Part shown: positions 1-64,000 of the stretch, one piece after another
How positions within the stretch are numbered: position 1 is the stretch's first letter
Layout: each line of letters begins with the position of its first letter
Source of the DNA: a virus
Length of the DNA stretch: 64,000 nucleotides
IMG/VR virus record: IMGVR_UViG_3300025121_000023
Span: 48,561 to 112,560 of that record
Direction: 5' to 3' (one strand)
Translations under genes and position numbers: made by a program
The notes under the pieces: model-generated
Told to the model about the DNA's origin: nothing
The model's input: only the letters and a program-made list of their open reading frames with translations
Databases searched by the model: none

Positions 1-870
1 ATATATAGGACAATCTTCATCACTATTTTGTCTACTTTTATGTAAATATCCATTTGATTTAATATATGATAAAAATTTAATTAAATGATTATTTGAATTA
101 TAATATATTCTATCTACAAAATATTTATTTTTAACTTGTTTATCATTTATTTCAGAAAGTTTCCATATTAAAGCTCTACCATCTATTTTACTTTTATCTT
201 TTTCATTATGTAAAATTATCAGTCGTACTGTAGGTGAATTTATAGCATAAAATTTTAAAAATCCACTACACATAGCTTTATTCATACAAGAATTTGTTAA
301 TGGTGTATTTATATCAAAATATGCAATTTGATTTTTATTATAATAATGCACAATATCATCACCTTGTACTATTTCGAATAAATCATAATCTTTTGTTAAT
401 ACAGTGGCATACATGTCCATAAATGATTGTATATCATTATCTGGATATCCGTTTGGTTTAAATTCATTAGGAAATAATTTATTTATTAATTTACCTATTT
501 TTATTTTTATTTTATATTTTTTTAATTCATTTTCATAGAAATTGATATAGCTTTTAATAGTATAATTATTATAATTATTAATTTTATTAATATCATTGTG
601 TATAATATCTATAATTTTATTAGATGTAATAAAAGATAATTTATCTTTTTCGTCATAAATAACATCTAACATCGTTTCTTTTTTATATTCTTCTTCTTTT
701 GATGTTTTTAATAATTTATATGCAATTGGATGTATTATTTCTTTTAAAATTGCTTTTAAATTATCTGATAAATAAAAAGGTAAAGCACCATCTTTTATTG
801 ATAAATCATCAGAATAATATTCTAATATTTTATCTATTCTATAATCATCAAAATATTTTATTATTTTCAT
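1..870 (-). CDS. Partial (runs off the window start) paralog of the 27275 and 29094 proteins, unknown function
   Basis: Manual translation from ATG at 870 gives MKIIKYFDDYRIDKILE...LPFYLSDNLKAILKEIIHPIA. It later contains NSCM, GRALIWK and DRIYY motifs shared with 27275/29094. Not in the ORF track. Confidence 0.8.
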   Translation of the reverse strand, partial: MKIIKYFDDYRIDKILEYYSDDLSIKDGALPFYLSDNLKAILKEIIHPIAYKLLKTSKEEEYKKETMLDVIYDEKDKLSFITSNKIIDIIHNDINKINNYNNYTIKSYINFYENELKKYKIKIKIGKLINKLFPNEFKPNGYPDNDIQSFMDMYATVLTKDYDLFEIVQGDDIVHYYNKNQIAYFDINTPLTNSCMNKAMCSGFLKFYAINSPTVRLIILHNEKDKSKIDGRALIWKLSEINDKQVKNKYFVDRIYYNSNNHLIKFLSYIKSNGYLHKSRQNSDEDCPIY

Positions 871-908
871 TAATGAAATTCATTTTTTTTTATATTATAA
901 ATTATTTT

Positions 909-2345
909 TTAGTCACTTGTTTTTACTCTTGGTACCATTTGTTTTGCAACTTCTGCACCTAATAAATCATATAATATTGATGTTTCGTTTGCTTGTCCTT
1001 TTTTACCTTCTCCACCAGCTTGATTAATAAATACTTCTGGCCATTTTGTATTTGCTAAGTTTTTAGAAACAGCATTTTGAATATCAAATGTCCATTTCAT
1101 TTTTTCTTGAGGTGTTAAACCAGCACTTACAAGTTTTTGATTTTCATAAGCTTGTGCGTCAGCAGCAACTTTTTTAGATTTTGCATCAATAACTGCTTTA
1201 TCAAATAGTGTTTTTGATTCAGTTAAAGCGAATATGGCAACTTTAGCATTTGTTTCCGCAGTAATAGTTTTTTCTATTTGTAGTTTTTCTAATCTAGCTT
1301 GTTCTCCTGCTTTATTAGCTTCACCTTCTTCATATAAACGTTTTCTATTATATACCGCTTTTTCTGCCATTTGTTTTTCTAATTGTGTAGCAGCAACTTG
1401 CTCTTTTTGTTTATCTAAACGTTCATCAAATTTATCTTCCCAATCAATTTTATTAACAACGGCAAGAATAACTTTTAATCCATATACATCTCTTAATGAT
1501 TCACCAGTTCTAACAGGTTCTAAAACTCCTTGTGAATTTTTAGCATATTTAATTTTATATTTTTTTCTTTCTCCGTTAGAATTATCATTTACTGTTCGTG
1601 TTTTACCAAGTTTACCAATAGTATCAGCATCTTGATGATTTGACACTTCTTCTAATTCATACATACCATTTTCTAATTGATCTGCAAATGCTCTATCAAA
1701 TTCAGCAGAAGCACCAGCAATATAATCTTGAGCTGACATAAGTTTAGCAGTATTTTTTAAAACAGCATCTCTAAATGGTATAATACGAGAATATACAAGA
1801 TTACGTTCAGAACGATTATCTGTTGCAACTTTTAAGAATTTAGATTCGTGTTCAATGTTTATACTAATAACAACTGTATTAGCTACATCACCTTTTACAG
1901 CATCATTAAATTCTCGTTCAGTAGATTTAACAATATAAGTATATTCTGATTCTTGTTTTATTTCTGTTTCAGGTAAAACATCTTTAATAGATATTTGATG
2001 TGAAATATCAATCAATCTACCCCACCATTTTGTTTTAATACCTTGTGACATAACAGGTTTAGCAGTACCCCATAAGTATTGAACAGCATAAGCTTTTCCA
2101 GGTTGTGCATAAAAGAAAGCACCAGGTATTGCTAGAACAAACAATCCAATTAGAAATATACCTAGTGATTTTTTCCAAGTAAAATTTAACAAAAAATCAG
2201 GAGATTTGCGAGCTACTAATTTATTAATCATTTGATTGTTTCTACCTAAAGATTGTTGTACAACATCTTCTCGATGTAAAAAGGGTTTCATAACTAATGT
2301 TGCAATAGATAAAAGCAACAAAATAATTCCAATAAGTGTAATCAT
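909..2345 (-). CDS. SPFH/band-7 (prohibitin/flotillin-like) membrane protein
   Basis: Two N-terminal hydrophobic segments, an SPFH-like core and an A/E/K-rich coiled coil ending in GLTPQEK. Confidence 0.7.
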   Translation of the reverse strand: MITLIGIILLLLSIATLVMKPFLHREDVVQQSLGRNNQMINKLVARKSPDFLLNFTWKKSLGIFLIGLFVLAIPGAFFYAQPGKAYAVQYLWGTAKPVMSQGIKTKWWGRLIDISHQISIKDVLPETEIKQESEYTYIVKSTEREFNDAVKGDVANTVVISINIEHESKFLKVATDNRSERNLVYSRIIPFRDAVLKNTAKLMSAQDYIAGASAEFDRAFADQLENGMYELEEVSNHQDADTIGKLGKTRTVNDNSNGERKKYKIKYAKNSQGVLEPVRTGESLRDVYGLKVILAVVNKIDWEDKFDERLDKQKEQVAATQLEKQMAEKAVYNRKRLYEEGEANKAGEQARLEKLQIEKTITAETNAKVAIFALTESKTLFDKAVIDAKSKKVAADAQAYENQKLVSAGLTPQEKMKWTFDIQNAVSKNLANTKWPEVFINQAGGEGKKGQANETSILYDLLGAEVAKQMVPRVKTSD

Positions 2346-2454
2346 AATTTTTATTTGTTTTTAATTAATACTAATTTAATGTTTTTTATTTTATAATTTA
2401 ATAGATATTAATCTATTAAGGAGAATCTTTATTTCTATATTTTTTCGGCATATA

Positions 2455-2817
2455 TTAATGTTTAAATTTATTAAAATTGGCAATTCTTTGTATTTGTTCA
2501 CCAGTAAAACCAGCTTTTACTAATGCTTTTCTAAATGGTTTCCATACATTTTGTATTTGTGGTTCACCATTAGAAAAACCAGTATAATCAAATGTTCCCC
2601 ATCGTTGAACTACAGCTTTAGTTCTTCTGACTAATTTTTCATTATCCTGAATTAATTTAGCCATTGATGTAGCACTTGATTCAAATGGTGATCCATTTCC
2701 AAAAGAAGTACTTTTTTGCCAAGCTAACCCTTCAGCTCTTTCAATATCTTTATTAGTTGGCACCAAAATATCAACATCTATATCACAAGCTTTAAGCTTT
2801 ACTTTTGTTGTAGACAT
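2455..2817 (-). CDS. Hypothetical protein
   Basis: 120-aa ORF in the same orientation as its neighbours. Confidence 0.65.
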   Translation of the reverse strand: MSTTKVKLKACDIDVDILVPTNKDIERAEGLAWQKSTSFGNGSPFESSATSMAKLIQDNEKLVRRTKAVVQRWGTFDYTGFSNGEPQIQNVWKPFRKALVKAGFTGEQIQRIANFNKFKH

Positions 2818-2821
2818 AATT

Positions 2822-3102
2822 TTAATATTTAAGTTGTTCTATTTTCTTTTGAATATGTTTTATTTTTTTTGCTTTATTTCTATAAAAATCAGATACATAT
2901 TGTTTATAAAACCTTTGTTCATCTGAATTATTTGATATAGCTAAATAAGATATATGATTAGGTATTTCCTCATCTTGTGTATTATAAAGTTGTTTTTTAT
3001 AATACTTTATTGATTTACGTAATCTCCAATAACGTTTTGTAAATACTTTATTGATTTACGTAATCTCCAATAACGTTTTGTAAATATTCTAAATATTTTC
3101 AT
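2822..3102 (-). pseudogene. Small ORF frameshifted by a 41-bp tandem duplication
   Basis: Removing one copy of the 3001-3082 duplication restores a 79-aa ORF, MKIFRIFTKRYWRLRKSIKYYKKQ...IEQLKY*. Confidence 0.65.
3001..3082. repeat. Perfect 41-bp tandem duplication
   Basis: aatactttattgatttacgtaatctccaataacgttttgta occurs twice in tandem. Confidence 0.95.
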
Positions 3103-3105
3103 TTT

Positions 3106-3516
3106 TTATAAATTTCCAATTATCCATTCATCACCAATCATTTCTAAACATGATTCTCTATCATCATTAAACCCATGCCAATTATTTGCCCATTCTTTTA
3201 ATGATAGATATAATTTTTTTAAATAATCATATCTATCATCATCATTTTTAAATTTTTTTTCTACTTCACTTCCCATATTATCAAAAGTAGGAATATAAAA
3301 ATAATCTACTCTATTAATAATACTTCCAGATACATAGAATTTACTTACAGCAATATTTAACCTTTCTTTCGATGTGTATTTTTCTTCATAATTACTATCA
3401 AAATCATATTCAAATCTTTTATCTTTTTCTATAAATTTAATTTTAATTAAATTTACAACATCTCCGTTATTGATTATATTAAGTAATCTTATTTTTAATT
3501 TTAATTTTATTTTCAT
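3106..3516 (-). CDS. Hypothetical protein
   Basis: 136-aa ORF. Confidence 0.6.
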   Translation of the reverse strand: MKIKLKLKIRLLNIINNGDVVNLIKIKFIEKDKRFEYDFDSNYEEKYTSKERLNIAVSKFYVSGSIINRVDYFYIPTFDNMGSEVEKKFKNDDDRYDYLKKLYLSLKEWANNWHGFNDDRESCLEMIGDEWIIGNL

Positions 3517-3561
3517 AATAGTTTGTAAATGTATAAATTATTTTTTATATTTCCTAATTTA

Positions 3562-3843
3562 TCATTTTTTTTCTAAATATCCTAATTTCATTAGTTTTAT
3601 AACACCATCATTAATTTCAGATTTTGTTAAAGTAAATCCAGAATATTCAAATTCGTTTTCGATTGCATCATATAAAATATCATCTAATTGAAAACGTTCA
3701 GCTATATTTCCATCAATCCATCCACATAATAATGATAATAATTTAATGTGATTTTTTGTTCTTTTATTCCAATTATCTAAATCATCACTTAGTGGGAACA
3801 AATCATTATGTTCTTCATATTTATCTGTTAATCCAAAATACAT
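3562..3843 (-). CDS. Hypothetical protein
   Basis: 93-aa ORF preceded by a TATCTTTG promoter element at about 3877-3884 on the minus strand. Confidence 0.6.
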   Translation of the reverse strand: MYFGLTDKYEEHNDLFPLSDDLDNWNKRTKNHIKLLSLLCGWIDGNIAERFQLDDILYDAIENEFEYSGFTLTKSEINDGVIKLMKLGYLEKK

Positions 3844-3951
3844 ATAATAATTTTAATTTTATTTTAAAATCAGATACAAAGATATAATTAATATTTTAAA
3901 CCACCAAATCTTTTTACCTTTTTGACCATCAAATTTTTATATATAGATAAT

Positions 3952-4710
3952 ATGGTAGTTAGTGAAACAGTTGAAATAAATATTGAACGTAGAAATATAA
4001 CTTTTTATAGAAAATTAGGCTATGAGTTAAAAGTTGGAACAAAATTAGTAATTCCAGTTAATCAATTAATGATAGGCGCTAAAAATAAAATAAAAATATT
4101 TTGTGATATATGTAATATACATTTTTATGTAGTATATAAAGATTATTTAAATTCTAATAAAAACCATAATTTTGATGTGTGTAATAAATGTAAATTTGAA
4201 AAAATTAAAATAACTAATAATAAAAAATATGGGTGTGATTCACCATTACAAAATAATAAAATATTACAAAAATTTATTGAAACTAATAATAAAAAATATG
4301 GTGGAAATTCTTCTAGTAATAGCCAAAAAGTATTAGATAAACAAAGAAAAACTAGAATTAAAAATAAAATAGAAATACCATCTGATATACCTATTGGAGA
4401 ATTTAAAAAATATAGAAACAGAGTAGATACATTTACTAATAAAAATAAAAAAGAATTATTTAATAGTTGGAATGGTTATGATTTTTATGATGGAGAATAT
4501 ATTAAAGATAATCTTAAATTACATTTTAATGGTAAAAATTATCCTACAATAGAACATAAAACATCTGTATTTTATGGATTTATGAATAAAATATCTGAAG
4601 AAGAAATATCCAAATTAGAAAATCTGGCTATTACTAAAAAAAGTATAAATAGTTCAAGAGGAAATAAAAATTTTGATTTATTCAGAGAAAGTTTTAATAA
4701 AATTATTTAA
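3952..4710 (+). CDS. Putative HNH-type free-standing homing endonuclease (family A)
   Basis: CxxC zinc motifs, KKYG repeats and a C-terminal YPTIEHK...NLAITKKSINSS. Paralog of 31231. ATG at 3952 is preferred over TTG at 3922. Confidence 0.65.
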   Translation: MVVSETVEINIERRNITFYRKLGYELKVGTKLVIPVNQLMIGAKNKIKIFCDICNIHFYVVYKDYLNSNKNHNFDVCNKCKFEKIKITNNKKYGCDSPLQNNKILQKFIETNNKKYGGNSSSNSQKVLDKQRKTRIKNKIEIPSDIPIGEFKKYRNRVDTFTNKNKKELFNSWNGYDFYDGEYIKDNLKLHFNGKNYPTIEHKTSVFYGFMNKISEEEISKLENLAITKKSINSSRGNKNFDLFRESFNKII

Positions 4711-5904
4711 GTATTCTTGATATTCTAACTCATTTGGAGATTTTGTAATTACCCGAATTAATTGTGGAATAATTTCTCCCTTCTTCGCTATTTCTACTGT
4801 ACAACCAGGATATACTTTATTTTCTATAATCCAACCTAAATTATGTAAACTTGCTCTTTTAACTATTGTGCCATCTAATTCAGTTGGATGAAATAAAGCT
4901 ATAGGGGTAAGTTCACCATCTTTACCTAAATTCCATATAATATCATTTATAACTGTTTCTACTTTATTAGGTACAAATTTAACTGCACAAGCCCAATGAG
5001 GATGATGATTATTTTCACCTAATTCTTTCCAATATTTAGGTGGAAAATTTAATACTATACCATCTAAAGCATATTCACAATTAGCTCTATATTCTTTAAA
5101 TTTAGGATAAATTTCATTAAAAAAATGATTAAAATTGGTAGTTTCTAATGAAAATATATCACCAAATCCAATACTTTTAAGAGTATCTAATTGATTTTCT
5201 GGTCTAATAATTGTATCACCATCAAATATATCCATTCTAAAAGCAACAAAGCTCATATCATTAATAATTTCGGTAGGAACACCATCTGGTGTATTTAAAA
5301 TTCCAGCTAACCAATTACGAGGATTATCAACTTTATTTGGGTTTGAATATTTTTCTTCCCATATAGCAGTAGGTATAATTACTTCACCTCTAATAACTAC
5401 TTTTTTAAATACTTTGTATTTATCAGGTAATGTATTAGGAACTAATAATTTGATTTTTTCTGTTCGGTCTAAACCGCCACCTTCTTCTTCATTACCACGT
5501 GTTAAGGCAATATATAAGCATCCATAGTGGTAATTAATTTCCATAGAGTTTCCATCAAGTTTAGGTGTGCAAGTTATTATAGGATTTACTACTTTATTAA
5601 AAAAGTTTTTAATATCAATAGGATATAATTCTTCATCAACAGGTTGAGTAACCTGATATTTTTTTAATGATTGCATTGGAAAGGTATGATGAAAACGTAA
5701 TTCACGTTCACCTATTTTTAATTCTTCTACTAAATTATATTTTGCAAGAATTTCAAGAGATGGACAATCTATAATATTAGGTATTAAAGAACCCATTTCT
5801 CGAAGTTCGTTTTCTAATGTATCATAAACAGAATCAGATACTTCTGTTTTACCATTGTAATACAGATATTTCCATTTTAATAGAATTTTTTCCTTTTCGT
5901 ACAT
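4678..5904 (-). CDS. ligA: NAD+-dependent DNA ligase, Ia/adenylation/OB domains only
   Basis: YY.G...SD..YD domain Ia, KLDG motif I, ALTRG, RGEV, NPRN, DGIV, AVKF, RASLHN and GEIIPQ. The protein ends without Zn finger, HhH or BRCT domains. Confidence 0.9.
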   Translation of the reverse strand: MYEKEKILLKWKYLYYNGKTEVSDSVYDTLENELREMGSLIPNIIDCPSLEILAKYNLVEELKIGERELRFHHTFPMQSLKKYQVTQPVDEELYPIDIKNFFNKVVNPIITCTPKLDGNSMEINYHYGCLYIALTRGNEEEGGGLDRTEKIKLLVPNTLPDKYKVFKKVVIRGEVIIPTAIWEEKYSNPNKVDNPRNWLAGILNTPDGVPTEIINDMSFVAFRMDIFDGDTIIRPENQLDTLKSIGFGDIFSLETTNFNHFFNEIYPKFKEYRANCEYALDGIVLNFPPKYWKELGENNHHPHWACAVKFVPNKVETVINDIIWNLGKDGELTPIALFHPTELDGTIVKRASLHNLGWIIENKVYPGCTVEIAKKGEIIPQLIRVITKSPNELEYQEYLNNFIKTFSE

Positions 5905-5928
5905 TATTTAATTGATTAAAAATTATTT

Positions 5929-5976
5929 TACAAAGATATAATAAATTTCTTAAACAACAAGATTATTGAAGTTTTA
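5929..5976 (-). promoter_or_regulatory. Bacteroidota-type promoter within a 48-bp direct repeat (copy 1)
   Basis: Minus strand reads ...TTGTTG...TATATCTTTGTA, containing the TAnnTTTG -7 element. It is 47/48 identical to 6655-6702. Confidence 0.75.
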
Positions 5977-6633
5977 TGAATTTTTTTTTAATAGCTGATT
6001 AGTTATAATATTTATGAATTTTTTTATACCAACTGGTTCATATTGATAAATATCATTAAATATATCACTAGAATCATTAATATCTATAAGATAAAAAGTA
6101 GGACCACCACCTTCATCGGTAATTGCATCAAAATTAAATTTAACTGTTTTATCACCTAAATCGATTTCAGTTTTATATCCAATAGTCCATTTTATGCCAT
6201 TACGATTCATAACATCTTTACCTTCTAACGTAATTGCATTACCATTATGAGGAAGATAATTAATATCAAAACCAGCATCCAAAATAGATTTTGAAATAGA
6301 ACCAACAAATCTATTATCGAGTTTTTTATTACAAAGATAAGATAATTTATCAGAAAATTTATTTGGGACAGAATTTTCATCAAAAGTTATTTGAATTTCT
6401 TCTGTAGTTGCACCTAAAGTTAAAGCTTTATTTCCAAAATCAGAAAAAGAACCACTATATTTTTTCCATTTTTCATTATAATTAAGATTAAGACTATTAA
6501 GTTTTAATCCACTAACAAATCTAGCAATAGCTTTGTTTTTGTCTTTTATCATTTTTGCAACTAATTCACCATTTTCATTTTTTAATGATAAATTCAACAT
6601 ACGGTTCCAATCTTTATCTATTATTTTCACCAT
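5974..6633 (-). CDS. Hypothetical protein flanked by 48-bp direct repeats
   Basis: 219-aa ORF. Confidence 0.7.
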   Translation of the reverse strand: MVKIIDKDWNRMLNLSLKNENGELVAKMIKDKNKAIARFVSGLKLNSLNLNYNEKWKKYSGSFSDFGNKALTLGATTEEIQITFDENSVPNKFSDKLSYLCNKKLDNRFVGSISKSILDAGFDINYLPHNGNAITLEGKDVMNRNGIKWTIGYKTEIDLGDKTVKFNFDAITDEGGGPTFYLIDINDSSDIFNDIYQYEPVGIKKFINIITNQLLKKNS

Positions 6634-6654
6634 AATATAATATTTTAATTTGAG

Positions 6655-6702
6655 TACAAAGATATAATAAATTTCTTAAACAACAAAATTATTGAAGTTT
6701 TA
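6655..6702 (-). promoter_or_regulatory. Bacteroidota-type promoter within a 48-bp direct repeat (copy 2)
   Basis: Same sequence as 5929-5976 with one mismatch. Confidence 0.75.
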
Positions 6703-6766
6703 AATTATTTTTAAATGTTGTATATCAAGAACAGGGACTATACATAAAAGTATTATAAGTTAATAT

Positions 6767-7900
6767 TTAATTAATTCCGAAATATCCTTTTAAAGCTTTT
6801 TTACCTTCTTCTTCCATAATATTTATAATTCTTCTATTATTTTCTAATATTATAATATTTAAATAATAAAGAATTTTAATAAATTTATCTAATTCACTTG
6901 TAGTTATTTTTGCACCACTTAATTCAGATAATTCTACAATTGTATTTGTAGTAGGAATTCTATCACCTTTTTGTTTAACTTTACCATAAATTAATTCTAA
7001 TAAGAAATTAAATTTATGCCATTTTCTAAATTCGGGAGTACTAATAATAGTATCTTCATATTCTAATATGACTTTATAATCATAAAATTTATCAAAATAA
7101 ATACCTAACATAATTATAATTTCTATTGCACTTGAAATTAAAATTAATGCCCAAATATTTGTTTTATTTTCTTCTACACTTGATTCTAATTTAGTAGTTT
7201 CAGTTTGAATAATTCTGTTAGCATCAGAATCTCTTCTATCTTCGTAACTTCTGATTAATGCATTGTTATTATCTATTTTAATATTATTAGCACTTATTAA
7301 ATTGGTATATTTAGTTTTATAATTAGTTTTAGATGCTTGATTTGAATAATCAGTATTTTGTTCATTTAATAATTTATTTTCATCCATTAAAGGTTTAATA
7401 TATTGTTCAAAATAAAATGTATTTATTGAATCTACTTTCGTATTTATTTTATTTTCTGTTGTAGTTTTAAATACTTCTTGATTATCAACAAATCGTTTAG
7501 CACCATTTAAACTAAAATAAAAAGAACCTAATACAAGTATTGATACACCTATTAAAAACCCTACCATAGAAGATTTAAATAAATCAAATCCTCGTTTAAT
7601 AAATTCAAGACTAAACATCCCAAATACAAATCTTTTTAATAATTCAAACATTGTTAAAAAAAATATTATTCCAAATGTTATAAAAATACTATTACTAATA
7701 TCATTAAATGAACTAAAAAATATGGCTTGTAAAAAGAAAAAAGCAAGAAATACAGATACACCGTTACCAAACCAAGAAAACCAATATAAAAATTTATCTA
7801 CCCATTTAAATCTTTCTGAATAACTCTTTACTAACGTTCTACTTTTTAACTCGATATATTTATCGAAATTTATTTTTGATTTGTTTATATTGTCAAACAT
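6767..7900 (-). CDS. Multi-pass membrane protein with coiled coil
   Basis: Three N-terminal hydrophobic helices, a coiled-coil region, then a fourth hydrophobic helix. Confidence 0.7.
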   Translation of the reverse strand: MFDNINKSKINFDKYIELKSRTLVKSYSERFKWVDKFLYWFSWFGNGVSVFLAFFFLQAIFFSSFNDISNSIFITFGIIFFLTMFELLKRFVFGMFSLEFIKRGFDLFKSSMVGFLIGVSILVLGSFYFSLNGAKRFVDNQEVFKTTTENKINTKVDSINTFYFEQYIKPLMDENKLLNEQNTDYSNQASKTNYKTKYTNLISANNIKIDNNNALIRSYEDRRDSDANRIIQTETTKLESSVEENKTNIWALILISSAIEIIIMLGIYFDKFYDYKVILEYEDTIISTPEFRKWHKFNFLLELIYGKVKQKGDRIPTTNTIVELSELSGAKITTSELDKFIKILYYLNIIILENNRRIINIMEEEGKKALKGYFGIN

Positions 7901-7934
7901 ATGTATTTTTATTTTATTTTAATTATGTATTTTA

Positions 7935-8060
7935 TATAGTTCTGTATTTTGATGACAAATAATGACATCTGATACATTTTTTTCCTAATTCAACGACAAA
8001 ACTATTGTTTCATCTCCAAAGGCGTTAATTTGGGTGAACTCGACCCTATTTATTTTATCA
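7935..8060 (-). ncRNA. Candidate TnpB omega/reRNA scaffold 3' part and right-end hairpin
   Basis: A GC-richer structured segment (GGGTCGAGTTCACCC...GTCGTTGAATTAGGAA) overlaps the tnpB 3' end, followed by the hairpin TGTAT..GATGTCA-TTATT-TGTCATC..ATACA. Boundaries are approximate. Confidence 0.5.
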
Positions 8061-9184
8061 TCTTTAATTGATTTCAATCTTATACCTTCATTTTTAATGT
8101 TTATTGCTGCGTTTAAATCCCTGTTTAGTACAGAATTGCATTTTGAACAAGTCCATTCTCTATCTTTCATAGTTAATTTATCATTTTTAACTCCACAACA
8201 ACTACATTTTTTTGATGATGGAAAAAATCTATCAATTTGTATTACTTCTCTATCATACCATATAGCTTTGTATTCTAAAATTGTTTTAAATTTATTTAAT
8301 GATAATTCTTGAATTGATTTAGCTAAATGATGATTTTTTAACATTCCACTTACATTTAAGTCTTCAATAACTATAGTTTGGTTTTCTCTAAGTAATTGAT
8401 TAACTACACTATGTAAATAGTTTTCTTTTATATTTGTTATTTTTTCATGATATTTTGATAATTTTATCCTTATTTTTTGTTTATTTTTTGAACCTTTTTG
8501 TTTTCGTGAAAGCAACTGATTTAACCTTTTAAGTTTTTTTTCATTATTTCTAGTTGATTTTATATTTTTAAATACTTGGTTATCAGATGATACGATAAAA
8601 TCTTTTATACCTAAATCAATACCTATAATATTATTTTTAGGTTTTTGTAATATTTTATTTGGCTTATCAATTAAAATGCTAAAATAATATTTATTTGATT
8701 TAGTTTTAGTTAATGTACCAGATTTAATTAAATATTTATTTTTATTTAAATAAATTTCATCTTGTCTTGAACATTTAAAATGAATATCTTTTAATGGTCT
8801 AATTATATTTATTCGATTTCCATTGATTTTACCGATGGCATCAACAGGAAATCTACAAGATTGTTTGTTGTGTTTTGATTTAAATTTTGGAAATCCATTA
8901 CCATTACTAAAAAATGATTTATAAGCAATATCTAAATTAACTAAACTCTGTTGTAAAACCTTTGAATGGCTATCTTTTAACCAATTAAATTCTTCGATTG
9001 CTTTTAAATTAGTTAAATATTTTCCTGTTTCTACAAAAGAAACTGATTTTTTATGATTATTATATTGATCAATTTTATGAGCTAAACAATTGTTATAAAC
9101 AAATCTGGATGATCCAATTAATTTATTCACATAAATTGTTTGTTCATTATTTAAATATAATCTTGTTTTTATTGCTTTTAACAT
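7985..9184 (-). CDS. tnpB: RNA-guided endonuclease TnpB (IS200/IS605/IS607 family), no adjacent TnpA
   Basis: N-terminal HTH (IGSSRFVYN), GFPKFKSK, RuvC-I GIDLG, RuvC-II IEDL, Zn ribbon SSKKCSCC...WTCSKC and RuvC-III RDLNAAINI. Confidence 0.92.
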   Translation of the reverse strand: MLKAIKTRLYLNNEQTIYVNKLIGSSRFVYNNCLAHKIDQYNNHKKSVSFVETGKYLTNLKAIEEFNWLKDSHSKVLQQSLVNLDIAYKSFFSNGNGFPKFKSKHNKQSCRFPVDAIGKINGNRINIIRPLKDIHFKCSRQDEIYLNKNKYLIKSGTLTKTKSNKYYFSILIDKPNKILQKPKNNIIGIDLGIKDFIVSSDNQVFKNIKSTRNNEKKLKRLNQLLSRKQKGSKNKQKIRIKLSKYHEKITNIKENYLHSVVNQLLRENQTIVIEDLNVSGMLKNHHLAKSIQELSLNKFKTILEYKAIWYDREVIQIDRFFPSSKKCSCCGVKNDKLTMKDREWTCSKCNSVLNRDLNAAINIKNEGIRLKSIKDDKINRVEFTQINAFGDETIVLSLN

Positions 9185-9404
9185 TTTTAAATTATTGTTA
9201 GTTTTTTACTTACATTATATATTAAATAAAAAATATGATATTTTTCCATTTTAAAAAAGTGATTATAATTGACAATATTTTACATTATTTGTCGTTAAAA
9301 AATATAAATATACTTAATACTTTTTACTTATATATTTATTATAATAAATAGTTTATTTAAAAACAATTTTTTTATATATAATTAATATAAAACTAAATAT
9401 ATAG

Positions 9405-9923
9405 ATGAAAAAATTTAAGGAATTTATTAACGAAAATATAAAAAGTATACTAAAAGGTAAATCTGATGAAGATGTTATTGAACAATTAAAAAAATTAGAT
9501 AATAATGAAAGAATTCAAAAAATAATTGAATTACAGTCATATTGGGAATTATTACCAAGAGATTTAAAAGGAGTTTGTATTTTTTTTGGAGATTTAATAT
9601 TAAATGGTGATGAAGGTCATAATAAATTAGAATTTTTACCACCCGATTTTATTGTTACTGGTGATTTAGATGTTAGTTATAATGAAATTAGATATTTACC
9701 AAAAAACTTGATAGTTAAGGGTGATTTGGATTGTACAGATAATCAATTAACTGAAATACCAAAAGATTTAATTGTTGGTGGTATTTTATATATAGAATAT
9801 AATTATATAAAGGAAATACCAGAAACTATAAATGCTAGTGCAATTATATGTAGTAGACAAGACTTAGTACCTAAAAAAAAGGTAAAAAAACCAAAAAATT
9901 TTACAGGAAAATTTATTAATTAA
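9405..9923 (+). CDS. Leucine-rich repeat protein with capsid-targeting-like leader
   Basis: MKKFKEFINE leader followed by 20-aa GDLxxxxNxLxxLPxxLIV repeats. Paralog of 39153 and 39656. Confidence 0.75.
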   Translation: MKKFKEFINENIKSILKGKSDEDVIEQLKKLDNNERIQKIIELQSYWELLPRDLKGVCIFFGDLILNGDEGHNKLEFLPPDFIVTGDLDVSYNEIRYLPKNLIVKGDLDCTDNQLTEIPKDLIVGGILYIEYNYIKEIPETINASAIICSRQDLVPKKKVKKPKNFTGKFIN

Positions 9924-9925
9924 TT

Positions 9926-10522
9926 ATGAAAAATTACAAACAATTCAACGAAAACAAATTGCCTAAAATAAAAAAAGGTATTAAAGAAATATTAAAACCA
10001 TTTAAAGAAAATGAAATTGATATATTTGATACATTTAATTTAGATAAACAAAATTTTAATATAAAAGATTATATAGAAAATCTGTATAATAATGCCGATT
10101 TTAATCATAAAATAGAAAAAAAAGGTTTAAAAAAAGGAAAACTTCAAGATACTAAATATAATGAAGTATTACTATATGATAGATATGTTCTTAGATTTTT
10201 CTTTATTTATAAAAAAGATGCAATCGAAATTGAAGAACCTAAATTTATTTTAGTTCAATATTATGATAAGAAAAAAAATATATTAAGTTCAATTAAATTA
10301 TATAAAAATAAAAACAATACCCAAGATTTCTATGAAGATTTAACTGATGCTACTATCGAAATTGAAAAAGGTGATGATAATTTTATTTATAAAACATCTA
10401 ATTCTGGAAATAATTGGGAATTAAAAAATCCAAAAGATGTCCAAGGTGATTTTAAAGACTCATTAGATAAAACAGAAATTAAAAAAATATTAAAAGACAA
10501 AAATACAAAAGTGAGTAAATGA
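9926..10522 (+). CDS. Hypothetical protein with CTS-like leader
   Basis: Begins MKNYKQFNE. Confidence 0.7.
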   Translation: MKNYKQFNENKLPKIKKGIKEILKPFKENEIDIFDTFNLDKQNFNIKDYIENLYNNADFNHKIEKKGLKKGKLQDTKYNEVLLYDRYVLRFFFIYKKDAIEIEEPKFILVQYYDKKKNILSSIKLYKNKNNTQDFYEDLTDATIEIEKGDDNFIYKTSNSGNNWELKNPKDVQGDFKDSLDKTEIKKILKDKNTKVSK

Positions 10523-10577
10523 AAAAAAAATTTAAATTCATTTTAATATAAATTAAAAAACAAAAAAAGATAAATAG

Positions 10578-11021
10578 ATGGAATCCAAAAATAATTATAA
10601 ATATATTGTTATAAATATACCTACAGTAAATTTTGAAAATCGTTTATATACAACAAATAAATTAGTTAAAATAATTCGAATGTTATATAAAAACAATATT
10701 CTAATATGGAATTTTAATGAAAATACTAATGTTGATAATTGGGTAAGACTTTCTTTAATTGATTTGGATGAAGATAGATATATTATAGATGAAATGAATA
10801 TAAAAAATACAGATGATATAGCATTTTTTGAAAAATATCCCGTTTATATATATATTAACTTATATATAAATGATTTGTGGTATGATTATGATTATGACTA
10901 TCAAAGGGAGGATGATCCACACGTTTATTCAAATGTAGATATAAGAGATTTTAAAAGTATAATAGAAACTGGTAAAATACCAATTAAACCCGATTATTCA
11001 CCAAGGAAATATAGGGTTTAA
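10578..11021 (+). CDS. Hypothetical protein
   Basis: Its C-terminus FKSIIETGKIPIKPDYSPRK resembles the internal FRGIIEYGEIIPDYRPRR of the 13731 protein. Confidence 0.7.
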   Translation: MESKNNYKYIVINIPTVNFENRLYTTNKLVKIIRMLYKNNILIWNFNENTNVDNWVRLSLIDLDEDRYIIDEMNIKNTDDIAFFEKYPVYIYINLYINDLWYDYDYDYQREDDPHVYSNVDIRDFKSIIETGKIPIKPDYSPRKYRV

Positions 11022-11029
11022 TTGTTAGT

Positions 11030-11485
11030 TCATCCAGTAATATCTTTAATTTCTTTTTTAGAATCTCTATCTTTGATATAATTTCTTTTATCTGCAACCT
11101 TTCTACCTTTTGCTAATGCTATTTCCATTTTAAAAAACCCTTTATCGTTAGTATAAAGTTTCAATGGAACAATAGATAAACCTTTTTCTTCAATTTCAAT
11201 TTTTAGTTTAAGCAATTGCTTTTTATGTAATAATAATTTTCTATCCCTTATAGGATCAACATTATTATAAGAACCTTCTTCTAATATAGATATATTCATA
11301 CCTTTAATAAATAATTCATTATCGATAAAAATACAATATGTACCGTTTATGTTAACTTTATTATCTCTTACTGATTTAACTTCTGTGCCTGTTAAAACAA
11401 TACCAGCTTCGATTTTATTTATAATTTCAAAATCAAAATATGCTCGTTTATTTTTAAATGTACTTGTTAATTTTTTCTTTTTCAT
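11030..11485 (-). CDS. smpB: SsrA-binding protein SmpB
   Basis: NKRAYFDF, EAGIVLTGTEVKSVR, RKLLLHK, IVPLKLY and ALAKGRK..DKR motifs. Confidence 0.95.
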   Translation of the reverse strand: MKKKKLTSTFKNKRAYFDFEIINKIEAGIVLTGTEVKSVRDNKVNINGTYCIFIDNELFIKGMNISILEEGSYNNVDPIRDRKLLLHKKQLLKLKIEIEEKGLSIVPLKLYTNDKGFFKMEIALAKGRKVADKRNYIKDRDSKKEIKDITG

Positions 11486-11820
11486 TATTTTCCTGGGATT
11501 ACATAAAGTTCAATAGTGGATACTTGTTTTAATAAATTGAAAAATTCTTCTCTATATTCATAACTAATACTTTCTAAAGTAGAAGGTAATTCATTACCAT
11601 TAAGAGGAATATATACATATCCTTTTGTAAATGGTTTATCTTTAATATTTACAGAATATACTATGACACCTATCGCATCTGTATTATATTTAGCACTTAC
11701 ACCATTAACAGTAAAGGTTAGTGATTTTTCAGTCTTTACTACTATTATAGTATCTAATATATTTACTTCATTATGATCAATTACGTGTTCATGTGGTTTA
11801 TTAAAAATTATCTTTTTCAT
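11485..11820 (-). CDS. Hypothetical protein, translationally coupled to smpB
   Basis: 111 aa; its stop overlaps the smpB start. A TATATTTG promoter-like element lies at about 11844-11851 on the minus strand. Confidence 0.65.
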   Translation of the reverse strand: MKKIIFNKPHEHVIDHNEVNILDTIIVVKTEKSLTFTVNGVSAKYNTDAIGVIVYSVNIKDKPFTKGYVYIPLNGNELPSTLESISYEYREEFFNLLKQVSTIELYVIPGK

Positions 11821-11906
11821 TCTTGTTTATTATTTTTTAATTACAAATATAATAAATATATTGTAATTTACTATATTTGTTTATATAATTTTATATATAT
11901 TATATT

Positions 11907-12743
11907 ATGAGTGTAAAAAGTTTTAAAAATTTTGTAAATGAAAATATTAAAGATCTACTAGTTGGTAAATCATCAGAAGATATTAAAAATCAACTTAAAG
12001 GTAAATCTTTTTCAGAAATATTGAATTTAACAAAGAAGTATAATATTTATTTTATGGATTTTTTTACAAAAAAAGAACTTAAAGATATTTTTAAAGATTG
12101 TTCATTTAAAGAAATTTATGATCAAATAAGATTTAATGGTGATATAGAAAATATATTTACAAGAGATGAAATAAAAGAATTATTAAAAAAAGATGTACTT
12201 AGTAGCACTACTACATATCTTCATAATTACGATTTAAAATTAAATAATTTATTTACAAAAGAAGAAGTAAGAGAATTATTAAAAAAAAATAAATGGTATG
12301 ATGTATTTAAATTTTTAAAAGATAATGATAAATCGTACAAAGAATATTTATCAAAAAATGATATAATTGAATTAGCTGAAAACCGTTTTGGCAAAAAAAT
12401 ACATAATATATTTGATTTAATCAATATTATGTTTTATAACGGAAATATAAATATATTTGACATATTCACAAAAGAAGAAATAAAAAAAGAGTTAGATAAA
12501 ATATATTTTTATTATCATAATGATATTATAAAAATGTATAAATTGCCGTTTGATTTAGTATATCCTACAAAAGAACAATTAATTGATTTAATACAAAGAT
12601 TTTATTATGAAGAAAAAAATATAAGTCGTAATCAAATTAACAATTATTTAAATCAATTTAATATTGATTTAGATAATCCAAAGTATTTAAATATATCTAA
12701 ATTAGAAAAAGATGTACAAAAAAATCGTAATGAAGTTAAATAA
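11907..12743 (+). CDS. Helical-repeat protein with CTS-like leader
   Basis: MSVKSFKNFVNE-NIKDLLVGKSSEDI leader and repeated FTKEE(I/V)KELL units. Confidence 0.7.
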   Translation: MSVKSFKNFVNENIKDLLVGKSSEDIKNQLKGKSFSEILNLTKKYNIYFMDFFTKKELKDIFKDCSFKEIYDQIRFNGDIENIFTRDEIKELLKKDVLSSTTTYLHNYDLKLNNLFTKEEVRELLKKNKWYDVFKFLKDNDKSYKEYLSKNDIIELAENRFGKKIHNIFDLINIMFYNGNINIFDIFTKEEIKKELDKIYFYYHNDIIKMYKLPFDLVYPTKEQLIDLIQRFYYEEKNISRNQINNYLNQFNIDLDNPKYLNISKLEKDVQKNRNEVK

Positions 12744-12828
12744 GAATTAGTATAAGGTGCTGTTATGAAAGGAAATTTTGTAAATTAAGAAAATTTATAT
12801 ATAGTTATAGAAATAAATAAAATTAGAT

Positions 12829-13689
12829 ATGAAAAGATTAAAAAAATTCAAACAATTTATAACAGAAGATGTAGATATTACAGCACAAGATTTAAAACAT
12901 CCAGTTGATGAACCTATACAACAAGGTATTCCAACATCTCAAATGCAAGTACAAGGTCAACCAATACAAAATCAACCACAAGTACAACCACAAATGCCTA
13001 TACAACCTAAAAAATTAACATTGGATAAATATCGTAATATGATAGATTATACATTGTTAAAGGATAATGTAAGTAAAGAATTATTACAAAATTTTATAGA
13101 AGAAGCAATTCGACAAAAATTTTATGCTATTTGTATATTACCTAAGTATGTGGCTGATGCTGAATTTATTATTGATGATAGAAATTTAAAAATAGTCACT
13201 GTTATAGATTATCCAAATGGAACAGCAACAGCAAACGAAAAATTAGTAGAAACTACTGAAGCATTAGCAGATGGTGCAACCGAAATTGATATGGTTATGG
13301 ATTTTAAAGCATTGAAAGATGCTTATTTAGATGAAAATGAAGAATCACAAGAATCTACATATCAAATATTACAAAAAGAAATAAAAACTGTCGGTGATGA
13401 ATGTCATAGAAACGGTGCCATATTAAAAGTTATTGTAGAAGCAGAATTATTAACATTAGAAGAATTAGCAAAAGCTTGTGAATTAGTTACCAATGGTGGT
13501 GCTGATTTTATAAAAACATCAACAGGAACTAATAATAAACCAGTAGAATTAGTTAAAGTAAAAGAAATGAGAAGATTATTACCTGATTATGTTAAAATTA
13601 AAATATCGGGTGGTGTAAGGACATTACAACAATGTGAAGATTTTTATCAATATATTGATAGAATAGGTACATCTATTATTTTAAAGTAG
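12829..13689 (+). CDS. deoC: Deoxyribose-phosphate aldolase with CTS-like leader and Q/P linker
   Basis: IDYTLL, GATEIDMV, LKVIVE, ADFIKTSTG (Schiff-base Lys), KISGGVR and RIGTS motifs. Confidence 0.92.
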   Translation: MKRLKKFKQFITEDVDITAQDLKHPVDEPIQQGIPTSQMQVQGQPIQNQPQVQPQMPIQPKKLTLDKYRNMIDYTLLKDNVSKELLQNFIEEAIRQKFYAICILPKYVADAEFIIDDRNLKIVTVIDYPNGTATANEKLVETTEALADGATEIDMVMDFKALKDAYLDENEESQESTYQILQKEIKTVGDECHRNGAILKVIVEAELLTLEELAKACELVTNGGADFIKTSTGTNNKPVELVKVKEMRRLLPDYVKIKISGGVRTLQQCEDFYQYIDRIGTSIILK

Positions 13690-13730
13690 TTATTAAATTA
13701 AATATATATTACAAAATGAATTGTATTTAA

Positions 13731-14846
13731 ATGAGTAGAGTATTAGTAATTGTTGATGTTCAAAAAGAATTTGATGATTTTATCCAACGTGATTTAGTAG
13801 ATGAATTATATGATTATGCAGAAAAATTTGAAAAAGTATATCAGATATGGGATTCTAATAAAAATCAAATAAAACCAACTTATGAATTTCCTAACCAGGT
13901 TAAATCAGTTAAAAAGAAATTCGGTAGAAACCATTTTAATAATAAAGTCCAAAAATTTACACAAGATATTGAAGATGTATCTAAAGAAGGTACTACTTTT
14001 AAATTAACAAAAGGAAATGGATATATTATTAGAGTAGATAACAATCATCAATGGTTTTATGTTAATCCAGAAATTACCGATTTAATTGAAGAATTAAAAG
14101 ATGATGAAGTTGTTTTAGTTGGTGGTGCTGATGGTGAATGTCTTGAAGATGTTAAAGTAGCATTTGAAGCTTTTGGATTAAATTATAGAATTAATAAAAA
14201 ATATGTTTATAGTGCCAAAACAGATAAAAATGATACGATTAAAGATAATATTAGTGAAGCTAAAAAACAAAAATTTGAATATGATGAAATTTGTTATAAA
14301 GTTCAAGATCAAGAAGATGAAGATTTTATTAAATCATATTTAACAACACAAGGGTATGATTATACAGGACTTAATTCAATACATACAAAACCATATTATT
14401 TATTTGTTGATATTAAAAAAGGTAATTTAACACATGATACTATACATAGTCTTGATAGGCTTGGTGGTTTAATTAATTATACAAAAGAATATGAATATAG
14501 TATATATCCAGTAGTTTTTGATAGATCTAGTTTTAGTACTTTTAGAGGTATTATAGAATATGGAGAAATAATACCAGATTATAGACCAAGAAGAAAACTT
14601 AATGAATCTATAAAAGATATTTTAAAAGGAAAATCAAAAGAAGATATTGAAAATGCTATGGAAGATTTATTAACTAAAATAACTGATGAAGCAATAGAAT
14701 TATTTCCGAAAAAATTTACTGAATGGACAGATACATATAAATATTTTGAAAAATATAGAGATATAATAAAAAAATACATATTACAAAGTTATACTATTAG
14801 TAATGTTATTTATTATATTGTTAATGGATACGCAGAAAAAAAATAA
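13731..14846 (+). CDS. Isochorismatase/cysteine-hydrolase-like domain fused to two phage domains
   Basis: VLVIVDVQKEF and LVGGADGECL motifs; the C-terminal parts resemble other proteins in this window. Confidence 0.6.
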   Translation: MSRVLVIVDVQKEFDDFIQRDLVDELYDYAEKFEKVYQIWDSNKNQIKPTYEFPNQVKSVKKKFGRNHFNNKVQKFTQDIEDVSKEGTTFKLTKGNGYIIRVDNNHQWFYVNPEITDLIEELKDDEVVLVGGADGECLEDVKVAFEAFGLNYRINKKYVYSAKTDKNDTIKDNISEAKKQKFEYDEICYKVQDQEDEDFIKSYLTTQGYDYTGLNSIHTKPYYLFVDIKKGNLTHDTIHSLDRLGGLINYTKEYEYSIYPVVFDRSSFSTFRGIIEYGEIIPDYRPRRKLNESIKDILKGKSKEDIENAMEDLLTKITDEAIELFPKKFTEWTDTYKYFEKYRDIIKKYILQSYTISNVIYYIVNGYAEKK

Positions 14847-14876
14847 ATTTCATTTTGAAAACTTTCTTTGGAATGT

Positions 14877-16583
14877 TTAATTAAAAGTAATATTCGAAAA
14901 TAAATTTTTCTTTTCTACCGATAATATTCTATCAAATATTTTAGAATCAACATCTTCTAATCCATGATGCATTAGAATTAAATTTATTTTATTTTCAATT
15001 GAAAAGTCTTTTAACAAATCTAATATTAAACTAATATAATCTTTATTAATTGAGTTAAATACTTCATCCATAAATAATATATTTATATTTTTAATTTCTC
15101 TTACTAATTTAATATAAGATATAGCAATACAAATATTTACCATTTTCATTTCACCAGTAGATTCAGTTTCCGGATTTATTAATTCTCCTCTATCATATAT
15201 ATCAGCATCAAAATTATCATTCAAATGAACAGTATAAGGAAAGTTTATTTTTTCTAATAATTCGGTTAATGTTTTATTGATAGGTGGTATTAAAGAAGCT
15301 ATAATAGATTTTCTTGCACCATTATCACCTAATATTTTAGATAATTCTGTTAATGTATTAATTTCTTTTTTTATTAATTCTAATCTATTTAACTTTTCTT
15401 TTTTATTTTCTAATAATTTTTTACCTTTTAATTTTAATTCTTCCACTATATCAGAATTATCCATATCATATGAATCATATTTATATTTTAATATTTTAGC
15501 ATCAGTTTTTATATTAGACAAATCATCTATTAATTGTCGTCTACCTTTATTAATAACATTTAATTGACTACTAATACTTTGATTTTCATCTTTATAATTA
15601 TTTATTAATGATTCATTTTTTAATATTTTTTCTGTATATTCTGTTTCTTTTATTTTTAATTCATATAATAATTTAATATGTTCATCAGTATCTAAATTAC
15701 TATTACAATACGGACATAAACCAGAATCAAATATTTTTATTTTATTTCTAACTTCAACTAATTCTGTTCTTCTTCTAACATTTTCATTTTCATTAGAATT
15801 AATATGGTTTTTATGTTCTTGTAATTTAACATCAAATTCTGAAATTTTATTTTCTATGTTTTTAATTTCGGATAATTTTTCATTATATTTTATTTTAATA
15901 TCTGATATTTTATTTTTTAGATCTTCTTTAGTATAATCTTTATTAGTTGATTTGCTATTTTTAATTATTTGAATATATTCTTTTAATTCTTTATCAATAT
16001 TAGTTAATTCTATTGCTATTTTTTCTTTTTCTTTTTTATTTTGATTTATTAATTCTTTATTAATAGAATAATAATCATCTATTTCTTCCATATTAAATAA
16101 TCTATTCAATAAATTCCTTTTATCTTCTGGTTTTAATTGAATAAAATTTAGAAAATCATTAATACTTAATGATATGAATGATTTAAATGTTTGATAATTA
16201 AAACCGATAAAATTTTCTTTTTCAATATCGTTCATTAATTTATATCGTTCAGTAAAATTTTCATTATTTACTTTGATATTAAAATCGTTTGGTGCAATTT
16301 TTCTAACTATATCAATATTATCTCCTTTACTATTTAGAAAAAATAGTTCTACTTCTAAATTTTTATTTGTCCTATTTGGGAAATCTTTTAATGGAATTTT
16401 AGCTGATTTTTTTCCTCTAACTTGATTAAAGATACAAAGGTCTATGGCAGAAGCAATTACACTCTTACCAGCACCATTGGTTCCGTGGATAAGCCATAAT
16501 CCACCATCATCATTAAATGTAATTTCCTGGATTTTATTTCCATAAGAAGCGATATTTTTAAATCTTAATTTTTTTAAATTCAT
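14877..16583 (-). CDS. SbcC/Rad50/T4 gp46-like recombination ATPase
   Basis: Walker A GTNGAGKS, coiled coil with a CPYC hook, STGE signature and Walker B LFMDEVF. Confidence 0.9.
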   Translation of the reverse strand: MNLKKLRFKNIASYGNKIQEITFNDDGGLWLIHGTNGAGKSVIASAIDLCIFNQVRGKKSAKIPLKDFPNRTNKNLEVELFFLNSKGDNIDIVRKIAPNDFNIKVNNENFTERYKLMNDIEKENFIGFNYQTFKSFISLSINDFLNFIQLKPEDKRNLLNRLFNMEEIDDYYSINKELINQNKKEKEKIAIELTNIDKELKEYIQIIKNSKSTNKDYTKEDLKNKISDIKIKYNEKLSEIKNIENKISEFDVKLQEHKNHINSNENENVRRRTELVEVRNKIKIFDSGLCPYCNSNLDTDEHIKLLYELKIKETEYTEKILKNESLINNYKDENQSISSQLNVINKGRRQLIDDLSNIKTDAKILKYKYDSYDMDNSDIVEELKLKGKKLLENKKEKLNRLELIKKEINTLTELSKILGDNGARKSIIASLIPPINKTLTELLEKINFPYTVHLNDNFDADIYDRGELINPETESTGEMKMVNICIAISYIKLVREIKNINILFMDEVFNSINKDYISLILDLLKDFSIENKINLILMHHGLEDVDSKIFDRILSVEKKNLFSNITFN

Positions 16584-16738
16584 TTATTTTTTTCGTCTTC
16601 TATTTTTTGTATTTCTTTTTTCACAAAATTTTCTATTAGTTTAGATTTATTAAATTGTTTATTATCTTCAATATATTCATCTAATACGTTATTAACTTTT
16701 TTATCAATAGTAATAGTAATTTTACTTCTTTTTTTCAT
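16580..16738 (-). CDS. Small ribbon-helix-helix (CopG/Arc-like) protein, 52 aa
   Basis: Manual translation: MKKRSKITITIDKKVNNVLDEYIEDNKQFNKSKLIENFVKKEIQKIEDEKNK. ATGA overlap with the gp46-like gene. Confidence 0.7.
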   Translation of the reverse strand: MKKRSKITITIDKKVNNVLDEYIEDNKQFNKSKLIENFVKKEIQKIEDEKNK

Positions 16739-16856
16739 AAAATGTTTTTTTATTTATTATATATTAAAAGGTGTTTAAAGTTTTTTAATAATTTTTACCA
16801 TTTTTGTCATTTTTGACTTTTAATATTTTATATATACTATAAAACAAATATAAATT

Positions 16857-17018
16857 ATGAAAGTAAAAACGAAAACGAAAGTAGAATTATCCATATCATT
16901 TGATGATGATTTATTAAAATATATAAAAGAAAATTATGTAAATAGATCTAAATTTATTGAATATTGTGTTATACAAGAATTATCTAAATTTGATAAATAT
17001 AAAAATAAATTATCATAA
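16857..17018 (+). CDS. Small ribbon-helix-helix protein, 53 aa
   Basis: Manual translation: MKVKTKTKVELSISFDDDLLKYIKENYVNRSKFIEYCVIQELSKFDKYKNKLS. TAATG overlap with the endonuclease gene. Confidence 0.7.
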   Translation: MKVKTKTKVELSISFDDDLLKYIKENYVNRSKFIEYCVIQELSKFDKYKNKLS

Positions 17019-18121
17019 TGAAAAGAAAAACTACCGATGAATTTATATTAGATGCACAAAAAGTTCACAAAGATAAATATAATTATTCATTAGTTGATTA
17101 TATAAATACTAAAACTAATGTTAAAATTATATGTAATATACACGGAGAATTTGAACAATTACCAGCCAATCATTTGATAGGTAAGGGTTGTTATAAATGT
17201 GGAAGAATAACAACAACAAAGAAAAAATCTTTATCTACTGACGAATTTATAATACGTTCCAAAAAAATTCACAATAATAAATATGATTATAATTTAGTAA
17301 AATATATAAATAATAAAACCAAAGTTAAAATTATATGTCCTGAACACGGATTATTTGAACAAATACCTAATTATCATATAAACAATGGAAGTGGTTGCCC
17401 TAAATGTAAATTTGAAAAAATAGCAAAGTTATATTCCAGAAGTAATAATGATTTTTTATTACAGGCAAAAAAAATTCACGGGAATATATATGATTATTCG
17501 TTAGTAAATTATAAAAATGATATAACAAAAGTAAAATTAATATGCTTAATACACGGAGAATTCGAACAAACACCCAATAAACATTTAAAGGGTAGAGGTT
17601 GTCAAAAATGTGGAGGAACAAGTCTAAAAACAACAGAACAATTTATTATAGATGCTAAAAAAATACATAATAAAAAGTATGATTATAAATTAGTTAATTA
17701 TAAAGGGAATCGAATTAAAATTAAAATTATTTGTAATGAACACGGGATATTTAATATAATTCCAGTTAAACATTTAATAGGTAGAGGTTGTCCTAAATGT
17801 AGAGAAACAATAGGAGAAACCAAAGTTAGAACATTATTAGAAAATAATAATATAAGTTATGAAATACAAAAGACATTTGATGGATGTATATATGAAAAAT
17901 CTTTAAAATTTGATTTTTATTTACCTGATAAAAATATAGCAATTGAGTTTGATGGGATACAACATTTTGAACCCATTGAATGGTTTGGGGGAGAAAAAAG
18001 ATTTAAAATTCAACAAAAAATAGATTTAATTAAAACTAATTATTGTAAGGATAATAATATTAAATTAATAAGAATATCGTATTTGGAAAATGTTGATATT
18101 AAACTTAATGCTTTCTTTTAA
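17018..18121 (+). CDS. Zn-finger-array PD-(D/E)xK/Vsr-like endonuclease (family B)
   Basis: Four H..KYDY...KVKIIC..HG.F.Q.P..H..G.GC..C repeats followed by FDFYLP...IEFDGIQHF. Confidence 0.75.
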   Translation: MKRKTTDEFILDAQKVHKDKYNYSLVDYINTKTNVKIICNIHGEFEQLPANHLIGKGCYKCGRITTTKKKSLSTDEFIIRSKKIHNNKYDYNLVKYINNKTKVKIICPEHGLFEQIPNYHINNGSGCPKCKFEKIAKLYSRSNNDFLLQAKKIHGNIYDYSLVNYKNDITKVKLICLIHGEFEQTPNKHLKGRGCQKCGGTSLKTTEQFIIDAKKIHNKKYDYKLVNYKGNRIKIKIICNEHGIFNIIPVKHLIGRGCPKCRETIGETKVRTLLENNNISYEIQKTFDGCIYEKSLKFDFYLPDKNIAIEFDGIQHFEPIEWFGGEKRFKIQQKIDLIKTNYCKDNNIKLIRISYLENVDIKLNAFF

Positions 18122-18406
18122 AAAATTTTTTAATTATCATAAATAATATAGATTAAAAATTTAATTTTGTTTTATTAATTTATGAATTCATATGATTAAT
18201 GAATTATTTAAATGCTTTTAACATATAATTTAATGAAAACTTTTTTTTTCTATAAGTATATATTAAAAGAAATAGTGGAATGATATTAAAAATAATATCA
18301 AAAAATGATTTTATAAAAAATAGTTTAGGATCTTATAAATCATCTTTAAAAAATAAATGGTTAGATGAAATATGTAACTATATATTAAAAATTGAATACA
18401 GGATAT

Positions 18407-19180
18407 ATGACAAATACTATGATTCAAGGCGATTGTCTTGTTGAAATGCAAAAAATCGAAGATAAATCTATTGATATGATCTTTGCTGACCTACCTTTTG
18501 GAACTACAAACTGCAAATGGGATTCACCAATAGATTTAAATTTATTATGGATACAATATAAAAGAATAATCAAAGACAATGGTACTATTTTATTATTTGC
18601 TCAAACACCGTTTGATAAAGTGCTAGGATGTTCAAATTTAGAATGGTTAAGGTATGAATGGATTTGGGAGAAAACACAACCAACAGGTCATCTTAATGCA
18701 AAAAAGATGCCGATGAAAGCACATGAAAATATACTAGTATTCTATAAACATCTTCCAGTATACAACCCTATTAAAACTTTTGATCATAAAAGAAAAGTAT
18801 CCACAGCACATCATAAAAGAAATACTAATCAAGGTGAAATTTATCACGAACATGGTAAATTTGTAGATTATGATAGTACAGAAAGATACCCAAGAAGCGT
18901 ATTGAAATTTGCAAGTGATAAACAGAAAGTTAATTTACATAGCGCACAAAAACCATTATTATTATGTGAATATATGATTAAAACCTATACTAATGAGGGG
19001 GATACAGTATTAGATAATGTTATGGGATCTGGAACGATTGGAGTTGCGTGTTTTAATTTAAATAGAAATTTTATTGGAATGGAAATATATAAAGATATTT
19101 TTGATATTGCTAAAAAAAGAATTCAATTCCATTCACGTAGAATTAAATTAAAAAAATTATTAAAAAACATAAATCAATAA
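18407..19180 (+). CDS. N4C/N6A DNA methyltransferase (beta class), no adjacent restriction gene
   Basis: GDCL, ADLPFG (motif IV variant), WIWEK, HSAQKP and VLDNVMGSGT (motif I). Confidence 0.88.
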   Translation: MTNTMIQGDCLVEMQKIEDKSIDMIFADLPFGTTNCKWDSPIDLNLLWIQYKRIIKDNGTILLFAQTPFDKVLGCSNLEWLRYEWIWEKTQPTGHLNAKKMPMKAHENILVFYKHLPVYNPIKTFDHKRKVSTAHHKRNTNQGEIYHEHGKFVDYDSTERYPRSVLKFASDKQKVNLHSAQKPLLLCEYMIKTYTNEGDTVLDNVMGSGTIGVACFNLNRNFIGMEIYKDIFDIAKKRIQFHSRRIKLKKLLKNINQ

Positions 19181-19183
19181 AAA

Positions 19184-19387
19184 GTTGAATTTATATACAA
19201 TATTAAATTTTTATGTGTTGATTTTATATACATTGTATAAAAAATCAACACCACTATAAATATATTATAATCAGCAGTTTATAAATTTAGTGCTGAATTT
19301 ATATACATAAATCTTTAAAATATTTTTATTTCAGAACTATTAATTATCTATCATACAACGTATTGTTTCATTTGGTATTATAATTGT
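19184..19387 (+). promoter_or_regulatory. Sigma54-like promoter with upstream TGT-N11-ACA enhancer-like sites
   Basis: TTGGTATTATAATTGT at 19372-19387 has GG-N10-GT spacing. Related 17-mers lie at 19183, 19216, 19234 (inverted) and 19291. Confidence 0.55.
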
Positions 19388-19428
19388 TTATAATAACTTA
19401 AATTATTAACAAAAAAAATCCAAATAAA

Positions 19429-20118
19429 ATGGCAATATTATTATTAATTTCGTTTCTTATAGTTATGTTATCTATAGATGCGATAATTCAGTACAAAAGA
19501 AAAAATAAAGAAGATGTATCAGTAAAAAATTATTTTAATACAACTGATTTATTAGACGAAAAAAAAATTATTATACCAAGAGGTATACTTTTTGACAAAA
19601 CACATACTTGGACACATATGAAAAAATATGGTAATGTTAGAGTAGGTGTTAATGATTTTCTACAACATATTATTGGTGATATAACAAAAGTAATTATGAA
19701 AAACAACAATGAATATGTTAAAAGAAATGATTTATTATTATCTATTATTCAAAATGGTAAAAAAATTAATTTATATTCACCAGTGAATGGTAAAATTGTT
19801 TGTTGTAATAATAATTTATTAAAAAATTCTAATTTAATAAATGAATCTCCTTATGAAGATGGGTGGATATATGAAATATCCCCTACTAATTGGGAAAAAG
19901 ATATAAAAAGTATGTTAATGGATAAAACTGCTTTTGAATGGATTGAAACAGAATTTGTAAGATTTAAAGATTTTTTAACTAATACACAATTAAAAAATAA
20001 AGAAGAATTAATAATATTACAAGATGGCGGAGAAATAAAAGACAAAATACTATCTAATTTTGGTCCTGAAATGTGGGAAGAATTTCAGTTAAATTTCATC
20101 AATAAAAATAAATTATAA
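19429..20118 (+). CDS. GcvH-like (lipoyl-carrier fold) protein with N-terminal membrane anchor
   Basis: HTW, VRVGVNDF, YSPVNGKIV..N and LINESPYEDGWIY motifs, plus a C-terminal LQDGGE. Confidence 0.8.
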   Translation: MAILLLISFLIVMLSIDAIIQYKRKNKEDVSVKNYFNTTDLLDEKKIIIPRGILFDKTHTWTHMKKYGNVRVGVNDFLQHIIGDITKVIMKNNNEYVKRNDLLLSIIQNGKKINLYSPVNGKIVCCNNNLLKNSNLINESPYEDGWIYEISPTNWEKDIKSMLMDKTAFEWIETEFVRFKDFLTNTQLKNKEELIILQDGGEIKDKILSNFGPEMWEEFQLNFINKNKL

Positions 20119-20122
20119 CAAA

Positions 20123-20824
20123 ATGGATCCAAATACATATATAAATATATTCGAAACAAAAGGTTTAGAATATATTTTAACAATACTATATTTTGCAATT
20201 TTAATACCATTTTGGATTGTTTTAAACAATCCAAAAGTGAGAAAGTATCTTAAAGATAAAATAAAAGTTATAACATTAAGCATATTAAAAATACCACGTG
20301 GTATATTTTTCAGTAAGAATTATACGTGGTCATATTTAGAAAAATCTGGTTTGGCTAATGTTGGTGTTAATGATTTATTTCAACATTTTGTTGGTAATGT
20401 GGAAGTAAAACATATTAGAAAGACAGGTGATTTAATAAGAAAAGGACAAATAATAACATTAATAAGTAAAAATGATAAAATACTTAAAATAAGCTCTCCT
20501 ATATCTGGGGAAATTGTTAAAATTAATAAATCATTAGAAATTAATTCAGAATTATTAAATGATAATCCATATAATAAAGGTTGGTTTTATTCTATTAAAC
20601 CTAGTGATTGGTCTAATGAAACAAAAAAATATTTTTTATCAGAAGATTCTGTAAATTGGGTTAATAATCAATTATCTGTTTTTAAAGATTTTTTATCTAA
20701 TTCTATATCATCAGATAATAATTTAATTTTACAAGATGGTGGTGAATTATTAGATAATACATTATCTGAATTGCCAATTAATGTATGGAATGATTTTCAA
20801 AAAGAATTTTTAAATGATATTTAA
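20123..20824 (+). CDS. Second GcvH-like membrane-anchored protein
   Basis: VGVNDL, SSPISGEIVKIN, NDNPYNKGWFY and LQDGGE motifs with an N-terminal TM segment. Confidence 0.8.
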   Translation: MDPNTYINIFETKGLEYILTILYFAILIPFWIVLNNPKVRKYLKDKIKVITLSILKIPRGIFFSKNYTWSYLEKSGLANVGVNDLFQHFVGNVEVKHIRKTGDLIRKGQIITLISKNDKILKISSPISGEIVKINKSLEINSELLNDNPYNKGWFYSIKPSDWSNETKKYFLSEDSVNWVNNQLSVFKDFLSNSISSDNNLILQDGGELLDNTLSELPINVWNDFQKEFLNDI

Positions 20825-20840
20825 AAATAAATAATTATTT

Positions 20841-21293
20841 TTATAATAAATTTGAATATGGTTCAATTTTAGTAATTAATTTTAATGCTTGATTTTTTGT
20901 TATAGTTGTGTATTTATCTTCATCGAATATATAGATAACTTTTGAAAATTCATATATCTTTAAATTTCCATAATCATAGTTTATGTTTAACCCACACTTA
21001 TCTATCATTATCTTTAACCTTTGTATGAACTCAATTAAATTATCATGATCAGTTATATACATTGAACCTATATCTGTATTTATACATATTGAACCTATAA
21101 CTGATACTGATACATATTCCATATTCTGAAAACCAATGTATAAAAACATAGTGGTATCTTTATCAGATATTGCTTCATTAAATGACCAATCAATAGTACC
21201 TATTTTTCCATTTTGCAATTTTTTATGTTGAGCTTGACAAAATCCAATTAATGATACCATTATCATTAACATAATTAATTTAGTTTTTATCAT
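20841..21293 (-). CDS. Hypothetical exported protein
   Basis: Signal-peptide-like N-terminus ending in AQ, typical of Bacteroidota exported proteins. Confidence 0.6.
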   Translation of the reverse strand: MIKTKLIMLMIMVSLIGFCQAQHKKLQNGKIGTIDWSFNEAISDKDTTMFLYIGFQNMEYVSVSVIGSICINTDIGSMYITDHDNLIEFIQRLKIMIDKCGLNINYDYGNLKIYEFSKVIYIFDEDKYTTITKNQALKLITKIEPYSNLL

Positions 21294-21321
21294 AATTTAA
21301 TTTTTTAAGTTTATATTTAAA

Positions 21322-21372
21322 ATTAAAGTACAAAGATAATAAAAATAATTTTTATTATCTTTGTACTTTAAT
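21322..21372. repeat. Perfect 25-bp-arm inverted repeat containing TATCTTTG on both strands
   Basis: attaaagtacaaagataataaaaat-a-atttttattatctttgtactttaat. Confidence 0.9.
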
Positions 21373-21424
21373 AATATTTTTTTGTGTCTATTTTAATAAA
21401 TTTTTTATGAATTTAGATTTATTT

Positions 21425-22348
21425 TTATATGTACAGTGCTTTTGCTTTTCTTCTTTGCCTAGTATTTTTACCAATAGTTAAAAGATTTTTTAATTTCATT
21501 GCTCTATGTAATCTTGTAATACCTATACCAGCACCATATCTTTCAATCATTGGTAATGATAAATATTCTTTTAATTCATCTTCAACTCTTTCTTTTGAAA
21601 ATTTATCATATAATAATTTAGAGTATTCACCATCTGATATTGTATGAAAACTATCTAACATTTGTTTTGTATCACACGATCTTTCAGCGGCACCAAATGT
21701 TTCTTGACCACATATAATAAAATCACATTTATTATATAATTCATCACCTGTTTTTTCATCTACCCCATGATATGACATATTAAAAAAAGGCGATGTTCTC
21801 TTTGGGAAATGTGTTATTGCTACTACATCACCATATTCTTCCCACATCATATTTTCGTGTTCAGATTCTAAAATATCTACACCATATTTATCACATAATT
21901 CATTATAAGTAAAGAATGGTATATCTTCTATACTTTCTACAAATCCTAAATGTACACTTAATTCACTCATAGTTCTTATAAGTCCTTGAAAATCACCTTT
22001 ATGTTCAAACTCAAACATTCCAAAAATTTTTTTGTGTCGATTTTCAATAGGGTTTTTTTCATCTCTATATGAAGTAGTTGTACAATATATTCCATCTGCT
22101 TCTTCTGGCATAGTTAATAATATCATCTCCAAACTCATTTGATTTGTCTGTGCCAACGGCCAAGTGTTTCCATCAAATGAAAATGATCTTAATGTAGATG
22201 GATCTTCACAAGCTGCTAAAATAGATTTTATTGGTGATGGAAATACTTCTTTGTAATTTTTTTGGCTAAAAAAAGACCTCATTAATTTAATAATGAGGTC
22301 AAAGTCTTGAGGACCAATTACTTCTTGATTAAAAATTTTTTTCGTCAT
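21425..22348 (-). CDS. Class IIb aaRS-like catalytic domain only (AsnRS-like / archaeal-type asparagine synthetase-like)
   Basis: AACEDP, LAQTNQMSLE, motif 2 SYRDE..RH..F.MFEFE, ETFGAAER and motif 3 GAGIGITRL. There is no N-terminal OB anticodon-binding domain. Confidence 0.8.
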   Translation of the reverse strand: MTKKIFNQEVIGPQDFDLIIKLMRSFFSQKNYKEVFPSPIKSILAACEDPSTLRSFSFDGNTWPLAQTNQMSLEMILLTMPEEADGIYCTTTSYRDEKNPIENRHKKIFGMFEFEHKGDFQGLIRTMSELSVHLGFVESIEDIPFFTYNELCDKYGVDILESEHENMMWEEYGDVVAITHFPKRTSPFFNMSYHGVDEKTGDELYNKCDFIICGQETFGAAERSCDTKQMLDSFHTISDGEYSKLLYDKFSKERVEDELKEYLSLPMIERYGAGIGITRLHRAMKLKNLLTIGKNTRQRRKAKALYI

Positions 22349-22446
22349 AAATGTTTTTTTTTAAGGGCAAAAAATTACCCAAAAACAGTCTTGTTATATA
22401 TTAATATTTTATGTTCTATTTTTTCTAAAAATGAATTATACAAATT

Positions 22447-22478
22447 AAAAAAGGTGAATAAAATTTATTCACCTTTTT
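22447..22478. terminator. Intrinsic terminator-like hairpin
   Basis: aaaaaaggtgaata-aaatt-tattcaccttttt, with A/T tracts on both sides. Confidence 0.75.
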
Positions 22479-22550
22479 GAGCATATCTGTGGAATTTAAC
22501 CACCCCTAATCACAGGTTTGTGATTTATGCAAACATTACACCTTAATAGC
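22479..22550 (-). tRNA. Degenerate tRNA / tRNA-like element
   Basis: Minus strand GCTATTA-AG-GTGTAATGTTTGCAT-A-AATCAC-AAACCT-GTGATT-AGGG-GTGG-TTAAATT-CCAC-AGATATGC gives a cloverleaf layout, but the anticodon loop, T loop and acceptor stem are non-canonical. Confidence 0.45.
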
Positions 22551-22646
22551 AATTATTATTTATATATTTAATTTTTAAATTAGTTTAAATTAAATTAATA
22601 TATAATTATATATTAAAAAAATTATATGATAATTTAAAAGAAACAA

Positions 22647-23552
22647 ATGAATAAATTAACATTAGAAAAATTTATCGAAAAATCTAAAAAAATACATGGT
22701 GATAAATATGATTATAGTTTAATTATTACTTTTGAAAATAATAAATCTAAAATAGATATCATTTGTCCAATACACGGTATATTTAAACAAAGATTGTCAA
22801 GTCATTTTACATACGGTTGTAGCAAATGTTCATTTGATGAACTAAAAACAAAACCAGAAGACTTTTTTATAAAAGTTAATAAAAAATATAATTCGTTTTT
22901 TAGTTATAATGAAAATAGTTTTGTAGATATGAATACCCCTATGAAAATAATATGCCCTATTCATGGAGAATTTTTGCAAAAACCTAGTAATCACTTATAT
23001 AGAAAAGGTTGTAAAAAATGTAAAAATGAAAAAATAGGTAATTTAAAAAGAAATAAGTTAGATTATTTCATAAACCAATCTAATATTGTTCATAATAGTT
23101 TTTTTGATTATACAAACGTAATTTACATAGATAATAAAACTAAAGTTAAAATTAATTGTCCAACACATGGTATATTTAAACAAAGACCAGATGATCATAT
23201 AAGAGGTATTGGTTGCCCTATTTGTAATGAAAGTAAAGGAGAAAAACAATTAAGAATTATATTAAAAAAATATAATATTGAATTTGAAATACAAAAAATA
23301 TTTAAAAATTGTAAAAACGTAAGAACATTACCATTTGATTTTTATTTACCTGAAAAAAATATATGCATTGAATATGACGGAGAACAACATTTCAAAGAAA
23401 ATACTTTTTGGGGTGGTAAAGATGCTTTTAAAAAACAACAAATGAGAGATAAAATAAAAACCGATTTTTGCAAAAAAAATAATATAAAATTACTTCGTAT
23501 AAGATACGATGAAAATATAAAAGAAAAATTATCTAATTATTTAAATATTTAA
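22647..23552 (+). CDS. Zn-finger-array PD-(D/E)xK endonuclease (family B)
   Basis: Three CPxHG...GCxxC repeats followed by PFDFYLP...IEYDGEQHF. Confidence 0.75.
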   Translation: MNKLTLEKFIEKSKKIHGDKYDYSLIITFENNKSKIDIICPIHGIFKQRLSSHFTYGCSKCSFDELKTKPEDFFIKVNKKYNSFFSYNENSFVDMNTPMKIICPIHGEFLQKPSNHLYRKGCKKCKNEKIGNLKRNKLDYFINQSNIVHNSFFDYTNVIYIDNKTKVKINCPTHGIFKQRPDDHIRGIGCPICNESKGEKQLRIILKKYNIEFEIQKIFKNCKNVRTLPFDFYLPEKNICIEYDGEQHFKENTFWGGKDAFKKQQMRDKIKTDFCKKNNIKLLRIRYDENIKEKLSNYLNI

Positions 23553-23594
23553 CAACAGTATATATCGATTTAATAGAAAAAGATAAAGAAACAA

Positions 23595-24683
23595 ATGGGT
23601 AAACGAAAAACAAATAACGAATGGTATGATTTATTTAATAATAAACACAATTTTAAATATAAATATATTGATATTATTACAGAAAAAAATAGAAGATTCG
23701 TAGTATTTGATTGTGGAAAACATGATATACAAAAACAAAGAATAGAACAGCATTTAAAAGGGTTTGGCTGTCAAAAATGTTATAATAATGAAAAAAAAAT
23801 AAATAGTAATCATTTTATAAATGCTATGAATGAAATTCATAATAATAAATACTCTTATATCGATGGTTATAAAAATATGAAAACTAAAATAAAAATAAAA
23901 TGTGAAAAACATGGTATTTTTTATTTATATCCGATTCATCATAAAAATGGGCAAGGTTGTAAAAAGTGCAAAATGGATAAACATAACGAATTAAAATTAT
24001 TTAAATTTATTAATAATGCAAATATTAAACATAATTTTAAATTTAGATATGATAAATTTATTTATAACGGGTATAATAAAAAATCTATTATTACTTGTCC
24101 TATTCATGGTGATTTTTTAATGAGTTCCTATAGTCATTTAAAAGGTAGAGAATGTAAAAAATGCAAAATTGACGAACAAACTAAAACAAATAAACAATTC
24201 TTATTAGATGCTAATAAAATACATAATAATTTTTATATTTATCCAGAAAAATATGTAAATTCTAATAGAAAAATGTTAATTATTTGTCCATTACATGGTT
24301 CATTTTATCAATTACCAAAAAATCACACATCAAATAAACAAGGTTGTCCTAAATGCAATAGAAGTAATGGTGAATTGGAAATAGAAATGTTATTAAATGA
24401 TTTTAATTTAAAATATATTATTGAATATAAATTCGAAAAATGTATAAATAAATTACCATTACCATTTGATTTTTATTTACCAGAACATAATTTGTGTATT
24501 GAATATGATGGAGAACAACATTTCAAAGAAAATACTTTTTGGGGTGGTAAAGATGCTTTTAAAAAACAACAAATAAGAGATAAAATAAAAACCGATTATT
24601 GTAAAGAAAATAATATACATTTACTTCGCATAAGATATGATGAAAATATATTAGAAAAATTAAATTTTATCTTGACATTATAA
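23595..24683 (+). CDS. Zn-finger-array PD-(D/E)xK endonuclease (family B)
   Basis: Four repeats followed by a nuclease domain nearly identical to that of 22647. Confidence 0.75.
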   Translation: MGKRKTNNEWYDLFNNKHNFKYKYIDIITEKNRRFVVFDCGKHDIQKQRIEQHLKGFGCQKCYNNEKKINSNHFINAMNEIHNNKYSYIDGYKNMKTKIKIKCEKHGIFYLYPIHHKNGQGCKKCKMDKHNELKLFKFINNANIKHNFKFRYDKFIYNGYNKKSIITCPIHGDFLMSSYSHLKGRECKKCKIDEQTKTNKQFLLDANKIHNNFYIYPEKYVNSNRKMLIICPLHGSFYQLPKNHTSNKQGCPKCNRSNGELEIEMLLNDFNLKYIIEYKFEKCINKLPLPFDFYLPEHNLCIEYDGEQHFKENTFWGGKDAFKKQQIRDKIKTDYCKENNIHLLRIRYDENILEKLNFILTL

Positions 24684-25497
24684 AAAACGAATTATTAGGT
24701 GAATTATCTTTTATTTCTTTTTCTATTTTTTCTAACTTTGTTTCACCTTGTGAAATTAAGTCAGTTGCTGAGTATTGAAATCCACCAGGAAGATTAAAGA
24801 TAAGTCTACCAAGCATTTGTCCTAATCTTATTGTACATAATGCAACAATATATTTTTTGAAAAAATTATCTTTGAAAACTTCTTCTTGTTGAATTCTAAC
24901 ATAACAATCTAGCATAAACGAACTTCTGACTTCATCAAGAATATTTAATCTTTTATTAACAGGATTAAATGAATATTTAGTAAAATGTCTTGCTAATTTA
25001 TTTACCTCATCACTGAATGCAGATAGAATCTGACGATAAGTTGCTAATTCTCCTACGTTAGTTACAAAAGATGTTAAATATGGTTGATTAGTAACACCAA
25101 AATTTATTGATAAGTTTGGTGCTTGAATCCCAATTCTGAATAACGAAGGATCGTTGATTTCTGATATTTTTACAACATTTTCAACTTCTTCGGGTAATAC
25201 AATATAACCTACTGCTGTATATTGTTCTGAATTAATAAAATCTTTATCTAATCTGTAATATGTCTTCATTACAGCAAATTGATAATTTTTATAAAACCAT
25301 TCTAATGCATCTTCTTTAATTATTCTTTGAATTTCTATATCAGGTAAAACTTTTGGTAACATACCGGAAAATGTTAAATCGGCTTGAACAAAATCGACTA
25401 ATTCCTCTAATGTCATTCTATCATTATTTAGTTGATAATTGTCATTATTTAATGCCCAATTATCCATATTCATATCATTAGCATTTCTTATAGCCAT
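24667..25497 (-). CDS. Neck/head-completion protein, T4 gp13-like
   Basis: DALEWFYKNY near the N-terminus and a C-terminal FFKKY...GQML......LPGG.......LISQG pattern. Confidence 0.65.
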   Translation of the reverse strand: MAIRNANDMNMDNWALNNDNYQLNNDRMTLEELVDFVQADLTFSGMLPKVLPDIEIQRIIKEDALEWFYKNYQFAVMKTYYRLDKDFINSEQYTAVGYIVLPEEVENVVKISEINDPSLFRIGIQAPNLSINFGVTNQPYLTSFVTNVGELATYRQILSAFSDEVNKLARHFTKYSFNPVNKRLNILDEVRSSFMLDCYVRIQQEEVFKDNFFKKYIVALCTIRLGQMLGRLIFNLPGGFQYSATDLISQGETKLEKIEKEIKDNSPNNSFFIMSR

Positions 25498-25593
25498 TTA
25501 TATTTATTTATTTTTATTTATATATTAAAATTATAAAATCATAAAAACTTAGGTGCTTATATTTTAATATATAAGAATAAACATTAAAAAAAT

Positions 25594-27240
25594 ATGATAT
25601 TAGAAAAAGATAAAGAAATATTTATAAATGGTTCTATGCTTAATAGATATAAAAATTTAGGATATGATGTAAAAGATATAGGTACATATATTATACATAC
25701 AAAAGATTTACTAGATAGTAGTCACATATTAGTTAAATGTAAATGTGATAATTGTGGGAGTATAAAAAATATAAGATATTGTAATTACAAATTAAATATT
25801 AATAAAAATATAAAATATTTTTGTAATGATTGTAAATTAGAAAGAATTGAAAAAACTAATTTAAAAAAGTATGGAGAAAAAAGCACATTATTAGTAGACA
25901 TATTTAAAAATAAACGAAACGATACTATGATAGAAAAATATGGCAATATTATCCCATTAAAAAATAATGTTATTGTAGATAAATTTAAAAAAACAAATAT
26001 GGAAAAATATGGAAATAATTGTTCATTATTAAATAAAAATATAAAACAAAAATCAATAAAAACAAACATAGAAAAATATGGAGTAGAACATTATTCTAAA
26101 ACCAATGATTTTAAAGATAAAATTAAAAATACAATTTTACAAAAATATGGAGTAGAACATTATTCTAAAACCAATGATTTTAAAGATAAAATTAATGAGT
26201 ACACAATAAATAGAATTTTAAATAAGCATGATTTAAATATAATTAATATAAATGGAGATAATTATAATTGCAAATGTAATAAAAATCATATATTTAATAT
26301 TAATTATGGTCTATTAAAAAATAGATTAAGATTTAATATTACTGTTTGTACTATATGTAATCCTATTAATGATCATATTTCTGATAAAGAAAATAAATTA
26401 TTAGATTTTATTAAAGAAAATTATAACGGGAAAATAATAGAAAATGATAGAAATATAATTAAACCTTATGAATTAGATATTTACTTACCTGATTTAAAAT
26501 TATCATTCGAATTTAACGGAGTTTATTGGCATAACGAATTATTTAAATCAAATAACTATCATAAAAATAAATCCGATTTATGTGATGAACAAAATATTCA
26601 GCTTATACATATTTATGAGGATGATTGGATTTATAAACAAGATATAGTTAAATCAATGATATTAAATAAATTAGATAAATCTTTAAATAAAATATATGCA
26701 AGAAAAACAGAAGTAAAAGAAGTAACAGATAATAAATTAGTTAGAGAATTTTTAAATAAAAATCACATTCAGGGATTTGTTGGTTCAAAAATTAAAATAG
26801 GATTATTTTATAAAGATGAATTAGTTAGTTTAATGACTTTTGGTAAATTGAGAAAAGCTATGAATTCGTCTTCAAGTGATGGACAATTTGAAATGCTTAG
26901 ATATTGTAATAAATTAAATACTAATGTAATTGGAGGTGCTAGTAAATTGTTTAAATATTTTATTAAGAGTTATGAATTTAAAGAAATAACTACATATGCG
27001 GATAGAAGTTATTCTAATGGTAAATTGTATGAAGTATTAGGATTCAAATTTATACATAAAACTGATCCAAATTATTATTATGTCATTGATAGTATTAGAT
27101 ATCATAGATTTAATTATAGGAAAGATGTTTTAATTAAAGAAGGATATGATGCTAATAAAACAGAACACCAAATTATGTTAGAAAGAAAGATTTATAGGAT
27201 TTATAATTCTGGTAATTTAAAATTTGAATTTATAATTTAA
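25594..27240 (+). CDS. Hef-like endonuclease with KYG repeats and C-terminal GNAT/Mom-like domain (family C)
   Basis: CxCxxC, 23-aa EKYG repeats, YELDIYLPD..FEFNG.YWH, then NHIQG...LMTFG...VIGGASKLF...YADRS. Confidence 0.7.
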   Translation: MILEKDKEIFINGSMLNRYKNLGYDVKDIGTYIIHTKDLLDSSHILVKCKCDNCGSIKNIRYCNYKLNINKNIKYFCNDCKLERIEKTNLKKYGEKSTLLVDIFKNKRNDTMIEKYGNIIPLKNNVIVDKFKKTNMEKYGNNCSLLNKNIKQKSIKTNIEKYGVEHYSKTNDFKDKIKNTILQKYGVEHYSKTNDFKDKINEYTINRILNKHDLNIININGDNYNCKCNKNHIFNINYGLLKNRLRFNITVCTICNPINDHISDKENKLLDFIKENYNGKIIENDRNIIKPYELDIYLPDLKLSFEFNGVYWHNELFKSNNYHKNKSDLCDEQNIQLIHIYEDDWIYKQDIVKSMILNKLDKSLNKIYARKTEVKEVTDNKLVREFLNKNHIQGFVGSKIKIGLFYKDELVSLMTFGKLRKAMNSSSSDGQFEMLRYCNKLNTNVIGGASKLFKYFIKSYEFKEITTYADRSYSNGKLYEVLGFKFIHKTDPNYYYVIDSIRYHRFNYRKDVLIKEGYDANKTEHQIMLERKIYRIYNSGNLKFEFII

Positions 27241-27247
27241 TATATAA
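27237..27247 (+). promoter_or_regulatory. Representative copy of a recurrent phage promoter-like motif TTT(A/T)ATATATA
   Basis: Seen shortly upstream of about 20 starts, e.g. + strand 3936, 9370, 11889, 12794, 16827, 25564, 33231, 34397, 42764, 53006, 58958, 60967, 61266 and - strand ~9225, 16768, 25528, 38362, 42762, 58502. Confidence 0.65.
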
Positions 27248-27274
27248 TATCAAATTATAATTTTAACAATAAAT

Positions 27275-29107
27275 ATGAAACTCATAAATAAATTTAATGA
27301 TTTTGTAAATTTGATATTAGAAAACGCAAATTCACAAAAAATGCCTTTTGTTTTAAGTCAAAGGTTATATAAATTTTTGCAGCAAATTAAACACCCAATA
27401 TCAGATGAATTATTAGATGCATATTATTATGAAAATGAAACACCAGTTACTTTAATAGATTATGACGAAGATAAATTAGGATACTTTAAAGTTATAAAAT
27501 CTTCTAATTTATTTAATTATATGTCTAAAACACATTATAAATATAATAAAGACGCATTAAATAATAGTGTAGATTTACAAAATGATTTAAAAAAATACTT
27601 TCTTAGAACTAAATATGAAGATATGTATTGGACACAAAATAAAGAAAGTATGAAAATAGGTAAATTAATTAATACAATATTTCCTAATAAGTTTAAAGCA
27701 AATGGTGTACATGGTAAAGATATTGAATCATTTATTAATATGTTTAAATCAAAATTAGTAGATAGATTCAAAAATATTAAAATTGTTGATGGTGATTTAC
27801 TTAAAAAATATTATTATGAAGAAAATTATTCAAATATAAATTCATCATCGCCTTTATATAATTCTTGTATGAGAACCAAAAGATGTCAATTGTATGTTAA
27901 TTTTTATGCTATAAATAATGTTAAATTATTAGTTTTAATGTCTGATAAAGACGATGAACAAGACAAAATTATAGCTAGAGCATTATTATGGCCAATTGTA
28001 AAAGTAACAAATCCAGTTGATGAAGAAATTATATTTAATAAAGAAATGACATTTATGGATAGAATTTATTTTACAAATGATTATGATATAGATACATTAA
28101 AAGAATATGCTAATAGAGAAGGTTGGTTACATAAAAAATTTCAAACTTCATCATATTCTAGTGATATTTATAATCCTGATACAAATGAATATAAAAACTT
28201 ACAATTATTTACATCTAATAATTTTAAAAATGCAATTAAATATCCCTATATGGATACAATGAAATGGTTTAATGAATCTAAAGGTTATTTAACTAATAGA
28301 AGAATATATGATAATGATAGTAATGTATTTTTCTTAGAATCGACAGATGGTAGCCATGAAATTATTAGTTCATCACATCGTGATAATGTAGAAAATGGAG
28401 ACGATTTATATTACTCGGAATTTTATGATGATCATATTGATATTAATAGTGATATATATGTTTGGTGTGAATTAGGTGAAGATTATAGAACATATGATGA
28501 TGCAGAAACAATAACAGATTATAATGGTTATAATGTGAGATATGCAACCGAAGAGTATGTTGAAAATAATATGGCATATTCTGAGGCGGAAAGAAGATAT
28601 ATTGATAATGATGATGTATTACATTTATCTTTTTATGATGACGTAGTTAGTAGAGATTATGCTCAAGAAGAAATATATTATAGTGAAATTGATGATGAAT
28701 ATTATTATGATAACGATTGTGTATATTCTGATTTTCATAATACTTATATATATTATGAAGATGCAGTAAGTGTATTATGTGATATTAACTTTAATCCTAA
28801 AGATATAGAAGATATTGGATATTATGAATATGATAACAGAAAAGTTAATGATGGATCATATGATATTGCAATTATAAATGGTATAGATATAGAGGTAGAT
28901 TCAGATATTTTAGAAGATCATTTTGTTAAAATAATTTATGATATAGATAATGAAAGTGGAATAGAATCATATAAATATGGTTTAGACGATGGTAAAGGAT
29001 ATTTTCGTTGGAACGGCAAATATTATGCGAATAAATTTAAAGATAAATTTACTGGACAATTAAGATTATGGGAAAATAAAATAAGAAGATTTAATGAAAA
29101 TAATTAA
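27275..29107 (+). CDS. Unknown protein (SCM/RALLW/MDRIY family) with acidic Tyr-rich C-terminal repeats and CTS-like leader
   Basis: Paralog of the 29094 and <1-870 proteins. Confidence 0.75.
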   Translation: MKLINKFNDFVNLILENANSQKMPFVLSQRLYKFLQQIKHPISDELLDAYYYENETPVTLIDYDEDKLGYFKVIKSSNLFNYMSKTHYKYNKDALNNSVDLQNDLKKYFLRTKYEDMYWTQNKESMKIGKLINTIFPNKFKANGVHGKDIESFINMFKSKLVDRFKNIKIVDGDLLKKYYYEENYSNINSSSPLYNSCMRTKRCQLYVNFYAINNVKLLVLMSDKDDEQDKIIARALLWPIVKVTNPVDEEIIFNKEMTFMDRIYFTNDYDIDTLKEYANREGWLHKKFQTSSYSSDIYNPDTNEYKNLQLFTSNNFKNAIKYPYMDTMKWFNESKGYLTNRRIYDNDSNVFFLESTDGSHEIISSSHRDNVENGDDLYYSEFYDDHIDINSDIYVWCELGEDYRTYDDAETITDYNGYNVRYATEEYVENNMAYSEAERRYIDNDDVLHLSFYDDVVSRDYAQEEIYYSEIDDEYYYDNDCVYSDFHNTYIYYEDAVSVLCDINFNPKDIEDIGYYEYDNRKVNDGSYDIAIINGIDIEVDSDILEDHFVKIIYDIDNESGIESYKYGLDDGKGYFRWNGKYYANKFKDKFTGQLRLWENKIRRFNENN

Positions 29108-30677
29108 AAATTATAATGAATATTTATTTGAATTATTATTTGAACAAATCGATAACGAATTACCTGTTAAAATAAGTGATAGATTGTTAAACATATTGAT
29201 AGAAATTAAACATCCTATTTCTACATATTTATCTAGTCTTAATTCAATGAATATTAATAAACCAATTACATTAATTGATTATGATGATGATAATTTAGAT
29301 AAATTTACATTAGCACAATCTGAAAAAATTTATGATTATATCAGAAAATTATTAGGTGATTATAAAAATAAAGAAACACTAAAACACCTTTTTATTTCAA
29401 ATTATAAAGATAAAGATTTTTGGGATAAAAACAGAACATCATATAAAATAGGAAAAGTTATAAATAGATTACAACCAGGTAGATTTTTACCAAACGGAAA
29501 ACCAGGTGAAGACATTGAATCGTTCATTAATGAAATAAAATCAGCAAGAACAAACATTTTCTCAAAATTTAAAATAGTAGAAGGTAATGAATTAAAAAAA
29601 TACTATAATCAAAACACATACGAATATGGTAAAAATTCAACTTTACATAACTCTTGTATGAGATATGATTATTGTTCTGATTATTTTAATTTTCTTATTA
29701 TAAATAATGTTAAGATGTTAATTTTAATGTCAGATAATAATAAAGATAAAATAAAAGGTAGAGCATTAATTTGGAAATTAAGTGAGTTAAATCATAAAGA
29801 TACTAATAGAATATTTATGGATAGAATTTATACAATAAATGATTATGATGTATATAAGTTTAAAAGTTATGCTAAAAAAGAAGGTTGGTTATATAAAGAT
29901 ATCCAAAATAATTCAACAAATCGGATTGTTGATCCGTTAGATAATACTATAAAGGAAAGATATATGAAAATTAATAATATAGAATATACGTTTCCATTTC
30001 CTTATATGGATTCATTTAAATATTATAATACAGATAAAGAATATTTATCAACTACGTTTGATGATGATTATGAATATGAATTAAATTCAACTGATGGTGG
30101 TTATATTGATAAAGAAGATAATGAATTCAGTTATTTTACAAACGAATGGGCATCTTTAAATTACGCAGAAGAACATTGGAATTATTCAGAAAAAGAAAAT
30201 ACTTGGATAAATAAAGAAGATAGTGTTTATGTTGATCATATACAAACATATGTTTCTAGATATTATGCATTAGACAATTATGCATATAATAAACACGATG
30301 ATAAATTTTATGATAGAGATTATTGTGAATATTCTGATACAAACTATAATTGGATTCCTAAAAAATATGCTATAGAAGTTTTTGATTATATTGATAGAGA
30401 AGATAATGGAATCGAATGGCGAGATATTAGAGATAAAGATTATATAAAATTGTTAAATAAAAATGGTAAAATAGAATATTATGATGAACATTTTAAAGAT
30501 GAATTTGATATAAAATATGATTTTAATAAAAAAATGGATTATTATGAAATGAAAAAGAGACTTAAAGTCTCTTTTTTTTATTTTTTAGATTTTTTAGGTT
30601 TTTCATCATTAAGAAGATTATCCATACTTACATCAGCAGACATACGATATACTTTTGTAGCTCTAGATATATTTTGA
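29094..30677 (+). CDS. Paralog of 27275; 3' end reads through a terminator-like hairpin
   Basis: NSCMR, GRALIWK, MDRIY and PYMDS motifs. The last ~33 codons are antisense to the VWA gene. Confidence 0.75.
   Translation: MKIIKNYNEYLFELLFEQIDNELPVKISDRLLNILIEIKHPISTYLSSLNSMNINKPITLIDYDDDNLDKFTLAQSEKIYDYIRKLLGDYKNKETLKHLFISNYKDKDFWDKNRTSYKIGKVINRLQPGRFLPNGKPGEDIESFINEIKSARTNIFSKFKIVEGNELKKYYNQNTYEYGKNSTLHNSCMRYDYCSDYFNFLIINNVKMLILMSDNNKDKIKGRALIWKLSELNHKDTNRIFMDRIYTINDYDVYKFKSYAKKEGWLYKDIQNNSTNRIVDPLDNTIKERYMKINNIEYTFPFPYMDSFKYYNTDKEYLSTTFDDDYEYELNSTDGGYIDKEDNEFSYFTNEWASLNYAEEHWNYSEKENTWINKEDSVYVDHIQTYVSRYYALDNYAYNKHDDKFYDRDYCEYSDTNYNWIPKKYAIEVFDYIDREDNGIEWRDIRDKDYIKLLNKNGKIEYYDEHFKDEFDIKYDFNKKMDYYEMKKRLKVSFFYFLDFLGFSSLRRLSILTSADIRYTFVALDIF
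30552..30579. terminator. Bidirectional terminator-like hairpin
   Basis: aaaaagagac-ttaaa-gtctctttttttt. Confidence 0.7.
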
Positions 30678-31219
30678 TAAGCATCAGATAAACCTACACT
30701 ATTGTTAGCAAAAGCATATGAATTACCTCTTGATATACCGATTGATTCTGCGGTAAATGCCGCATTTTCATCAGCCCCCAAAAATATAAATTCCCAATTA
30801 AAATCATCTTTCATTTCTTGAACTAATTTTTTTGTTTGCTCTTTTGAAAATTGTTTACTATTGTTTTCTTGACCATCTGTCAATATTACACAGAGAGTTT
30901 TTTCAGGTCTTTTATCTTTTGGTAAATTGCCAAGTTTATTAATTTCATTGTTAATTGTTTTACATACAGAATCATAAATTTTTGTCATACCACCAGTTAC
31001 ATAATTATTTTTATCAAATAATTTGCATTCTTGAATATCTTGATCATCATAAAGTGGTTTATAAACATCACTAAATAGTATTGTTGATACTAACGCATTA
31101 CCATCAACTGATTTTTGTTCTGTTAAGAATTCATTAAATCCGTTTATTGCCATATCAATCATCGAACTCATCGAACCTGATTTATCTATTATATTTATTA
31201 TTTTTACATATTTTTTCAT
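30578..31219 (-). CDS. von Willebrand factor A domain protein
   Basis: MIDAS DKSGS, GGMTKIYD, LTDGQEN and WEFIFLGA motifs. Confidence 0.85.
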   Translation of the reverse strand: MKKYVKIINIIDKSGSMSSMIDMAINGFNEFLTEQKSVDGNALVSTILFSDVYKPLYDDQDIQECKLFDKNNYVTGGMTKIYDSVCKTINNEINKLGNLPKDKRPEKTLCVILTDGQENNSKQFSKEQTKKLVQEMKDDFNWEFIFLGADENAAFTAESIGISRGNSYAFANNSVGLSDAYQNISRATKVYRMSADVSMDNLLNDEKPKKSKK

Positions 31220-31230
31220 TTTTTCTAATA

Positions 31231-32040
31231 TTATTTTTTAAAATCGCTATGATTTTTTATTTTCTTTTTACTATTTATTGATCTTTTAGTAATACATAAA
31301 TTATTTATACTAGCTATTATATGTGGATTTATATTGTTTTTAAATCCATAAAAAACACTTATTTTATGATCAATTGTTGGGTATAATTTATTACTATAAT
31401 GTAATTTTAAATAATCTTCTATATATTCATTGTCATAATAATCTAAACCATCCCAATTTTCAAATAGTTTATTTTTTAATCTTCTAGTTAATTTATTTAT
31501 TAAATCTCTATAAACAGTATAATCATTTTTTTGGATATTGGAACATTGTAGTCCTTTATCTTCTTTTGTTTTTCTTATTTTATTTAATACTTCATCACAT
31601 TCAAAAATATTATATGTTCCGAATTTATCGAATATAGTTTTTTTTGATTTTTTCATTATTTCTTCTGATTGTGCTGAACATATATGTCCATATTTATCTA
31701 AATTAGTATTATACATTTTTTCTTTAACACTATCTACTTTCATAACATTATCAACTCCGTATTTTTCAATACAAGTTTTTTTAATATCTATGTTAGCTGA
31801 ACATTTTTTACAATAATAATGTCCTTTTCTTTTTATAATAGTATTGTATGCTTTATATGTTTTAATAAATTCTTTTTTACAATTATCACATATAGCTGTT
31901 ATTTTAATATGAGAAGATTTAGATAATTTATTAATATCAATATCAATTAAATCATTTTTATTAAAATCTTTGTTATTGATATAAATGCGATAATGTTTAA
32001 GATTTTTAAATCTAATCTTAATAAATTTTTCTTTAATCAT
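31231..32040 (-). CDS. Putative HNH-type homing endonuclease (family A)
   Basis: KYG repeats and WDGLDYYD...YPTIDHKISVFYGF...NLCITKRSINS. The start at 32040 is preferred over 32148. Confidence 0.65.
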   Translation of the reverse strand: MIKEKFIKIRFKNLKHYRIYINNKDFNKNDLIDIDINKLSKSSHIKITAICDNCKKEFIKTYKAYNTIIKRKGHYYCKKCSANIDIKKTCIEKYGVDNVMKVDSVKEKMYNTNLDKYGHICSAQSEEIMKKSKKTIFDKFGTYNIFECDEVLNKIRKTKEDKGLQCSNIQKNDYTVYRDLINKLTRRLKNKLFENWDGLDYYDNEYIEDYLKLHYSNKLYPTIDHKISVFYGFKNNINPHIIASINNLCITKRSINSKKKIKNHSDFKK

Positions 32041-32157
32041 AAGACATAAATAAGTTTTTAATTTATTAATTAAATAATAAATAGAATTGAAAAACTTATT
32101 TATATTTATATCTGCTAATAAAAAATTATCAACAAAACCGCCTTCCATAATTATATA

Positions 32158-33036
32158 TTAAATTTTTTCGCCACATTTTGGGCAATAATTAAATTTACGG
32201 TTTCTCAATCTATAACCGCAATCGCTACAATAATCTCGTATTTTAAAATCATATTCTTCTTTTTGTGATACTGGTTTAAGTTGGAATTCAACTATATAAA
32301 ATGGATGATTTTCAAATTCTATTTCTACTTGATGAAAATCTTGATTAGATTCACTTCCTTTTTCAATTCTTCCGGTTTCTTCTAAACTTTCATTTATTTT
32401 AGTAATTTCACTATCAAAATTAACATATATAGGTGAATAATATGAAGAAGCTGTTGTTGTAACAAAATCAGTACCAGCAGTAGAATTTATAAGTGCATTA
32501 TAAGAATAATGATTATATATTCTTGAATTAGAATTCTTAGAATTAATATCAGTAAAAGTTCCTTTTAATTCTGATTTATCTGTTCTTTTACGTTTACGAT
32601 TACCTTTTCCTGGTTTTTGACTATTTGTATAGATATACGTATTAGAACTCGTATAGGTTTGAACTTGTTTTTCTTTAAAGAATTTAATTTCAATTATACC
32701 ATTATTTTCGACAGCTTTTTTAGAAGCTTCGTTACCTTTATCGTATGTATATGTTTCAAATATCATACGTTTTTTGTCATCTACAAATCGGTCTAATGTA
32801 GTGACTTCGCCTGGATTTAAAATTAATAAATTATTAGAAAACTTTTTATTTAATCCAATTTGAACACCAACCTTTTCGCTCAATGGATTGAATAAGCGAA
32901 TTGCAAATTCTTGTCTATTTTCCAAAAAGATAATGTTGTTTTGATAAGTTTTTGTTTCGTCAAGGGAACTTGTCCTTGCATTTCTTGATAGTATTACCGC
33001 AGAGGGCATACTATCGTTTAAACGATAATGTGTCAT
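32158..33036 (-). CDS. Hypothetical protein with C-terminal zinc ribbon
   Basis: YCSDCG...YCPKCG at the C-terminus and an internal ETGRIEKG motif. Confidence 0.75.
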   Translation of the reverse strand: MTHYRLNDSMPSAVILSRNARTSSLDETKTYQNNIIFLENRQEFAIRLFNPLSEKVGVQIGLNKKFSNNLLILNPGEVTTLDRFVDDKKRMIFETYTYDKGNEASKKAVENNGIIEIKFFKEKQVQTYTSSNTYIYTNSQKPGKGNRKRKRTDKSELKGTFTDINSKNSNSRIYNHYSYNALINSTAGTDFVTTTASSYYSPIYVNFDSEITKINESLEETGRIEKGSESNQDFHQVEIEFENHPFYIVEFQLKPVSQKEEYDFKIRDYCSDCGYRLRNRKFNYCPKCGEKI

Positions 33037-33257
33037 TTTATAAATTTTATTTTTTGTTTGTGAGTTGCTAGTTTTTTTCTTGCTAAATTAACAAGTTTAA
33101 GCCTTTTTACTGACTCAAAACCAACAAAACCAAATTTATCTTACATATATATATAATTTATATGCCCCGTCAAAGAAAACCGTTAAATCTTTATTTTATG
33201 TGATGAATTTGACTTTTTTGGCTTTCATTATTTAATATATATAATAATTAAATAAAA

Positions 33258-33521
33258 GTTCTTTGAAATGATTTAATGGTTTTGATCTACAAACCTAGAT
33301 TAAGTAAAATCATTGAGGTTTAAGTATGTAAATACTTGATAGTCAAACATTTAACGAAAACCAAGTTAAGTGTCATTAAAAATGTTTAAAAATATTTTTA
33401 AACTGTGTGTCAGGGACTGATTTCGCAGTATAAACAAAAAGACGGTGAGGCGTTGACAATAGTCAAGTCTATGAAACGTTGAAACACATTAATATTTATT
33501 TGATGTGTAGTTCATATAATA
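33258..33521 (+). ncRNA. Candidate structured non-coding RNA
   Basis: ORF-free and GC-richer than its flanks, with at least 7 hairpins. Preceded by the phage promoter motif and the boxA-like GTTCTTTGAAA. Confidence 0.55.
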
Positions 33522-33541
33522 GTTTAATTATTTTTAATATA

Positions 33542-33928
33542 TTAATTCATTTTGCACATTACATCTTTTATTTTTAAATATCTAGTTTCTAAAGGATTTA
33601 GGTATCTAAATCTACTATTTTTATATGTTTTTTTTATATCAAAATCATTTATAATATGTACAACATTTTCATCACCATCTATAACAGTATAGGTTTTACC
33701 GATTTTTACCCCAATTACATCTTTAGATCGATGATATTTGAAAAATGAACCACGAACATCAATACATATTATTATATCGTTTTTTTTAAAAGCCATTTTT
33801 ATTTCTAATTTTGAGTTAATGAATCCTGGATTACATACTAAGTCGAATGTTAGTATTTTTTGTATATCTACTGTTCCACGTGGAACATTTTTAAATACCA
33901 TTTCTAATGAAATTATTTTATTTTTCAA
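33542..33928 (-). CDS. Hypothetical protein
   Basis: 128 aa; contains a parS palindrome read as VPRGT. Confidence 0.55.
   Translation of the reverse strand: MKNKIISLEMVFKNVPRGTVDIQKILTFDLVCNPGFINSKLEIKMAFKKNDIIICIDVRGSFFKYHRSKDVIGVKIGKTYTVIDGDENVVHIINDFDIKKTYKNSRFRYLNPLETRYLKIKDVMCKMN
33872..33887. promoter_or_regulatory. parS-consensus palindrome (copy 1)
   Basis: TGTTCCACGTGGAACA, a perfect 16-bp palindrome. Confidence 0.75.
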
Positions 33929-34292
33929 CTTTGTTCATTAAGTTAATCAATTTTAACTTTCTTTCAAAACCTTTTATGATATTTTTTATATTTTCTTTAA
34001 GACTAGGATTAATTTTAGTATTTGCTGATGATAAAATTTTATATATTTTTAACAATTCATTTTCTATTATAGTTTTAGAATTACCTATTACATTAGGTGG
34101 TGGATAAATACATTCTACTTTTGTTTGTTGGTCACGTACAGGAAGCCAATACATTTTTACATTCTTATTAGTATCGTTATACATTTGACTATACATACTT
34201 ATGATTTCATGTATTGTTTGTTTAGCTCGTTGTACTGATAATCCATCTATATTAATATAGATTGCTAATATTATTAATTCTTTTTCTTTCAT
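33918..34292 (-). CDS. Hypothetical protein
   Basis: 124-aa ORF. Confidence 0.65.
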   Translation of the reverse strand: MKEKELIILAIYINIDGLSVQRAKQTIHEIISMYSQMYNDTNKNVKMYWLPVRDQQTKVECIYPPPNVIGNSKTIIENELLKIYKILSSANTKINPSLKENIKNIIKGFERKLKLINLMNKVEK

Positions 34293-34425
34293 ATTATATT
34301 CTTTTTTAAAAATCCTAATCTACTATATGTATATTATATGAACTACATAATCTTAAGTTTAAATTATTTTTAAATTTCTAAATTGTCTGTTTTTATTTTA
34401 ATATATAAAAATAAAACTTATTGTA

Positions 34426-36021
34426 ATGATTTTGTCTAAGTATGTTAATATAAAGATTTCTAATAATTTAATTAATTATTATACTATTTTAAATTATGAA
34501 TTTAATTCTAATGAAATTATAAAAGTATTAGTTAAAGATTTACCTAAAAACAGTAGTCATAAAGTTAAAGTTAAATGTGATATTTGCAATAATGAAAAAG
34601 AAATATCATTAAATAGATATATAATTAATACTAAAAATAAAACATTACCTTATGCATGTAGTAGAATGTGTGCTGAAATAAAAAATAAAAATACGTGTTT
34701 AAAAAAATATGGAGTTGATAATATATCAAAATTGGATTTTATTAAAAATAAAAAAGAAAAAACTTGTTTAGATAATTTTGATGTTAAGTATCCACAACAA
34801 TCTAATGAAATTTTTTTAAAATCAAAAAAAACTAAAAAAGAAAAATATAATAACGAAAATTATAATAATTCGAAAAAAAGAAAAAAAACTAATATAGATA
34901 AATATGGTTTCATATCACCAACACAAAATGAACATATTATTAAAAAAATAAAAGATAAACAATTTATATTTTATAAAAATATTATATTAAATAAATATAA
35001 ACATTTAAATATAATAGATTATGATATTGATGATAAATATATTTTAAAATGTGATTGTGGAAAAAATCATAATTTCAAAATACATTATAAATTAATATGG
35101 CATAGATCTAAAAACAATAGTCCTTTATGTACTATATGCAATCCGATTAGCAAAAATATATCAGGATTAGAAATATCATTATTAAATTTTATAAAAGAAA
35201 ACTATAAAGAAGAAATTATTATAAATAATAGAAATATAATAAATCCTTATGAATTAGATATTTATTTACCCGATTTAAAATTAGCATTTGAATTTAATGG
35301 ACTATATTGGCATAATGAATTAAATAAAGATAAAAATTATCATAAAAATAAATCTGATTTATGTGAAGAAAAAGGAATTCAATTAATTCATATTTACGAA
35401 GACGATTGGATTTATAAACAAGATATAATTAAATCAATGATATTAAATAAGTTAGGTAAAACATCAAATAGAATATTTGCAAGAAAAACTGAAATAAAGG
35501 AAGTAACAGATAACAATTTAGTTAGAGAATTTTTAGAAGAAAATCACATTCAAGGATTTGTTGGTTCAAAAGTTAAAGTAGGATTATTTTATAAAGATGA
35601 ATTAGTTAGTTTAATGACTTTTGGTAAAACCAGAAAACCACTCGGGCAAAAAAATAATGATAAATCATATGAAATGTTAAGATTTTGTAATAAACTAAAT
35701 ACAAATGTAATTGGAGGGGCAAGTAAACTATTTGAATATTTTATTAAAAATTATGAATTTGAAGAAATAATAACATATGCAGATAGAAGTCATTCGAATG
35801 GTAAATTATATAAAATATTGGGATTCAAATTTATACATAAAACCGATTCAAATTATTATTATATTATAGATGGAATAAAACATTATAGATTTGGATTTAG
35901 AAAAGATATTTTAGTTAAAGAAGGATATGATGCAAACAAAACAGAACACGAAATTATGTTAGAAAGAAATATTTATAGAATTTATAATTCTGGTAATTTA
36001 AAATTTAAATATTTAAGATAA
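34426..36021 (+). CDS. Hef-like endonuclease with GNAT/Mom-like C-terminal domain (family C)
   Basis: Same architecture as 25594; the C-terminal ~280 aa are highly similar. Confidence 0.7.
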   Translation: MILSKYVNIKISNNLINYYTILNYEFNSNEIIKVLVKDLPKNSSHKVKVKCDICNNEKEISLNRYIINTKNKTLPYACSRMCAEIKNKNTCLKKYGVDNISKLDFIKNKKEKTCLDNFDVKYPQQSNEIFLKSKKTKKEKYNNENYNNSKKRKKTNIDKYGFISPTQNEHIIKKIKDKQFIFYKNIILNKYKHLNIIDYDIDDKYILKCDCGKNHNFKIHYKLIWHRSKNNSPLCTICNPISKNISGLEISLLNFIKENYKEEIIINNRNIINPYELDIYLPDLKLAFEFNGLYWHNELNKDKNYHKNKSDLCEEKGIQLIHIYEDDWIYKQDIIKSMILNKLGKTSNRIFARKTEIKEVTDNNLVREFLEENHIQGFVGSKVKVGLFYKDELVSLMTFGKTRKPLGQKNNDKSYEMLRFCNKLNTNVIGGASKLFEYFIKNYEFEEIITYADRSHSNGKLYKILGFKFIHKTDSNYYYIIDGIKHYRFGFRKDILVKEGYDANKTEHEIMLERNIYRIYNSGNLKFKYLR

Positions 36022-37527
36022 TTCTTTTTCTAATTGTTTTAGTTCTCTTTCATAATCTTTTAATTCTTCATTAGCATCCATCATCATTTTTTTATATTTT
36101 TTACGTTCTTTATAAATTTCAGCCATAACTTGTTTAACTACACCATCTTCATTTTTAAATACAGCACCATTTAATGTTATGATATCATCTTTATCTAATT
36201 GAATTTTATGACCATTAAATATTGAATATACTGGTTCATCAGTATTATGTAATTGTTTAATTATATCATAAATTGTTTTGCCTTTATCTTTTAATAATTG
36301 TCCTTTATAACTATCAGCACTAATATTAAATTGTCTCATTGTAGTCGGATACAATGATGCAAAATCGAAACAACAAGTCCAACTATTCATTCCAACAATA
36401 GGGTCTTTAACCCAACCACCTTTAACTAATAATTCAACATCGTTTGTAACATCACTATGTGTATTATCTTTAACAAATACTACATTTTTTTCATTTCTCA
36501 TTTTACTTCTTAATATTCCTTCAGTAACGGGTAATGTTTTAAAAGCATCTGTTATTTTAACTTTTGATAATGTAGATATACCATATAAAACATCAATATA
36601 TCTTTGTTTATTGTGTATTTGTTGTACTAGAATTGAATCGACAGCATTGTATAAAACAAATTTAGTATAATCATTTGCATATAAATATTTTAAATTTCCT
36701 TCATAATTAATTTTTTTCACACCTAATATATTTTGAGATACAAAATCTAGTGAATTAGACTCCTTGACCTTAATTGTTGAATCCCATTTTGCATATAATT
36801 CCATATAATCTACTATTATTCTATGTGCAGGAAGTTCAGAATTATCATTTTCTTCCCATGCTTTTCTCAATACACCAGTAAAAGAAGATATTGTCGGATC
36901 AATTCCTAAATTTCGTGCTCTATTAACAAGATACACCCAATCATAACTAATTACATACCAACCTGTTATAACTGGCATCTTTGGTATAAGAACTTTGAAA
37001 AAATTCAGTAACATATCATATTCACTATCATATTGTTTATATAGAAATTCATATTTTGTACCGAATTTTTCAAATTGGTTATTAATGTTACTTTCTACAG
37101 AATCAGATTGTGATTTATTAAATTTTTTAGTTCCTATAACAAGTACTTTATTTTTATTAACTATTGATATAGTTTGAACTTCCCCGTTTGCTTTTAATGG
37201 ATTAATTTTTTCATCTAAAATCTCATTTTCTATATCCACAAAAAATATTTCAGGTTCATTATATTCGAATATCATTTCTTTTTCTTCATTAGGTAATGCA
37301 TCTAAAAAATCATAAACACTATAACGGTTGGGATATCGGCTGTAAATTTCTTTCACCGTATTACCATTCCAGGTGACAAATTTACCATGTCTATCTCTAT
37401 CATCTTCTTCACATATTATAAATTTTGTCGGATTTGGCCAATTATAATATTTAAGTTTGATACTACCATGTTTATCTATATAACTTACAATAAGTTTTTG
37501 TGATCTAAATTCATAATCTACGAGCAT
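36013..37527 (-). CDS. Family B DNA polymerase, N-terminal part (exonuclease, motif A, first finger helix)
   Basis: ExoI FVDIE, ExoII GWY..SYD, ExoIII YNAVD, KGGWV and motif A DFASLYP. It stops after ERKKYKK with no KxxxNSxYG or YGDTDS. Confidence 0.88.
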   Translation of the reverse strand: MLVDYEFRSQKLIVSYIDKHGSIKLKYYNWPNPTKFIICEEDDRDRHGKFVTWNGNTVKEIYSRYPNRYSVYDFLDALPNEEKEMIFEYNEPEIFFVDIENEILDEKINPLKANGEVQTISIVNKNKVLVIGTKKFNKSQSDSVESNINNQFEKFGTKYEFLYKQYDSEYDMLLNFFKVLIPKMPVITGWYVISYDWVYLVNRARNLGIDPTISSFTGVLRKAWEENDNSELPAHRIIVDYMELYAKWDSTIKVKESNSLDFVSQNILGVKKINYEGNLKYLYANDYTKFVLYNAVDSILVQQIHNKQRYIDVLYGISTLSKVKITDAFKTLPVTEGILRSKMRNEKNVVFVKDNTHSDVTNDVELLVKGGWVKDPIVGMNSWTCCFDFASLYPTTMRQFNISADSYKGQLLKDKGKTIYDIIKQLHNTDEPVYSIFNGHKIQLDKDDIITLNGAVFKNEDGVVKQVMAEIYKERKKYKKMMMDANEELKDYERELKQLEKELS

Positions 37528-37629
37528 TCTATTTAATGGTTTTTTTTGTTTATAACCCCATAATCTTTTAACATTTTTTGGGTTTTAAAATTTTATATAT
37601 GCTTATATAAAAATAATATTATTTAGTTT

Positions 37630-37917
37630 ATGGATAAATAAGGAAAATTTTTAATAAAAGCATTTAAAAAACATAGTCAAAAATATGATTATAGTTTAGT
37701 TAAAAATAAAAATTATAGAATAAAGATTAAAATAATTTGTTAAGAACACGATGAACTTAATCAAGAACTATTAAATTATTTAAGATGATAAGACTGCCCA
37801 AAATATGTAGGTGTTAAAAAAAGTACAAAAGATGATTTTGTACAAAATGCAAGTATAATTCATAATAATAAATATTATTATTCGAAAATTGTATATAAAA
37901 ATAACAAAAATGAAAAA
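37630..37917 (+). pseudogene. Decayed family B endonuclease fragment
   Basis: MDK*GKFLIKAFKKHSQKYDYSLV...KIKIIC*EH...**DCPK...IHNNKYYYSKIVYKNNK, with four in-frame stops. Confidence 0.75.
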
Positions 37918-38331
37918 TTATTTACCAAAACCCATTTTCCTAAAATCTGGTTCAATTGTTGGTATAGGATGACCGTTTCTATCTAAATCACCTGGCATAC
38001 CATCTTGTAAATACGCACCACTTTCATGTGGGACATCATTTTCATCATAAGGTGGACGACACACAGTAGGATTATCTTCTTTTGATTCTAGAACATCTTC
38101 TTCCCAATCATAATCAAATTCAATTTCATATTTATTTAATATTGATTTTAATCTAGAAGCATCTAAGTCATCTGTTATAACAATTTTAAACGGTTCTTTG
38201 ACATCTATTGTATGTTTAGTTACTTTTTTACTAGTATCCCATGAACGTATAGCTCTACTATTTTCATCGCTAAATAGGTTTTCTATTCCTTCATTAACAA
38301 ATTTTTTAAAATTGGTTTTTAAATATTTCAT
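37918..38331 (-). CDS. Hypothetical protein with CTS-like leader
   Basis: Begins MKYLKTNFKKFVNE. Confidence 0.7.
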   Translation of the reverse strand: MKYLKTNFKKFVNEGIENLFSDENSRAIRSWDTSKKVTKHTIDVKEPFKIVITDDLDASRLKSILNKYEIEFDYDWEEDVLESKEDNPTVCRPPYDENDVPHESGAYLQDGMPGDLDRNGHPIPTIEPDFRKMGFGK

Positions 38332-38364
38332 GTTTTGTTTTTAATTTTTATTATATATTAAATA

Positions 38365-39156
38365 TTACAATGTATTTTTAAATATATACGCTACTAAATC
38401 ATTAGCAGCTTTTTGGTCTTTACCACCAATATGCCACATAATACTATCTGTTTTAATTTCATTAATAGGTTTATATTCTTTATAATCATAAATATATAAA
38501 AGATCACCATTTTCTGATATTACATTCCAATTAAAAATAGTTCTATAATCTTCTCCGTAATCTGGTTCGCCAAATAATTTTACTAAATCATCATATTGTG
38601 CTTCTACTTCACTAAGTTTCCAACCACTATCACTTATTTTAGTAGATGTAAAAATAACATCTGGATTTCCTGGCAAGTTTTTTAATATTTCTTCTTTTGA
38701 TTTAGGTTTTAGTATGTTTCTTATATTTTCGTTTAAAGTTCTATAATAAATATATGCTAATAAATTATTCTTATCTATAGGGTTTGTACCACCAATATGC
38801 CATTTAAATGATAACATATTTTTTAATTTTACTGCTAAATAACCTGATGTATCGTCATAAATACTAACTGTTCTTCCACTAGTAGTTTTAAGTGTCCATA
38901 TAAAATTATTACCAGCTCTTCTACTTTTTTTATTTGCCCATCTTCTTTCTGGTTCACCAAATAATTTTACTAAATCATCATAAGATGTTTCAATATAACC
39001 TAATAAAAATATTCCTGCTAGTCCTTTTAATCTAGTAGGAATGAATGATGCATTTGGATCACCTGTAGTTGATATTGCTTTAATCATTTCATCATTAGAT
39101 TTCGGTTGAAGTAAATCTTTTACACTTTCTTTATATTGTTTATATGTCTTTATCAA
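38365..39156 (-). CDS. Tandem two-domain protein with CTS-like leader
   Basis: Two copies of YDDLVKLFGEP...IYD...WHIGG, each preceded by E-(S/N)(V/I)xx(L/I)LxPKS. Confidence 0.75.
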   Translation of the reverse strand: MIKTYKQYKESVKDLLQPKSNDEMIKAISTTGDPNASFIPTRLKGLAGIFLLGYIETSYDDLVKLFGEPERRWANKKSRRAGNNFIWTLKTTSGRTVSIYDDTSGYLAVKLKNMLSFKWHIGGTNPIDKNNLLAYIYYRTLNENIRNILKPKSKEEILKNLPGNPDVIFTSTKISDSGWKLSEVEAQYDDLVKLFGEPDYGEDYRTIFNWNVISENGDLLYIYDYKEYKPINEIKTDSIMWHIGGKDQKAANDLVAYIFKNTL

Positions 39157-39659
39157 AATAAAAGTCCTCCTTTTACACCTTTTGGTTTTTTTGTATCTTT
39201 TGGTAACAGATTATCATGACAATATAAATCACCTTTAACAACTAAATTTTCTGGTAATTTTTTTAATTGATTATATCTACAATCTAAATAACCTTTAACA
39301 ATTAAATTATCAGGTAAACTTTTTAACCTATTAAAACTACAATTTAAATCACCTTCAACAACTAAATTTTCAGGTAAATTAGTTAATTTATTATCATAAC
39401 AATATAAATAACCTTCAACAGTTAAATTATCAGGTAAACTAGTTAATTGATTATTACTACAATTTAAATTTCCATAATAAGTACAAATACCTTTGTTATT
39501 TCTAGGTAGTAAATCGTAATCTAATTGATATTTAATTATTATATATTCAATTTTTTTATTATCAGATAATCCTTCTAATGCTTTAATCATTTCATCTTTA
39601 GATTTCGGCTGAAGTAAATCTTTTACTGACTCATTATATTGTTTATATGTTTTTATCAT
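39153..39659 (-). CDS. Leucine-rich repeat protein (five 20-aa repeats) with CTS-like leader
   Basis: GxLxCxxNxLxxLPxNLxV repeats with 60-nt periodicity. Confidence 0.8.
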   Translation of the reverse strand: MIKTYKQYNESVKDLLQPKSKDEMIKALEGLSDNKKIEYIIIKYQLDYDLLPRNNKGICTYYGNLNCSNNQLTSLPDNLTVEGYLYCYDNKLTNLPENLVVEGDLNCSFNRLKSLPDNLIVKGYLDCRYNQLKKLPENLVVKGDLYCHDNLLPKDTKKPKGVKGGLLF

Positions 39660-40219
39660 AATATAAAATCTCCTGTTACTCCTTTTGGTTTTTTAATATC
39701 TTTTGGCAATAGATTATCATAACAAATTAAATAACCATCAACAACTAAATTTTCAGGCAAACTAGTTAACTTATTATATCTACAATCTAAATCACCATTA
39801 ACAGTTAAATTTTTTGGTAAAATAGTTAATTCATTAAAACTACAATTTAAATAACCATTAACAATTAAATTATCAGGCAAACTAGTTAACTTATTATATC
39901 TACAATCTAAATCACCATTAACAACTAAATTTTCTGGTAAACTAGTTAATTTATTATCACTACAATTTAAATTACCATTAACAACTAAATTGTCAGGCAA
40001 ACTAGTTAATTCATAAATACTACAATTTAAATGACCATAATAAGTACAAATACCTTCGCTATTTCTAGGTAATAAAGAATAATCTAATTGATATTGAATT
40101 ATTATATATTCAATTTTTTTATTATCAGATAATCCTTCTAATGCTTTTTTTACATCTTCATTAGATTTCGGTTGAAGTAAATCTTTTACTGATTCGTTAT
40201 ATTGTTTAAAAGTTTTCAT
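39656..40219 (-). CDS. Leucine-rich repeat protein (six 20-aa repeats) with CTS-like leader
   Basis: Close paralog of 39153. Confidence 0.8.
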   Translation of the reverse strand: MKTFKQYNESVKDLLQPKSNEDVKKALEGLSDNKKIEYIIIQYQLDYSLLPRNSEGICTYYGHLNCSIYELTSLPDNLVVNGNLNCSDNKLTSLPENLVVNGDLDCRYNKLTSLPDNLIVNGYLNCSFNELTILPKNLTVNGDLDCRYNKLTSLPENLVVDGYLICYDNLLPKDIKKPKGVTGDFIL

Positions 40220-40233
40220 ATTTTTTAATTATA

Positions 40234-40434
40234 TTAAATAAAATAATCAATTTCATCAGATGCTTCATTTATAATAATATCTATAAATTTTTTTTCATTT
40301 TCTGATAAGTTATTATACCAATTTGCAATTTCTAATTTTATATTATCATCTAATTGTGTTTTAAAAAAAAATAATCCACTATTGTTAATTATTTCATTAT
40401 CTGATTTTAATTTATTAAATAATTTAATTTTCAT
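40234..40434 (-). CDS. Small hypothetical protein
   Basis: 66 aa within an operon-like run. Confidence 0.55.
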   Translation of the reverse strand: MKIKLFNKLKSDNEIINNSGLFFFKTQLDDNIKLEIANWYNNLSENEKKFIDIIINEASDEIDYFI

Positions 40435-40443
40435 AATTATATT

Positions 40444-40725
40444 TTATTTTACAGTTATATCATAACTTTCGTGTTGTCCATAATAAATTCCACCAATTGT
40501 ACCAGAAAAAAATAATCTATAAATACCTGGTTCAGTAAATGTTATTGTAAAATTATCATCACAAAAAACTGTTAAATCATCACTTCTTCTACGATATTGA
40601 CAATTTTCTGGAATTGCACCAGAAATAAGTTTTAATTGAATTTTTTCATTAAGAACTATTGGTGAAAGAATAGTTACCAATGCTGACATACTTACACCCA
40701 TACTTACATTACTTTTATCACTCAT
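40444..40725 (-). CDS. Small hypothetical protein, beta-rich
   Basis: 93 aa with a TITFTEPGIYRL PKD/Ig-like pattern. Confidence 0.55.
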   Translation of the reverse strand: MSDKSNVSMGVSMSALVTILSPIVLNEKIQLKLISGAIPENCQYRRRSDDLTVFCDDNFTITFTEPGIYRLFFSGTIGGIYYGQHESYDITVK

Positions 40726-40730
40726 ATAAT

Positions 40731-42116
40731 TTAATCTTTTGTTTTTATAAATTTTTGAAGTTCTCTTAACTTATTATAATCTGGTTTATCTTTATCTAAT
40801 TCGTCATTAATAATATTTTCAAGTTCTCCTTGACTCATATTAATATAACTTTTTTCTTTATTAACTTTTTCTTCTTTTGGTTCAATTGATTCTGGTCTTG
40901 GCAATCTCTGTGCTCGTTGTAATGGTTCTTCATAAATTTCTTCTTTGTATGTTTCGGTAGGTTCTTCTAATATTGCTAAAACATTTTCAACAATTTTATA
41001 TCTTCTCATTAATATATCAGATTGATCTATATCTCCACTTAATATTATCTTAATTAATTCAACAAAATCTTTATCTTTAAGCATAATTAATTCACCATAA
41101 ATAAATTCTTTAATTGCTATTCTACTTACTTCTAATGGAAATTTTCTTTCTAAATAACTATTAAAATAATCTCTTAAATCAGCAGCAATAAAAGGACCAT
41201 ATTTGATATCTTCTTGTTCATCTTCTAATGAATCAACAGCATTTAATAATTTTTTAGCCATTTTTTCGTTTTCTGGTATTGCATTAGCTGCCATTAATTC
41301 ATAAATTGCTTTAACTGTTTCGTGAATAAGCATAGGTAAATCTAGTACTCTTACTTTAATTACTGGTGTCATATCTTCTTGTTCTCCTTCACTTCGATCT
41401 TCACTTTGATCTTCGCCTTTATTACTTTTCTTATTTGATTTTTTCCAATCAATTTCACTCATATTCGCCATTTCTGGCATTTCTTCCATCATATCACTTA
41501 AATCTGGCTTATTTGGATCCCAGTCAAATTTTCTATTTATATTTAAAAATTCTGTATAGTCCTGTAATAATCTTGGATCTATTGCATCTACCTTATCTTT
41601 TGCAGCAAACATCATACTATGAACATTTTGTGCTTCACCTTGCATAATATTATTTAAAATTTTTCTTTTACTAATACTTTCCTCCGGCAATTCAAATGTA
41701 TTTTCTATATCAAAATCAGAATTATAATTAATTTCATTATCTTCATCATCTTCATCATTTTCATCATCATCATCTTTTTCTTCTTTTTCTGGTTTATTTA
41801 TAGCTTTTTGAACCATTTCCATTTTTTCTGAATCATCAGGTAAAACTATTTTAATATCAAGTTCAACACCATCTAATATAGATCCATAATGGTCTAATAT
41901 TATTTGTTTTCCGATTTCTGTTAATTCTTCAAGATGTCCTTGTTGTTTTATCATTATATCTTGTGTTAATCTCATAGCATTCATAAAATCATTACGTTGA
42001 GGACCACTACCAAACATTTTTATAGATTTTTCTTCTATATTTTTAAGATAATCTTCTGGAAGAGTATCTTTAATATTAGCTTCAAATAATTCATTAAACC
42101 TTTTTAATTTTTTCAT
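40731..42116 (-). CDS. Acidic hypothetical protein with CTS-like leader
   Basis: Begins MKKLKRFNELFE and contains LIHETVK. Confidence 0.75.
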   Translation of the reverse strand: MKKLKRFNELFEANIKDTLPEDYLKNIEEKSIKMFGSGPQRNDFMNAMRLTQDIMIKQQGHLEELTEIGKQIILDHYGSILDGVELDIKIVLPDDSEKMEMVQKAINKPEKEEKDDDDENDEDDEDNEINYNSDFDIENTFELPEESISKRKILNNIMQGEAQNVHSMMFAAKDKVDAIDPRLLQDYTEFLNINRKFDWDPNKPDLSDMMEEMPEMANMSEIDWKKSNKKSNKGEDQSEDRSEGEQEDMTPVIKVRVLDLPMLIHETVKAIYELMAANAIPENEKMAKKLLNAVDSLEDEQEDIKYGPFIAADLRDYFNSYLERKFPLEVSRIAIKEFIYGELIMLKDKDFVELIKIILSGDIDQSDILMRRYKIVENVLAILEEPTETYKEEIYEEPLQRAQRLPRPESIEPKEEKVNKEKSYINMSQGELENIINDELDKDKPDYNKLRELQKFIKTKD

Positions 42117-42117
42117 T

Positions 42118-42378
42118 TTATTTAGAATATTTATTTTTTAAGAAATTTTCTATTTCTTTATCACCTTTAGATAATTCTAAAAACTTATTTGCAACTTCTT
42201 TAACAGTTGCTTTTGGTCTAGGATTTATTGAAGGTTTATCTCTTCTTATAGGTGAAGGTCTACCAGGTACTGTATTAGGTTTAACTCCTGGTTTAGTTAT
42301 TGGTTTTACTGTTGGTTCAGCTACATCTATTTCTACACCTTCTTGTAAGAAAATTTTAAACGATTTTATTTTTTTCAT
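42118..42378 (-). CDS. Small Pro-rich protein with CTS-like leader
   Basis: Begins MKKIKSFKIFLQE. Confidence 0.7.
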   Translation of the reverse strand: MKKIKSFKIFLQEGVEIDVAEPTVKPITKPGVKPNTVPGRPSPIRRDKPSINPRPKATVKEVANKFLELSKGDKEIENFLKNKYSK

Positions 42379-42397
42379 ATCTTTATTATTATTTTAT

Positions 42398-42724
42398 TTA
42401 TAATTCAATTTTTGTTAATCCAGTTCCATTCCAATCTGGATATAATATATATAATTTTTCAATCCATTTATCATGAGCAAAATCTAAAATATCAGCACCA
42501 TCACTAATTCTATTATATGCTGAATTAATATTATTTCCAAATGTAATAGTAACATAATTATTGTAATCATTAGTATAACTTGTTGAATCTGTATATACTT
42601 TAATTCTAGAATATACATAAGTAGAATCTATATTTAATCTTATATCTTCTATTCTTATATAACATGAATTTAAATTAATTCCACCTTGTATAGTAATTCC
42701 ACTATTTGAACATTGTATTGCCAT
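42398..42724 (-). CDS. Hypothetical protein, possibly virion-associated
   Basis: 108 aa downstream of the phage promoter motif. Confidence 0.6.
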   Translation of the reverse strand: MAIQCSNSGITIQGGINLNSCYIRIEDIRLNIDSTYVYSRIKVYTDSTSYTNDYNNYVTITFGNNINSAYNRISDGADILDFAHDKWIEKLYILYPDWNGTGLTKIEL

Positions 42725-42799
42725 TTTATTTAAATCATTTTTGTTTATTTTTATATATTAAATTTTATATATAGAATAAATAAAAATTAATTAATTATT

Positions 42800-43738
42800 A
42801 TGGAAAGAAATAATAAAATTAACGAAGCGTTAATGAGAGATAGTACTAAAAAACAAATGCAAAATTTGTTAAAAGATATAAATCACCAAGGTGGAGATAT
42901 AGGCAGCAAAGTCAGAAAAGACGAAAAAACTAAAGAAGATAAAATGCCTAATGCAGTATATATGGATAATCCGTTTGATAGCGATAGATTTATAGATACG
43001 TGGGAACATTTTTCAACTCATGATGCTCATAATAGAACTACTACTGATAAAATGAATGATAGTAAAAGAGGTGGAGTTGTTGAAAGTTTTGAAAAATTTA
43101 CTAGCATAAAGGAAGATTTTGATGAAGAAGATTTCGATGAAGAAGATTTCGATGAAGCTGCTGTAAGTCTTATAAATGATTTAAAATATAATTATAATGT
43201 TACTGACCAAGAAATTAATCAACTTAGAAATTTATTGGAAGATGGTAATAAAGAAGAATTTGTTAAAAGATATATTAAAAAAACAGGTAAAACTGTTTCT
43301 GAATTACCTGAAGCTATTTTAGCATCTGAATTATTAGAAAAAGTATCTACTAAAACATCTACTAAAGTATCTACTAAAACATCTACTAAAACTCCAAAAA
43401 AAGAAGAAAAAGTCGTATTAGGAATTAATGATTGGATACAAACATTAGATTCTGATGTTATTGGTAATTGTTGTGATAAAACAAAACCTATGTTTGTAAA
43501 TAGACCAAATATAACTAATAGATCATCATATGATGTTTTAAGAACAGGAAAATTTATTGAATTTGAAGGTTATACTGGACAAATAATAGGTATTAAAGGT
43601 AATCAAATAGAGTTAGACATCATAGATGAAAATAATAAACACGTTAGTAAAACGTTTCCTTTAAATCAAGTTTTAAAAGCATTAAAAAATAACGAAATAG
43701 AAGTAGATAAAGAAAAAAAGAAAAATAAAGAAAAATAA
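42800..43738 (+). CDS. Hypothetical protein with short internal repeats
   Basis: EDFDE occurs three times and KVSTKTST twice. Confidence 0.7.
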   Translation: MERNNKINEALMRDSTKKQMQNLLKDINHQGGDIGSKVRKDEKTKEDKMPNAVYMDNPFDSDRFIDTWEHFSTHDAHNRTTTDKMNDSKRGGVVESFEKFTSIKEDFDEEDFDEEDFDEAAVSLINDLKYNYNVTDQEINQLRNLLEDGNKEEFVKRYIKKTGKTVSELPEAILASELLEKVSTKTSTKVSTKTSTKTPKKEEKVVLGINDWIQTLDSDVIGNCCDKTKPMFVNRPNITNRSSYDVLRTGKFIEFEGYTGQIIGIKGNQIELDIIDENNKHVSKTFPLNQVLKALKNNEIEVDKEKKKNKEK

Positions 43739-43839
43739 GACGTTTAAGGCTATATTTAATTCTGATAAGGAATTCTATATGAATAATGAAATAATTGATT
43801 ATAATGAATATATATAGTGTTAAAATGGATATTTAAAAC

Positions 43840-43873
43840 AAAAAGGGATATAAATAAAATATATCCCTTTTTT
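43840..43873. terminator. Bidirectional terminator-like hairpin between convergent genes
   Basis: aaaaagggatata-aataaaa-tatatccctttttt. Confidence 0.75.
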
Positions 43874-43890
43874 ATAAACGAAAAACTAAA

Positions 43891-44721
43891 TTAACTTAAT
43901 TTTTCTATTTTATCTTCTAATTCAGAAGCTTTAATAACTTCTAATTCACCATTTTCTTCTGGATCTTTAGTTTTTAAAACTTCATCTAATGCAGCACCCC
44001 ATAATTTACAATCTTCTTTAATACGTTCAACAATAACATTGTAAGCATTAAATAATTTATTAGTTCCTGCTATTTTATAAAGAATAGATCTAAAATGTCT
44101 ATAATCAGAACCAGAACCTTTAACTTTAAAATTTTTAATTAAATGATGTAAAATTAAAATCATTTGAATTTTCATGTCAAATACATATTCAGTTTTACTT
44201 TTATCTTCATTATACTTTTCTATCGCATCTTTCCAAAATTCTTCATATAATTTAATATAATTAAAAACATCATCACTATTATATTCAATAGTTTTTGTTA
44301 AAATTTTATCTAAAAACTTTATTTCTTCTGATGATAAAATAATTTTAAAAAATACTTCATTTAAATAATTTATAAAAGCATTTACTAAATAATTGGATAA
44401 TGCATAAACTTTATCAACATCACTAATTTGCATTTCTTTTACTAAATCTGAATTAGGATCATATTTTCTAAGTAAATTATGAATAGATTCTTTTTTAGCA
44501 TCAATTGATTTAATAGATTCTTCACTAAGATATTTGCTAGCATAATCATTTAAAACATTATTAGCTTCGTTATTTTTATGAGCTTTATTTTTATGTGCAA
44601 TTTCACCAACAGCATTATAATATCCATTGATATCAAAATCTTTATCAATAATTATATCTAATTCTTCTAATTCTTTAGCTTTATCTAAATATTCTTGAAA
44701 TTTATCGTCTTTTTCTAACAT
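43891..44721 (-). CDS. Hypothetical protein
   Basis: 276-aa ORF. Confidence 0.7.
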   Translation of the reverse strand: MLEKDDKFQEYLDKAKELEELDIIIDKDFDINGYYNAVGEIAHKNKAHKNNEANNVLNDYASKYLSEESIKSIDAKKESIHNLLRKYDPNSDLVKEMQISDVDKVYALSNYLVNAFINYLNEVFFKIILSSEEIKFLDKILTKTIEYNSDDVFNYIKLYEEFWKDAIEKYNEDKSKTEYVFDMKIQMILILHHLIKNFKVKGSGSDYRHFRSILYKIAGTNKLFNAYNVIVERIKEDCKLWGAALDEVLKTKDPEENGELEVIKASELEDKIEKLS

Positions 44722-44739
44722 TTTTATTTATTTATTTTT

Positions 44740-45159
44740 TTAATCTTGTTCTTCTTTATTTTGAACAATTAATCTTTCTGTTTCATTTGCTCTTTCAACT
44801 TCTTTATAAGTATATTTATTTACAATACCAAAAGAAGTTTTTAAAATAGATTGTACAATTTTAAATGTTCCTTTATCTAAATTCATTTCTATTTTATCTA
44901 ATTCTTGTTCAAATAAAATTCGTCTAATTTTATCATCAAACTTATTAAAATAATCTTCATTAATAGTAACTATTACTTCTGCATTTAATAAAACTGCGAA
45001 ATTATCTGGAATTTTTTTAATTGTAATTAAACATTTTTGTTTTGTATTTGTCTGAAAAATATATTTCAAATCCATCGCAAATACAAATTCTTGTTCTGTT
45101 GTTTTAAAGAAACTTCTTATATCTTCATCTAATTCGTAATATTGATCTGTTTTTAACAT
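44740..45159 (-). CDS. Hypothetical protein, possibly a degenerate phage metallopeptidase-like fold
   Basis: ILFEQELDKI occupies the place where HELxH would be expected. Confidence 0.45.
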   Translation of the reverse strand: MLKTDQYYELDEDIRSFFKTTEQEFVFAMDLKYIFQTNTKQKCLITIKKIPDNFAVLLNAEVIVTINEDYFNKFDDKIRRILFEQELDKIEMNLDKGTFKIVQSILKTSFGIVNKYTYKEVERANETERLIVQNKEEQD

Positions 45160-45178
45160 TTTTTATTTATTTATTTTT

Positions 45179-45640
45179 TTATATTAATATTTGATTAATT
45201 AGATATATTCCCAATATTAATAAAAGTCCAATTCCAATCCCCCAAAAAGATAATAATAAATAACCAATTACACTAAAAATAGTTATTAATGTCAACCATA
45301 TTATACGACTTGCTAATTTAGCAGTATTTATATATTTATATCTAAATGCTATTCCTACTTGTATATCATTTAATTCAATAACTTCCATAAGCCCTATTAA
45401 TTCACTTAAACCAATTGATACAAAATATTGATCGATGTTTTTTATTTCATTTTTTAATAATTTATCAAGATAATTTGGACCTAAATTTTTAATAGCTTCC
45501 ATTTCTTCTTTAGGTATTGTATATGTTTTATATAATCTCCAAACCCAATCATATGAAATACCATGTAATTTTTTTAATTCTTTTTTATTTGCTTTAATAA
45601 TTTTTCTATATATGAAAAAATTTTTTAAATTATTAGCCAT
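45179..45640 (-). CDS. Membrane protein
   Basis: Two C-terminal hydrophobic helices. Confidence 0.7.
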   Translation of the reverse strand: MANNLKNFFIYRKIIKANKKELKKLHGISYDWVWRLYKTYTIPKEEMEAIKNLGPNYLDKLLKNEIKNIDQYFVSIGLSELIGLMEVIELNDIQVGIAFRYKYINTAKLASRIIWLTLITIFSVIGYLLLSFWGIGIGLLLILGIYLINQILI

Positions 45641-45777
45641 GCTTTTTTAATTTATTTTTTATATGTTCGTTGAATGAATTATGAATTTATAGTTCATTCA
45701 ATTATACCTTATATTTTAAAAATAATTAAAAGTTTAATTATGATTTTCAAAAATGTTTAGTTTTAAACAAAAAAAAA

Positions 45778-48201
45778 TTAACTTTGAATTGTATCGGTAG
45801 TATTTACATTTTGTCCACCTTTATCTTGAATTACATATATTAATAATTCATCAAATTTTGATAAAACATTATCAAACTTTTCTAATATTTTATCATTAGA
45901 TATTGTTTGTGATTGGTCTAATGCTGCAATATTTTCTACTACTTGTGGAGATACTTGTTTTTGATATGCTTGTCCAGATGAACCTTCTACACTAATAACA
46001 TTTGATAATTGTTTTTTATTATCATCTAAAACTTTTAATACTTTTTTAAGTTGGGCATCATCAACAGCAGACATAATTGTTATACTAGCTGTTAAATTAT
46101 TTAATTTATCAATACCATCAGTATTTAATTTATCTAATTGTTTTACTAAATCTTTAATAGAATCTGTAAATTTATCTATAATTTTTACTTTATTTTCATC
46201 TAATGTACTGAAACTTTCAGTAAATGCAGATATTGCTGATGCAGTATTTTTAGCCCAGGTTTGATCAGGTCCTCCTGCCCAAGTTCCGTTTGCTAATTCT
46301 TTGGATACTTTAACCATTGATTTAGCAATATTAACCATAAAATCTCCAAATTTATCATCTGAACTACCAAACACTTTACCTAATAACGATTGTTTTGCAC
46401 TCATCGCTTCATATGCATTGACAAATGGCATTATAGACATAGATACACCTTCTGCCCATTCTTTTTTAGGATAACCACTATCCCAACCGTCATATCCTCC
46501 TAATACTTTTGCAACTTCTATCATTCCGTTAGCTACAGAATTCATAAATTTTGTAAATTTTTCTGAATCAACTTCTTTACTAAAGAAACTTGTATCTGTT
46601 GATGCATCTAATGCCTGTGCAAATGCACCTAACGCTAATCCAATTCCTTCTGCCCATTTTTTTGTTGGTCCACCTGTAAAATTACCACCAGCTAACGTTA
46701 AAGACGCATCTTTAATAGCTGTTGCTATTGTTGCTACATGTGGTAGTCCTCTATTTAATAAAAGCCCTACACCTGGGATACCTAATGCCATTGTTCCTAT
46801 ACTAAATGCCGCTAATGCTAATCCAGTGCCTAATGCCCATTTTAATGATGGATATTTTCCATAATCACCTGTTGAAAAAATATGAGATGCTGCAACTATT
46901 GATGCCGCAACAACTGGAACTAATAAAGCGCCTGCTCCTATTGCTAATGCTCCTATACCAGTCATTGCAATTATACCTAAAGCTAATACGGCAGGTGTAA
47001 ATAATAATACTGCTAATCCTACACCAGCAGACCATTTTAATGATGGATAATTGCCATCATATTTTCCATAATTTAATATCCAACTAGAAATCATAATAGC
47101 ACCCGCAACAGTAATTATACCTAATGATCCTACTAATAATTGTTTTATTCCTATTTTTGATAATATAAAAACAGTAGGCGTAAACATTAAAATAGATAGA
47201 CCAATTATAAATGATCCTATTAGTAATGATATTGGATCTTTTATTGGCTGAAATAATAAAAATGCCCAAGATGCAGCAACTATACCAGCAGCAATAATTG
47301 GTAAAATTAATGTTGTAGCTAATATTTTTTTATAATTTATATTATCACCTAATACCTTCATCACAAACATTATACCAATTGATGCAATACCTAATCCTAT
47401 ACCAACTATAGCTAATGACAATACTTTATCCCAGGATACTGGTTGCATATTTTGTAATACAAAGCTAGATAATACTAAACCACCTGCTATAGCTGGTAAT
47501 ATTATAGGTAAAAGTAAATATTTTGCAATATCTTTAGGTTCAAATGACATATTTCTTATTGCCATAGATATAAATAAAACAGCCACACCTAATGCTCCTG
47601 CTACAAATACAAGCGATAACATTTGCATTGGATTTAACGATTGAAACCCTTGTAAAATAATACTTGATATAGTTATAGCAGTTGACATTACAATAAATGC
47701 TAATCCTATCATTAATGCTTTTTGAGGTGTCAAATCTTTCATTTTACCTATTTCAGCAAATGCATATGAAACAGCTAATATACCTGCACTTAATGCTAAA
47801 ACAGATAAAAAATCTATGTTACCTACTAATTGAAATGCTAAACCGATTGCTAATACGCCACCCGCTATTAACATAATAACTTCTACTCCACTAACAATTT
47901 TTTCTTTATTTTCTTTATCTTGTACTTTACCAAATAGACCAGATTCTTTTTGTTTTCTAGATTCTTTTATTTCTTCTAAAATTTCTTTTGTTCTATTATC
48001 TACACTTTTAGATACTTCTAATATTTTTTTAATGTCTTCTGATATCTTCCCTATCTTATCACCATCCAAAGTCGAAGCCATGTGATTGATAGCATCATCA
48101 CCTTTTTTATTTTGTTCTTGTAATAATTCTACAATATTTTCTAATGCTGTAGTAAAATTTTGTAGATTATCTATAAACGCTTGATCTAATTTTGAAGCCA
48201 T
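45778..48201 (-). CDS. Tape-measure-like multi-TM protein
   Basis: 807 aa with a coiled-coil N-terminus, many Ala/Gly-rich hydrophobic segments and repeated YPSLKW/GPTKKWAEG units. Confidence 0.5.
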   Translation of the reverse strand: MASKLDQAFIDNLQNFTTALENIVELLQEQNKKGDDAINHMASTLDGDKIGKISEDIKKILEVSKSVDNRTKEILEEIKESRKQKESGLFGKVQDKENKEKIVSGVEVIMLIAGGVLAIGLAFQLVGNIDFLSVLALSAGILAVSYAFAEIGKMKDLTPQKALMIGLAFIVMSTAITISSIILQGFQSLNPMQMLSLVFVAGALGVAVLFISMAIRNMSFEPKDIAKYLLLPIILPAIAGGLVLSSFVLQNMQPVSWDKVLSLAIVGIGLGIASIGIMFVMKVLGDNINYKKILATTLILPIIAAGIVAASWAFLLFQPIKDPISLLIGSFIIGLSILMFTPTVFILSKIGIKQLLVGSLGIITVAGAIMISSWILNYGKYDGNYPSLKWSAGVGLAVLLFTPAVLALGIIAMTGIGALAIGAGALLVPVVAASIVAASHIFSTGDYGKYPSLKWALGTGLALAAFSIGTMALGIPGVGLLLNRGLPHVATIATAIKDASLTLAGGNFTGGPTKKWAEGIGLALGAFAQALDASTDTSFFSKEVDSEKFTKFMNSVANGMIEVAKVLGGYDGWDSGYPKKEWAEGVSMSIMPFVNAYEAMSAKQSLLGKVFGSSDDKFGDFMVNIAKSMVKVSKELANGTWAGGPDQTWAKNTASAISAFTESFSTLDENKVKIIDKFTDSIKDLVKQLDKLNTDGIDKLNNLTASITIMSAVDDAQLKKVLKVLDDNKKQLSNVISVEGSSGQAYQKQVSPQVVENIAALDQSQTISNDKILEKFDNVLSKFDELLIYVIQDKGGQNVNTTDTIQS

Positions 48202-48209
48202 TTATTTAA

Positions 48210-48584
48210 TCATTTTGTTTTATATTTGCTTGTATCCTTTAATTTTTGATTTTTATCATCAAGTTCGTGGACATCGGTATCTAAATTTTCTATATTTTGT
48301 TGCAATTTTTCAATTGTTTGTTCTAATTCATCTTTCTTTTGTAATAATAATTCTTTATTATCAGTAGTATAAGTATCTATTTCCATTTTATTGATTTTTT
48401 CAATTAAATCTTCTAATTCTTGTTTTTTCAAATCAATATTATCTCTTAGTTTTTGTATTTCTGCTGATGCATCTTCTATTTTAGTTTCGTCATACCCATC
48501 GATATTATCATCACCATCAATCATGTTTTGCATAATTTCTTCATATGATTCACAAAATAATTTATATGTTTTTAAAGTTTTCAT
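48210..48584 (-). CDS. Coiled-coil protein with CTS-like leader
   Basis: Begins MKTLKTYKLFCE. Confidence 0.7.
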   Translation of the reverse strand: MKTLKTYKLFCESYEEIMQNMIDGDDNIDGYDETKIEDASAEIQKLRDNIDLKKQELEDLIEKINKMEIDTYTTDNKELLLQKKDELEQTIEKLQQNIENLDTDVHELDDKNQKLKDTSKYKTK

Positions 48585-48599
48585 TTTTTATCTTTTGTT

Positions 48600-49556
48600 T
48601 TAATTATTTTTACCTTTAATTTTTTTATTTTTATTAGTTTGTTTATTAATGATAGGTTGTTTAGCATTTTGTTGAATTTGACTTTGCATTTTTTTATTTT
48701 CTTCTTGTTTCTTATTTTCTTGTTCTTTTTGTATTTGTTCAAAACCTTTTTTCATTTGTACTTGTTTTTTAGCATCATATTTATCATCATTTTTAGGATT
48801 TTTAAGATTTTTATTTGCTTGTTCTTGATCTTTTTTTAATTGTTCTTTTTTTGATATTTGTGCTTGTGCTTGTTTAACTTCATCTTTTGTAACTACATGT
48901 TTTTGAGTTGTACCAGATATTTGTGGTTGTGTTGTATTAGATGATGGAATTTGTTTAACATTTTGTCTATGTTCTACACCTTTAATAAATTCTCTAATAA
49001 TATATTTATTATCTTTTTTATAATTTAATTCACCTTTTAACCATTCTTTATCTTCATTATTACTATATAAATCAAATATTTTTTTAAAATCAAAAATTAA
49101 ATACTGACCAGTTATTCCTTCACTATCTTTTTCAAAATCTTTTACATATTTTGAATATAATTTTGATTCATGTCTATTTAATTTGCCTAAAATTTGATTA
49201 GAAACTATATTATATTTATAAATAAATTTAGGATAATCTTTTGTTTTATCTTGTACTGGTTCTGAACTATGAACTTGGATTTTATAAATTATATATTTAT
49301 CTTTATAACTTTCCCCATTATGATCAGTTACATCCCAATTTCCATTATATTTAAAAGTAGTATAATAAAATTCTTTTTCTACTATACTTTTGCCATCTAT
49401 AGTTTTACCTATAAAATTTATCATATTTTTTTTAATAGATAATTTAACACTATTAATAATTCCTATAATATTATTTGTTATTTTTTTTATAATATCTTTA
49501 TCTTTTGCTACTGCAACTTCTTCATTAATAAAATTTTTATAATTCTTATACGACAT
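48600..49556 (-). CDS. Hypothetical protein with CTS-like leader
   Basis: Begins MSYKNYKNFINE and has a Q/K-rich tail. Confidence 0.7.
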   Translation of the reverse strand: MSYKNYKNFINEEVAVAKDKDIIKKITNNIIGIINSVKLSIKKNMINFIGKTIDGKSIVEKEFYYTTFKYNGNWDVTDHNGESYKDKYIIYKIQVHSSEPVQDKTKDYPKFIYKYNIVSNQILGKLNRHESKLYSKYVKDFEKDSEGITGQYLIFDFKKIFDLYSNNEDKEWLKGELNYKKDNKYIIREFIKGVEHRQNVKQIPSSNTTQPQISGTTQKHVVTKDEVKQAQAQISKKEQLKKDQEQANKNLKNPKNDDKYDAKKQVQMKKGFEQIQKEQENKKQEENKKMQSQIQQNAKQPIINKQTNKNKKIKGKNN

Positions 49557-49557
49557 T

Positions 49558-51711
49558 TTATTTATTTATTTTTTCATTGATTAATATTCTTTTCAAATTA
49601 TGGATATTATCAATAAATTCTGGATTAGTTGAAAATTTAAGTTCTGTCATATCTGATGTTATTCCATACTTTTCGTTTAATGTATCTAATATTGGTAATG
49701 GTCCATTTACTAATAATTTTTTAATAAAAATATCTACTGGATTTTTAGCATTTTTAGTTGATGCATCTAAAACAACCTTATTTGTTGTATCTAATCCAAA
49801 TCCATATAATTTATTTAAATTTTCTACCTTAAAATTTTTAATATTATATACTGATGTTCCTTTAGCTGTATACAAATACATTAAAATAATATTATTAGGT
49901 TTATAAGTTTCATAACCATCTTCACGTATTAAATGTTTTTGTGATGTTGCTACAATGTAAGTTGTTTGAAAATTAAAATCACCATTACCAAAATTTTTAA
50001 CAGTATCTTTAGGAACTAAACTTTTAACTAATGTATTATATTTAATATATTCTGTTATTTTAGTTATATCTTTTTCTGCTGCTAATTTTTCTAAATCAAC
50101 AGTTCCTAATAATCTATACACATAATGATTTTTACCTTCGATAACTATTTTATCTTGAACATAAATAAAATCACCATCTATTAATCTAAGTATACCACAT
50201 TTATCTTTATCACTAAATTTAGTTCTTGTTAATCCTAATGCTTTATTCTGTGATAATGATGCTTCAATTTTCATATTTTTAGATTTATCTACAATACTAC
50301 CTTTTTTATTGTTTTCTTCATCTAATTTTTGAAGTTGATCTGTATCTAATTTTTTCTTTAATACTCTTGGATCAATTTGATCTACAATCATAAATCTAGA
50401 AAATTTACCTTTTGAATCCTCTACCATTTTATCCCAAGTATTTTTTAACTTTAATCTAGCAGAAGTATCTGCTTTACCATAAATTCTTTCTGCTGCTAAT
50501 TGTATTTTTATAATAGATGATTTATTTTCTATTACATAATTTGTTAACTTTTCTTTTTCTGTTTTATTTTCAAATAATTTTGATAATCTTACATCATCAT
50601 ATTTAATATTTTTAAGTCCAATAAACCTAGATTCAAAACTAGTTAATTCATCACCTAATTTACGATCAACATTAAATCCTGTATTAATTCCTCTAAATTC
50701 TTCTGTTAATAAACTTTCATCAAATTTAGATATATTTGTATCATCATCTTTTGGATTTATTCTTTTGAGTATTATTTTTTTTCCTTTTGTAACATCTTCG
50801 ATAAGATCTTTCATATTTATTAATAAATTAACATTTGCTTGATATTTATTTAAATCATATTCCATTTCTTTTTTCTTACTATCACTTATTTTATTATCTT
50901 TTAATAATTCATTTATTTCATCAATGCCACCTTTATTAATTATTTGAATGGCTCTATTTATACTTTGTATTTCTTTTTTTAAATCATCAGCATTATCTAT
51001 ACCGTTTTCAATATCTGCTAATTGTTGTTTTATTTTATTATAGTACGTTTTTAAATCATCATCAGGTTCAACTTCTGTTTGAATAGTTACTTCATTATTT
51101 GTTTTTTTATTATCTATTGTTTTTTCTTTTTCTTTTGGTATTTCACCACTAGTATTACTATTATTATCAGCACTATTATTACCAGTACTACTAGTAACTG
51201 ATGTCTGTATATCAAATATTACTTGTATAATACCATTTTTAACTACAAATCCAGTACTATCTTTTTCATTGTTATAAGTTCCATCACTTACTACTTTACC
51301 CTCTTTATTAATAACTTTTGAACCTTTAACATAATTTGTTATAAGAGATTTATTTTCATTTACAAATTTAACAACATCCAGAATATTTATAATATTTCCT
51401 TCAACATCTTTTATTTTTGTAACATTATAAGATTCGTCCGGATCTATCATACTTATTCCGTGTTTTTTACAATATCTAACTAAATTAGCTAAGTATTCTC
51501 TTTGTAATGAATTTTTATATAATAATAATACACCTTCATTAACTTTTCTTTTCATAAAAGTAAATATATTAATAATGGCACTACCTACTAATGTATTTTC
51601 TGCACCTGCAAAATTTCCTTTAACATTTACAAATGGATCGTTGTTATCACCAACATCTTCTGTTATTTGTCTATATTCAACAAAATCATTATATTTATTT
51701 AAAATTTTCAT
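49558..51711 (-). CDS. Large hypothetical protein with CTS-like leader
   Basis: Begins MKILNKYNDFVE; 717 aa. Confidence 0.75.
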   Translation of the reverse strand: MKILNKYNDFVEYRQITEDVGDNNDPFVNVKGNFAGAENTLVGSAIINIFTFMKRKVNEGVLLLYKNSLQREYLANLVRYCKKHGISMIDPDESYNVTKIKDVEGNIINILDVVKFVNENKSLITNYVKGSKVINKEGKVVSDGTYNNEKDSTGFVVKNGIIQVIFDIQTSVTSSTGNNSADNNSNTSGEIPKEKEKTIDNKKTNNEVTIQTEVEPDDDLKTYYNKIKQQLADIENGIDNADDLKKEIQSINRAIQIINKGGIDEINELLKDNKISDSKKKEMEYDLNKYQANVNLLINMKDLIEDVTKGKKIILKRINPKDDDTNISKFDESLLTEEFRGINTGFNVDRKLGDELTSFESRFIGLKNIKYDDVRLSKLFENKTEKEKLTNYVIENKSSIIKIQLAAERIYGKADTSARLKLKNTWDKMVEDSKGKFSRFMIVDQIDPRVLKKKLDTDQLQKLDEENNKKGSIVDKSKNMKIEASLSQNKALGLTRTKFSDKDKCGILRLIDGDFIYVQDKIVIEGKNHYVYRLLGTVDLEKLAAEKDITKITEYIKYNTLVKSLVPKDTVKNFGNGDFNFQTTYIVATSQKHLIREDGYETYKPNNIILMYLYTAKGTSVYNIKNFKVENLNKLYGFGLDTTNKVVLDASTKNAKNPVDIFIKKLLVNGPLPILDTLNEKYGITSDMTELKFSTNPEFIDNIHNLKRILINEKINK

Positions 51712-51787
51712 ATTAATTACTTGATATTTTTGTATAACTATATATTATTTTTTCAAACTACAATAATTATGTATTCTTTAATTTTTA

Positions 51788-52954
51788 TCATAAATTTTTA
51801 TCAATAAAATATCTTTCGAATCTTACCCCTTTGTATATATATTTTCTTCCAAATATAGTAAAATAATCATCTGTAAATATTGGTCTTTCTACATGATTAA
51901 TACTATCGAATATTACAACACCTCTATAAAAAATTTTAAACGGTTCACCATCACTAATATATGTTTGATAAAAATCTTTTATTTTAGGCGATTTAAATGT
52001 TTTTACTGGTATATTATCTTTTGGATTAACTTTTGTATTATGTTGATCTGTTCCACGTGGAACAATTTCAATATCATCTATTTTAGATTCTTCTTCTATA
52101 ATTATATTTTCTATTTCATTTGAAACTTCAATAGTCTTTTCAACTTCAACTATTTTATCTATATACACAATCTTTTCAACTTCTTTTGGAACTTCAACTA
52201 TCTTTTCAACTTCAACTATTTTATCTATATACACAATCTTTTCAACTTCAACTATTTTTTCTATTTCTTTATCTACATATACAATCTTTTCAACTTCAAC
52301 TATTTTATCTACATATACAATCTTTTCAACTTCTTTTGGAACTTCAACTATCTTTTCAACTTCAACTATCTTTTCAACTTCAACAATTTTTTCTATTTCT
52401 TTATCTACATATATAATCTTTTCAACTTCAACTATTTTTTCTATTTCTTTATCTACATATATAATCTTTTCAACTTCTTTTGGAATTTCAACAATTTTAT
52501 GTATTGGGTTTTCTATAATTTCATCTATTTTTGGTTCTACTTTTAAATATTCCATCATATTATCTGTATATTCATTAGATGATTTATTTACTACATCTAT
52601 TAACATTTGATTAATTAAATCTTGATTAATATTATTAGGTTTTGGTTCTATTTCAACTTTAAATACATTTATTTCTTCTTTAACAATATTTGCTATTTCT
52701 TCTAAATCTTTTTTATCTTTTTGATTTTCGGTTTCTTCTATTTTTTTATAAAGTTCTTCTAACTTATTATTTAATTTATTAATATCCCCTTTTAATTCAT
52801 TTTTAATTTCATTTTTAATCTTAGATTTATTTATTAAGGGTTTAGGTGTATCTATAGGCTTATCTTCCTTTATTTTTTCGGGTTTAGTTTTTTTAATTTG
52901 CATTTCTTCTTTATCCCAGAATTCATTATATTTTTTATTTGTAATTTTAGCCAT
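51788..52954 (-). CDS. Low-complexity EKIVEV/EKIVYVD repeat protein
   Basis: About 20 short V/I/E/K repeats at roughly 52130-52500; contains parS copy 2. Confidence 0.75.
   Translation of the reverse strand: MAKITNKKYNEFWDKEEMQIKKTKPEKIKEDKPIDTPKPLINKSKIKNEIKNELKGDINKLNNKLEELYKKIEETENQKDKKDLEEIANIVKEEINVFKVEIEPKPNNINQDLINQMLIDVVNKSSNEYTDNMMEYLKVEPKIDEIIENPIHKIVEIPKEVEKIIYVDKEIEKIVEVEKIIYVDKEIEKIVEVEKIVEVEKIVEVPKEVEKIVYVDKIVEVEKIVYVDKEIEKIVEVEKIVYIDKIVEVEKIVEVPKEVEKIVYIDKIVEVEKTIEVSNEIENIIIEEESKIDDIEIVPRGTDQHNTKVNPKDNIPVKTFKSPKIKDFYQTYISDGEPFKIFYRGVVIFDSINHVERPIFTDDYFTIFGRKYIYKGVRFERYFIDKNL
52049..52064. promoter_or_regulatory. parS-consensus palindrome (copy 2)
   Basis: TGTTCCACGTGGAACA. 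Confidence 0.75.
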
Positions 52955-53042
52955 ATTTTATAAATTATTCTGTCGTTTTTTTCTTAGACATTTTTGCTTT
53001 TTATTTTTAATATATACCATATATATAAAAATAAGAAGAGCT

Positions 53043-53816
53043 ATGAGTAAATTGATCCGTTATAACCAATATAATTTTTTAAAAGAAAATTTTCCTATGC
53101 AATTAATTAAGGAAAGCACGGAATTCGCTGACATGCAGCTTGGTCAAGCAACTAACCCATTAGGTCCTGGGTTTGGATTTGCTACTGATCCAACTATGAG
53201 CATATACTCAGATGATTCATCACCCTATATAGATAATTATTCAAGAATGAGTCAAATGGTATCGGATTTAGGTAGAGTTATGAAAGATATACATACAGCA
53301 TTAAAAGGTGCAGGAACATCAAAATATGATTATTTTCTTGAAGATATAGATGAATATAAATCATTAAAAATATTAAGAATATTTATTAATACAGAATTAA
53401 AATTAGATATATATGTATCGTTTATTTTTATGGATGATGAGTTCTTTGGTGTATTTAGAAGTTTCAATGGAATAAATAAACCAAAATTTGATACAGATTT
53501 ATTAACTGATAAAAGATTTAATTATTTTGATAAAGAATATTATATCAAATTAAATAATTATTTTTATAAAATTATCTATAATTGGTTTATACCAGAAATA
53601 GGCAATTATAAAGTATTAAGTGATGATTTTAAAGTTAAAAATTCAATAGGTGATGATATTATAATTAAAAAGAATACAACAATTTATTTAAAAGGATATA
53701 ATACTGATCCTAATAATGATCCATATTTAATAATTAGATATAAAGATGAAATATATAAAATAATTAAAAATAATTATTATTACTTTAAATACTGGTGTCA
53801 AAAATTAAAAAATTAA
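53043..53816 (+). CDS. Hypothetical protein with CTS-like leader
   Basis: Begins MSKLIRYNQYNFLKE. Confidence 0.7.
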   Translation: MSKLIRYNQYNFLKENFPMQLIKESTEFADMQLGQATNPLGPGFGFATDPTMSIYSDDSSPYIDNYSRMSQMVSDLGRVMKDIHTALKGAGTSKYDYFLEDIDEYKSLKILRIFINTELKLDIYVSFIFMDDEFFGVFRSFNGINKPKFDTDLLTDKRFNYFDKEYYIKLNNYFYKIIYNWFIPEIGNYKVLSDDFKVKNSIGDDIIIKKNTTIYLKGYNTDPNNDPYLIIRYKDEIYKIIKNNYYYFKYWCQKLKN

Positions 53817-53832
53817 TAAATAATATAATTAT

Positions 53833-54108
53833 ATGAAAGGTTATAACAATTATATAAATGAAAAAAAGAAAACAAAAAATATAGAAACACTATCTAAATT
53901 AAAAGATTATATTATAATAAAAGATGATATAGGAGAATTCTATTTTGTAAATAATATTACTAAAACAACTTGTGGAGAAAAAAATAAAATGAATAAAAAT
54001 TTTAAAGATTTTAAAACAGATGAAGACGGAAGAATATTAGCAGAATGTATCAATTGTAAAACAAAAGGATTATTATTAGATCATATAGATGAAATCATTT
54101 TCAAATAA
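53833..54108 (+). CDS. Small hypothetical protein
   Basis: Begins MKGYNNYINE and contains CxxC. Confidence 0.6.
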   Translation: MKGYNNYINEKKKTKNIETLSKLKDYIIIKDDIGEFYFVNNITKTTCGEKNKMNKNFKDFKTDEDGRILAECINCKTKGLLLDHIDEIIFK

Positions 54109-54109
54109 T

Positions 54110-56026
54110 TTAAATATATTTTTTAATCATATTAATTAAATCTTTCTTAATAATTGGTTTAGTTAAATATCCATTACATCCAGAATTTAATGCATATTCT
54201 TTATCTTCAGATAATGCATAAGCAGTTACTATAATTATAGGTATATATTTATCTATTTCTCTTATTTTTTTAGTTGCTCCATATCCATCTAAAATAGGCA
54301 TTTTTACATCCATCAATATCATATCAATGTTAGAATTTCTTTCAAATTCTAACACCGCATCTAATCCATTAGTAACTCTTATTAAATTAAGTTCGTATTT
54401 TAATAACATTTTTGATATTAATAAATAATTTATATCTTCATCTTCTGCAATTAAAATAGTTTTATCTTTTATTTTTAATTCATCGAATTTTATATTTTCA
54501 TCTTTTTTTTCCTTTAAAGTATCATTATCAATTTGAATTGTAAAATAAAAAATAGAACCATTATCCATATTAGATTCAATCCATATTTTTCCACCCAATA
54601 AAGTTATTAAAGATTTAGAAATAGATAAACCTAATCCATTACCACCATAAATTTTATTTAATCCAAGATCTACTTGTCTAAATCTATCAAATATTATTTC
54701 TCTATTTTCTTCTTTAATACCAATACCAGTATCTTTAACATAAAATTTAACATACTTATTTATTATTTCATATCCAAATTCTACATATCCATAATCAGTA
54801 AATTTTAATGCATTTGATAATAAATTAATTAAAATTTGTTCTAATCTAACTTTATCAGTACTTATAACTATATTTTTAATATCTTCATTATAGATTAAAT
54901 TAACATCTGATTTAGAATTTTCATTTTTAAAAATTTCAAATAAATGCGACATAATTGGTTTTAGTTCGATTTTTTCTTTTGTTATTATTAATTGATTAGC
55001 TTCAATTTTGGATATATCTATTAAATCATTTATTATTTTTATTAATTGTTCAGAACTTTTATTAATATAATTTATGTAAGTTTTTATTTTATCTGGTCTT
55101 ATATCATTTGTTGCAAATAAACTAGAAAACCCAACTATACTATTTAATGGTGTCCTAATTTCATGAGACATATTAGCAAGAAATGCTGATTTTAATTTAT
55201 CACTTTCGATTGCTTTATTTTTAGCCTTTCGTAATGATATATTTTGTTTTTTTAATTTTTCTTCTATTTTAATTTTATCTGTAATATCTTCTTTAATAAC
55301 CATAAAATTATAAATTTCATCATTATTATTTTTTATCGGATTAATAATTGTTTTTTCAATATATATATCACCATTTTTCTTTTTATTAATAAGATTACCT
55401 TCCCATATATTACCTGTTACTATAGTTTTCCATAAATTTTCAAATGTTTTTTTAGGTATTAAATTAGAATTTAATATTCTATGATTTTTACCAATAACAT
55501 CTTTAATATTATATCCTGTTAATTTTGTAAAATATGGATTAACATATTCTATTATACCATTTTTATCAGTAATAATCATAGTTAATGGTAATTGATCAAT
55601 GGCTGTTTTTAGTTTTTTGTTTTCTTCTTCTTGTTTTTTACGGTGACTTATATCATTAATAATTATAAACATACTATCATAACCATTTATTACAGGTGAT
55701 GCATAAACTTCAACATCTTTTAATTCACCATTTTTTAATTTATGGATAAAATTAAAAAAATTAGAATCATTTTTCATAGCTTTCATCATTAAATTATCTA
55801 TATATTGTGGTTCTAAACAGTTTATATCATATATTGTTTTATTTAATATTTCTTCTTTTGTATATCCATAAAATTTTATTGCTGAATTATTAACATCAAT
55901 TATCTGTTTAGTTCTATAATCAATTTGCAACATCATTGCTTTATTATTAGTAAAAAAGGATTTAAACTTTTCTTCACTTTTTTCTAATTTTTTTTCTAAT
56001 TCATCGTATGTAGGTTTATCTTTCAT
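54110..56026 (-). CDS. Hybrid sensor histidine kinase (PAS-PAS-HisKA-HATPase-REC)
   Basis: H-box FLANMSHEIRTPLN, N-box NLLSNALKFT, DTGIGI, GLGLSI and receiver AEDE...LMDVKMP...GYLTKP. Confidence 0.93.
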   Translation of the reverse strand: MKDKPTYDELEKKLEKSEEKFKSFFTNNKAMMLQIDYRTKQIIDVNNSAIKFYGYTKEEILNKTIYDINCLEPQYIDNLMMKAMKNDSNFFNFIHKLKNGELKDVEVYASPVINGYDSMFIIINDISHRKKQEEENKKLKTAIDQLPLTMIITDKNGIIEYVNPYFTKLTGYNIKDVIGKNHRILNSNLIPKKTFENLWKTIVTGNIWEGNLINKKKNGDIYIEKTIINPIKNNNDEIYNFMVIKEDITDKIKIEEKLKKQNISLRKAKNKAIESDKLKSAFLANMSHEIRTPLNSIVGFSSLFATNDIRPDKIKTYINYINKSSEQLIKIINDLIDISKIEANQLIITKEKIELKPIMSHLFEIFKNENSKSDVNLIYNEDIKNIVISTDKVRLEQILINLLSNALKFTDYGYVEFGYEIINKYVKFYVKDTGIGIKEENREIIFDRFRQVDLGLNKIYGGNGLGLSISKSLITLLGGKIWIESNMDNGSIFYFTIQIDNDTLKEKKDENIKFDELKIKDKTILIAEDEDINYLLISKMLLKYELNLIRVTNGLDAVLEFERNSNIDMILMDVKMPILDGYGATKKIREIDKYIPIIIVTAYALSEDKEYALNSGCNGYLTKPIIKKDLINMIKKYI

Positions 56027-56027
56027 T

Positions 56028-57569
56028 TTATATTAAATTTTCATATATATATTTTAAATTGCCAGAATTATAAATTCTATAAATTCCTCTTTCTAACATA
56101 ATTTCATGTTCTGTTTTATTTTTATTAAATCCTTTTTTAACTAAAATATCTTTTCTAAATCCAAATCTATATTGTTTTATTCCATCTATTATATAATGAT
56201 AATTTGGTTTAGTTTTATATATAAAATTAAAACCAATAATTTCATATAATTTTCCATTCGAATGACTTCTATCCGCATATGTAATTATATTTTTAAAATC
56301 ATATTTTTTTATAAAATATTTAAATAATTTTGAAGCACCACCTATTACATTAGTGTTTAATTTATTACAAAACCTTAACATTTCATATAATTTTTCGTTA
56401 TATTTTTGTCCAAGCGGTTTCCTCGTTTTACCAAAAGTCATTAAACTAACTAATTCATTTTCATAAAACAATCCTAATTTAATTGATGATCCTACAAAAC
56501 CTTGAATATGATTTTCATTTAAAAATCCTCTAACTAATTTATTATCAGTTATTTCTTTAATTTCAGTTTTTCTTGCATAAATTTTATTTGGATTTTTACT
56601 TAACTTATTTAAAATCATTGATTTAACTATATCCTGTTTATAAATCCAATCATCTTCATAAATATGTATAAGTTGAATATTTTGCTTTTCACATAATTCG
56701 GTTTTCATAAGATGGTAATTTTTATCTTTATTTAATTCATTATGCCAATTAAATCCATTAAATTCAAATGCTAATTTTAAATCAGGTAAGTAAATATCTA
56801 ATTCATAAGGTTTAATTTTTTGTCTATCATTTTTTATAATTTTACCATTATAATTATTTTTAATGAAATTATAAAATATATCTTCTATTCCAAAAATTGT
56901 TCTACCTATTTTATGACACTTTGTACATAAAATAGATTTAATTTCTTTTCTATTATATAATAAATCATATTTTATATTAAATGTATGATTTTTATTTTGA
57001 TCACAATCTATTTTTATTATTTTGTTTTCATAATTCCCACTAATAATATTTAAATCTTTATGTTTATTTCTTAATCTAAATATCCAAGATTCCGATAATG
57101 TTTTTTTCTTTTTTTCTTTAATGTTTTTTAATTTAGATACATTATCAACATTATATTTTTCTTTTAACGTATTTATCATTTTATTTTTAATATTATTATT
57201 CATTAAAGCTGATTCAACACCATATTTTTCTAACATTATTTTTTTATTTTTAATCTGATATTCTTTTAATTTAAATATTGAATCTTCACCATATCGTTCT
57301 TTTAGAGTGTTCTTAATTTTTATATTTTTGCATTTTGTACAATAATATTTTTCGGTATGGTTTTTTGTTTGTGTTATATAATTTTTATAAATAATTGATT
57401 TAACAATATTACAATTCATACATTTTACACTAATCTTAATATGAGAACCTAAAGGTAAATCTAATAGTTTTATCTTTAACATATCATCATTTAATATATA
57501 TCCTTTTGATTTATAATATTTTCTATTAATATTTGTTATATTAACAAATATTTCTTCATTTACTATCAT
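56028..57569 (-). CDS. Hef-like endonuclease with GNAT/Mom-like C-terminal domain (family C)
   Basis: Same architecture as 25594 and 34426. Confidence 0.7.
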   Translation of the reverse strand: MIVNEEIFVNITNINRKYYKSKGYILNDDMLKIKLLDLPLGSHIKISVKCMNCNIVKSIIYKNYITQTKNHTEKYYCTKCKNIKIKNTLKERYGEDSIFKLKEYQIKNKKIMLEKYGVESALMNNNIKNKMINTLKEKYNVDNVSKLKNIKEKKKKTLSESWIFRLRNKHKDLNIISGNYENKIIKIDCDQNKNHTFNIKYDLLYNRKEIKSILCTKCHKIGRTIFGIEDIFYNFIKNNYNGKIIKNDRQKIKPYELDIYLPDLKLAFEFNGFNWHNELNKDKNYHLMKTELCEKQNIQLIHIYEDDWIYKQDIVKSMILNKLSKNPNKIYARKTEIKEITDNKLVRGFLNENHIQGFVGSSIKLGLFYENELVSLMTFGKTRKPLGQKYNEKLYEMLRFCNKLNTNVIGGASKLFKYFIKKYDFKNIITYADRSHSNGKLYEIIGFNFIYKTKPNYHYIIDGIKQYRFGFRKDILVKKGFNKNKTEHEIMLERGIYRIYNSGNLKYIYENLI

Positions 57570-57574
57570 AAACC

Positions 57575-58474
57575 TTATTTCTTTTTAACAAATGAATATA
57601 ATTTCCATTCATTTATATTATCTATTTTTTTATATTTATTTAATTGATTTATAAATGATAAACTTGTAGTTTGGTCAGGTAAAGATAATATTGTTTTGAA
57701 TGTTCCTTCTAATTTTCTATCAACATATAGTTTTATTAAACTATCTTTTTTTCCTTGTGCTCCTAAAATTGCAATATAATTATTTCCTATTACTGATTTT
57801 AAAAATGCTATTTTCATTAATCCTTGTTTTTTCTTATCAAAATATTCATTTTCCCAAGGATTTTCTAAATTTAAAATTGTTTCTGTATCTTTTACTTCAA
57901 TAGATGTAATACCTTGTTCTTGAATTTTAGTTTCGTCTTCATCTTCTATTAAACCTTGTTGTACTAACTTAAATTGATTTCTACGAATCATATTAAAATC
58001 TGCTGCTGCATATGTAGTATCGGTCATCACTCTATCGTTTCGTTTATATCCAATTGGTGGTAATCTAAAAAAATCACCTACAAACATCATTGATTTCATA
58101 TTCGATGTTTTAAATAATCTCCATACTTTTTTAGTATTTTTCTTTTCTGATACAGACCAACCATCTAAGTGCCAACCTCTTACAAGAACATTACCAGTAT
58201 TTGTGTTTCTACCTAAAACTAAAGGACATATAACTCTTTCACGACCACCTCTCCAAGAATCTTTATCACCTCTATAATTAATTAAAATAATCATACCGAA
58301 TTGAATAGCTTTAATCATAAGTTCTCTATTATAAGGAATAGGTTTATTAACAGGAAAATTCTTAATTAAATCTGGGTTTATTTTATCTTCATTTAATCGT
58401 TGCCAATTAACACGAGGGCTCATATATAAATCACCTCTATTATAATATAATTTGTAATGTTCTCTCTTCATCAA
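57575..58474 (-). CDS. WYL-domain-like protein
   Basis: INYRG....RERVICPLVLG....VLVRGW....WRLFKTSNM fits the WYL pattern; no HTH is seen. Confidence 0.55.
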   Translation of the reverse strand: MMKREHYKLYYNRGDLYMSPRVNWQRLNEDKINPDLIKNFPVNKPIPYNRELMIKAIQFGMIILINYRGDKDSWRGGRERVICPLVLGRNTNTGNVLVRGWHLDGWSVSEKKNTKKVWRLFKTSNMKSMMFVGDFFRLPPIGYKRNDRVMTDTTYAAADFNMIRRNQFKLVQQGLIEDEDETKIQEQGITSIEVKDTETILNLENPWENEYFDKKKQGLMKIAFLKSVIGNNYIAILGAQGKKDSLIKLYVDRKLEGTFKTILSLPDQTTSLSFINQLNKYKKIDNINEWKLYSFVKKK

Positions 58475-58561
58475 ATGAAATACTTTTTACATATATATTA
58501 AAAAAGTATAACTAAAATAAATGATAAAGTGAAAATATTAATTTTTTTAAAAAGGCATAAA

Positions 58562-58810
58562 CTATTTTTTAATATTTGAAGAAATGTAATTTTTATAAAA
58601 TGTGATTTTTTTCATATCGTGTAAAATCTTTAAACAATCATCACAAACACCTAATATATAGATATCACCATCTAATGAACTACCAAATCCTGCTGATATT
58701 TTATCAACAATTCCATCAGCCCACATACAATTCTCTAAACTATCATCTGGTGAACCAATTATCTTTTTAATTAATTTATTACACCTTATACAATTATAAC
58801 TAGTTTTCAT
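58562..58810 (-). CDS. Small Zn-binding hypothetical protein
   Basis: CIRC and CDDC motifs, with SAGFGSSLDGD between them. Confidence 0.65.
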   Translation of the reverse strand: MKTSYNCIRCNKLIKKIIGSPDDSLENCMWADGIVDKISAGFGSSLDGDIYILGVCDDCLKILHDMKKITFYKNYISSNIKK

Positions 58811-58990
58811 TTAAATTTATTTAATTTAAAATATATATTAAAATATATATTTTAAGTTTTAAAAAATTATAAATAAATATATGCTAACATTAGATAATTT
58901 TATGAATTTCGAAATTATTAATTTAAATTAATTAATTTCATATTTCTATATATTTTTTTTAATATATAATTTAAAATGTAATATTTATAA

Positions 58991-60886
58991 ATGATAGATA
59001 TAATTTATATAGGTAATAATAAAAATAATCGTTTTGAAATATTAAATGCTAATGATAATTATTTTATTAATAGATTTGATTGGAAAGAATATAATTTATC
59101 TACATTAAATAACAATATCGATTTAATAGTTTTAGAAGAACCTACAGATACAAAATTTAAAGGGACTTGTAAGGAAATTAAAAATTCTGGACTATTTAAT
59201 AATATTCCCATAGTCGTTTTAATGTCTACATTTATAGAAGGTGATTGTACAGCCGATTTAATAATATCAGATAGTATTAATGATATTGAATTTTCATATC
59301 ATATAAAAACTGTAATTAAAAATAGAATTATTAAAAAACAATTAGATAAAGAAAAAAAACTTTATGAAACAATTTATAATGAACAAGATAAGTATAGAAA
59401 TATGATTGAAAATATGAAAAGTGGAGTTGGTGTTTTACAATCATTTGATAATGGAAATACATTTGTTTTTATAGAATTTAATAAATATGCTCAAAATTTA
59501 TTTAAAAAAAGAGATGTAATAGGAAAAAAAATATTAGACGCATTACCAGAATTAAAAGATACCGACATTAATGAAATTATATATGATGTTTGGAAAAATG
59601 GTAAATCTAAAAAAATAGATGAATTTAAATTTTGTGATAATAAAAATGATATTTGGGGATCAGCTTTTATTTATAAATTAGTAACTACTGACGAAATAGT
59701 ATGTATTATAGATAATATAACAGATCATAAAAATATACAAGATAGATTAAATTTTGAAAAAGAAAATGCTATAGAAATTAATAAATTTAAAAGTGCATTA
59801 TTAATTAATATGGCACACGAAATAAGAGTACCTATTCAATCTATAATGGGATTTACTGATTTAATAATTAAAAATAATTTAACAAAAGAAAAAATTTTAA
59901 ATTATCTTGATATAATTAAAAGTTCATCTGACTCATTATTAACAATAGTTAATGACATTACCGAATTATCTAAAATTGAAAATAATAAAATAAAAATTCA
60001 TAAAAACCCATTTAATGTTAAATTATTAATGAACAATTTAAGTATTGAATGTAAAGAAAATTTTAGAAAATATACTGATATTAAATTTAAATTAGATATT
60101 CCAAAATACGAATATGTATTATATAGTGATCATGGAAAAATAAAACAAGTTTTGAATAATTTAATTAACAATGCTTTAAAATTTACAAATAAAGGTACAA
60201 TAACTTGTGGATATATATTAAAAAGAAATGATATTGAATTTTTTGTTAAAGATACTGGTATTGGAATAGATAAAAAAAATATAGATATTGTATTTGAACG
60301 TTTTGTACAATTAAATGATAAAGAAGTAAATAAACACGGGTTAGGATTAGGTCTAACTATATCTAAATCAATTGTAGAATTATTAGGTGGAAAAATATGG
60401 GTTACTTCTAAAAAAAATGTAGGATCTACATTTTATTTTTCAATTCCATTAGAAAAAGGAATTGAAGATGATATTAAAATAAGTAAAATATCCTTAAATA
60501 ATTTAAATAAAAGTTATGATTGGAAAAATAAAAAAGTTTTGATTGTCGAAGATAATTTTAATAATTACCTATTAACCGAAATTGTTTTATCTCAAACCAA
60601 TATTATAATCGATCACGCCAAAGATTTAAATAATTTTATTAATTTAATAAATAAAAATGCTTATGATATTATATTAATGGATTTTCAATTACCTGATGGT
60701 GATGGTTATGATCTTTTAGAATACATGAACCAAAATAATATACATACACCTGTAATTATAATTTCGGCATTTGCATCTAAAGATGATGAATTGGAATTAT
60801 ATAAATTAGGAATAGATTCTTATATGGCTAAACCTATTAAATGGGATTATCTATATCATAGTATGGATAAAATATTATCTAAATAA
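58991..60886 (+). CDS. Hybrid sensor histidine kinase (degenerate REC-PAS-HisKA-HATPase-REC)
   Basis: NMAHEIRVP, NLINNALKFT, DTGIGI, GLGLGLTI and VEDN...LMDFQLPDGDG...AKP. Confidence 0.9.
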   Translation: MIDIIYIGNNKNNRFEILNANDNYFINRFDWKEYNLSTLNNNIDLIVLEEPTDTKFKGTCKEIKNSGLFNNIPIVVLMSTFIEGDCTADLIISDSINDIEFSYHIKTVIKNRIIKKQLDKEKKLYETIYNEQDKYRNMIENMKSGVGVLQSFDNGNTFVFIEFNKYAQNLFKKRDVIGKKILDALPELKDTDINEIIYDVWKNGKSKKIDEFKFCDNKNDIWGSAFIYKLVTTDEIVCIIDNITDHKNIQDRLNFEKENAIEINKFKSALLINMAHEIRVPIQSIMGFTDLIIKNNLTKEKILNYLDIIKSSSDSLLTIVNDITELSKIENNKIKIHKNPFNVKLLMNNLSIECKENFRKYTDIKFKLDIPKYEYVLYSDHGKIKQVLNNLINNALKFTNKGTITCGYILKRNDIEFFVKDTGIGIDKKNIDIVFERFVQLNDKEVNKHGLGLGLTISKSIVELLGGKIWVTSKKNVGSTFYFSIPLEKGIEDDIKISKISLNNLNKSYDWKNKKVLIVEDNFNNYLLTEIVLSQTNIIIDHAKDLNNFINLINKNAYDIILMDFQLPDGDGYDLLEYMNQNNIHTPVIIISAFASKDDELELYKLGIDSYMAKPIKWDYLYHSMDKILSK

Positions 60887-60983
60887 TATATTTTTTACCT
60901 TGTTATTTTATCAAATATAAATTATTTTTTATAAAAAAAGTAATTTTTTTTATTTAAAACAGATCTTTTTAATATATAATTAT

Positions 60984-61247
60984 ATGGAAATAAGAAACGA
61001 AAATTTCGAAAAAGGAAAAGAAAGTACTATTCGAACAGAAAAATATAAAAAATATGCTAAAATACTTACACAAGTAGAAACAAATCTTTTATATAAAAAA
61101 GAAATTATTAAAGATAATTTAAAATTAGAAAACCAACGAGAAGATGATATTACACAATTACTAAAAATAATTTCTGATGAATTGAAAAATGATGGTATAA
61201 CTAAAATTATGGTTAATGGAAGAATTTTAAGAATTATTGAAGATTAA
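60984..61247 (+). CDS. Hypothetical protein
   Basis: 87 aa downstream of the phage promoter motif. Confidence 0.6.
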   Translation: MEIRNENFEKGKESTIRTEKYKKYAKILTQVETNLLYKKEIIKDNLKLENQREDDITQLLKIISDELKNDGITKIMVNGRILRIIED

Positions 61248-61294
61248 AATTTAACCTACGTATATTTTATATATAATAAAAAAATTAAATTAAT

Positions 61295-62680
61295 ATGGCT
61301 AATTCATATGTAAGAGTTCCACCTGATGGAGTAGGTAAAAAAATATATTCTCAATCTCATACAATAGGTGCTGATAGTGTTCAAGTTCAAGGTATTCACA
61401 TAGTAGATCCAACTGATCCAACAATAGGACAAAGAATAGATCAAAAAGGTTCTGCATATACTCGCTTTGCTGAAGGTGAACCTATTATGTCATCTTATGA
61501 ATTATTAAAAGTAACTGATGAAAATTTAATAGGAGTTTATGAACATACAATTGATTCTTATGATGATTTGTTTTATACAGATATAGTTAATAGCGGAACT
61601 TCGGTATTTGATGAATCTATTTCAAGTGTTAAATTATCAACTACATCAAATGCAACATCTAAAGTAGTAAGAACTACAAATAGATATCATTATTATCAAC
61701 AAGGTGTTCCACAATTAATAATCATGGCTACATCTTGTGGTGATAACGGTAAAACTAATAATATTAGAAGATGGGGTTATTATGATGATAATGATGGAAT
61801 GTTTTTTGAATTAAATGGAACTACTTTATATGTAGTACATCGTTCTAATATTACTGGTTCTCCAGTAGATGTTAAAGTTGCACAGGCTGATTGGAATATT
61901 GATAAATTAGATGGTACTGGTATTTCAGGAATAAATTTAGATGTTACTACAGTATGGCAATATTTTTTTAATGCTAACTGGCCAGGTGGAACATGTAGAA
62001 TGGGTGTTTATGATACTTTAGGTAGAATTGTATGTCACGAATTTACAAATTCTGGTAATATTTCTGCACCTACAATAAGAACATTATCATTACCTATAAG
62101 ATGGGAAAATGCAAATGTCGGTTCTGTTGCATCTGGTAGTGATTTAAATGAAATTATGGCTGTTGTAAAAACTGAAGGAAAACCAGATTATACTTTTTGG
62201 AGATTTAGTGATATCGAAACATTGGGTAAAGTAGTCACTGATCCATATACACCAGTTTTATCAGCTAAAGCAAAAATACTTTTAGATAATGGTAGTCATA
62301 ATCACATAGAAACTTATCCAGAAACATTATCCGTTTTTAGTTCAGGTGCTTCTATAAAAGTTGATTTAGTATGGTGTGATTCTGAAATTCTTTCTGGCGC
62401 AACTTGGTTATTAGATAGTGTAGATGGTCCTATTTTAGGTGATGATGAAGCAGTTTCTATTGATACAGAAGCAGATAGTTATTGGCAATCAATTACACAT
62501 TATGTTACTGCAAATATTCCTACAAATATTAATTTAACACCTTTTTTTGAATTAAATGATGAAGGTATTACATTAAGTGCAGATGGTCTTACACAAGGAG
62601 CTTTAAGTTTTGTAGTAACTTTATTAGAAGGAACGTCTGCAACTGTTTCTATGAATATGTCATATAGAGGACTTTATTAA
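61295..62680 (+). CDS. Probable virion structural (beta-rich) protein
   Basis: G/S/T/D-rich composition with RRWGYYDDNDGMFFE and WNIDKLDGTG motifs typical of phage tail-associated proteins. Confidence 0.55.
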   Translation: MANSYVRVPPDGVGKKIYSQSHTIGADSVQVQGIHIVDPTDPTIGQRIDQKGSAYTRFAEGEPIMSSYELLKVTDENLIGVYEHTIDSYDDLFYTDIVNSGTSVFDESISSVKLSTTSNATSKVVRTTNRYHYYQQGVPQLIIMATSCGDNGKTNNIRRWGYYDDNDGMFFELNGTTLYVVHRSNITGSPVDVKVAQADWNIDKLDGTGISGINLDVTTVWQYFFNANWPGGTCRMGVYDTLGRIVCHEFTNSGNISAPTIRTLSLPIRWENANVGSVASGSDLNEIMAVVKTEGKPDYTFWRFSDIETLGKVVTDPYTPVLSAKAKILLDNGSHNHIETYPETLSVFSSGASIKVDLVWCDSEILSGATWLLDSVDGPILGDDEAVSIDTEADSYWQSITHYVTANIPTNINLTPFFELNDEGITLSADGLTQGALSFVVTLLEGTSATVSMNMSYRGLY

Positions 62681-62758
62681 TAAGTATATTTTTTTAATAC
62701 TATTCTTTTTTTAATACTACTCTTTTTATATATATTTAAAAATATTCTACTATAATAA

Positions 62759-64000
62759 ATGCTAATATATGATTTCGGATATTGGGAAAATTGGTTAAAT
62801 CCACATAAAGTTACATTTGATCCTGAAAATAAACTTATTATAATAAATCCTGGTGTAACTTCACTAGATGTTGGTATTGATTTATATAGTGATTGGAAAG
62901 AATGGGTTTTACAATATGATAATGCTAAATGGGCATCCGCCTTTAGATCAATTGGAGGTGACCCTACATCATCTACACAGAATGCACCTGCTTATTATTT
63001 CTTAACTAATGGTTGGAAAATTTATGCAGAAGATGTTGAAGTAGTTATTCAGTTAAATCTTTATTCAGATGATGGGTTAAGTCCATTTATTATTAATAAT
63101 GCTGCCGTAACAAATAGAGGTTCTGACGTTCCTATTGTAAAATCAGAATTAGAACAAAGATTGACTTATGGAGATAGAATATATTATGACGAAAATTCAC
63201 CTTATTCTGGTGTTATTTATCCTTATGGAACTATTGCTCAACCTATTAATAATCCAGAAGATGCTGAATCAATTGCAGCGGCATTTGGTATAACCCAATT
63301 TTATTCATTAAGTGATGTAACATTATTAAGTACAACAACAACTTGGGAAGGATATTCAGTTGTTGCAGCAAATGCTAATTTAACTGCTATGTTAGATGTT
63401 GAAGCTTATCATAATAATATGGTATGGACAGGATTTATAATTGATGGTAATTTTGGTCACGGTGTTGTTAAATTAGAAAACTGTGTTATTATAAATGCAT
63501 TATATTTATCTGGTGAAATAAAAAATAGTCAAATTAATGGTACTATTATTGTTTCTAATGATTTAGTTATATCTGGTTGTTATGGTGGTATTGCAGGTTC
63601 TTCTACACCAATTTTTGATATGAATTCTGGAAATACTACATCTTTATCATTAAGATCTTTTTCGGGTGGTGTTCAAATAATAAATTGTGATACTTCCGGA
63701 TGTACTACTACAATTGAACTTATTGCAGGGCAAGTCAAATTAGAACCTAGTTGTACTGCTGGTTATATTGATTTACGTGGTGTTGGTTATATTACCAATA
63801 ATTCAAATGGTTCAACAGTTAAAACAACAGGATTTATTGACTCATATGAAGAATTTATTAACGAATCAAAAACACTTAACGAACAATTATCATATCAAAA
63901 CGAATTATTCTATGATCCAATTAATGGTATAACAGGTATAACATATCCCGTTGGAACATCTGCCTATCCTTCAAATAATATTCCTCATTTATATTATTTA
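62759..64000 (+). CDS. Partial probable tail/virion protein (runs off the window end)
   Basis: Manual translation MLIYDFGYWENWLNPHKVTFDPENK...DLYSDWKEW..., with an internal repeat EQ.L.Y....YD....G..YP.GT...P.NN at about 63150 and 63880. Confidence 0.7.
   Translation, partial: MLIYDFGYWENWLNPHKVTFDPENKLIIINPGVTSLDVGIDLYSDWKEWVLQYDNAKWASAFRSIGGDPTSSTQNAPAYYFLTNGWKIYAEDVEVVIQLNLYSDDGLSPFIINNAAVTNRGSDVPIVKSELEQRLTYGDRIYYDENSPYSGVIYPYGTIAQPINNPEDAESIAAAFGITQFYSLSDVTLLSTTTTWEGYSVVAANANLTAMLDVEAYHNNMVWTGFIIDGNFGHGVVKLENCVIINALYLSGEIKNSQINGTIIVSNDLVISGCYGGIAGSSTPIFDMNSGNTTSLSLRSFSGGVQIINCDTSGCTTTIELIAGQVKLEPSCTAGYIDLRGVGYITNNSNGSTVKTTGFIDSYEEFINESKTLNEQLSYQNELFYDPINGITGITYPVGTSAYPSNNIPHLYYL

Follow-up and report, generated by a model that had tools for sequence, protein, structure and literature searches.

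How does a giant phage come to place much the same short peptide at the start of many otherwise different proteins, and what might such a peptide do? The question arises from a 64,000-nt stretch of DNA (hereafter the window) within a 112.5-kb contig of an uncultured giant phage, which has a GC content of 23%, is about 23% complete and carries 153 counted open reading frames (ORFs). A preliminary description of the window had listed 18 N-termini bearing a leader of this kind, and every one of them was recovered where it had been placed. At least three (three to four) further tagged ORFs lie in the part of the contig upstream of the window, which brings the tagged ORFs to about 21, or about 14% of the ORFs.

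The leader and its carriers

The tagged genes of the window are as follows.

1..870, minus strand: family A paralogue, 525 aa on the contig, N-terminus at 870, running off the window start; leader MKIIKYFDDYRIDKILE
9405..9923, plus strand: family B leucine-rich repeat (LRR) protein; leader MKKFKEFINE and extended NIKSILKGKSDED module
9926..10522, plus strand: no assigned function; leader MKNYKQFNE, the LR756501 orthologue being tagged too (MRIKGYNKFVKE)
11907..12743, plus strand: no assigned function; leader MSVKSFKNFVNE and extended module
12829..13689, plus strand: deoxyribose-phosphate aldolase (DeoC); TIM barrel preceded by leader MKRLKKFKQFITE and, at about residues 13-60, a disordered Q/P-rich linker
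27275..29107, plus strand: family A paralogue of a virus-only family; leader MKLINKFNDFVNLILE
29094..30677, plus strand: family A paralogue; leader MKIIKNYNEYLFE
37918..38331, minus strand: protein of 137 aa; leader MKYLKTNFKKFVNE
38365..39156, minus strand: protein of 263 aa, TTG start; leader (M)IKTYKQYKE and extended module
39153..39659, minus strand: family B LRR protein; leader MIKTYKQYNE, 60-bp (20-aa) repeat in 4.2 copies
39656..40219, minus strand: family B LRR protein; leader MKTFKQYNE, 60-bp repeat in 5.3 copies
40731..42116, minus strand: protein of 461 aa, no assigned function; leader MKKLKRFNELFE, aromatic spacing one off
42118..42378, minus strand: small basic protein of 86 aa, mature pI 9.9; leader MKKIKSFKIFLQE
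48210..48584, minus strand: coiled-coil-like protein of 124 aa; leader MKTLKTYKLFCE
48600..49556, minus strand: protein of 318 aa; leader MSYKNYKNFINE
49558..51711, minus strand: protein of 717 aa; leader MKILNKYNDFVE
53043..53816, plus strand: protein of 257 aa; leader MSKLIRYNQYNFLKE
53833..54108, plus strand: protein of 91 aa; leader MKGYNNYINE

The leader spans 9-17 residues from Met1 to Glu, and in a sub-group of the tagged proteins the Glu is followed by a conserved block of about 20 residues, the extended module. Where the start codon is TTG (38365-39156), the leader read from it aligns with that of an ATG-started paralogue. The mature parts have pI values of 4.4-9.9 and so are not uniformly basic, unlike the T4 internal proteins. 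A hydrophobic run of more than four residues occurs in no leader, and a secretion signal was rejected because the leaders have no hydrophobic core. Likewise, a polyprotein reading was rejected because internal matches to the motif are scattered at the background rate, a single cleavage-type motif being evident in each protein.

Could the motif arise simply from a composition rich in K, F, Y and N, or from recent paralogy? The low GC content of the genome and the presence of two paralogous families, which supply seven of the tagged genes, would favour such an origin. Against it, the strict form of the motif, K-x-[FY]-x-x-[FY]-x(1-2)-E, which is the regular expression of the preliminary description, stands at the N-terminus of 11 of the 153 ORFs (12 with the TTG start counted), while shuffling of residues 2-22 yields 0.39 +/- 0.62 and at most 3 in 2000 shuffles; per position, the rate at N-termini is 26 times the internal one. 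The comparison with shuffled and internal positions that the preliminary description proposed thus confirms the N-terminal excess. The canonical class, [FYW]xx[FYW][ILVMFC]xE, was seen 8 times on the contig against 0.45 expected. In the nearest relative, LR756501 (735 kb, 32% GC, DNA polymerase 56% identical), about 80 proteins are tagged, corresponding to about 8% of its ORFs; there 54 members of the canonical class compare with 2.9 expected, and three motif classes taken together give 99 against about 18, while a DNA pattern with a flexible prefix gives 33 matches against 4 for a reversed-pattern control. The leader is thus found at 32% GC, and it extends to 48% GC among IMG/VR contigs. Given the shuffles, the reversed-pattern control and the class counts, an origin in composition or paralogy is effectively refuted, and we regard it as exceedingly improbable.

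The independence of the carriers was assessed by BLAST after removing the first 16 residues of the tagged proteins, which joined two groups only: family A (870, 27275, 29094 and one copy upstream of the window) and family B (9405, 39153, 39656). At least nine families match the strict regular expression independently. Accordingly, of the earlier statement that about 18 unrelated proteins share the leader, the sharing stands for all 18 and the unrelatedness does not, there being about 14 unrelated families in the window. Replication genes and endonucleases had been described as lacking the leader, and none of those checked, namely the DNA polymerase and the homing endonucleases, is tagged; neither are the two virion structural proteins encoded at 61295 and 62759.

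That enzymes are found among the tagged proteins, as had been proposed, is borne out by the aldolase, which matches PF01791 (E 3.9e-14) and for which 1395 homologues were found. In the alignment D154, K200 and K258 are invariant, positions which, after the E. coli enzyme, we take to be catalytic. The AF2 model comprises a short helix, then the disordered linker, then the TIM barrel with pLDDT >90. In at least 59 of the best 120 homologues the leader stands on an N-terminal extension, whereas the named cellular enzymes have neither leader nor linker; in DeoC the tag is thus a module added to an enzyme of cellular type. Searching cultured phages by tblastn with a tagged aldolase returned LR756501 and likely host contamination only. 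The proposed LRR proteins are real as well, since the family B alignment consists of tandem 20-residue repeats of LxxLxxNxL type; the AF2 model of 39656..40219 (pLDDT 84) matches the LRR domains of IpaH, SspH1 and YopM with a probability of 0.98-1.0, at low TM-scores (0.26-0.46). For most tagged proteins PHROGs and Pfam give no function. Family A falls in virus-only unnamed clusters of the ESM Atlas, which yielded nothing usable for the 717-aa protein, and tblastn of the latter against the phage collection gave no match. A related-locus search with the virion structural protein retrieved one distant locus only.

Correspondence with the T4 capsid-targeting sequence

The consensus of the leader, M-(x)-K-x-[FY]-x-x-[FY]-[ILV/FY]-x-E, recalls the T4 capsid-targeting sequence, MKTYQEFIAE, in which mutagenesis assigned residues 4 and 7 to targeting and residues 8 and 10 to processing, and of which ten residues are enough to package and retain foreign proteins (PMC9026906). 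In the curated set, an aromatic pair at i and i+3 is present in 18 of 19 leaders, the exception being 40731, and all 19 have a hydrophobic P3 residue (I, L, V, F or Y); alignment places Glu at P1, and the enrichment over shuffles holds for the motif with this Glu included. As judged by alignment, the four conserved positions (an aromatic, a second aromatic at +3, a hydrophobic P3 and Glu at P1) are the mapped T4 determinants, so that the likeness to the IPII/IPIII leader noticed earlier is borne out for the functional positions (T4 residues 4, 7, 8 and 10). Moreover, the DNA pattern used for the leader also recovers T4 ipII and ipIII. Capsid-targeting sequences of T4 type take up about 10-19 residues at the extreme N-terminus, and in T4 the replacement of Glu by Asp prevents cleavage yet leaves packaging intact.

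The two systems thus have in common an N-terminal peptide of about ten residues in which positions 4 and 7 are aromatic, P3 is aliphatic and P1 is Glu, its modular use across unrelated proteins and, in the relatives, a gp21-family protease. They differ in that T4 has three canonical carriers, all small basic proteins, whereas there are about 21 on 112 kb here and about 80 in the 735-kb relative, and the carriers here, some acidic and some basic, range up to 717 aa, with enzymes and LRR proteins among them. In addition, the leader here, known from sequence alone, varies between 9 and 17 residues and in a sub-group precedes the conserved block of about 20 residues. The most T4-IP-like of the tagged proteins is the 86-aa product of 42118..42378.

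Other head-protein signals are more distant. The giant phages phiKZ, 201phi2-1 and SPN3US also have numerous internal head proteins, with paralogous families among them, and a gp21 relative (gp175/gp245, cutting at S/A-x-E) that cleaves after Glu, but their propeptides are mostly long (often >100 residues) and have no short common N-terminal tag, and their P3 is small (S/A/G), whereas here it is hydrophobic. Likewise, in phage P1 an N-terminal peptide of DarB, of 30 residues, is by itself enough to direct a large protein to the capsid for delivery, but its sequence is unrelated, and it represents a single system with no known link to a gp21-type protease.

Relatives, head protease and promoter-like box

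If the leader were cut in the manner of T4, a protease of the gp21 family would be expected. Such a protease (S77 / phrog_207, the latter matching T4 gene 21 at 2.8e-79) is present in all relatives tested, namely LR756501, LR756502, LR756500, Lak-A1 and MA9V-2, and in four of four near-complete IMG/VR contigs with the leader; Lak-A1 has the protease and no leader. On the 112.5-kb contig no protease, portal, capsid or scaffold gene was found, and a search with PF03420 and by tblastn of the LR756501 protease, portal and capsid gave nothing convincing, a 27-residue match (E 0.001, window 33797-33877) being set aside for want of PHROGs support. Since the contig is only about 23% complete, the protease partner is deduced from the relatives.

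Orthologues retain the leader though they are only 26-51% identical elsewhere. For example, the LR756501 orthologue (27867-29933) of the 717-aa protein has a variant leader, ...FEEFKKILE, and that of 53043..53816 has (L)ITKFNNYLKE, located 5' of its first ATG. In MA9V-2, a cultured phage of Chryseobacterium, tagged ORFs are found between the portal and protease genes, and one adjoins denV, the latter being the arrangement of ipII/ipIII in T4. Among the tagged ORFs of this phage are MA9V2_205, _208, _265 and _269, with leaders ending in ...F(I/V)NE. Metabolic enzymes, DeoC and PPK2, occur among the tagged proteins.

Promoter-like boxes of the sequence T[TA]ATATATA are found at these positions.

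9372..9380, plus strand: promoter-like box heading the 9405/9926 unit
11891, 12795, 27238 and 53008 (starts), plus strand: further boxes
42752..42760, minus strand: box heading the unit from 42724 to 38365, which holds five tagged genes
38352-38360 and 51739-51747, minus strand: further boxes

Units headed by this box contain 18 of 21 tagged genes, and units with a host-type box only contain none, whereas the other genes divide 45 to 68 (Fisher p = 4e-7, tagged versus other). In LR756501 the box also precedes the portal, protease and capsid genes, and we infer that it is a putative late promoter.

These data bear on the view that the leader has a function apart from the capsid, serving as a recognition site for a modifying enzyme (e.g. 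a radical-SAM maturase), as a signal for another compartment or as an aid to translation or folding. A radical-SAM/SPASM-like ORF does occur on the contig, outside the window, and the motif is carried by T4 gp61.1 (MKTFKEFIKE), the gene for which adjoins the primase gene. We know of no report of gp61.1 in virions, so that possession of the motif may not by itself ensure packaging. However, the radical-SAM ORF sits 1.5-3.5 kb from a different tagged array (MTEHYPYRFKTE...) and has no LR756501 homologue at E <= 1e-5, yet about 80 leaders are found there. An effect at the level of mRNA is opposed by the conservation of the leader, with varied codons, in IMG/VR viral contigs of 21-48% GC, which implies that selection acts on the protein. 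Together with the match to the T4 determinants and the promoter-like box shared with head genes, this makes a non-capsid function improbable.

Fate of the tagged proteins

We favour, with a probability of roughly 0.65, the view that the leader is a greatly expanded T4-type capsid-targeting sequence, the tagged proteins probably being packaged in the virion and reaching the host together with the DNA. By analogy with T4, the two aromatics three residues apart, on a short helix, would attach the freshly synthesized protein to the scaffolding core of the assembling prohead; once the shell had closed, the gp21-family head-maturation protease would cut after the Glu of hydrophobic-x-Glu, thereby releasing the mature protein within the head, from which it could pass to the next host cell along with the DNA. 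Docking, cleavage, retention and injection are all inferred from T4. The tag is modular and is found on many unrelated proteins, among them several orphans and a virus-only family of four members as well as DeoC and the LRR binders. Such a cargo would be of great size, which counts against the reading, and DeoC and PPK2 have no obvious role inside a capsid.

Alternatively, the leader could be a recognition signal for the prohead core and protease, such that most tagged proteins, rather than being stable injected cargo, would be scaffold accessories or assembly factors later degraded or expelled, as are T4 gp22, gp67 and gp68, or only a few would be retained. T4 core proteins are indeed cut by gp21 and leave the head (PMC5694885), the tagged species are very many and some are metabolic enzymes, and in MA9V-2 a tagged 82-aa ORF occupies the gp67/gp68 position between portal and protease. 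On the other hand, the ten T4 residues retain foreign proteins as well as packaging them (PMC9026906), each protein has one cleavage-type motif, and folded enzymes and LRR domains are unlike scaffold; we consider this fate unlikely, though less so than a function outside the capsid.

A broader proposal, to which we lend tentative credence at clearly less than even odds, is that in Mahaphage-type megaphages the T4 capsid-targeting peptide has become a general sorting code, directing about a tenth of the proteome into the head and thereby delivering a starter proteome. Such a code would cover some 80-100 protein species, including an aldolase, a polyphosphate kinase, a nucleotidyltransferase and LRR binders; it would be widespread in environmental T4-related phages, and the injected cargo would be predictable from the genome. 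The MA9V-2 paper reports no virion mass spectrometry, no published virion proteomics was found for the relatives, and the literature searched yielded no paper that connects capsid targeting with megaphages or cyanophages.

Should the tag work as it does in T4, sequence alone would be enough to list the head-borne, injected proteins of huge uncultured phages. Injected proteins act in a newly infected cell before any other phage protein, and this makes them prime candidates for anti-defence and take-over functions. Since the four determinant positions are common with T4, the idea is directly testable, and the tag could extend protein-delivery tools to phages of Bacteroidota. Set against the three internal proteins of T4, about 21 tagged ORFs here and about 80 in the 735-kb relative would alter our view of what a megaphage virion contains.

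Enrichment and independence of the leader

The source contig (112,560 bp, 23% GC, ~23% complete by CheckV), of which the window is the final 64 kb, is a piece of a megaphage from the lineage of LR756501, since its DNA polymerase piece (window 36013-37527) is 56% identical to the LR756501 counterpart, 52 of its 153 ORFs have homologues there, and synteny links window 43891-57575 to LR756501 14-38 kb. The polymerase is less similar to those of LR756502, LR745206, LR756504, LR756500 and the Lak megaphages. LR756501, a 735-kb uncultured phage, is one of the huge-phage genomes published in 2020.

All 18 N-termini listed in the preliminary description as bearing a T4-like leader were found in place, and additional tagged ORFs lie on the contig upstream of the window; gene 38365-39156 starts with TTG, and its leader matches that of its ATG-started neighbour residue by residue. 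The proposed consensus, K-x-[FY]-x-x-[FY]-x(1-2)-E, stands at the N-terminus of 11 of the 153 ORFs (12 counting the TTG start), against 0.39 +/- 0.62 matches (maximum 3) in 2000 trials permuting residues 2-22 of every ORF, and its per-position rate there is 26 times the internal one, so that the excess over composition holds. A stricter class, [FYW]xx[FYW][ILVMFC]xE, was observed 8 times among the contig ORFs versus 0.45 expected. With the first 16 residues removed, the only tagged proteins that BLAST linked to one another were the members of two groups; the claim of many independent carriers therefore stands, with ~14 independent families in the window and not 18 unrelated proteins.

Tagged paralogues joined by BLAST without the first 16 residues (window coordinates)
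Family A: 870, 27275, 29094 and one copy upstream of the window
Family B (leucine-rich repeat proteins): 9405, 39153, 39656

As first described, polymerase and homing endonucleases carry no leader, nor do two virion structural proteins. A hydrophobic core, looked for in the leaders, was absent from all.

Leader anatomy and the T4 targeting sequence

In 19 curated leaders aligned on the Glu, P3 is always one of I, L, V, F and Y, an aromatic pair spaced three apart lies N-terminal to P3 in 18, and a Lys stands two residues ahead of the first aromatic in most, the span from Met1 to Glu being 9-17 residues. In T4, the capsid-targeting sequence reads MKTYQEFIAE (10.1101/2021.01.19.427310), and amber-suppressor mutagenesis assigned its residues 4 and 7 to targeting and residues 8 and 10 to processing (PMC9026906). 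The suggested likeness extends to these determinants, the four conserved leader positions corresponding to T4 Tyr (4), Phe (7), Ile (8) and Glu (10). Translated back to DNA, the search pattern M-x(0-2)-K-x-[FY]-x-x-[FY]-x-x-E picks up T4 ipII and ipIII. The mature parts of the contig's tagged proteins have pI 4.4-9.9, whereas the T4 internal proteins are basic.

Immediately past the predicted cut site, 5-6 otherwise dissimilar proteins share a second block, E-[NSA]-[IV]-K-[DS]-[IL]-L-x-[GP]-K-S-x-[ED]-[DE], which recurs at two IMG/VR loci (L090, L148) and in two aldolase fusions (P0023, P0026); in this sub-group the modular unit may be ~30 residues. Separately, an internal ...SYEEFINES... in an open-ended structural-region ORF fits the canonical leader and may be a protease site.

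Window 9435-9500, 11943-12010, 39060-39125, 39560-39630, 40125-40190 (approximate): second conserved block
Window 62759-64000 (+): structural-region ORF, internal match at residue ~363

Relatives and the head protease

Across the whole LR756501 genome, canonical-class leaders begin 54 proteins versus 2.9 expected, and because the three length classes pooled give 99 versus about 18, ~80 of its roughly 1000 ORFs are tagged (examples are MIKTFDEFINE and MVKRYKQFINE). DNA-pattern counts against a reversed-pattern control were 33 versus 4 in LR756501, 19 versus 7 in LR756502 and 8 versus 1 in LR756500; the pattern found four clean leaders, MK[NT]FxxF[IV]NE, in the cultured 218-kb Chryseobacterium phage MA9V-2, 0-3 matches each in the ordinary T4-like phages T4, KVP40, P-SSM2, HTVC008M and S-RIM32, and essentially no in-frame matches in Lak-A1. 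In IMG/VR, M-K-x-[FY]-x-x-F-I-N-E occurs at no fewer than 120 loci, and 115 of the 129 matches listed begin ORFs of at least 50 aa; because these matches span contigs of 21-48% GC, the leader is widespread and conserved as protein. Shuffles, reversed-pattern controls and the GC range rule out an artefact of composition or paralogy. Orthologues of 9926, 12829, 49558, 53043 and families A and B keep the leader, the remainder being 26-51% identical; the LR756501 orthologue of 53043 probably has a non-ATG start, because its leader is encoded 5' of the first ATG.

The gp21-related proteases of T4, phiKZ, 201phi2-1 and SPN3US cleave after Glu, preceded by a short motif (PMC9026906). No protease, portal or capsid gene was found on the 112.5-kb, ~23% complete contig. 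LR756501 has portal, head-maturation protease (phrog_207, E 5e-27; PF03420 match weak) and major capsid protein genes consecutively, and a second protease-like paralogue. The phrog_207 family matches T4 gene 21 at 2.8e-79 and is also matched in LR756502, LR756500, Lak-A1 and MA9V-2; the protease occurs in 6 of 10 large leader-bearing IMG/VR contigs, and in 4 of 4 of those at least 90% complete. A tagged 82-aa ORF of MA9V-2 is flanked by portal and protease genes, where T4 has its genes 67 and 68, and another adjoins denV, as do ipII and ipIII in T4.

Cargo, transcription and alternatives

Enzymes and leucine-rich repeat proteins are among the tagged proteins, as proposed; no recognisable function was found for most of them in the contig and LR756501.

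Window 12829-13689: deoxyribose-phosphate aldolase (PF01791, E 3.9e-14)
LR756501 152222-153433: PPK2 polyphosphate kinase (E 1e-76), 165-residue N-terminal extension
LR756501 457823-459454: nucleotidyltransferase-like protein

In the alignment, D154, K200 and K258 of the aldolase are invariant, the presumed counterparts of the catalytic Asp and pair of Lys in E. coli DeoC. The leader sits on an N-terminal extension in at least 59 of its 120 best homologues, and named cellular aldolases (210-231 aa) begin directly at the conserved core. In the AF2 model a short helix (7-12) is followed by a Q/P-rich disordered linker to ~residue 60 (pLDDT 42-63) and a barrel above 90. Family B proteins are built of leucine-rich repeats 20 residues long, encoded by 60-bp tandem repeats (4.2 and 5.3 copies), and the family B model resembles IpaH/SspH1/YopM-type domains with high Foldseek probability and low TM-score (0.26-0.46); family A clusters are virus-only and unnamed.

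Untagged genes of the window include paralogous ~635-aa proteins either side of a tagged cluster, matching phrog_20458 and a 'kinase' PHROG, and two dispersed multi-copy families of homing-endonuclease-like genes; because some adjoin the polymerase piece, they suggest split or invaded genes.

54110-56026 (-), 58991-60886 (+): ~635-aa paralogues
3922-4710, 25594-27240, 31231-32148, 34426-36021, 56028-57569: homing-endonuclease-like family 1
17018-18121, 22647-23552, 23595-24683: homing-endonuclease-like family 2

Two promoter-like boxes precede genes: box 1, T[TA]ATATATA, ~15-35 nt upstream of ATG, a putative late promoter, and box 2 (TTATATCTTTGTA), of TAnnTTTG type, the housekeeping -7 box of Bacteroidota. 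Tagged genes lie in box 1-headed units in 18 of 21 cases and never in box 2-only units, the remaining genes dividing 45 versus 68 (Fisher p = 4e-7). Box 1 also precedes the LR756501 portal, protease and capsid genes and one large structural gene, and related 8-mers are ~4x enriched upstream of its tagged genes. In the window, box 1 (e.g. 9372, 27238, 42752, 51739, 58960, 61267) stands ahead of structural, tagged and homing-endonuclease genes, and box 2 (e.g. 3600-6700, 11850, 21330) ahead of others.

The leader could instead be linked to a modifying enzyme, a radical-SAM/SPASM-like ORF being present on the contig outside the window; however, this ORF adjoins a different array, five small ORFs beginning MTEHYPYRFKTE, and has no homologue at E <= 1e-5 in LR756501, where the leader is abundant.

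Contig 35461-36675 (-) and 38169-40126 (-), 8.4-13.1 kb before the window start: radical-SAM/SPASM-like ORF (PF04055 E 5.8e-7; PapB-type match weak) and, 1.5-3.5 kb from it, five tandem ORFs (~85-97 aa, N-termini MTEHYPYRFKTE(A/T)EFI(K/E)EFG)

The ORF may be a maturase and the small proteins its tagged clients, a tag system distinct from the leader studied here. More mildly, the leader may bring its carriers to the core of the prohead or to the protease with no lasting packaging. T4 gp61.1, a 54-aa hypothetical protein (NC_000866 18966-19130) adjoining the primase gene, begins with the CTS-like MKTFKEFIKE, and is not known to occur in virions; for this reason the motif alone may not suffice for packaging.

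Convergent, indirect evidence favours the capsid-targeting interpretation, and we put at roughly 0.65 the probability that the leader is such a sequence; cleavage, packaging and injection are predictions of that reading. That T4-like phages possibly load varied proteins through the tag was already proposed in a review (PMC9026906); our literature search found no paper that carries the idea over to megaphages. The leader probably belongs to the known T4 capsid-targeting kind, in an unusually large expansion within a megaphage lineage.

Follow-up and report, generated by a model that had tools for sequence, protein, structure and literature searches.

Why would a phage genome carry exact copies of a site at which bacteria load the machinery that partitions their chromosomes? 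The question is raised by a 64-kb stretch of viral DNA (the window), which corresponds to positions 48561–112560 of the viral record G000. As reported in the initial annotation, the palindrome TGTTCCACGTGGAACA occurs exactly at 33872–33887 and at 52049–52064 (record positions 82432–82447 and 100609–100624; neither is assigned a strand). A scan of the window allowing up to three mismatches returned no match besides these two, and 0 of 100 dinucleotide shuffles of the window gave two or more. The initial annotation had also proposed scanning the whole genome; a scan of the record revealed two further copies of the core outside the window. The 14-bp core, GTTCCACGTGGAAC, is thus present four times in the 112,560-bp record, at positions 5132, 34082, 82433 and 100610, the window sites being the third and fourth. 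Three of the four copies have the full 16-mer, while the remaining one differs at the last base only.

Four copies of the 14-mer compare with 1.1e-5 expected from the composition of the 112.6-kb record, which, together with the shuffles, bears out the earlier claim that chance recurrence is very unlikely. The parS-type sequence is also the only 14- or 16-bp palindrome found more than once in the record. Neighbouring sites are separated by 29, 48 and 18 kb, or about one site per 28 kb, and in both the record and a second viral contig (G001, described below) they are dispersed, unlike the clustered sites of chromosomes and plasmid par loci. The flanks of the record copies are mutually unrelated, so the copies are not one duplicated segment. 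In the record and G001 alike, these flanks consist of AT-rich phage DNA in which host-like sequence is absent.

The identification of the palindrome as parS proved correct: the 16-mer is base for base the same as parS2/parS3 of P. aeruginosa, which have been validated by experiment, and as P. putida parS (PMC4368675 Table 1, PMC7022226 Table 1), and is therefore a proven ParB-binding site in both organisms. As a 16-bp palindrome it fits TGTTNCACGTGNAACA, with two GTTCCAC/GTTTCAC half-sites, and the record copy with the changed last base resembles the functional parS1/parS4 type (PMC4368675, PMC7022226). In bacterial chromosomes, the 16-mer forms tight clusters of 2–5 copies in many phyla, including Bacteroidota. 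The exact sequence was found in 29 (14%) of 201 sampled Bacteroidota genomes, compared with 1 of 201 for a reversed control. In all five named Bacteroidota genomes (Algibacter, Flavobacterium, a Flavobacteriales MAG, Chitinophaga and Bacteroides), exact copies were clustered at one locus per genome, with 2–5 copies within at most 4 kb.

To judge from its replication genes, which are closest to those of the >460-kb phages of Al-Shayeb et al. 2020 and of Lak phages, the record is a fragment of a Mahaphage/Lak-like huge phage. The N-terminal half of its polB shares 56% identity with that of LR756501 (735 kb), 41–43% with LR756502, LR745206 and LR756504, and about 28% with Lak phages; the closest polB relatives are phages of 735, 642, 636 and 634 kb, followed by the Lak phages. 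CheckV completeness of about 23% implies a genome of several hundred kb; its GC content is 23%. Megablast of 24 kb against GenBank phages gave no match. Homing endonucleases are abundant in the record, which also has one TnpB-like gene.

The huge-phage relatives are predicted to replicate in Bacteroidetes (PMC7162821). A Shine–Dalgarno signal is absent from the record (4 of 98 genes, compared with a 3.5% background), leaders are A-rich, and the best two DnaJ matches are both from Bacteroidota. Taken together with the ParA similarity described below, these features suggest that the host phylum is probably Bacteroidota.

The initial annotation had placed the two window sites in unrelated ORFs, both reading VPRGT. 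This holds for 52049, which truly lies within a 388-aa ORFan (51788–52954, minus strand), in a linker at residues 297–301 (VPRGT) between a region of EKIVEVEK-type tandem peptide repeats and a small C-terminal part. For 33872 it holds only with certain starts. This site occupies the 5′ end or the leader of a small ORFan (33542–33928, minus strand) whose start codon is ambiguous, giving 128 aa from TTG (33928), 119 aa from ATG 33901 or 84 aa from ATG 33796. The site is coding only if translation starts at ATG 33901 or TTG 33928; ATG 33796, which has an A-rich leader, would make it intergenic. It lies 30 nt past the stop of the upstream gene (33918–34292, minus strand). No Pfam or PHROG family was found for either ORFan. 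In IMG/VR, neither the 388-aa ORF nor the 717-aa ORF next to it has a relative, and the C-terminal part of the former has none among 5.8 billion proteins.

The two record sites outside the window lie in 25–30-bp gaps between genes. Across the record and G001, non-coding DNA makes up 10–14% yet holds at least 4 of the 6 sites (P about 0.0025), so that VPRGT, although readable at both window sites, is incidental. The VPRGT codon string has a probability of 0.006 under phage codon use, and the peptide-motif reading was rejected on that ground. Given the intergenic position of most sites and the low probability of the codon string as a peptide motif, the palindrome is, on this sequence evidence, a signal at the level of DNA. 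The sites are thus exact, non-random, of host type and mostly intergenic. As a separate observation, 53% of sites at the loci listed in the first of two exact-motif scans of IMG/VR fall inside long ORFs, against 71% ORF coverage, a mild intergenic bias; the scans, with and without AT flanks, returned at least 120 matches each, which are examples and not totals.

These data also bear on whether the sites have any function at all. They might be a chance repeat, a by-product of the VPRGT peptide, a target of homing endonucleases or insertion sequences, or a remnant of captured host DNA. Both window sites can be read as VPRGT, the record is rich in homing endonucleases and has the TnpB-like gene, and the site of a small contig (G004) lies 2 nt past a homing-endonuclease gene. 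However, four copies were observed where 1e-5 were expected, two sites lie outside any ORF, the codon string is improbable, and the flanks are AT-rich phage DNA without host-like sequence. Moreover, no site of G000 or G001 directly adjoins a gene for an endonuclease or transposase, and the homing-endonuclease/IS link was rejected accordingly. The statistics bring an absence of function close to refutation, and we regard it as extremely improbable.

The position of the sites near gene ends raises a different alternative, a role in transcripts or promoters, with the palindrome serving as a gene-end hairpin that affects processing or stability or acts as a weak terminator, or else as the operator for some unrelated transcription factor of host or phage, and its likeness to parS being coincidental. 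Four to five of the 6 sites do lie in short gaps, 2–7 nt past a stop codon and 9–16 nt before the next ATG, and each can fold into a 5–7-bp stem with an ACGU loop (−6 to −8 kcal/mol). Yet all 14–16 bases are invariant, including the loop, without compensatory variation, which indicates protein recognition of duplex DNA. No U-tract follows the hairpin on the transcribed strand, where A-runs are found instead, which weakens the reading as an intrinsic terminator. One site lies within an ORF, and ParB is proven to bind this very 16-mer, which is clustered in chromosomes of the host phylum. As for the intergenic position itself, a GC-rich 16-mer is most easily accommodated in the intergenic DNA of a 23% GC genome. 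We consider such a transcript or promoter role quite improbable.

Which protein, then, might bind the sites? The statement in the initial annotation that the window has no parA or parB extends to the entire 112.6-kb record, in which searches for ParB_N, HTH_ParB, TIGR00180 and AAA_31 found none. Four host-type sites therefore lie on phage DNA without a ParB domain, in a record that samples only about 23% of the genome. The 84-kb contig G001 (CheckV 12%) has the same GC content as the record, and the two have paralog families in common, at the same identity as the record's own paralogs show among themselves. From these families and from composition, without overlap between the two, we infer that G001 derives from the same genome or a sister genome.

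G001 carries two exact sites 30 kb apart, compared with 7e-6 expected, and they are its sole repeated long palindrome. Roughly midway between them, about 13–16 kb from each, it encodes a 257-aa Soj-type ParA (AAA_31, E 5.5e-69) with intact Walker motifs and full-length matches to PDB 8RAY and 6IUB. Its identity to chromosomal ParA is 58–65% in six Bacteroidota genomes, in which the gene adjoins parB, compared with 37–52% in 13 genomes of other phyla. The GC content of the G001 gene, 27%, is near the phage composition. A search for closer phage ParA in IMG/VR matched only G001 itself, and the ParAs recovered in a metagenome scan were bacterial and no more than 68% identical, with parS within 10 kb in 0 of 48 loci of at least 8 kb. 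The neighbours of G001 parA are ORFans without ParB_N or HTH_ParB signal, and searches of the whole contig for ParB_N, HTH_ParB and TIGR00180 gave no match. The search for a phage parB suggested by the initial annotation thus found none in G001 or in the sampled 23% of the record's genome. An adjacent parA–parB pair with a centromere is found in neither contig, the record having neither gene and G001 parA only.

A ParB family protein, either classical or a KorB/Noc-like clamp, could be encoded in the part of the phage genome that was not sampled, about three quarters of it, and bind the sites, giving with the phage ParA a self-contained ParABS system or a genome-wide regulatory or silencing network. 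The small sampled share (23% for G000, 12% for G001) leaves room for such a gene, dispersed ParB/KorB-type palindromes are known in phages and plasmids, and ParA is encoded in G001. Against this, parB normally directly follows parA in ParABS operons, whereas the neighbours of G001 parA are ORFans, and the palindrome is the exact host chromosomal sequence and not a lineage-specific variant. Other viruses are informative in this respect. Among the matches listed, at least 12 other viral contigs have AT-flanked exact sites and lack ParB_N and AAA_31. Three of these are at least 90% complete (310, 288 and 110 kb), and the absence of ParB_N from three near-complete phage genomes with the same site argues further against a phage-encoded ParB, which we judge to be rather unlikely.

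The initial annotation had proposed looking for the sites in relatives. None of five complete huge-phage relatives (462–735 kb) has a parS-like site with the CACGTG core intact, and even at up to 2 mismatches no site turned up in the three nearest polB relatives (70% amino acid identity; samples of 82, 51 and 18 kb); ParA, like the motif, is absent from all eight. The absence of the motif from these relatives indicates that it is lineage-specific. One further contig, G010, is syntenic with the record from polB to a 124-aa gene and stops before the region of the 52049 site; searches with the 388-aa and 717-aa ORFs yielded no orthologous locus.

We favour, with moderate confidence, the reading that the sites load host ParB and that ParA then positions or segregates the phage genome. 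It is the best reading because G001 encodes a host-like Soj-type ParA without a ParB. Also in its favour, the relatives that lack the motif lack ParA as well. Against it count the dispersed layout of the sites, the absence of the motif from the closest relatives, the occurrence of ParA in G001 and not in the record, and the 14% share of sampled Bacteroidota genomes with this exact variant. The palindromes would be working parS sites of host chromosomal type, distributed along a huge-phage genome at sampled spacings of 18–48 kb. After infection, host ParB dimers would recognize the sites, bind CTP, close as clamps and slide onto adjacent phage DNA, so that partition complexes form there. These complexes would be positioned or separated over the nucleoid by a ParA ATPase, either that of the host or a phage Soj-type protein as in G001. 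A very large, slowly replicating phage genome might in this way be kept and distributed in growing cells during a carrier or episomal phase, or be organized for replication; SMC might be loaded, and host ParB titrated, as side effects. The host phylum, ParB binding, the involvement of ParA for this record and the biological purpose are what we infer here.

A more specific version, which we put forward only tentatively, is a split partition system, in which the megaphage keeps a host-derived Soj-type ParA and genome-wide host-type parS while host ParB serves as the adaptor. If so, a viral genome of roughly half a megabase could be placed within dividing Bacteroidota cells and passed on as a low-copy plasmid is, which would explain in molecular terms how huge phages maintain a long-lived carrier state. 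With ParB/SMC loading every 20–50 kb, replicating genomes might also be compacted or individualized. Lysogeny-like persistence of large, lytic-looking phages in Bacteroidota is debated, and to our knowledge it is not known how huge phages persist and organize their large genomes in cells. Recruitment of host ParB would mean that a virus plugs into the chromosome-segregation machinery of its host, and would offer a mechanism, open to testing, by which phages persist in a carrier state or are positioned inside Bacteroidota cells. Orphan parS sites could, in addition, serve viral metagenomics as a host-range marker.

Compared with the chromosomal ParABS systems of P. aeruginosa and M. xanthus, the phage has an identical site (parS2/parS3 of P. 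aeruginosa), and the ParA of G001 is likewise of the chromosomal Soj type. Chromosomes, however, have one ori-proximal cluster, with 1–5 sites per Mb-sized genome, and include parB, whereas the viral record has its sites spread out, with roughly one per 28 kb, and no parB in the sampled DNA. The phages P1, P7 and N15 (parA-parB-parS/sopABC) have in common with our proposal a ParA-type ATPase and centromeres for an episomal phage genome. They differ in that each encodes a ParB and uses a non-chromosomal centromere of its own, located beside the operon (P1) or close to it; in our contigs, searches for ParB found none, and the putative centromere has the chromosomal sequence of the host. In the KorB–OB system of the IncP-1 plasmid RK2, 12 dispersed operators, often intergenic or in promoters, are bound by a ParB-family clamp, and the sites described here are dispersed too. 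KorB, however, is plasmid-encoded and reads its own OB (TTTAGC-type) and not chromosomal parS, and no KorB/ParB gene was found here.

The nearest parallel is Bacillus phage phi29, for which PMC2731898, citing Meijer et al. 2005, describes five host Spo0J (parS) sites. Phi29, like the record, has several copies of the host chromosomal parS on a phage without its own ParB (in our case, within the sampled DNA), and the host partition protein is thought to move the phage genome within the cell, a role that is putative here. Phi29 is a podovirus with a 19-kb, protein-primed genome that infects a spore-forming Firmicute, and its sites serve entrapment in the prespore. By contrast, our predicted sites, 18–48 kb apart, belong to a huge AT-rich phage with a probable non-sporulating Bacteroidota host, and a Soj-type ParA is phage-encoded in G001, unlike in phi29. 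The use of host parS by a phage is thus not new in kind. Only one case, that of phi29 and Spo0J in sporulating Bacillus, has been studied well, and the present sites would extend it to a phage and a host of a very different sort.

The palindrome TGTTCCACGTGGAACA is present in exact copies at window positions 33872-33887 and 52049-52064, confirming both coordinates in the initial annotation, with no further match at ≤3 mismatches elsewhere in the window (20-26% GC). Scanning the entire 112,560-bp IMG/VR viral record (G000), whose right-hand 64 kb is the window, revealed two additional copies of its 14-bp core, GTTCCACGTGGAAC, upstream of the window, giving record positions 5132, 34082, 82433 and 100610. 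Three of these four are the full 16-mer, while the other departs at the last base only. Base composition predicts 1.1e-5 core copies in G000, and none of 100 dinucleotide shuffles of the window contained two matches, bearing out the view that a chance repeat is very unlikely. Among 14- or 16-bp palindromes in G000, the core is the only one present more than once, and its density (approximately one per 28 kb) is about two orders of magnitude above that of bacterial chromosomes. The flanks of the copies are AT-rich and unrelated to each other, ruling out a duplicated segment.

Site 52049 is found within a 388-aa ORFan (51788-52954, minus strand), in a linker following a tandem-repeat region; the middle of this ORFan (window 52100-52700) consists of long in-frame tandem peptide repeats with EKIVEVEK and IVYVDKEIEK units. 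Site 33872 lies 30 nt past the upstream stop and would be part of a coding sequence only with ATG 33901 or TTG 33928 as the true start; an alternative, well-led ATG at 33796 would leave it intergenic. The two G000 sites outside the window fall in 25-30-bp gaps, 3-7 nt past a stop codon and 9-14 nt ahead of the next ATG, and both sites in the sister contig IMGVR_UViG_3300025121_000035 (G001) are intergenic. With just 10-14% of the two contigs non-coding, finding at least 4 of 6 sites between genes has P ~ 0.0025. Gaps between genes are where selection for a GC-rich 16-mer in a 23% GC genome would be expected to place it, at the least protein cost. The initial description of two unrelated ORFs both encoding VPRGT thus stands for the location of site 52049, while that of site 33872 is start-dependent and the shared peptide follows automatically from reading a palindrome in the same frame. 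Moreover, since CGT accounts for only 11% of phage Arg codons, the string GTT CCA CGT GGA ACA has a probability of 0.006 as the coding of VPRGT. Together with the intergenic bias, this places the signal in the DNA rather than the protein; we consider it highly improbable that the sites arose by chance, encode a peptide motif or are targets of a mobile element. It is also doubtful that the palindrome acts as a hairpin in RNA or as the operator of an unrelated factor: the stem is just 5-7 bp (-6 to -8 kcal/mol), what follows it on the transcribed strand is A-runs, not U-runs, and all bases, including the loop, are invariant.

The 16-mer is identical at every base to the P. aeruginosa sites parS2 and parS3, and the variant that departs at the last base is of the same type as that species' parS1 and parS4 (PMC4368675). 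The 16-mer is also listed as the P. putida parS and is one base off the M. xanthus consensus (PMC7022226), in agreement with the proposed match to the chromosomal parS consensus. With one genome scanned per species, many phyla carried the 16-mer, typically in several copies within a few kb. All five named Bacteroidota (Algibacter, Flavobacterium soli, a Flavobacteriales MAG, Chitinophaga and Bacteroides) had one cluster of exact or near-exact copies per genome. The exact 14-mer was found, clustered and in 1-4 copies, in 29/201 sampled Bacteroidota genomes, compared with 1/201 for the reversed 14-mer. The parS cluster in these Bacteroidota-like genomes does not adjoin parAB. None of 48 metagenome bacterial parA loci of ≥8 kb (among L369-L448) had GTTYCACGTGRAAC inside 10 kb, and in four draft Bacteroidota-like genomes parB and the parS cluster were on separate contigs. 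Within the window, three parS half-sites (GTTCCAC or GTGGAAC; 61316, 61706 and 61986) fall inside a 680-bp stretch of the gene for a virion structural protein (61295-62680), against 0.06 expected from local composition; extra half-sites across G000 number six, against 2.3 expected. This excess may reflect codon chance, GTT CCA being Val-Pro.

G000 is 23% complete (CheckV) and encodes the N-terminal half of a family-B DNA polymerase (504 aa; 36013-37527, minus strand), which best matches the uncultured huge phages LR756501 (735 kb, 56% aa), LR756502, LR745206 and LR756504, followed by Lak phages. These genomes make up the Mahaphage clade, predicted to replicate in Bacteroidetes (PMC7162821). 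A 531-aa HNH/DUF7487 homing endonuclease on the opposite strand (34426-36021) abuts the half-gene, no ORF of G000 contains the DTDS polymerase motif, and the half-gene also occurs, at 503 aa, in G010, a 70%-identical relative. The endonuclease is one of three paralogues (also 25594-27240 and 56028-57569; 56-57% mutual identity), with ~80-84% nucleotide-identical stretches in G001. A TnpB/IS605-OrfB-like transposase gene (7985-9184, minus strand; phrog_506, E 4e-115) has a 39%-identical G001 homologue and adjoins no palindrome copy. The window has several HNH homing endonucleases in all, and other genes specify a virion structural protein, an NAD-dependent ligase, a Rad50-like ATPase and two hybrid sensor histidine kinases (54110-56026, minus; 58991-60886, plus), one PAS-HisKA-HATPase-receiver and one HisKA-HATPase-receiver. 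Across 98 G000 ORFs of ≥120 aa, Shine-Dalgarno motifs were not enriched (4/98 versus 3.5% background), leaders were 60-68% A and TAA made up 86% of stops. Lack of Shine-Dalgarno motifs with A-rich leaders is typical of Bacteroidota and their phages; the initiation pattern of G000 is Bacteroidota-type.

The absence of parA and parB first noted for the window extends to all of G000, in which ParB_N, HTH_ParB and TIGR00180 had no match even at permissive thresholds, while control genomes responded; no ParA was found either. G001 (84 kb, 22.6% GC, 12% complete) carries two exact 16-mers 30 kb apart (record 41085 and 70873). It shares multi-copy gene families with G000 at the identity seen among G000's own paralogues (56-60% for the endonucleases, 63-67% for another family), so G001 is either a close relative or a different section of a genome of this kind. 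In G001 we found a Soj-type ParA of 257 aa (56690-57463, minus strand; L141:16690-17463; AAA_31, E 5.5e-69), with deviant Walker A, A' and B motifs intact and full-length matches to PDB 8RAY and 6IUB. It shares 58-65% identity with chromosomal ParA from six Bacteroidota genomes, where parA adjoins parB, and 37-52% with 13 from other phyla. Its GC content of 27%, where bacterial parA loci have a median of 40%, rules out host contamination. The gene sits roughly midway between the two parS sites, ~13-16 kb from each, among ORFans, and no ParB domain was found anywhere in G001. A phage ParB encoded in the three quarters of the genome beyond G000 is an unlikely, if appreciable, alternative, the two contigs searched being 23% and 12% complete.

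Neither the motif nor an AAA_31 ParA was found in five complete Mahaphage genomes or the three closest polB relatives, so the sites, and ParA where seen, are a lineage-specific acquisition rather than a clade trait. Among the matches listed, we examined a further twelve viral contigs with exact sites between AT flanks; three are ≥90% complete (310, 288 and 110 kb). Most had one site, and one 71-kb contig had four. None had ParB_N or AAA_31; orphan host-type parS thus recurs in phages. The AT-rich viral record G237 (locus L330; 70.9 kb, locus GC 26.6%) has sites at 2128, 3056 (one mismatch), 16435 and 16870, with no ParB_N or AAA_31.

Judging from sequence, canonical ParB supplied by the host probably binds these predicted sites. 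Chromosomal ParB undergoes CTP-dependent clamp loading and sliding. Most economically, host ParB would load at the phage parS sites, and a ParA encoded by either host or phage would act on the resulting complexes on phage DNA. What the binding is for is less certain: it may serve to segregate an episomal carrier state, to position replicating genomes, to load SMC or to titrate ParB.

That a phage lacking ParB exploits host parS is already known from the Bacillus phage phi29, which has five host Spo0J sites (PMC2731898). In the literature examined, we found no description of a phage that carries a host-derived ParA but no ParB. The present case differs from phi29 in phage type and size, in a probable host phylum that is non-sporulating, in the wide spacing of the sites and in the presence of such an unpaired ParA on the sister contig.
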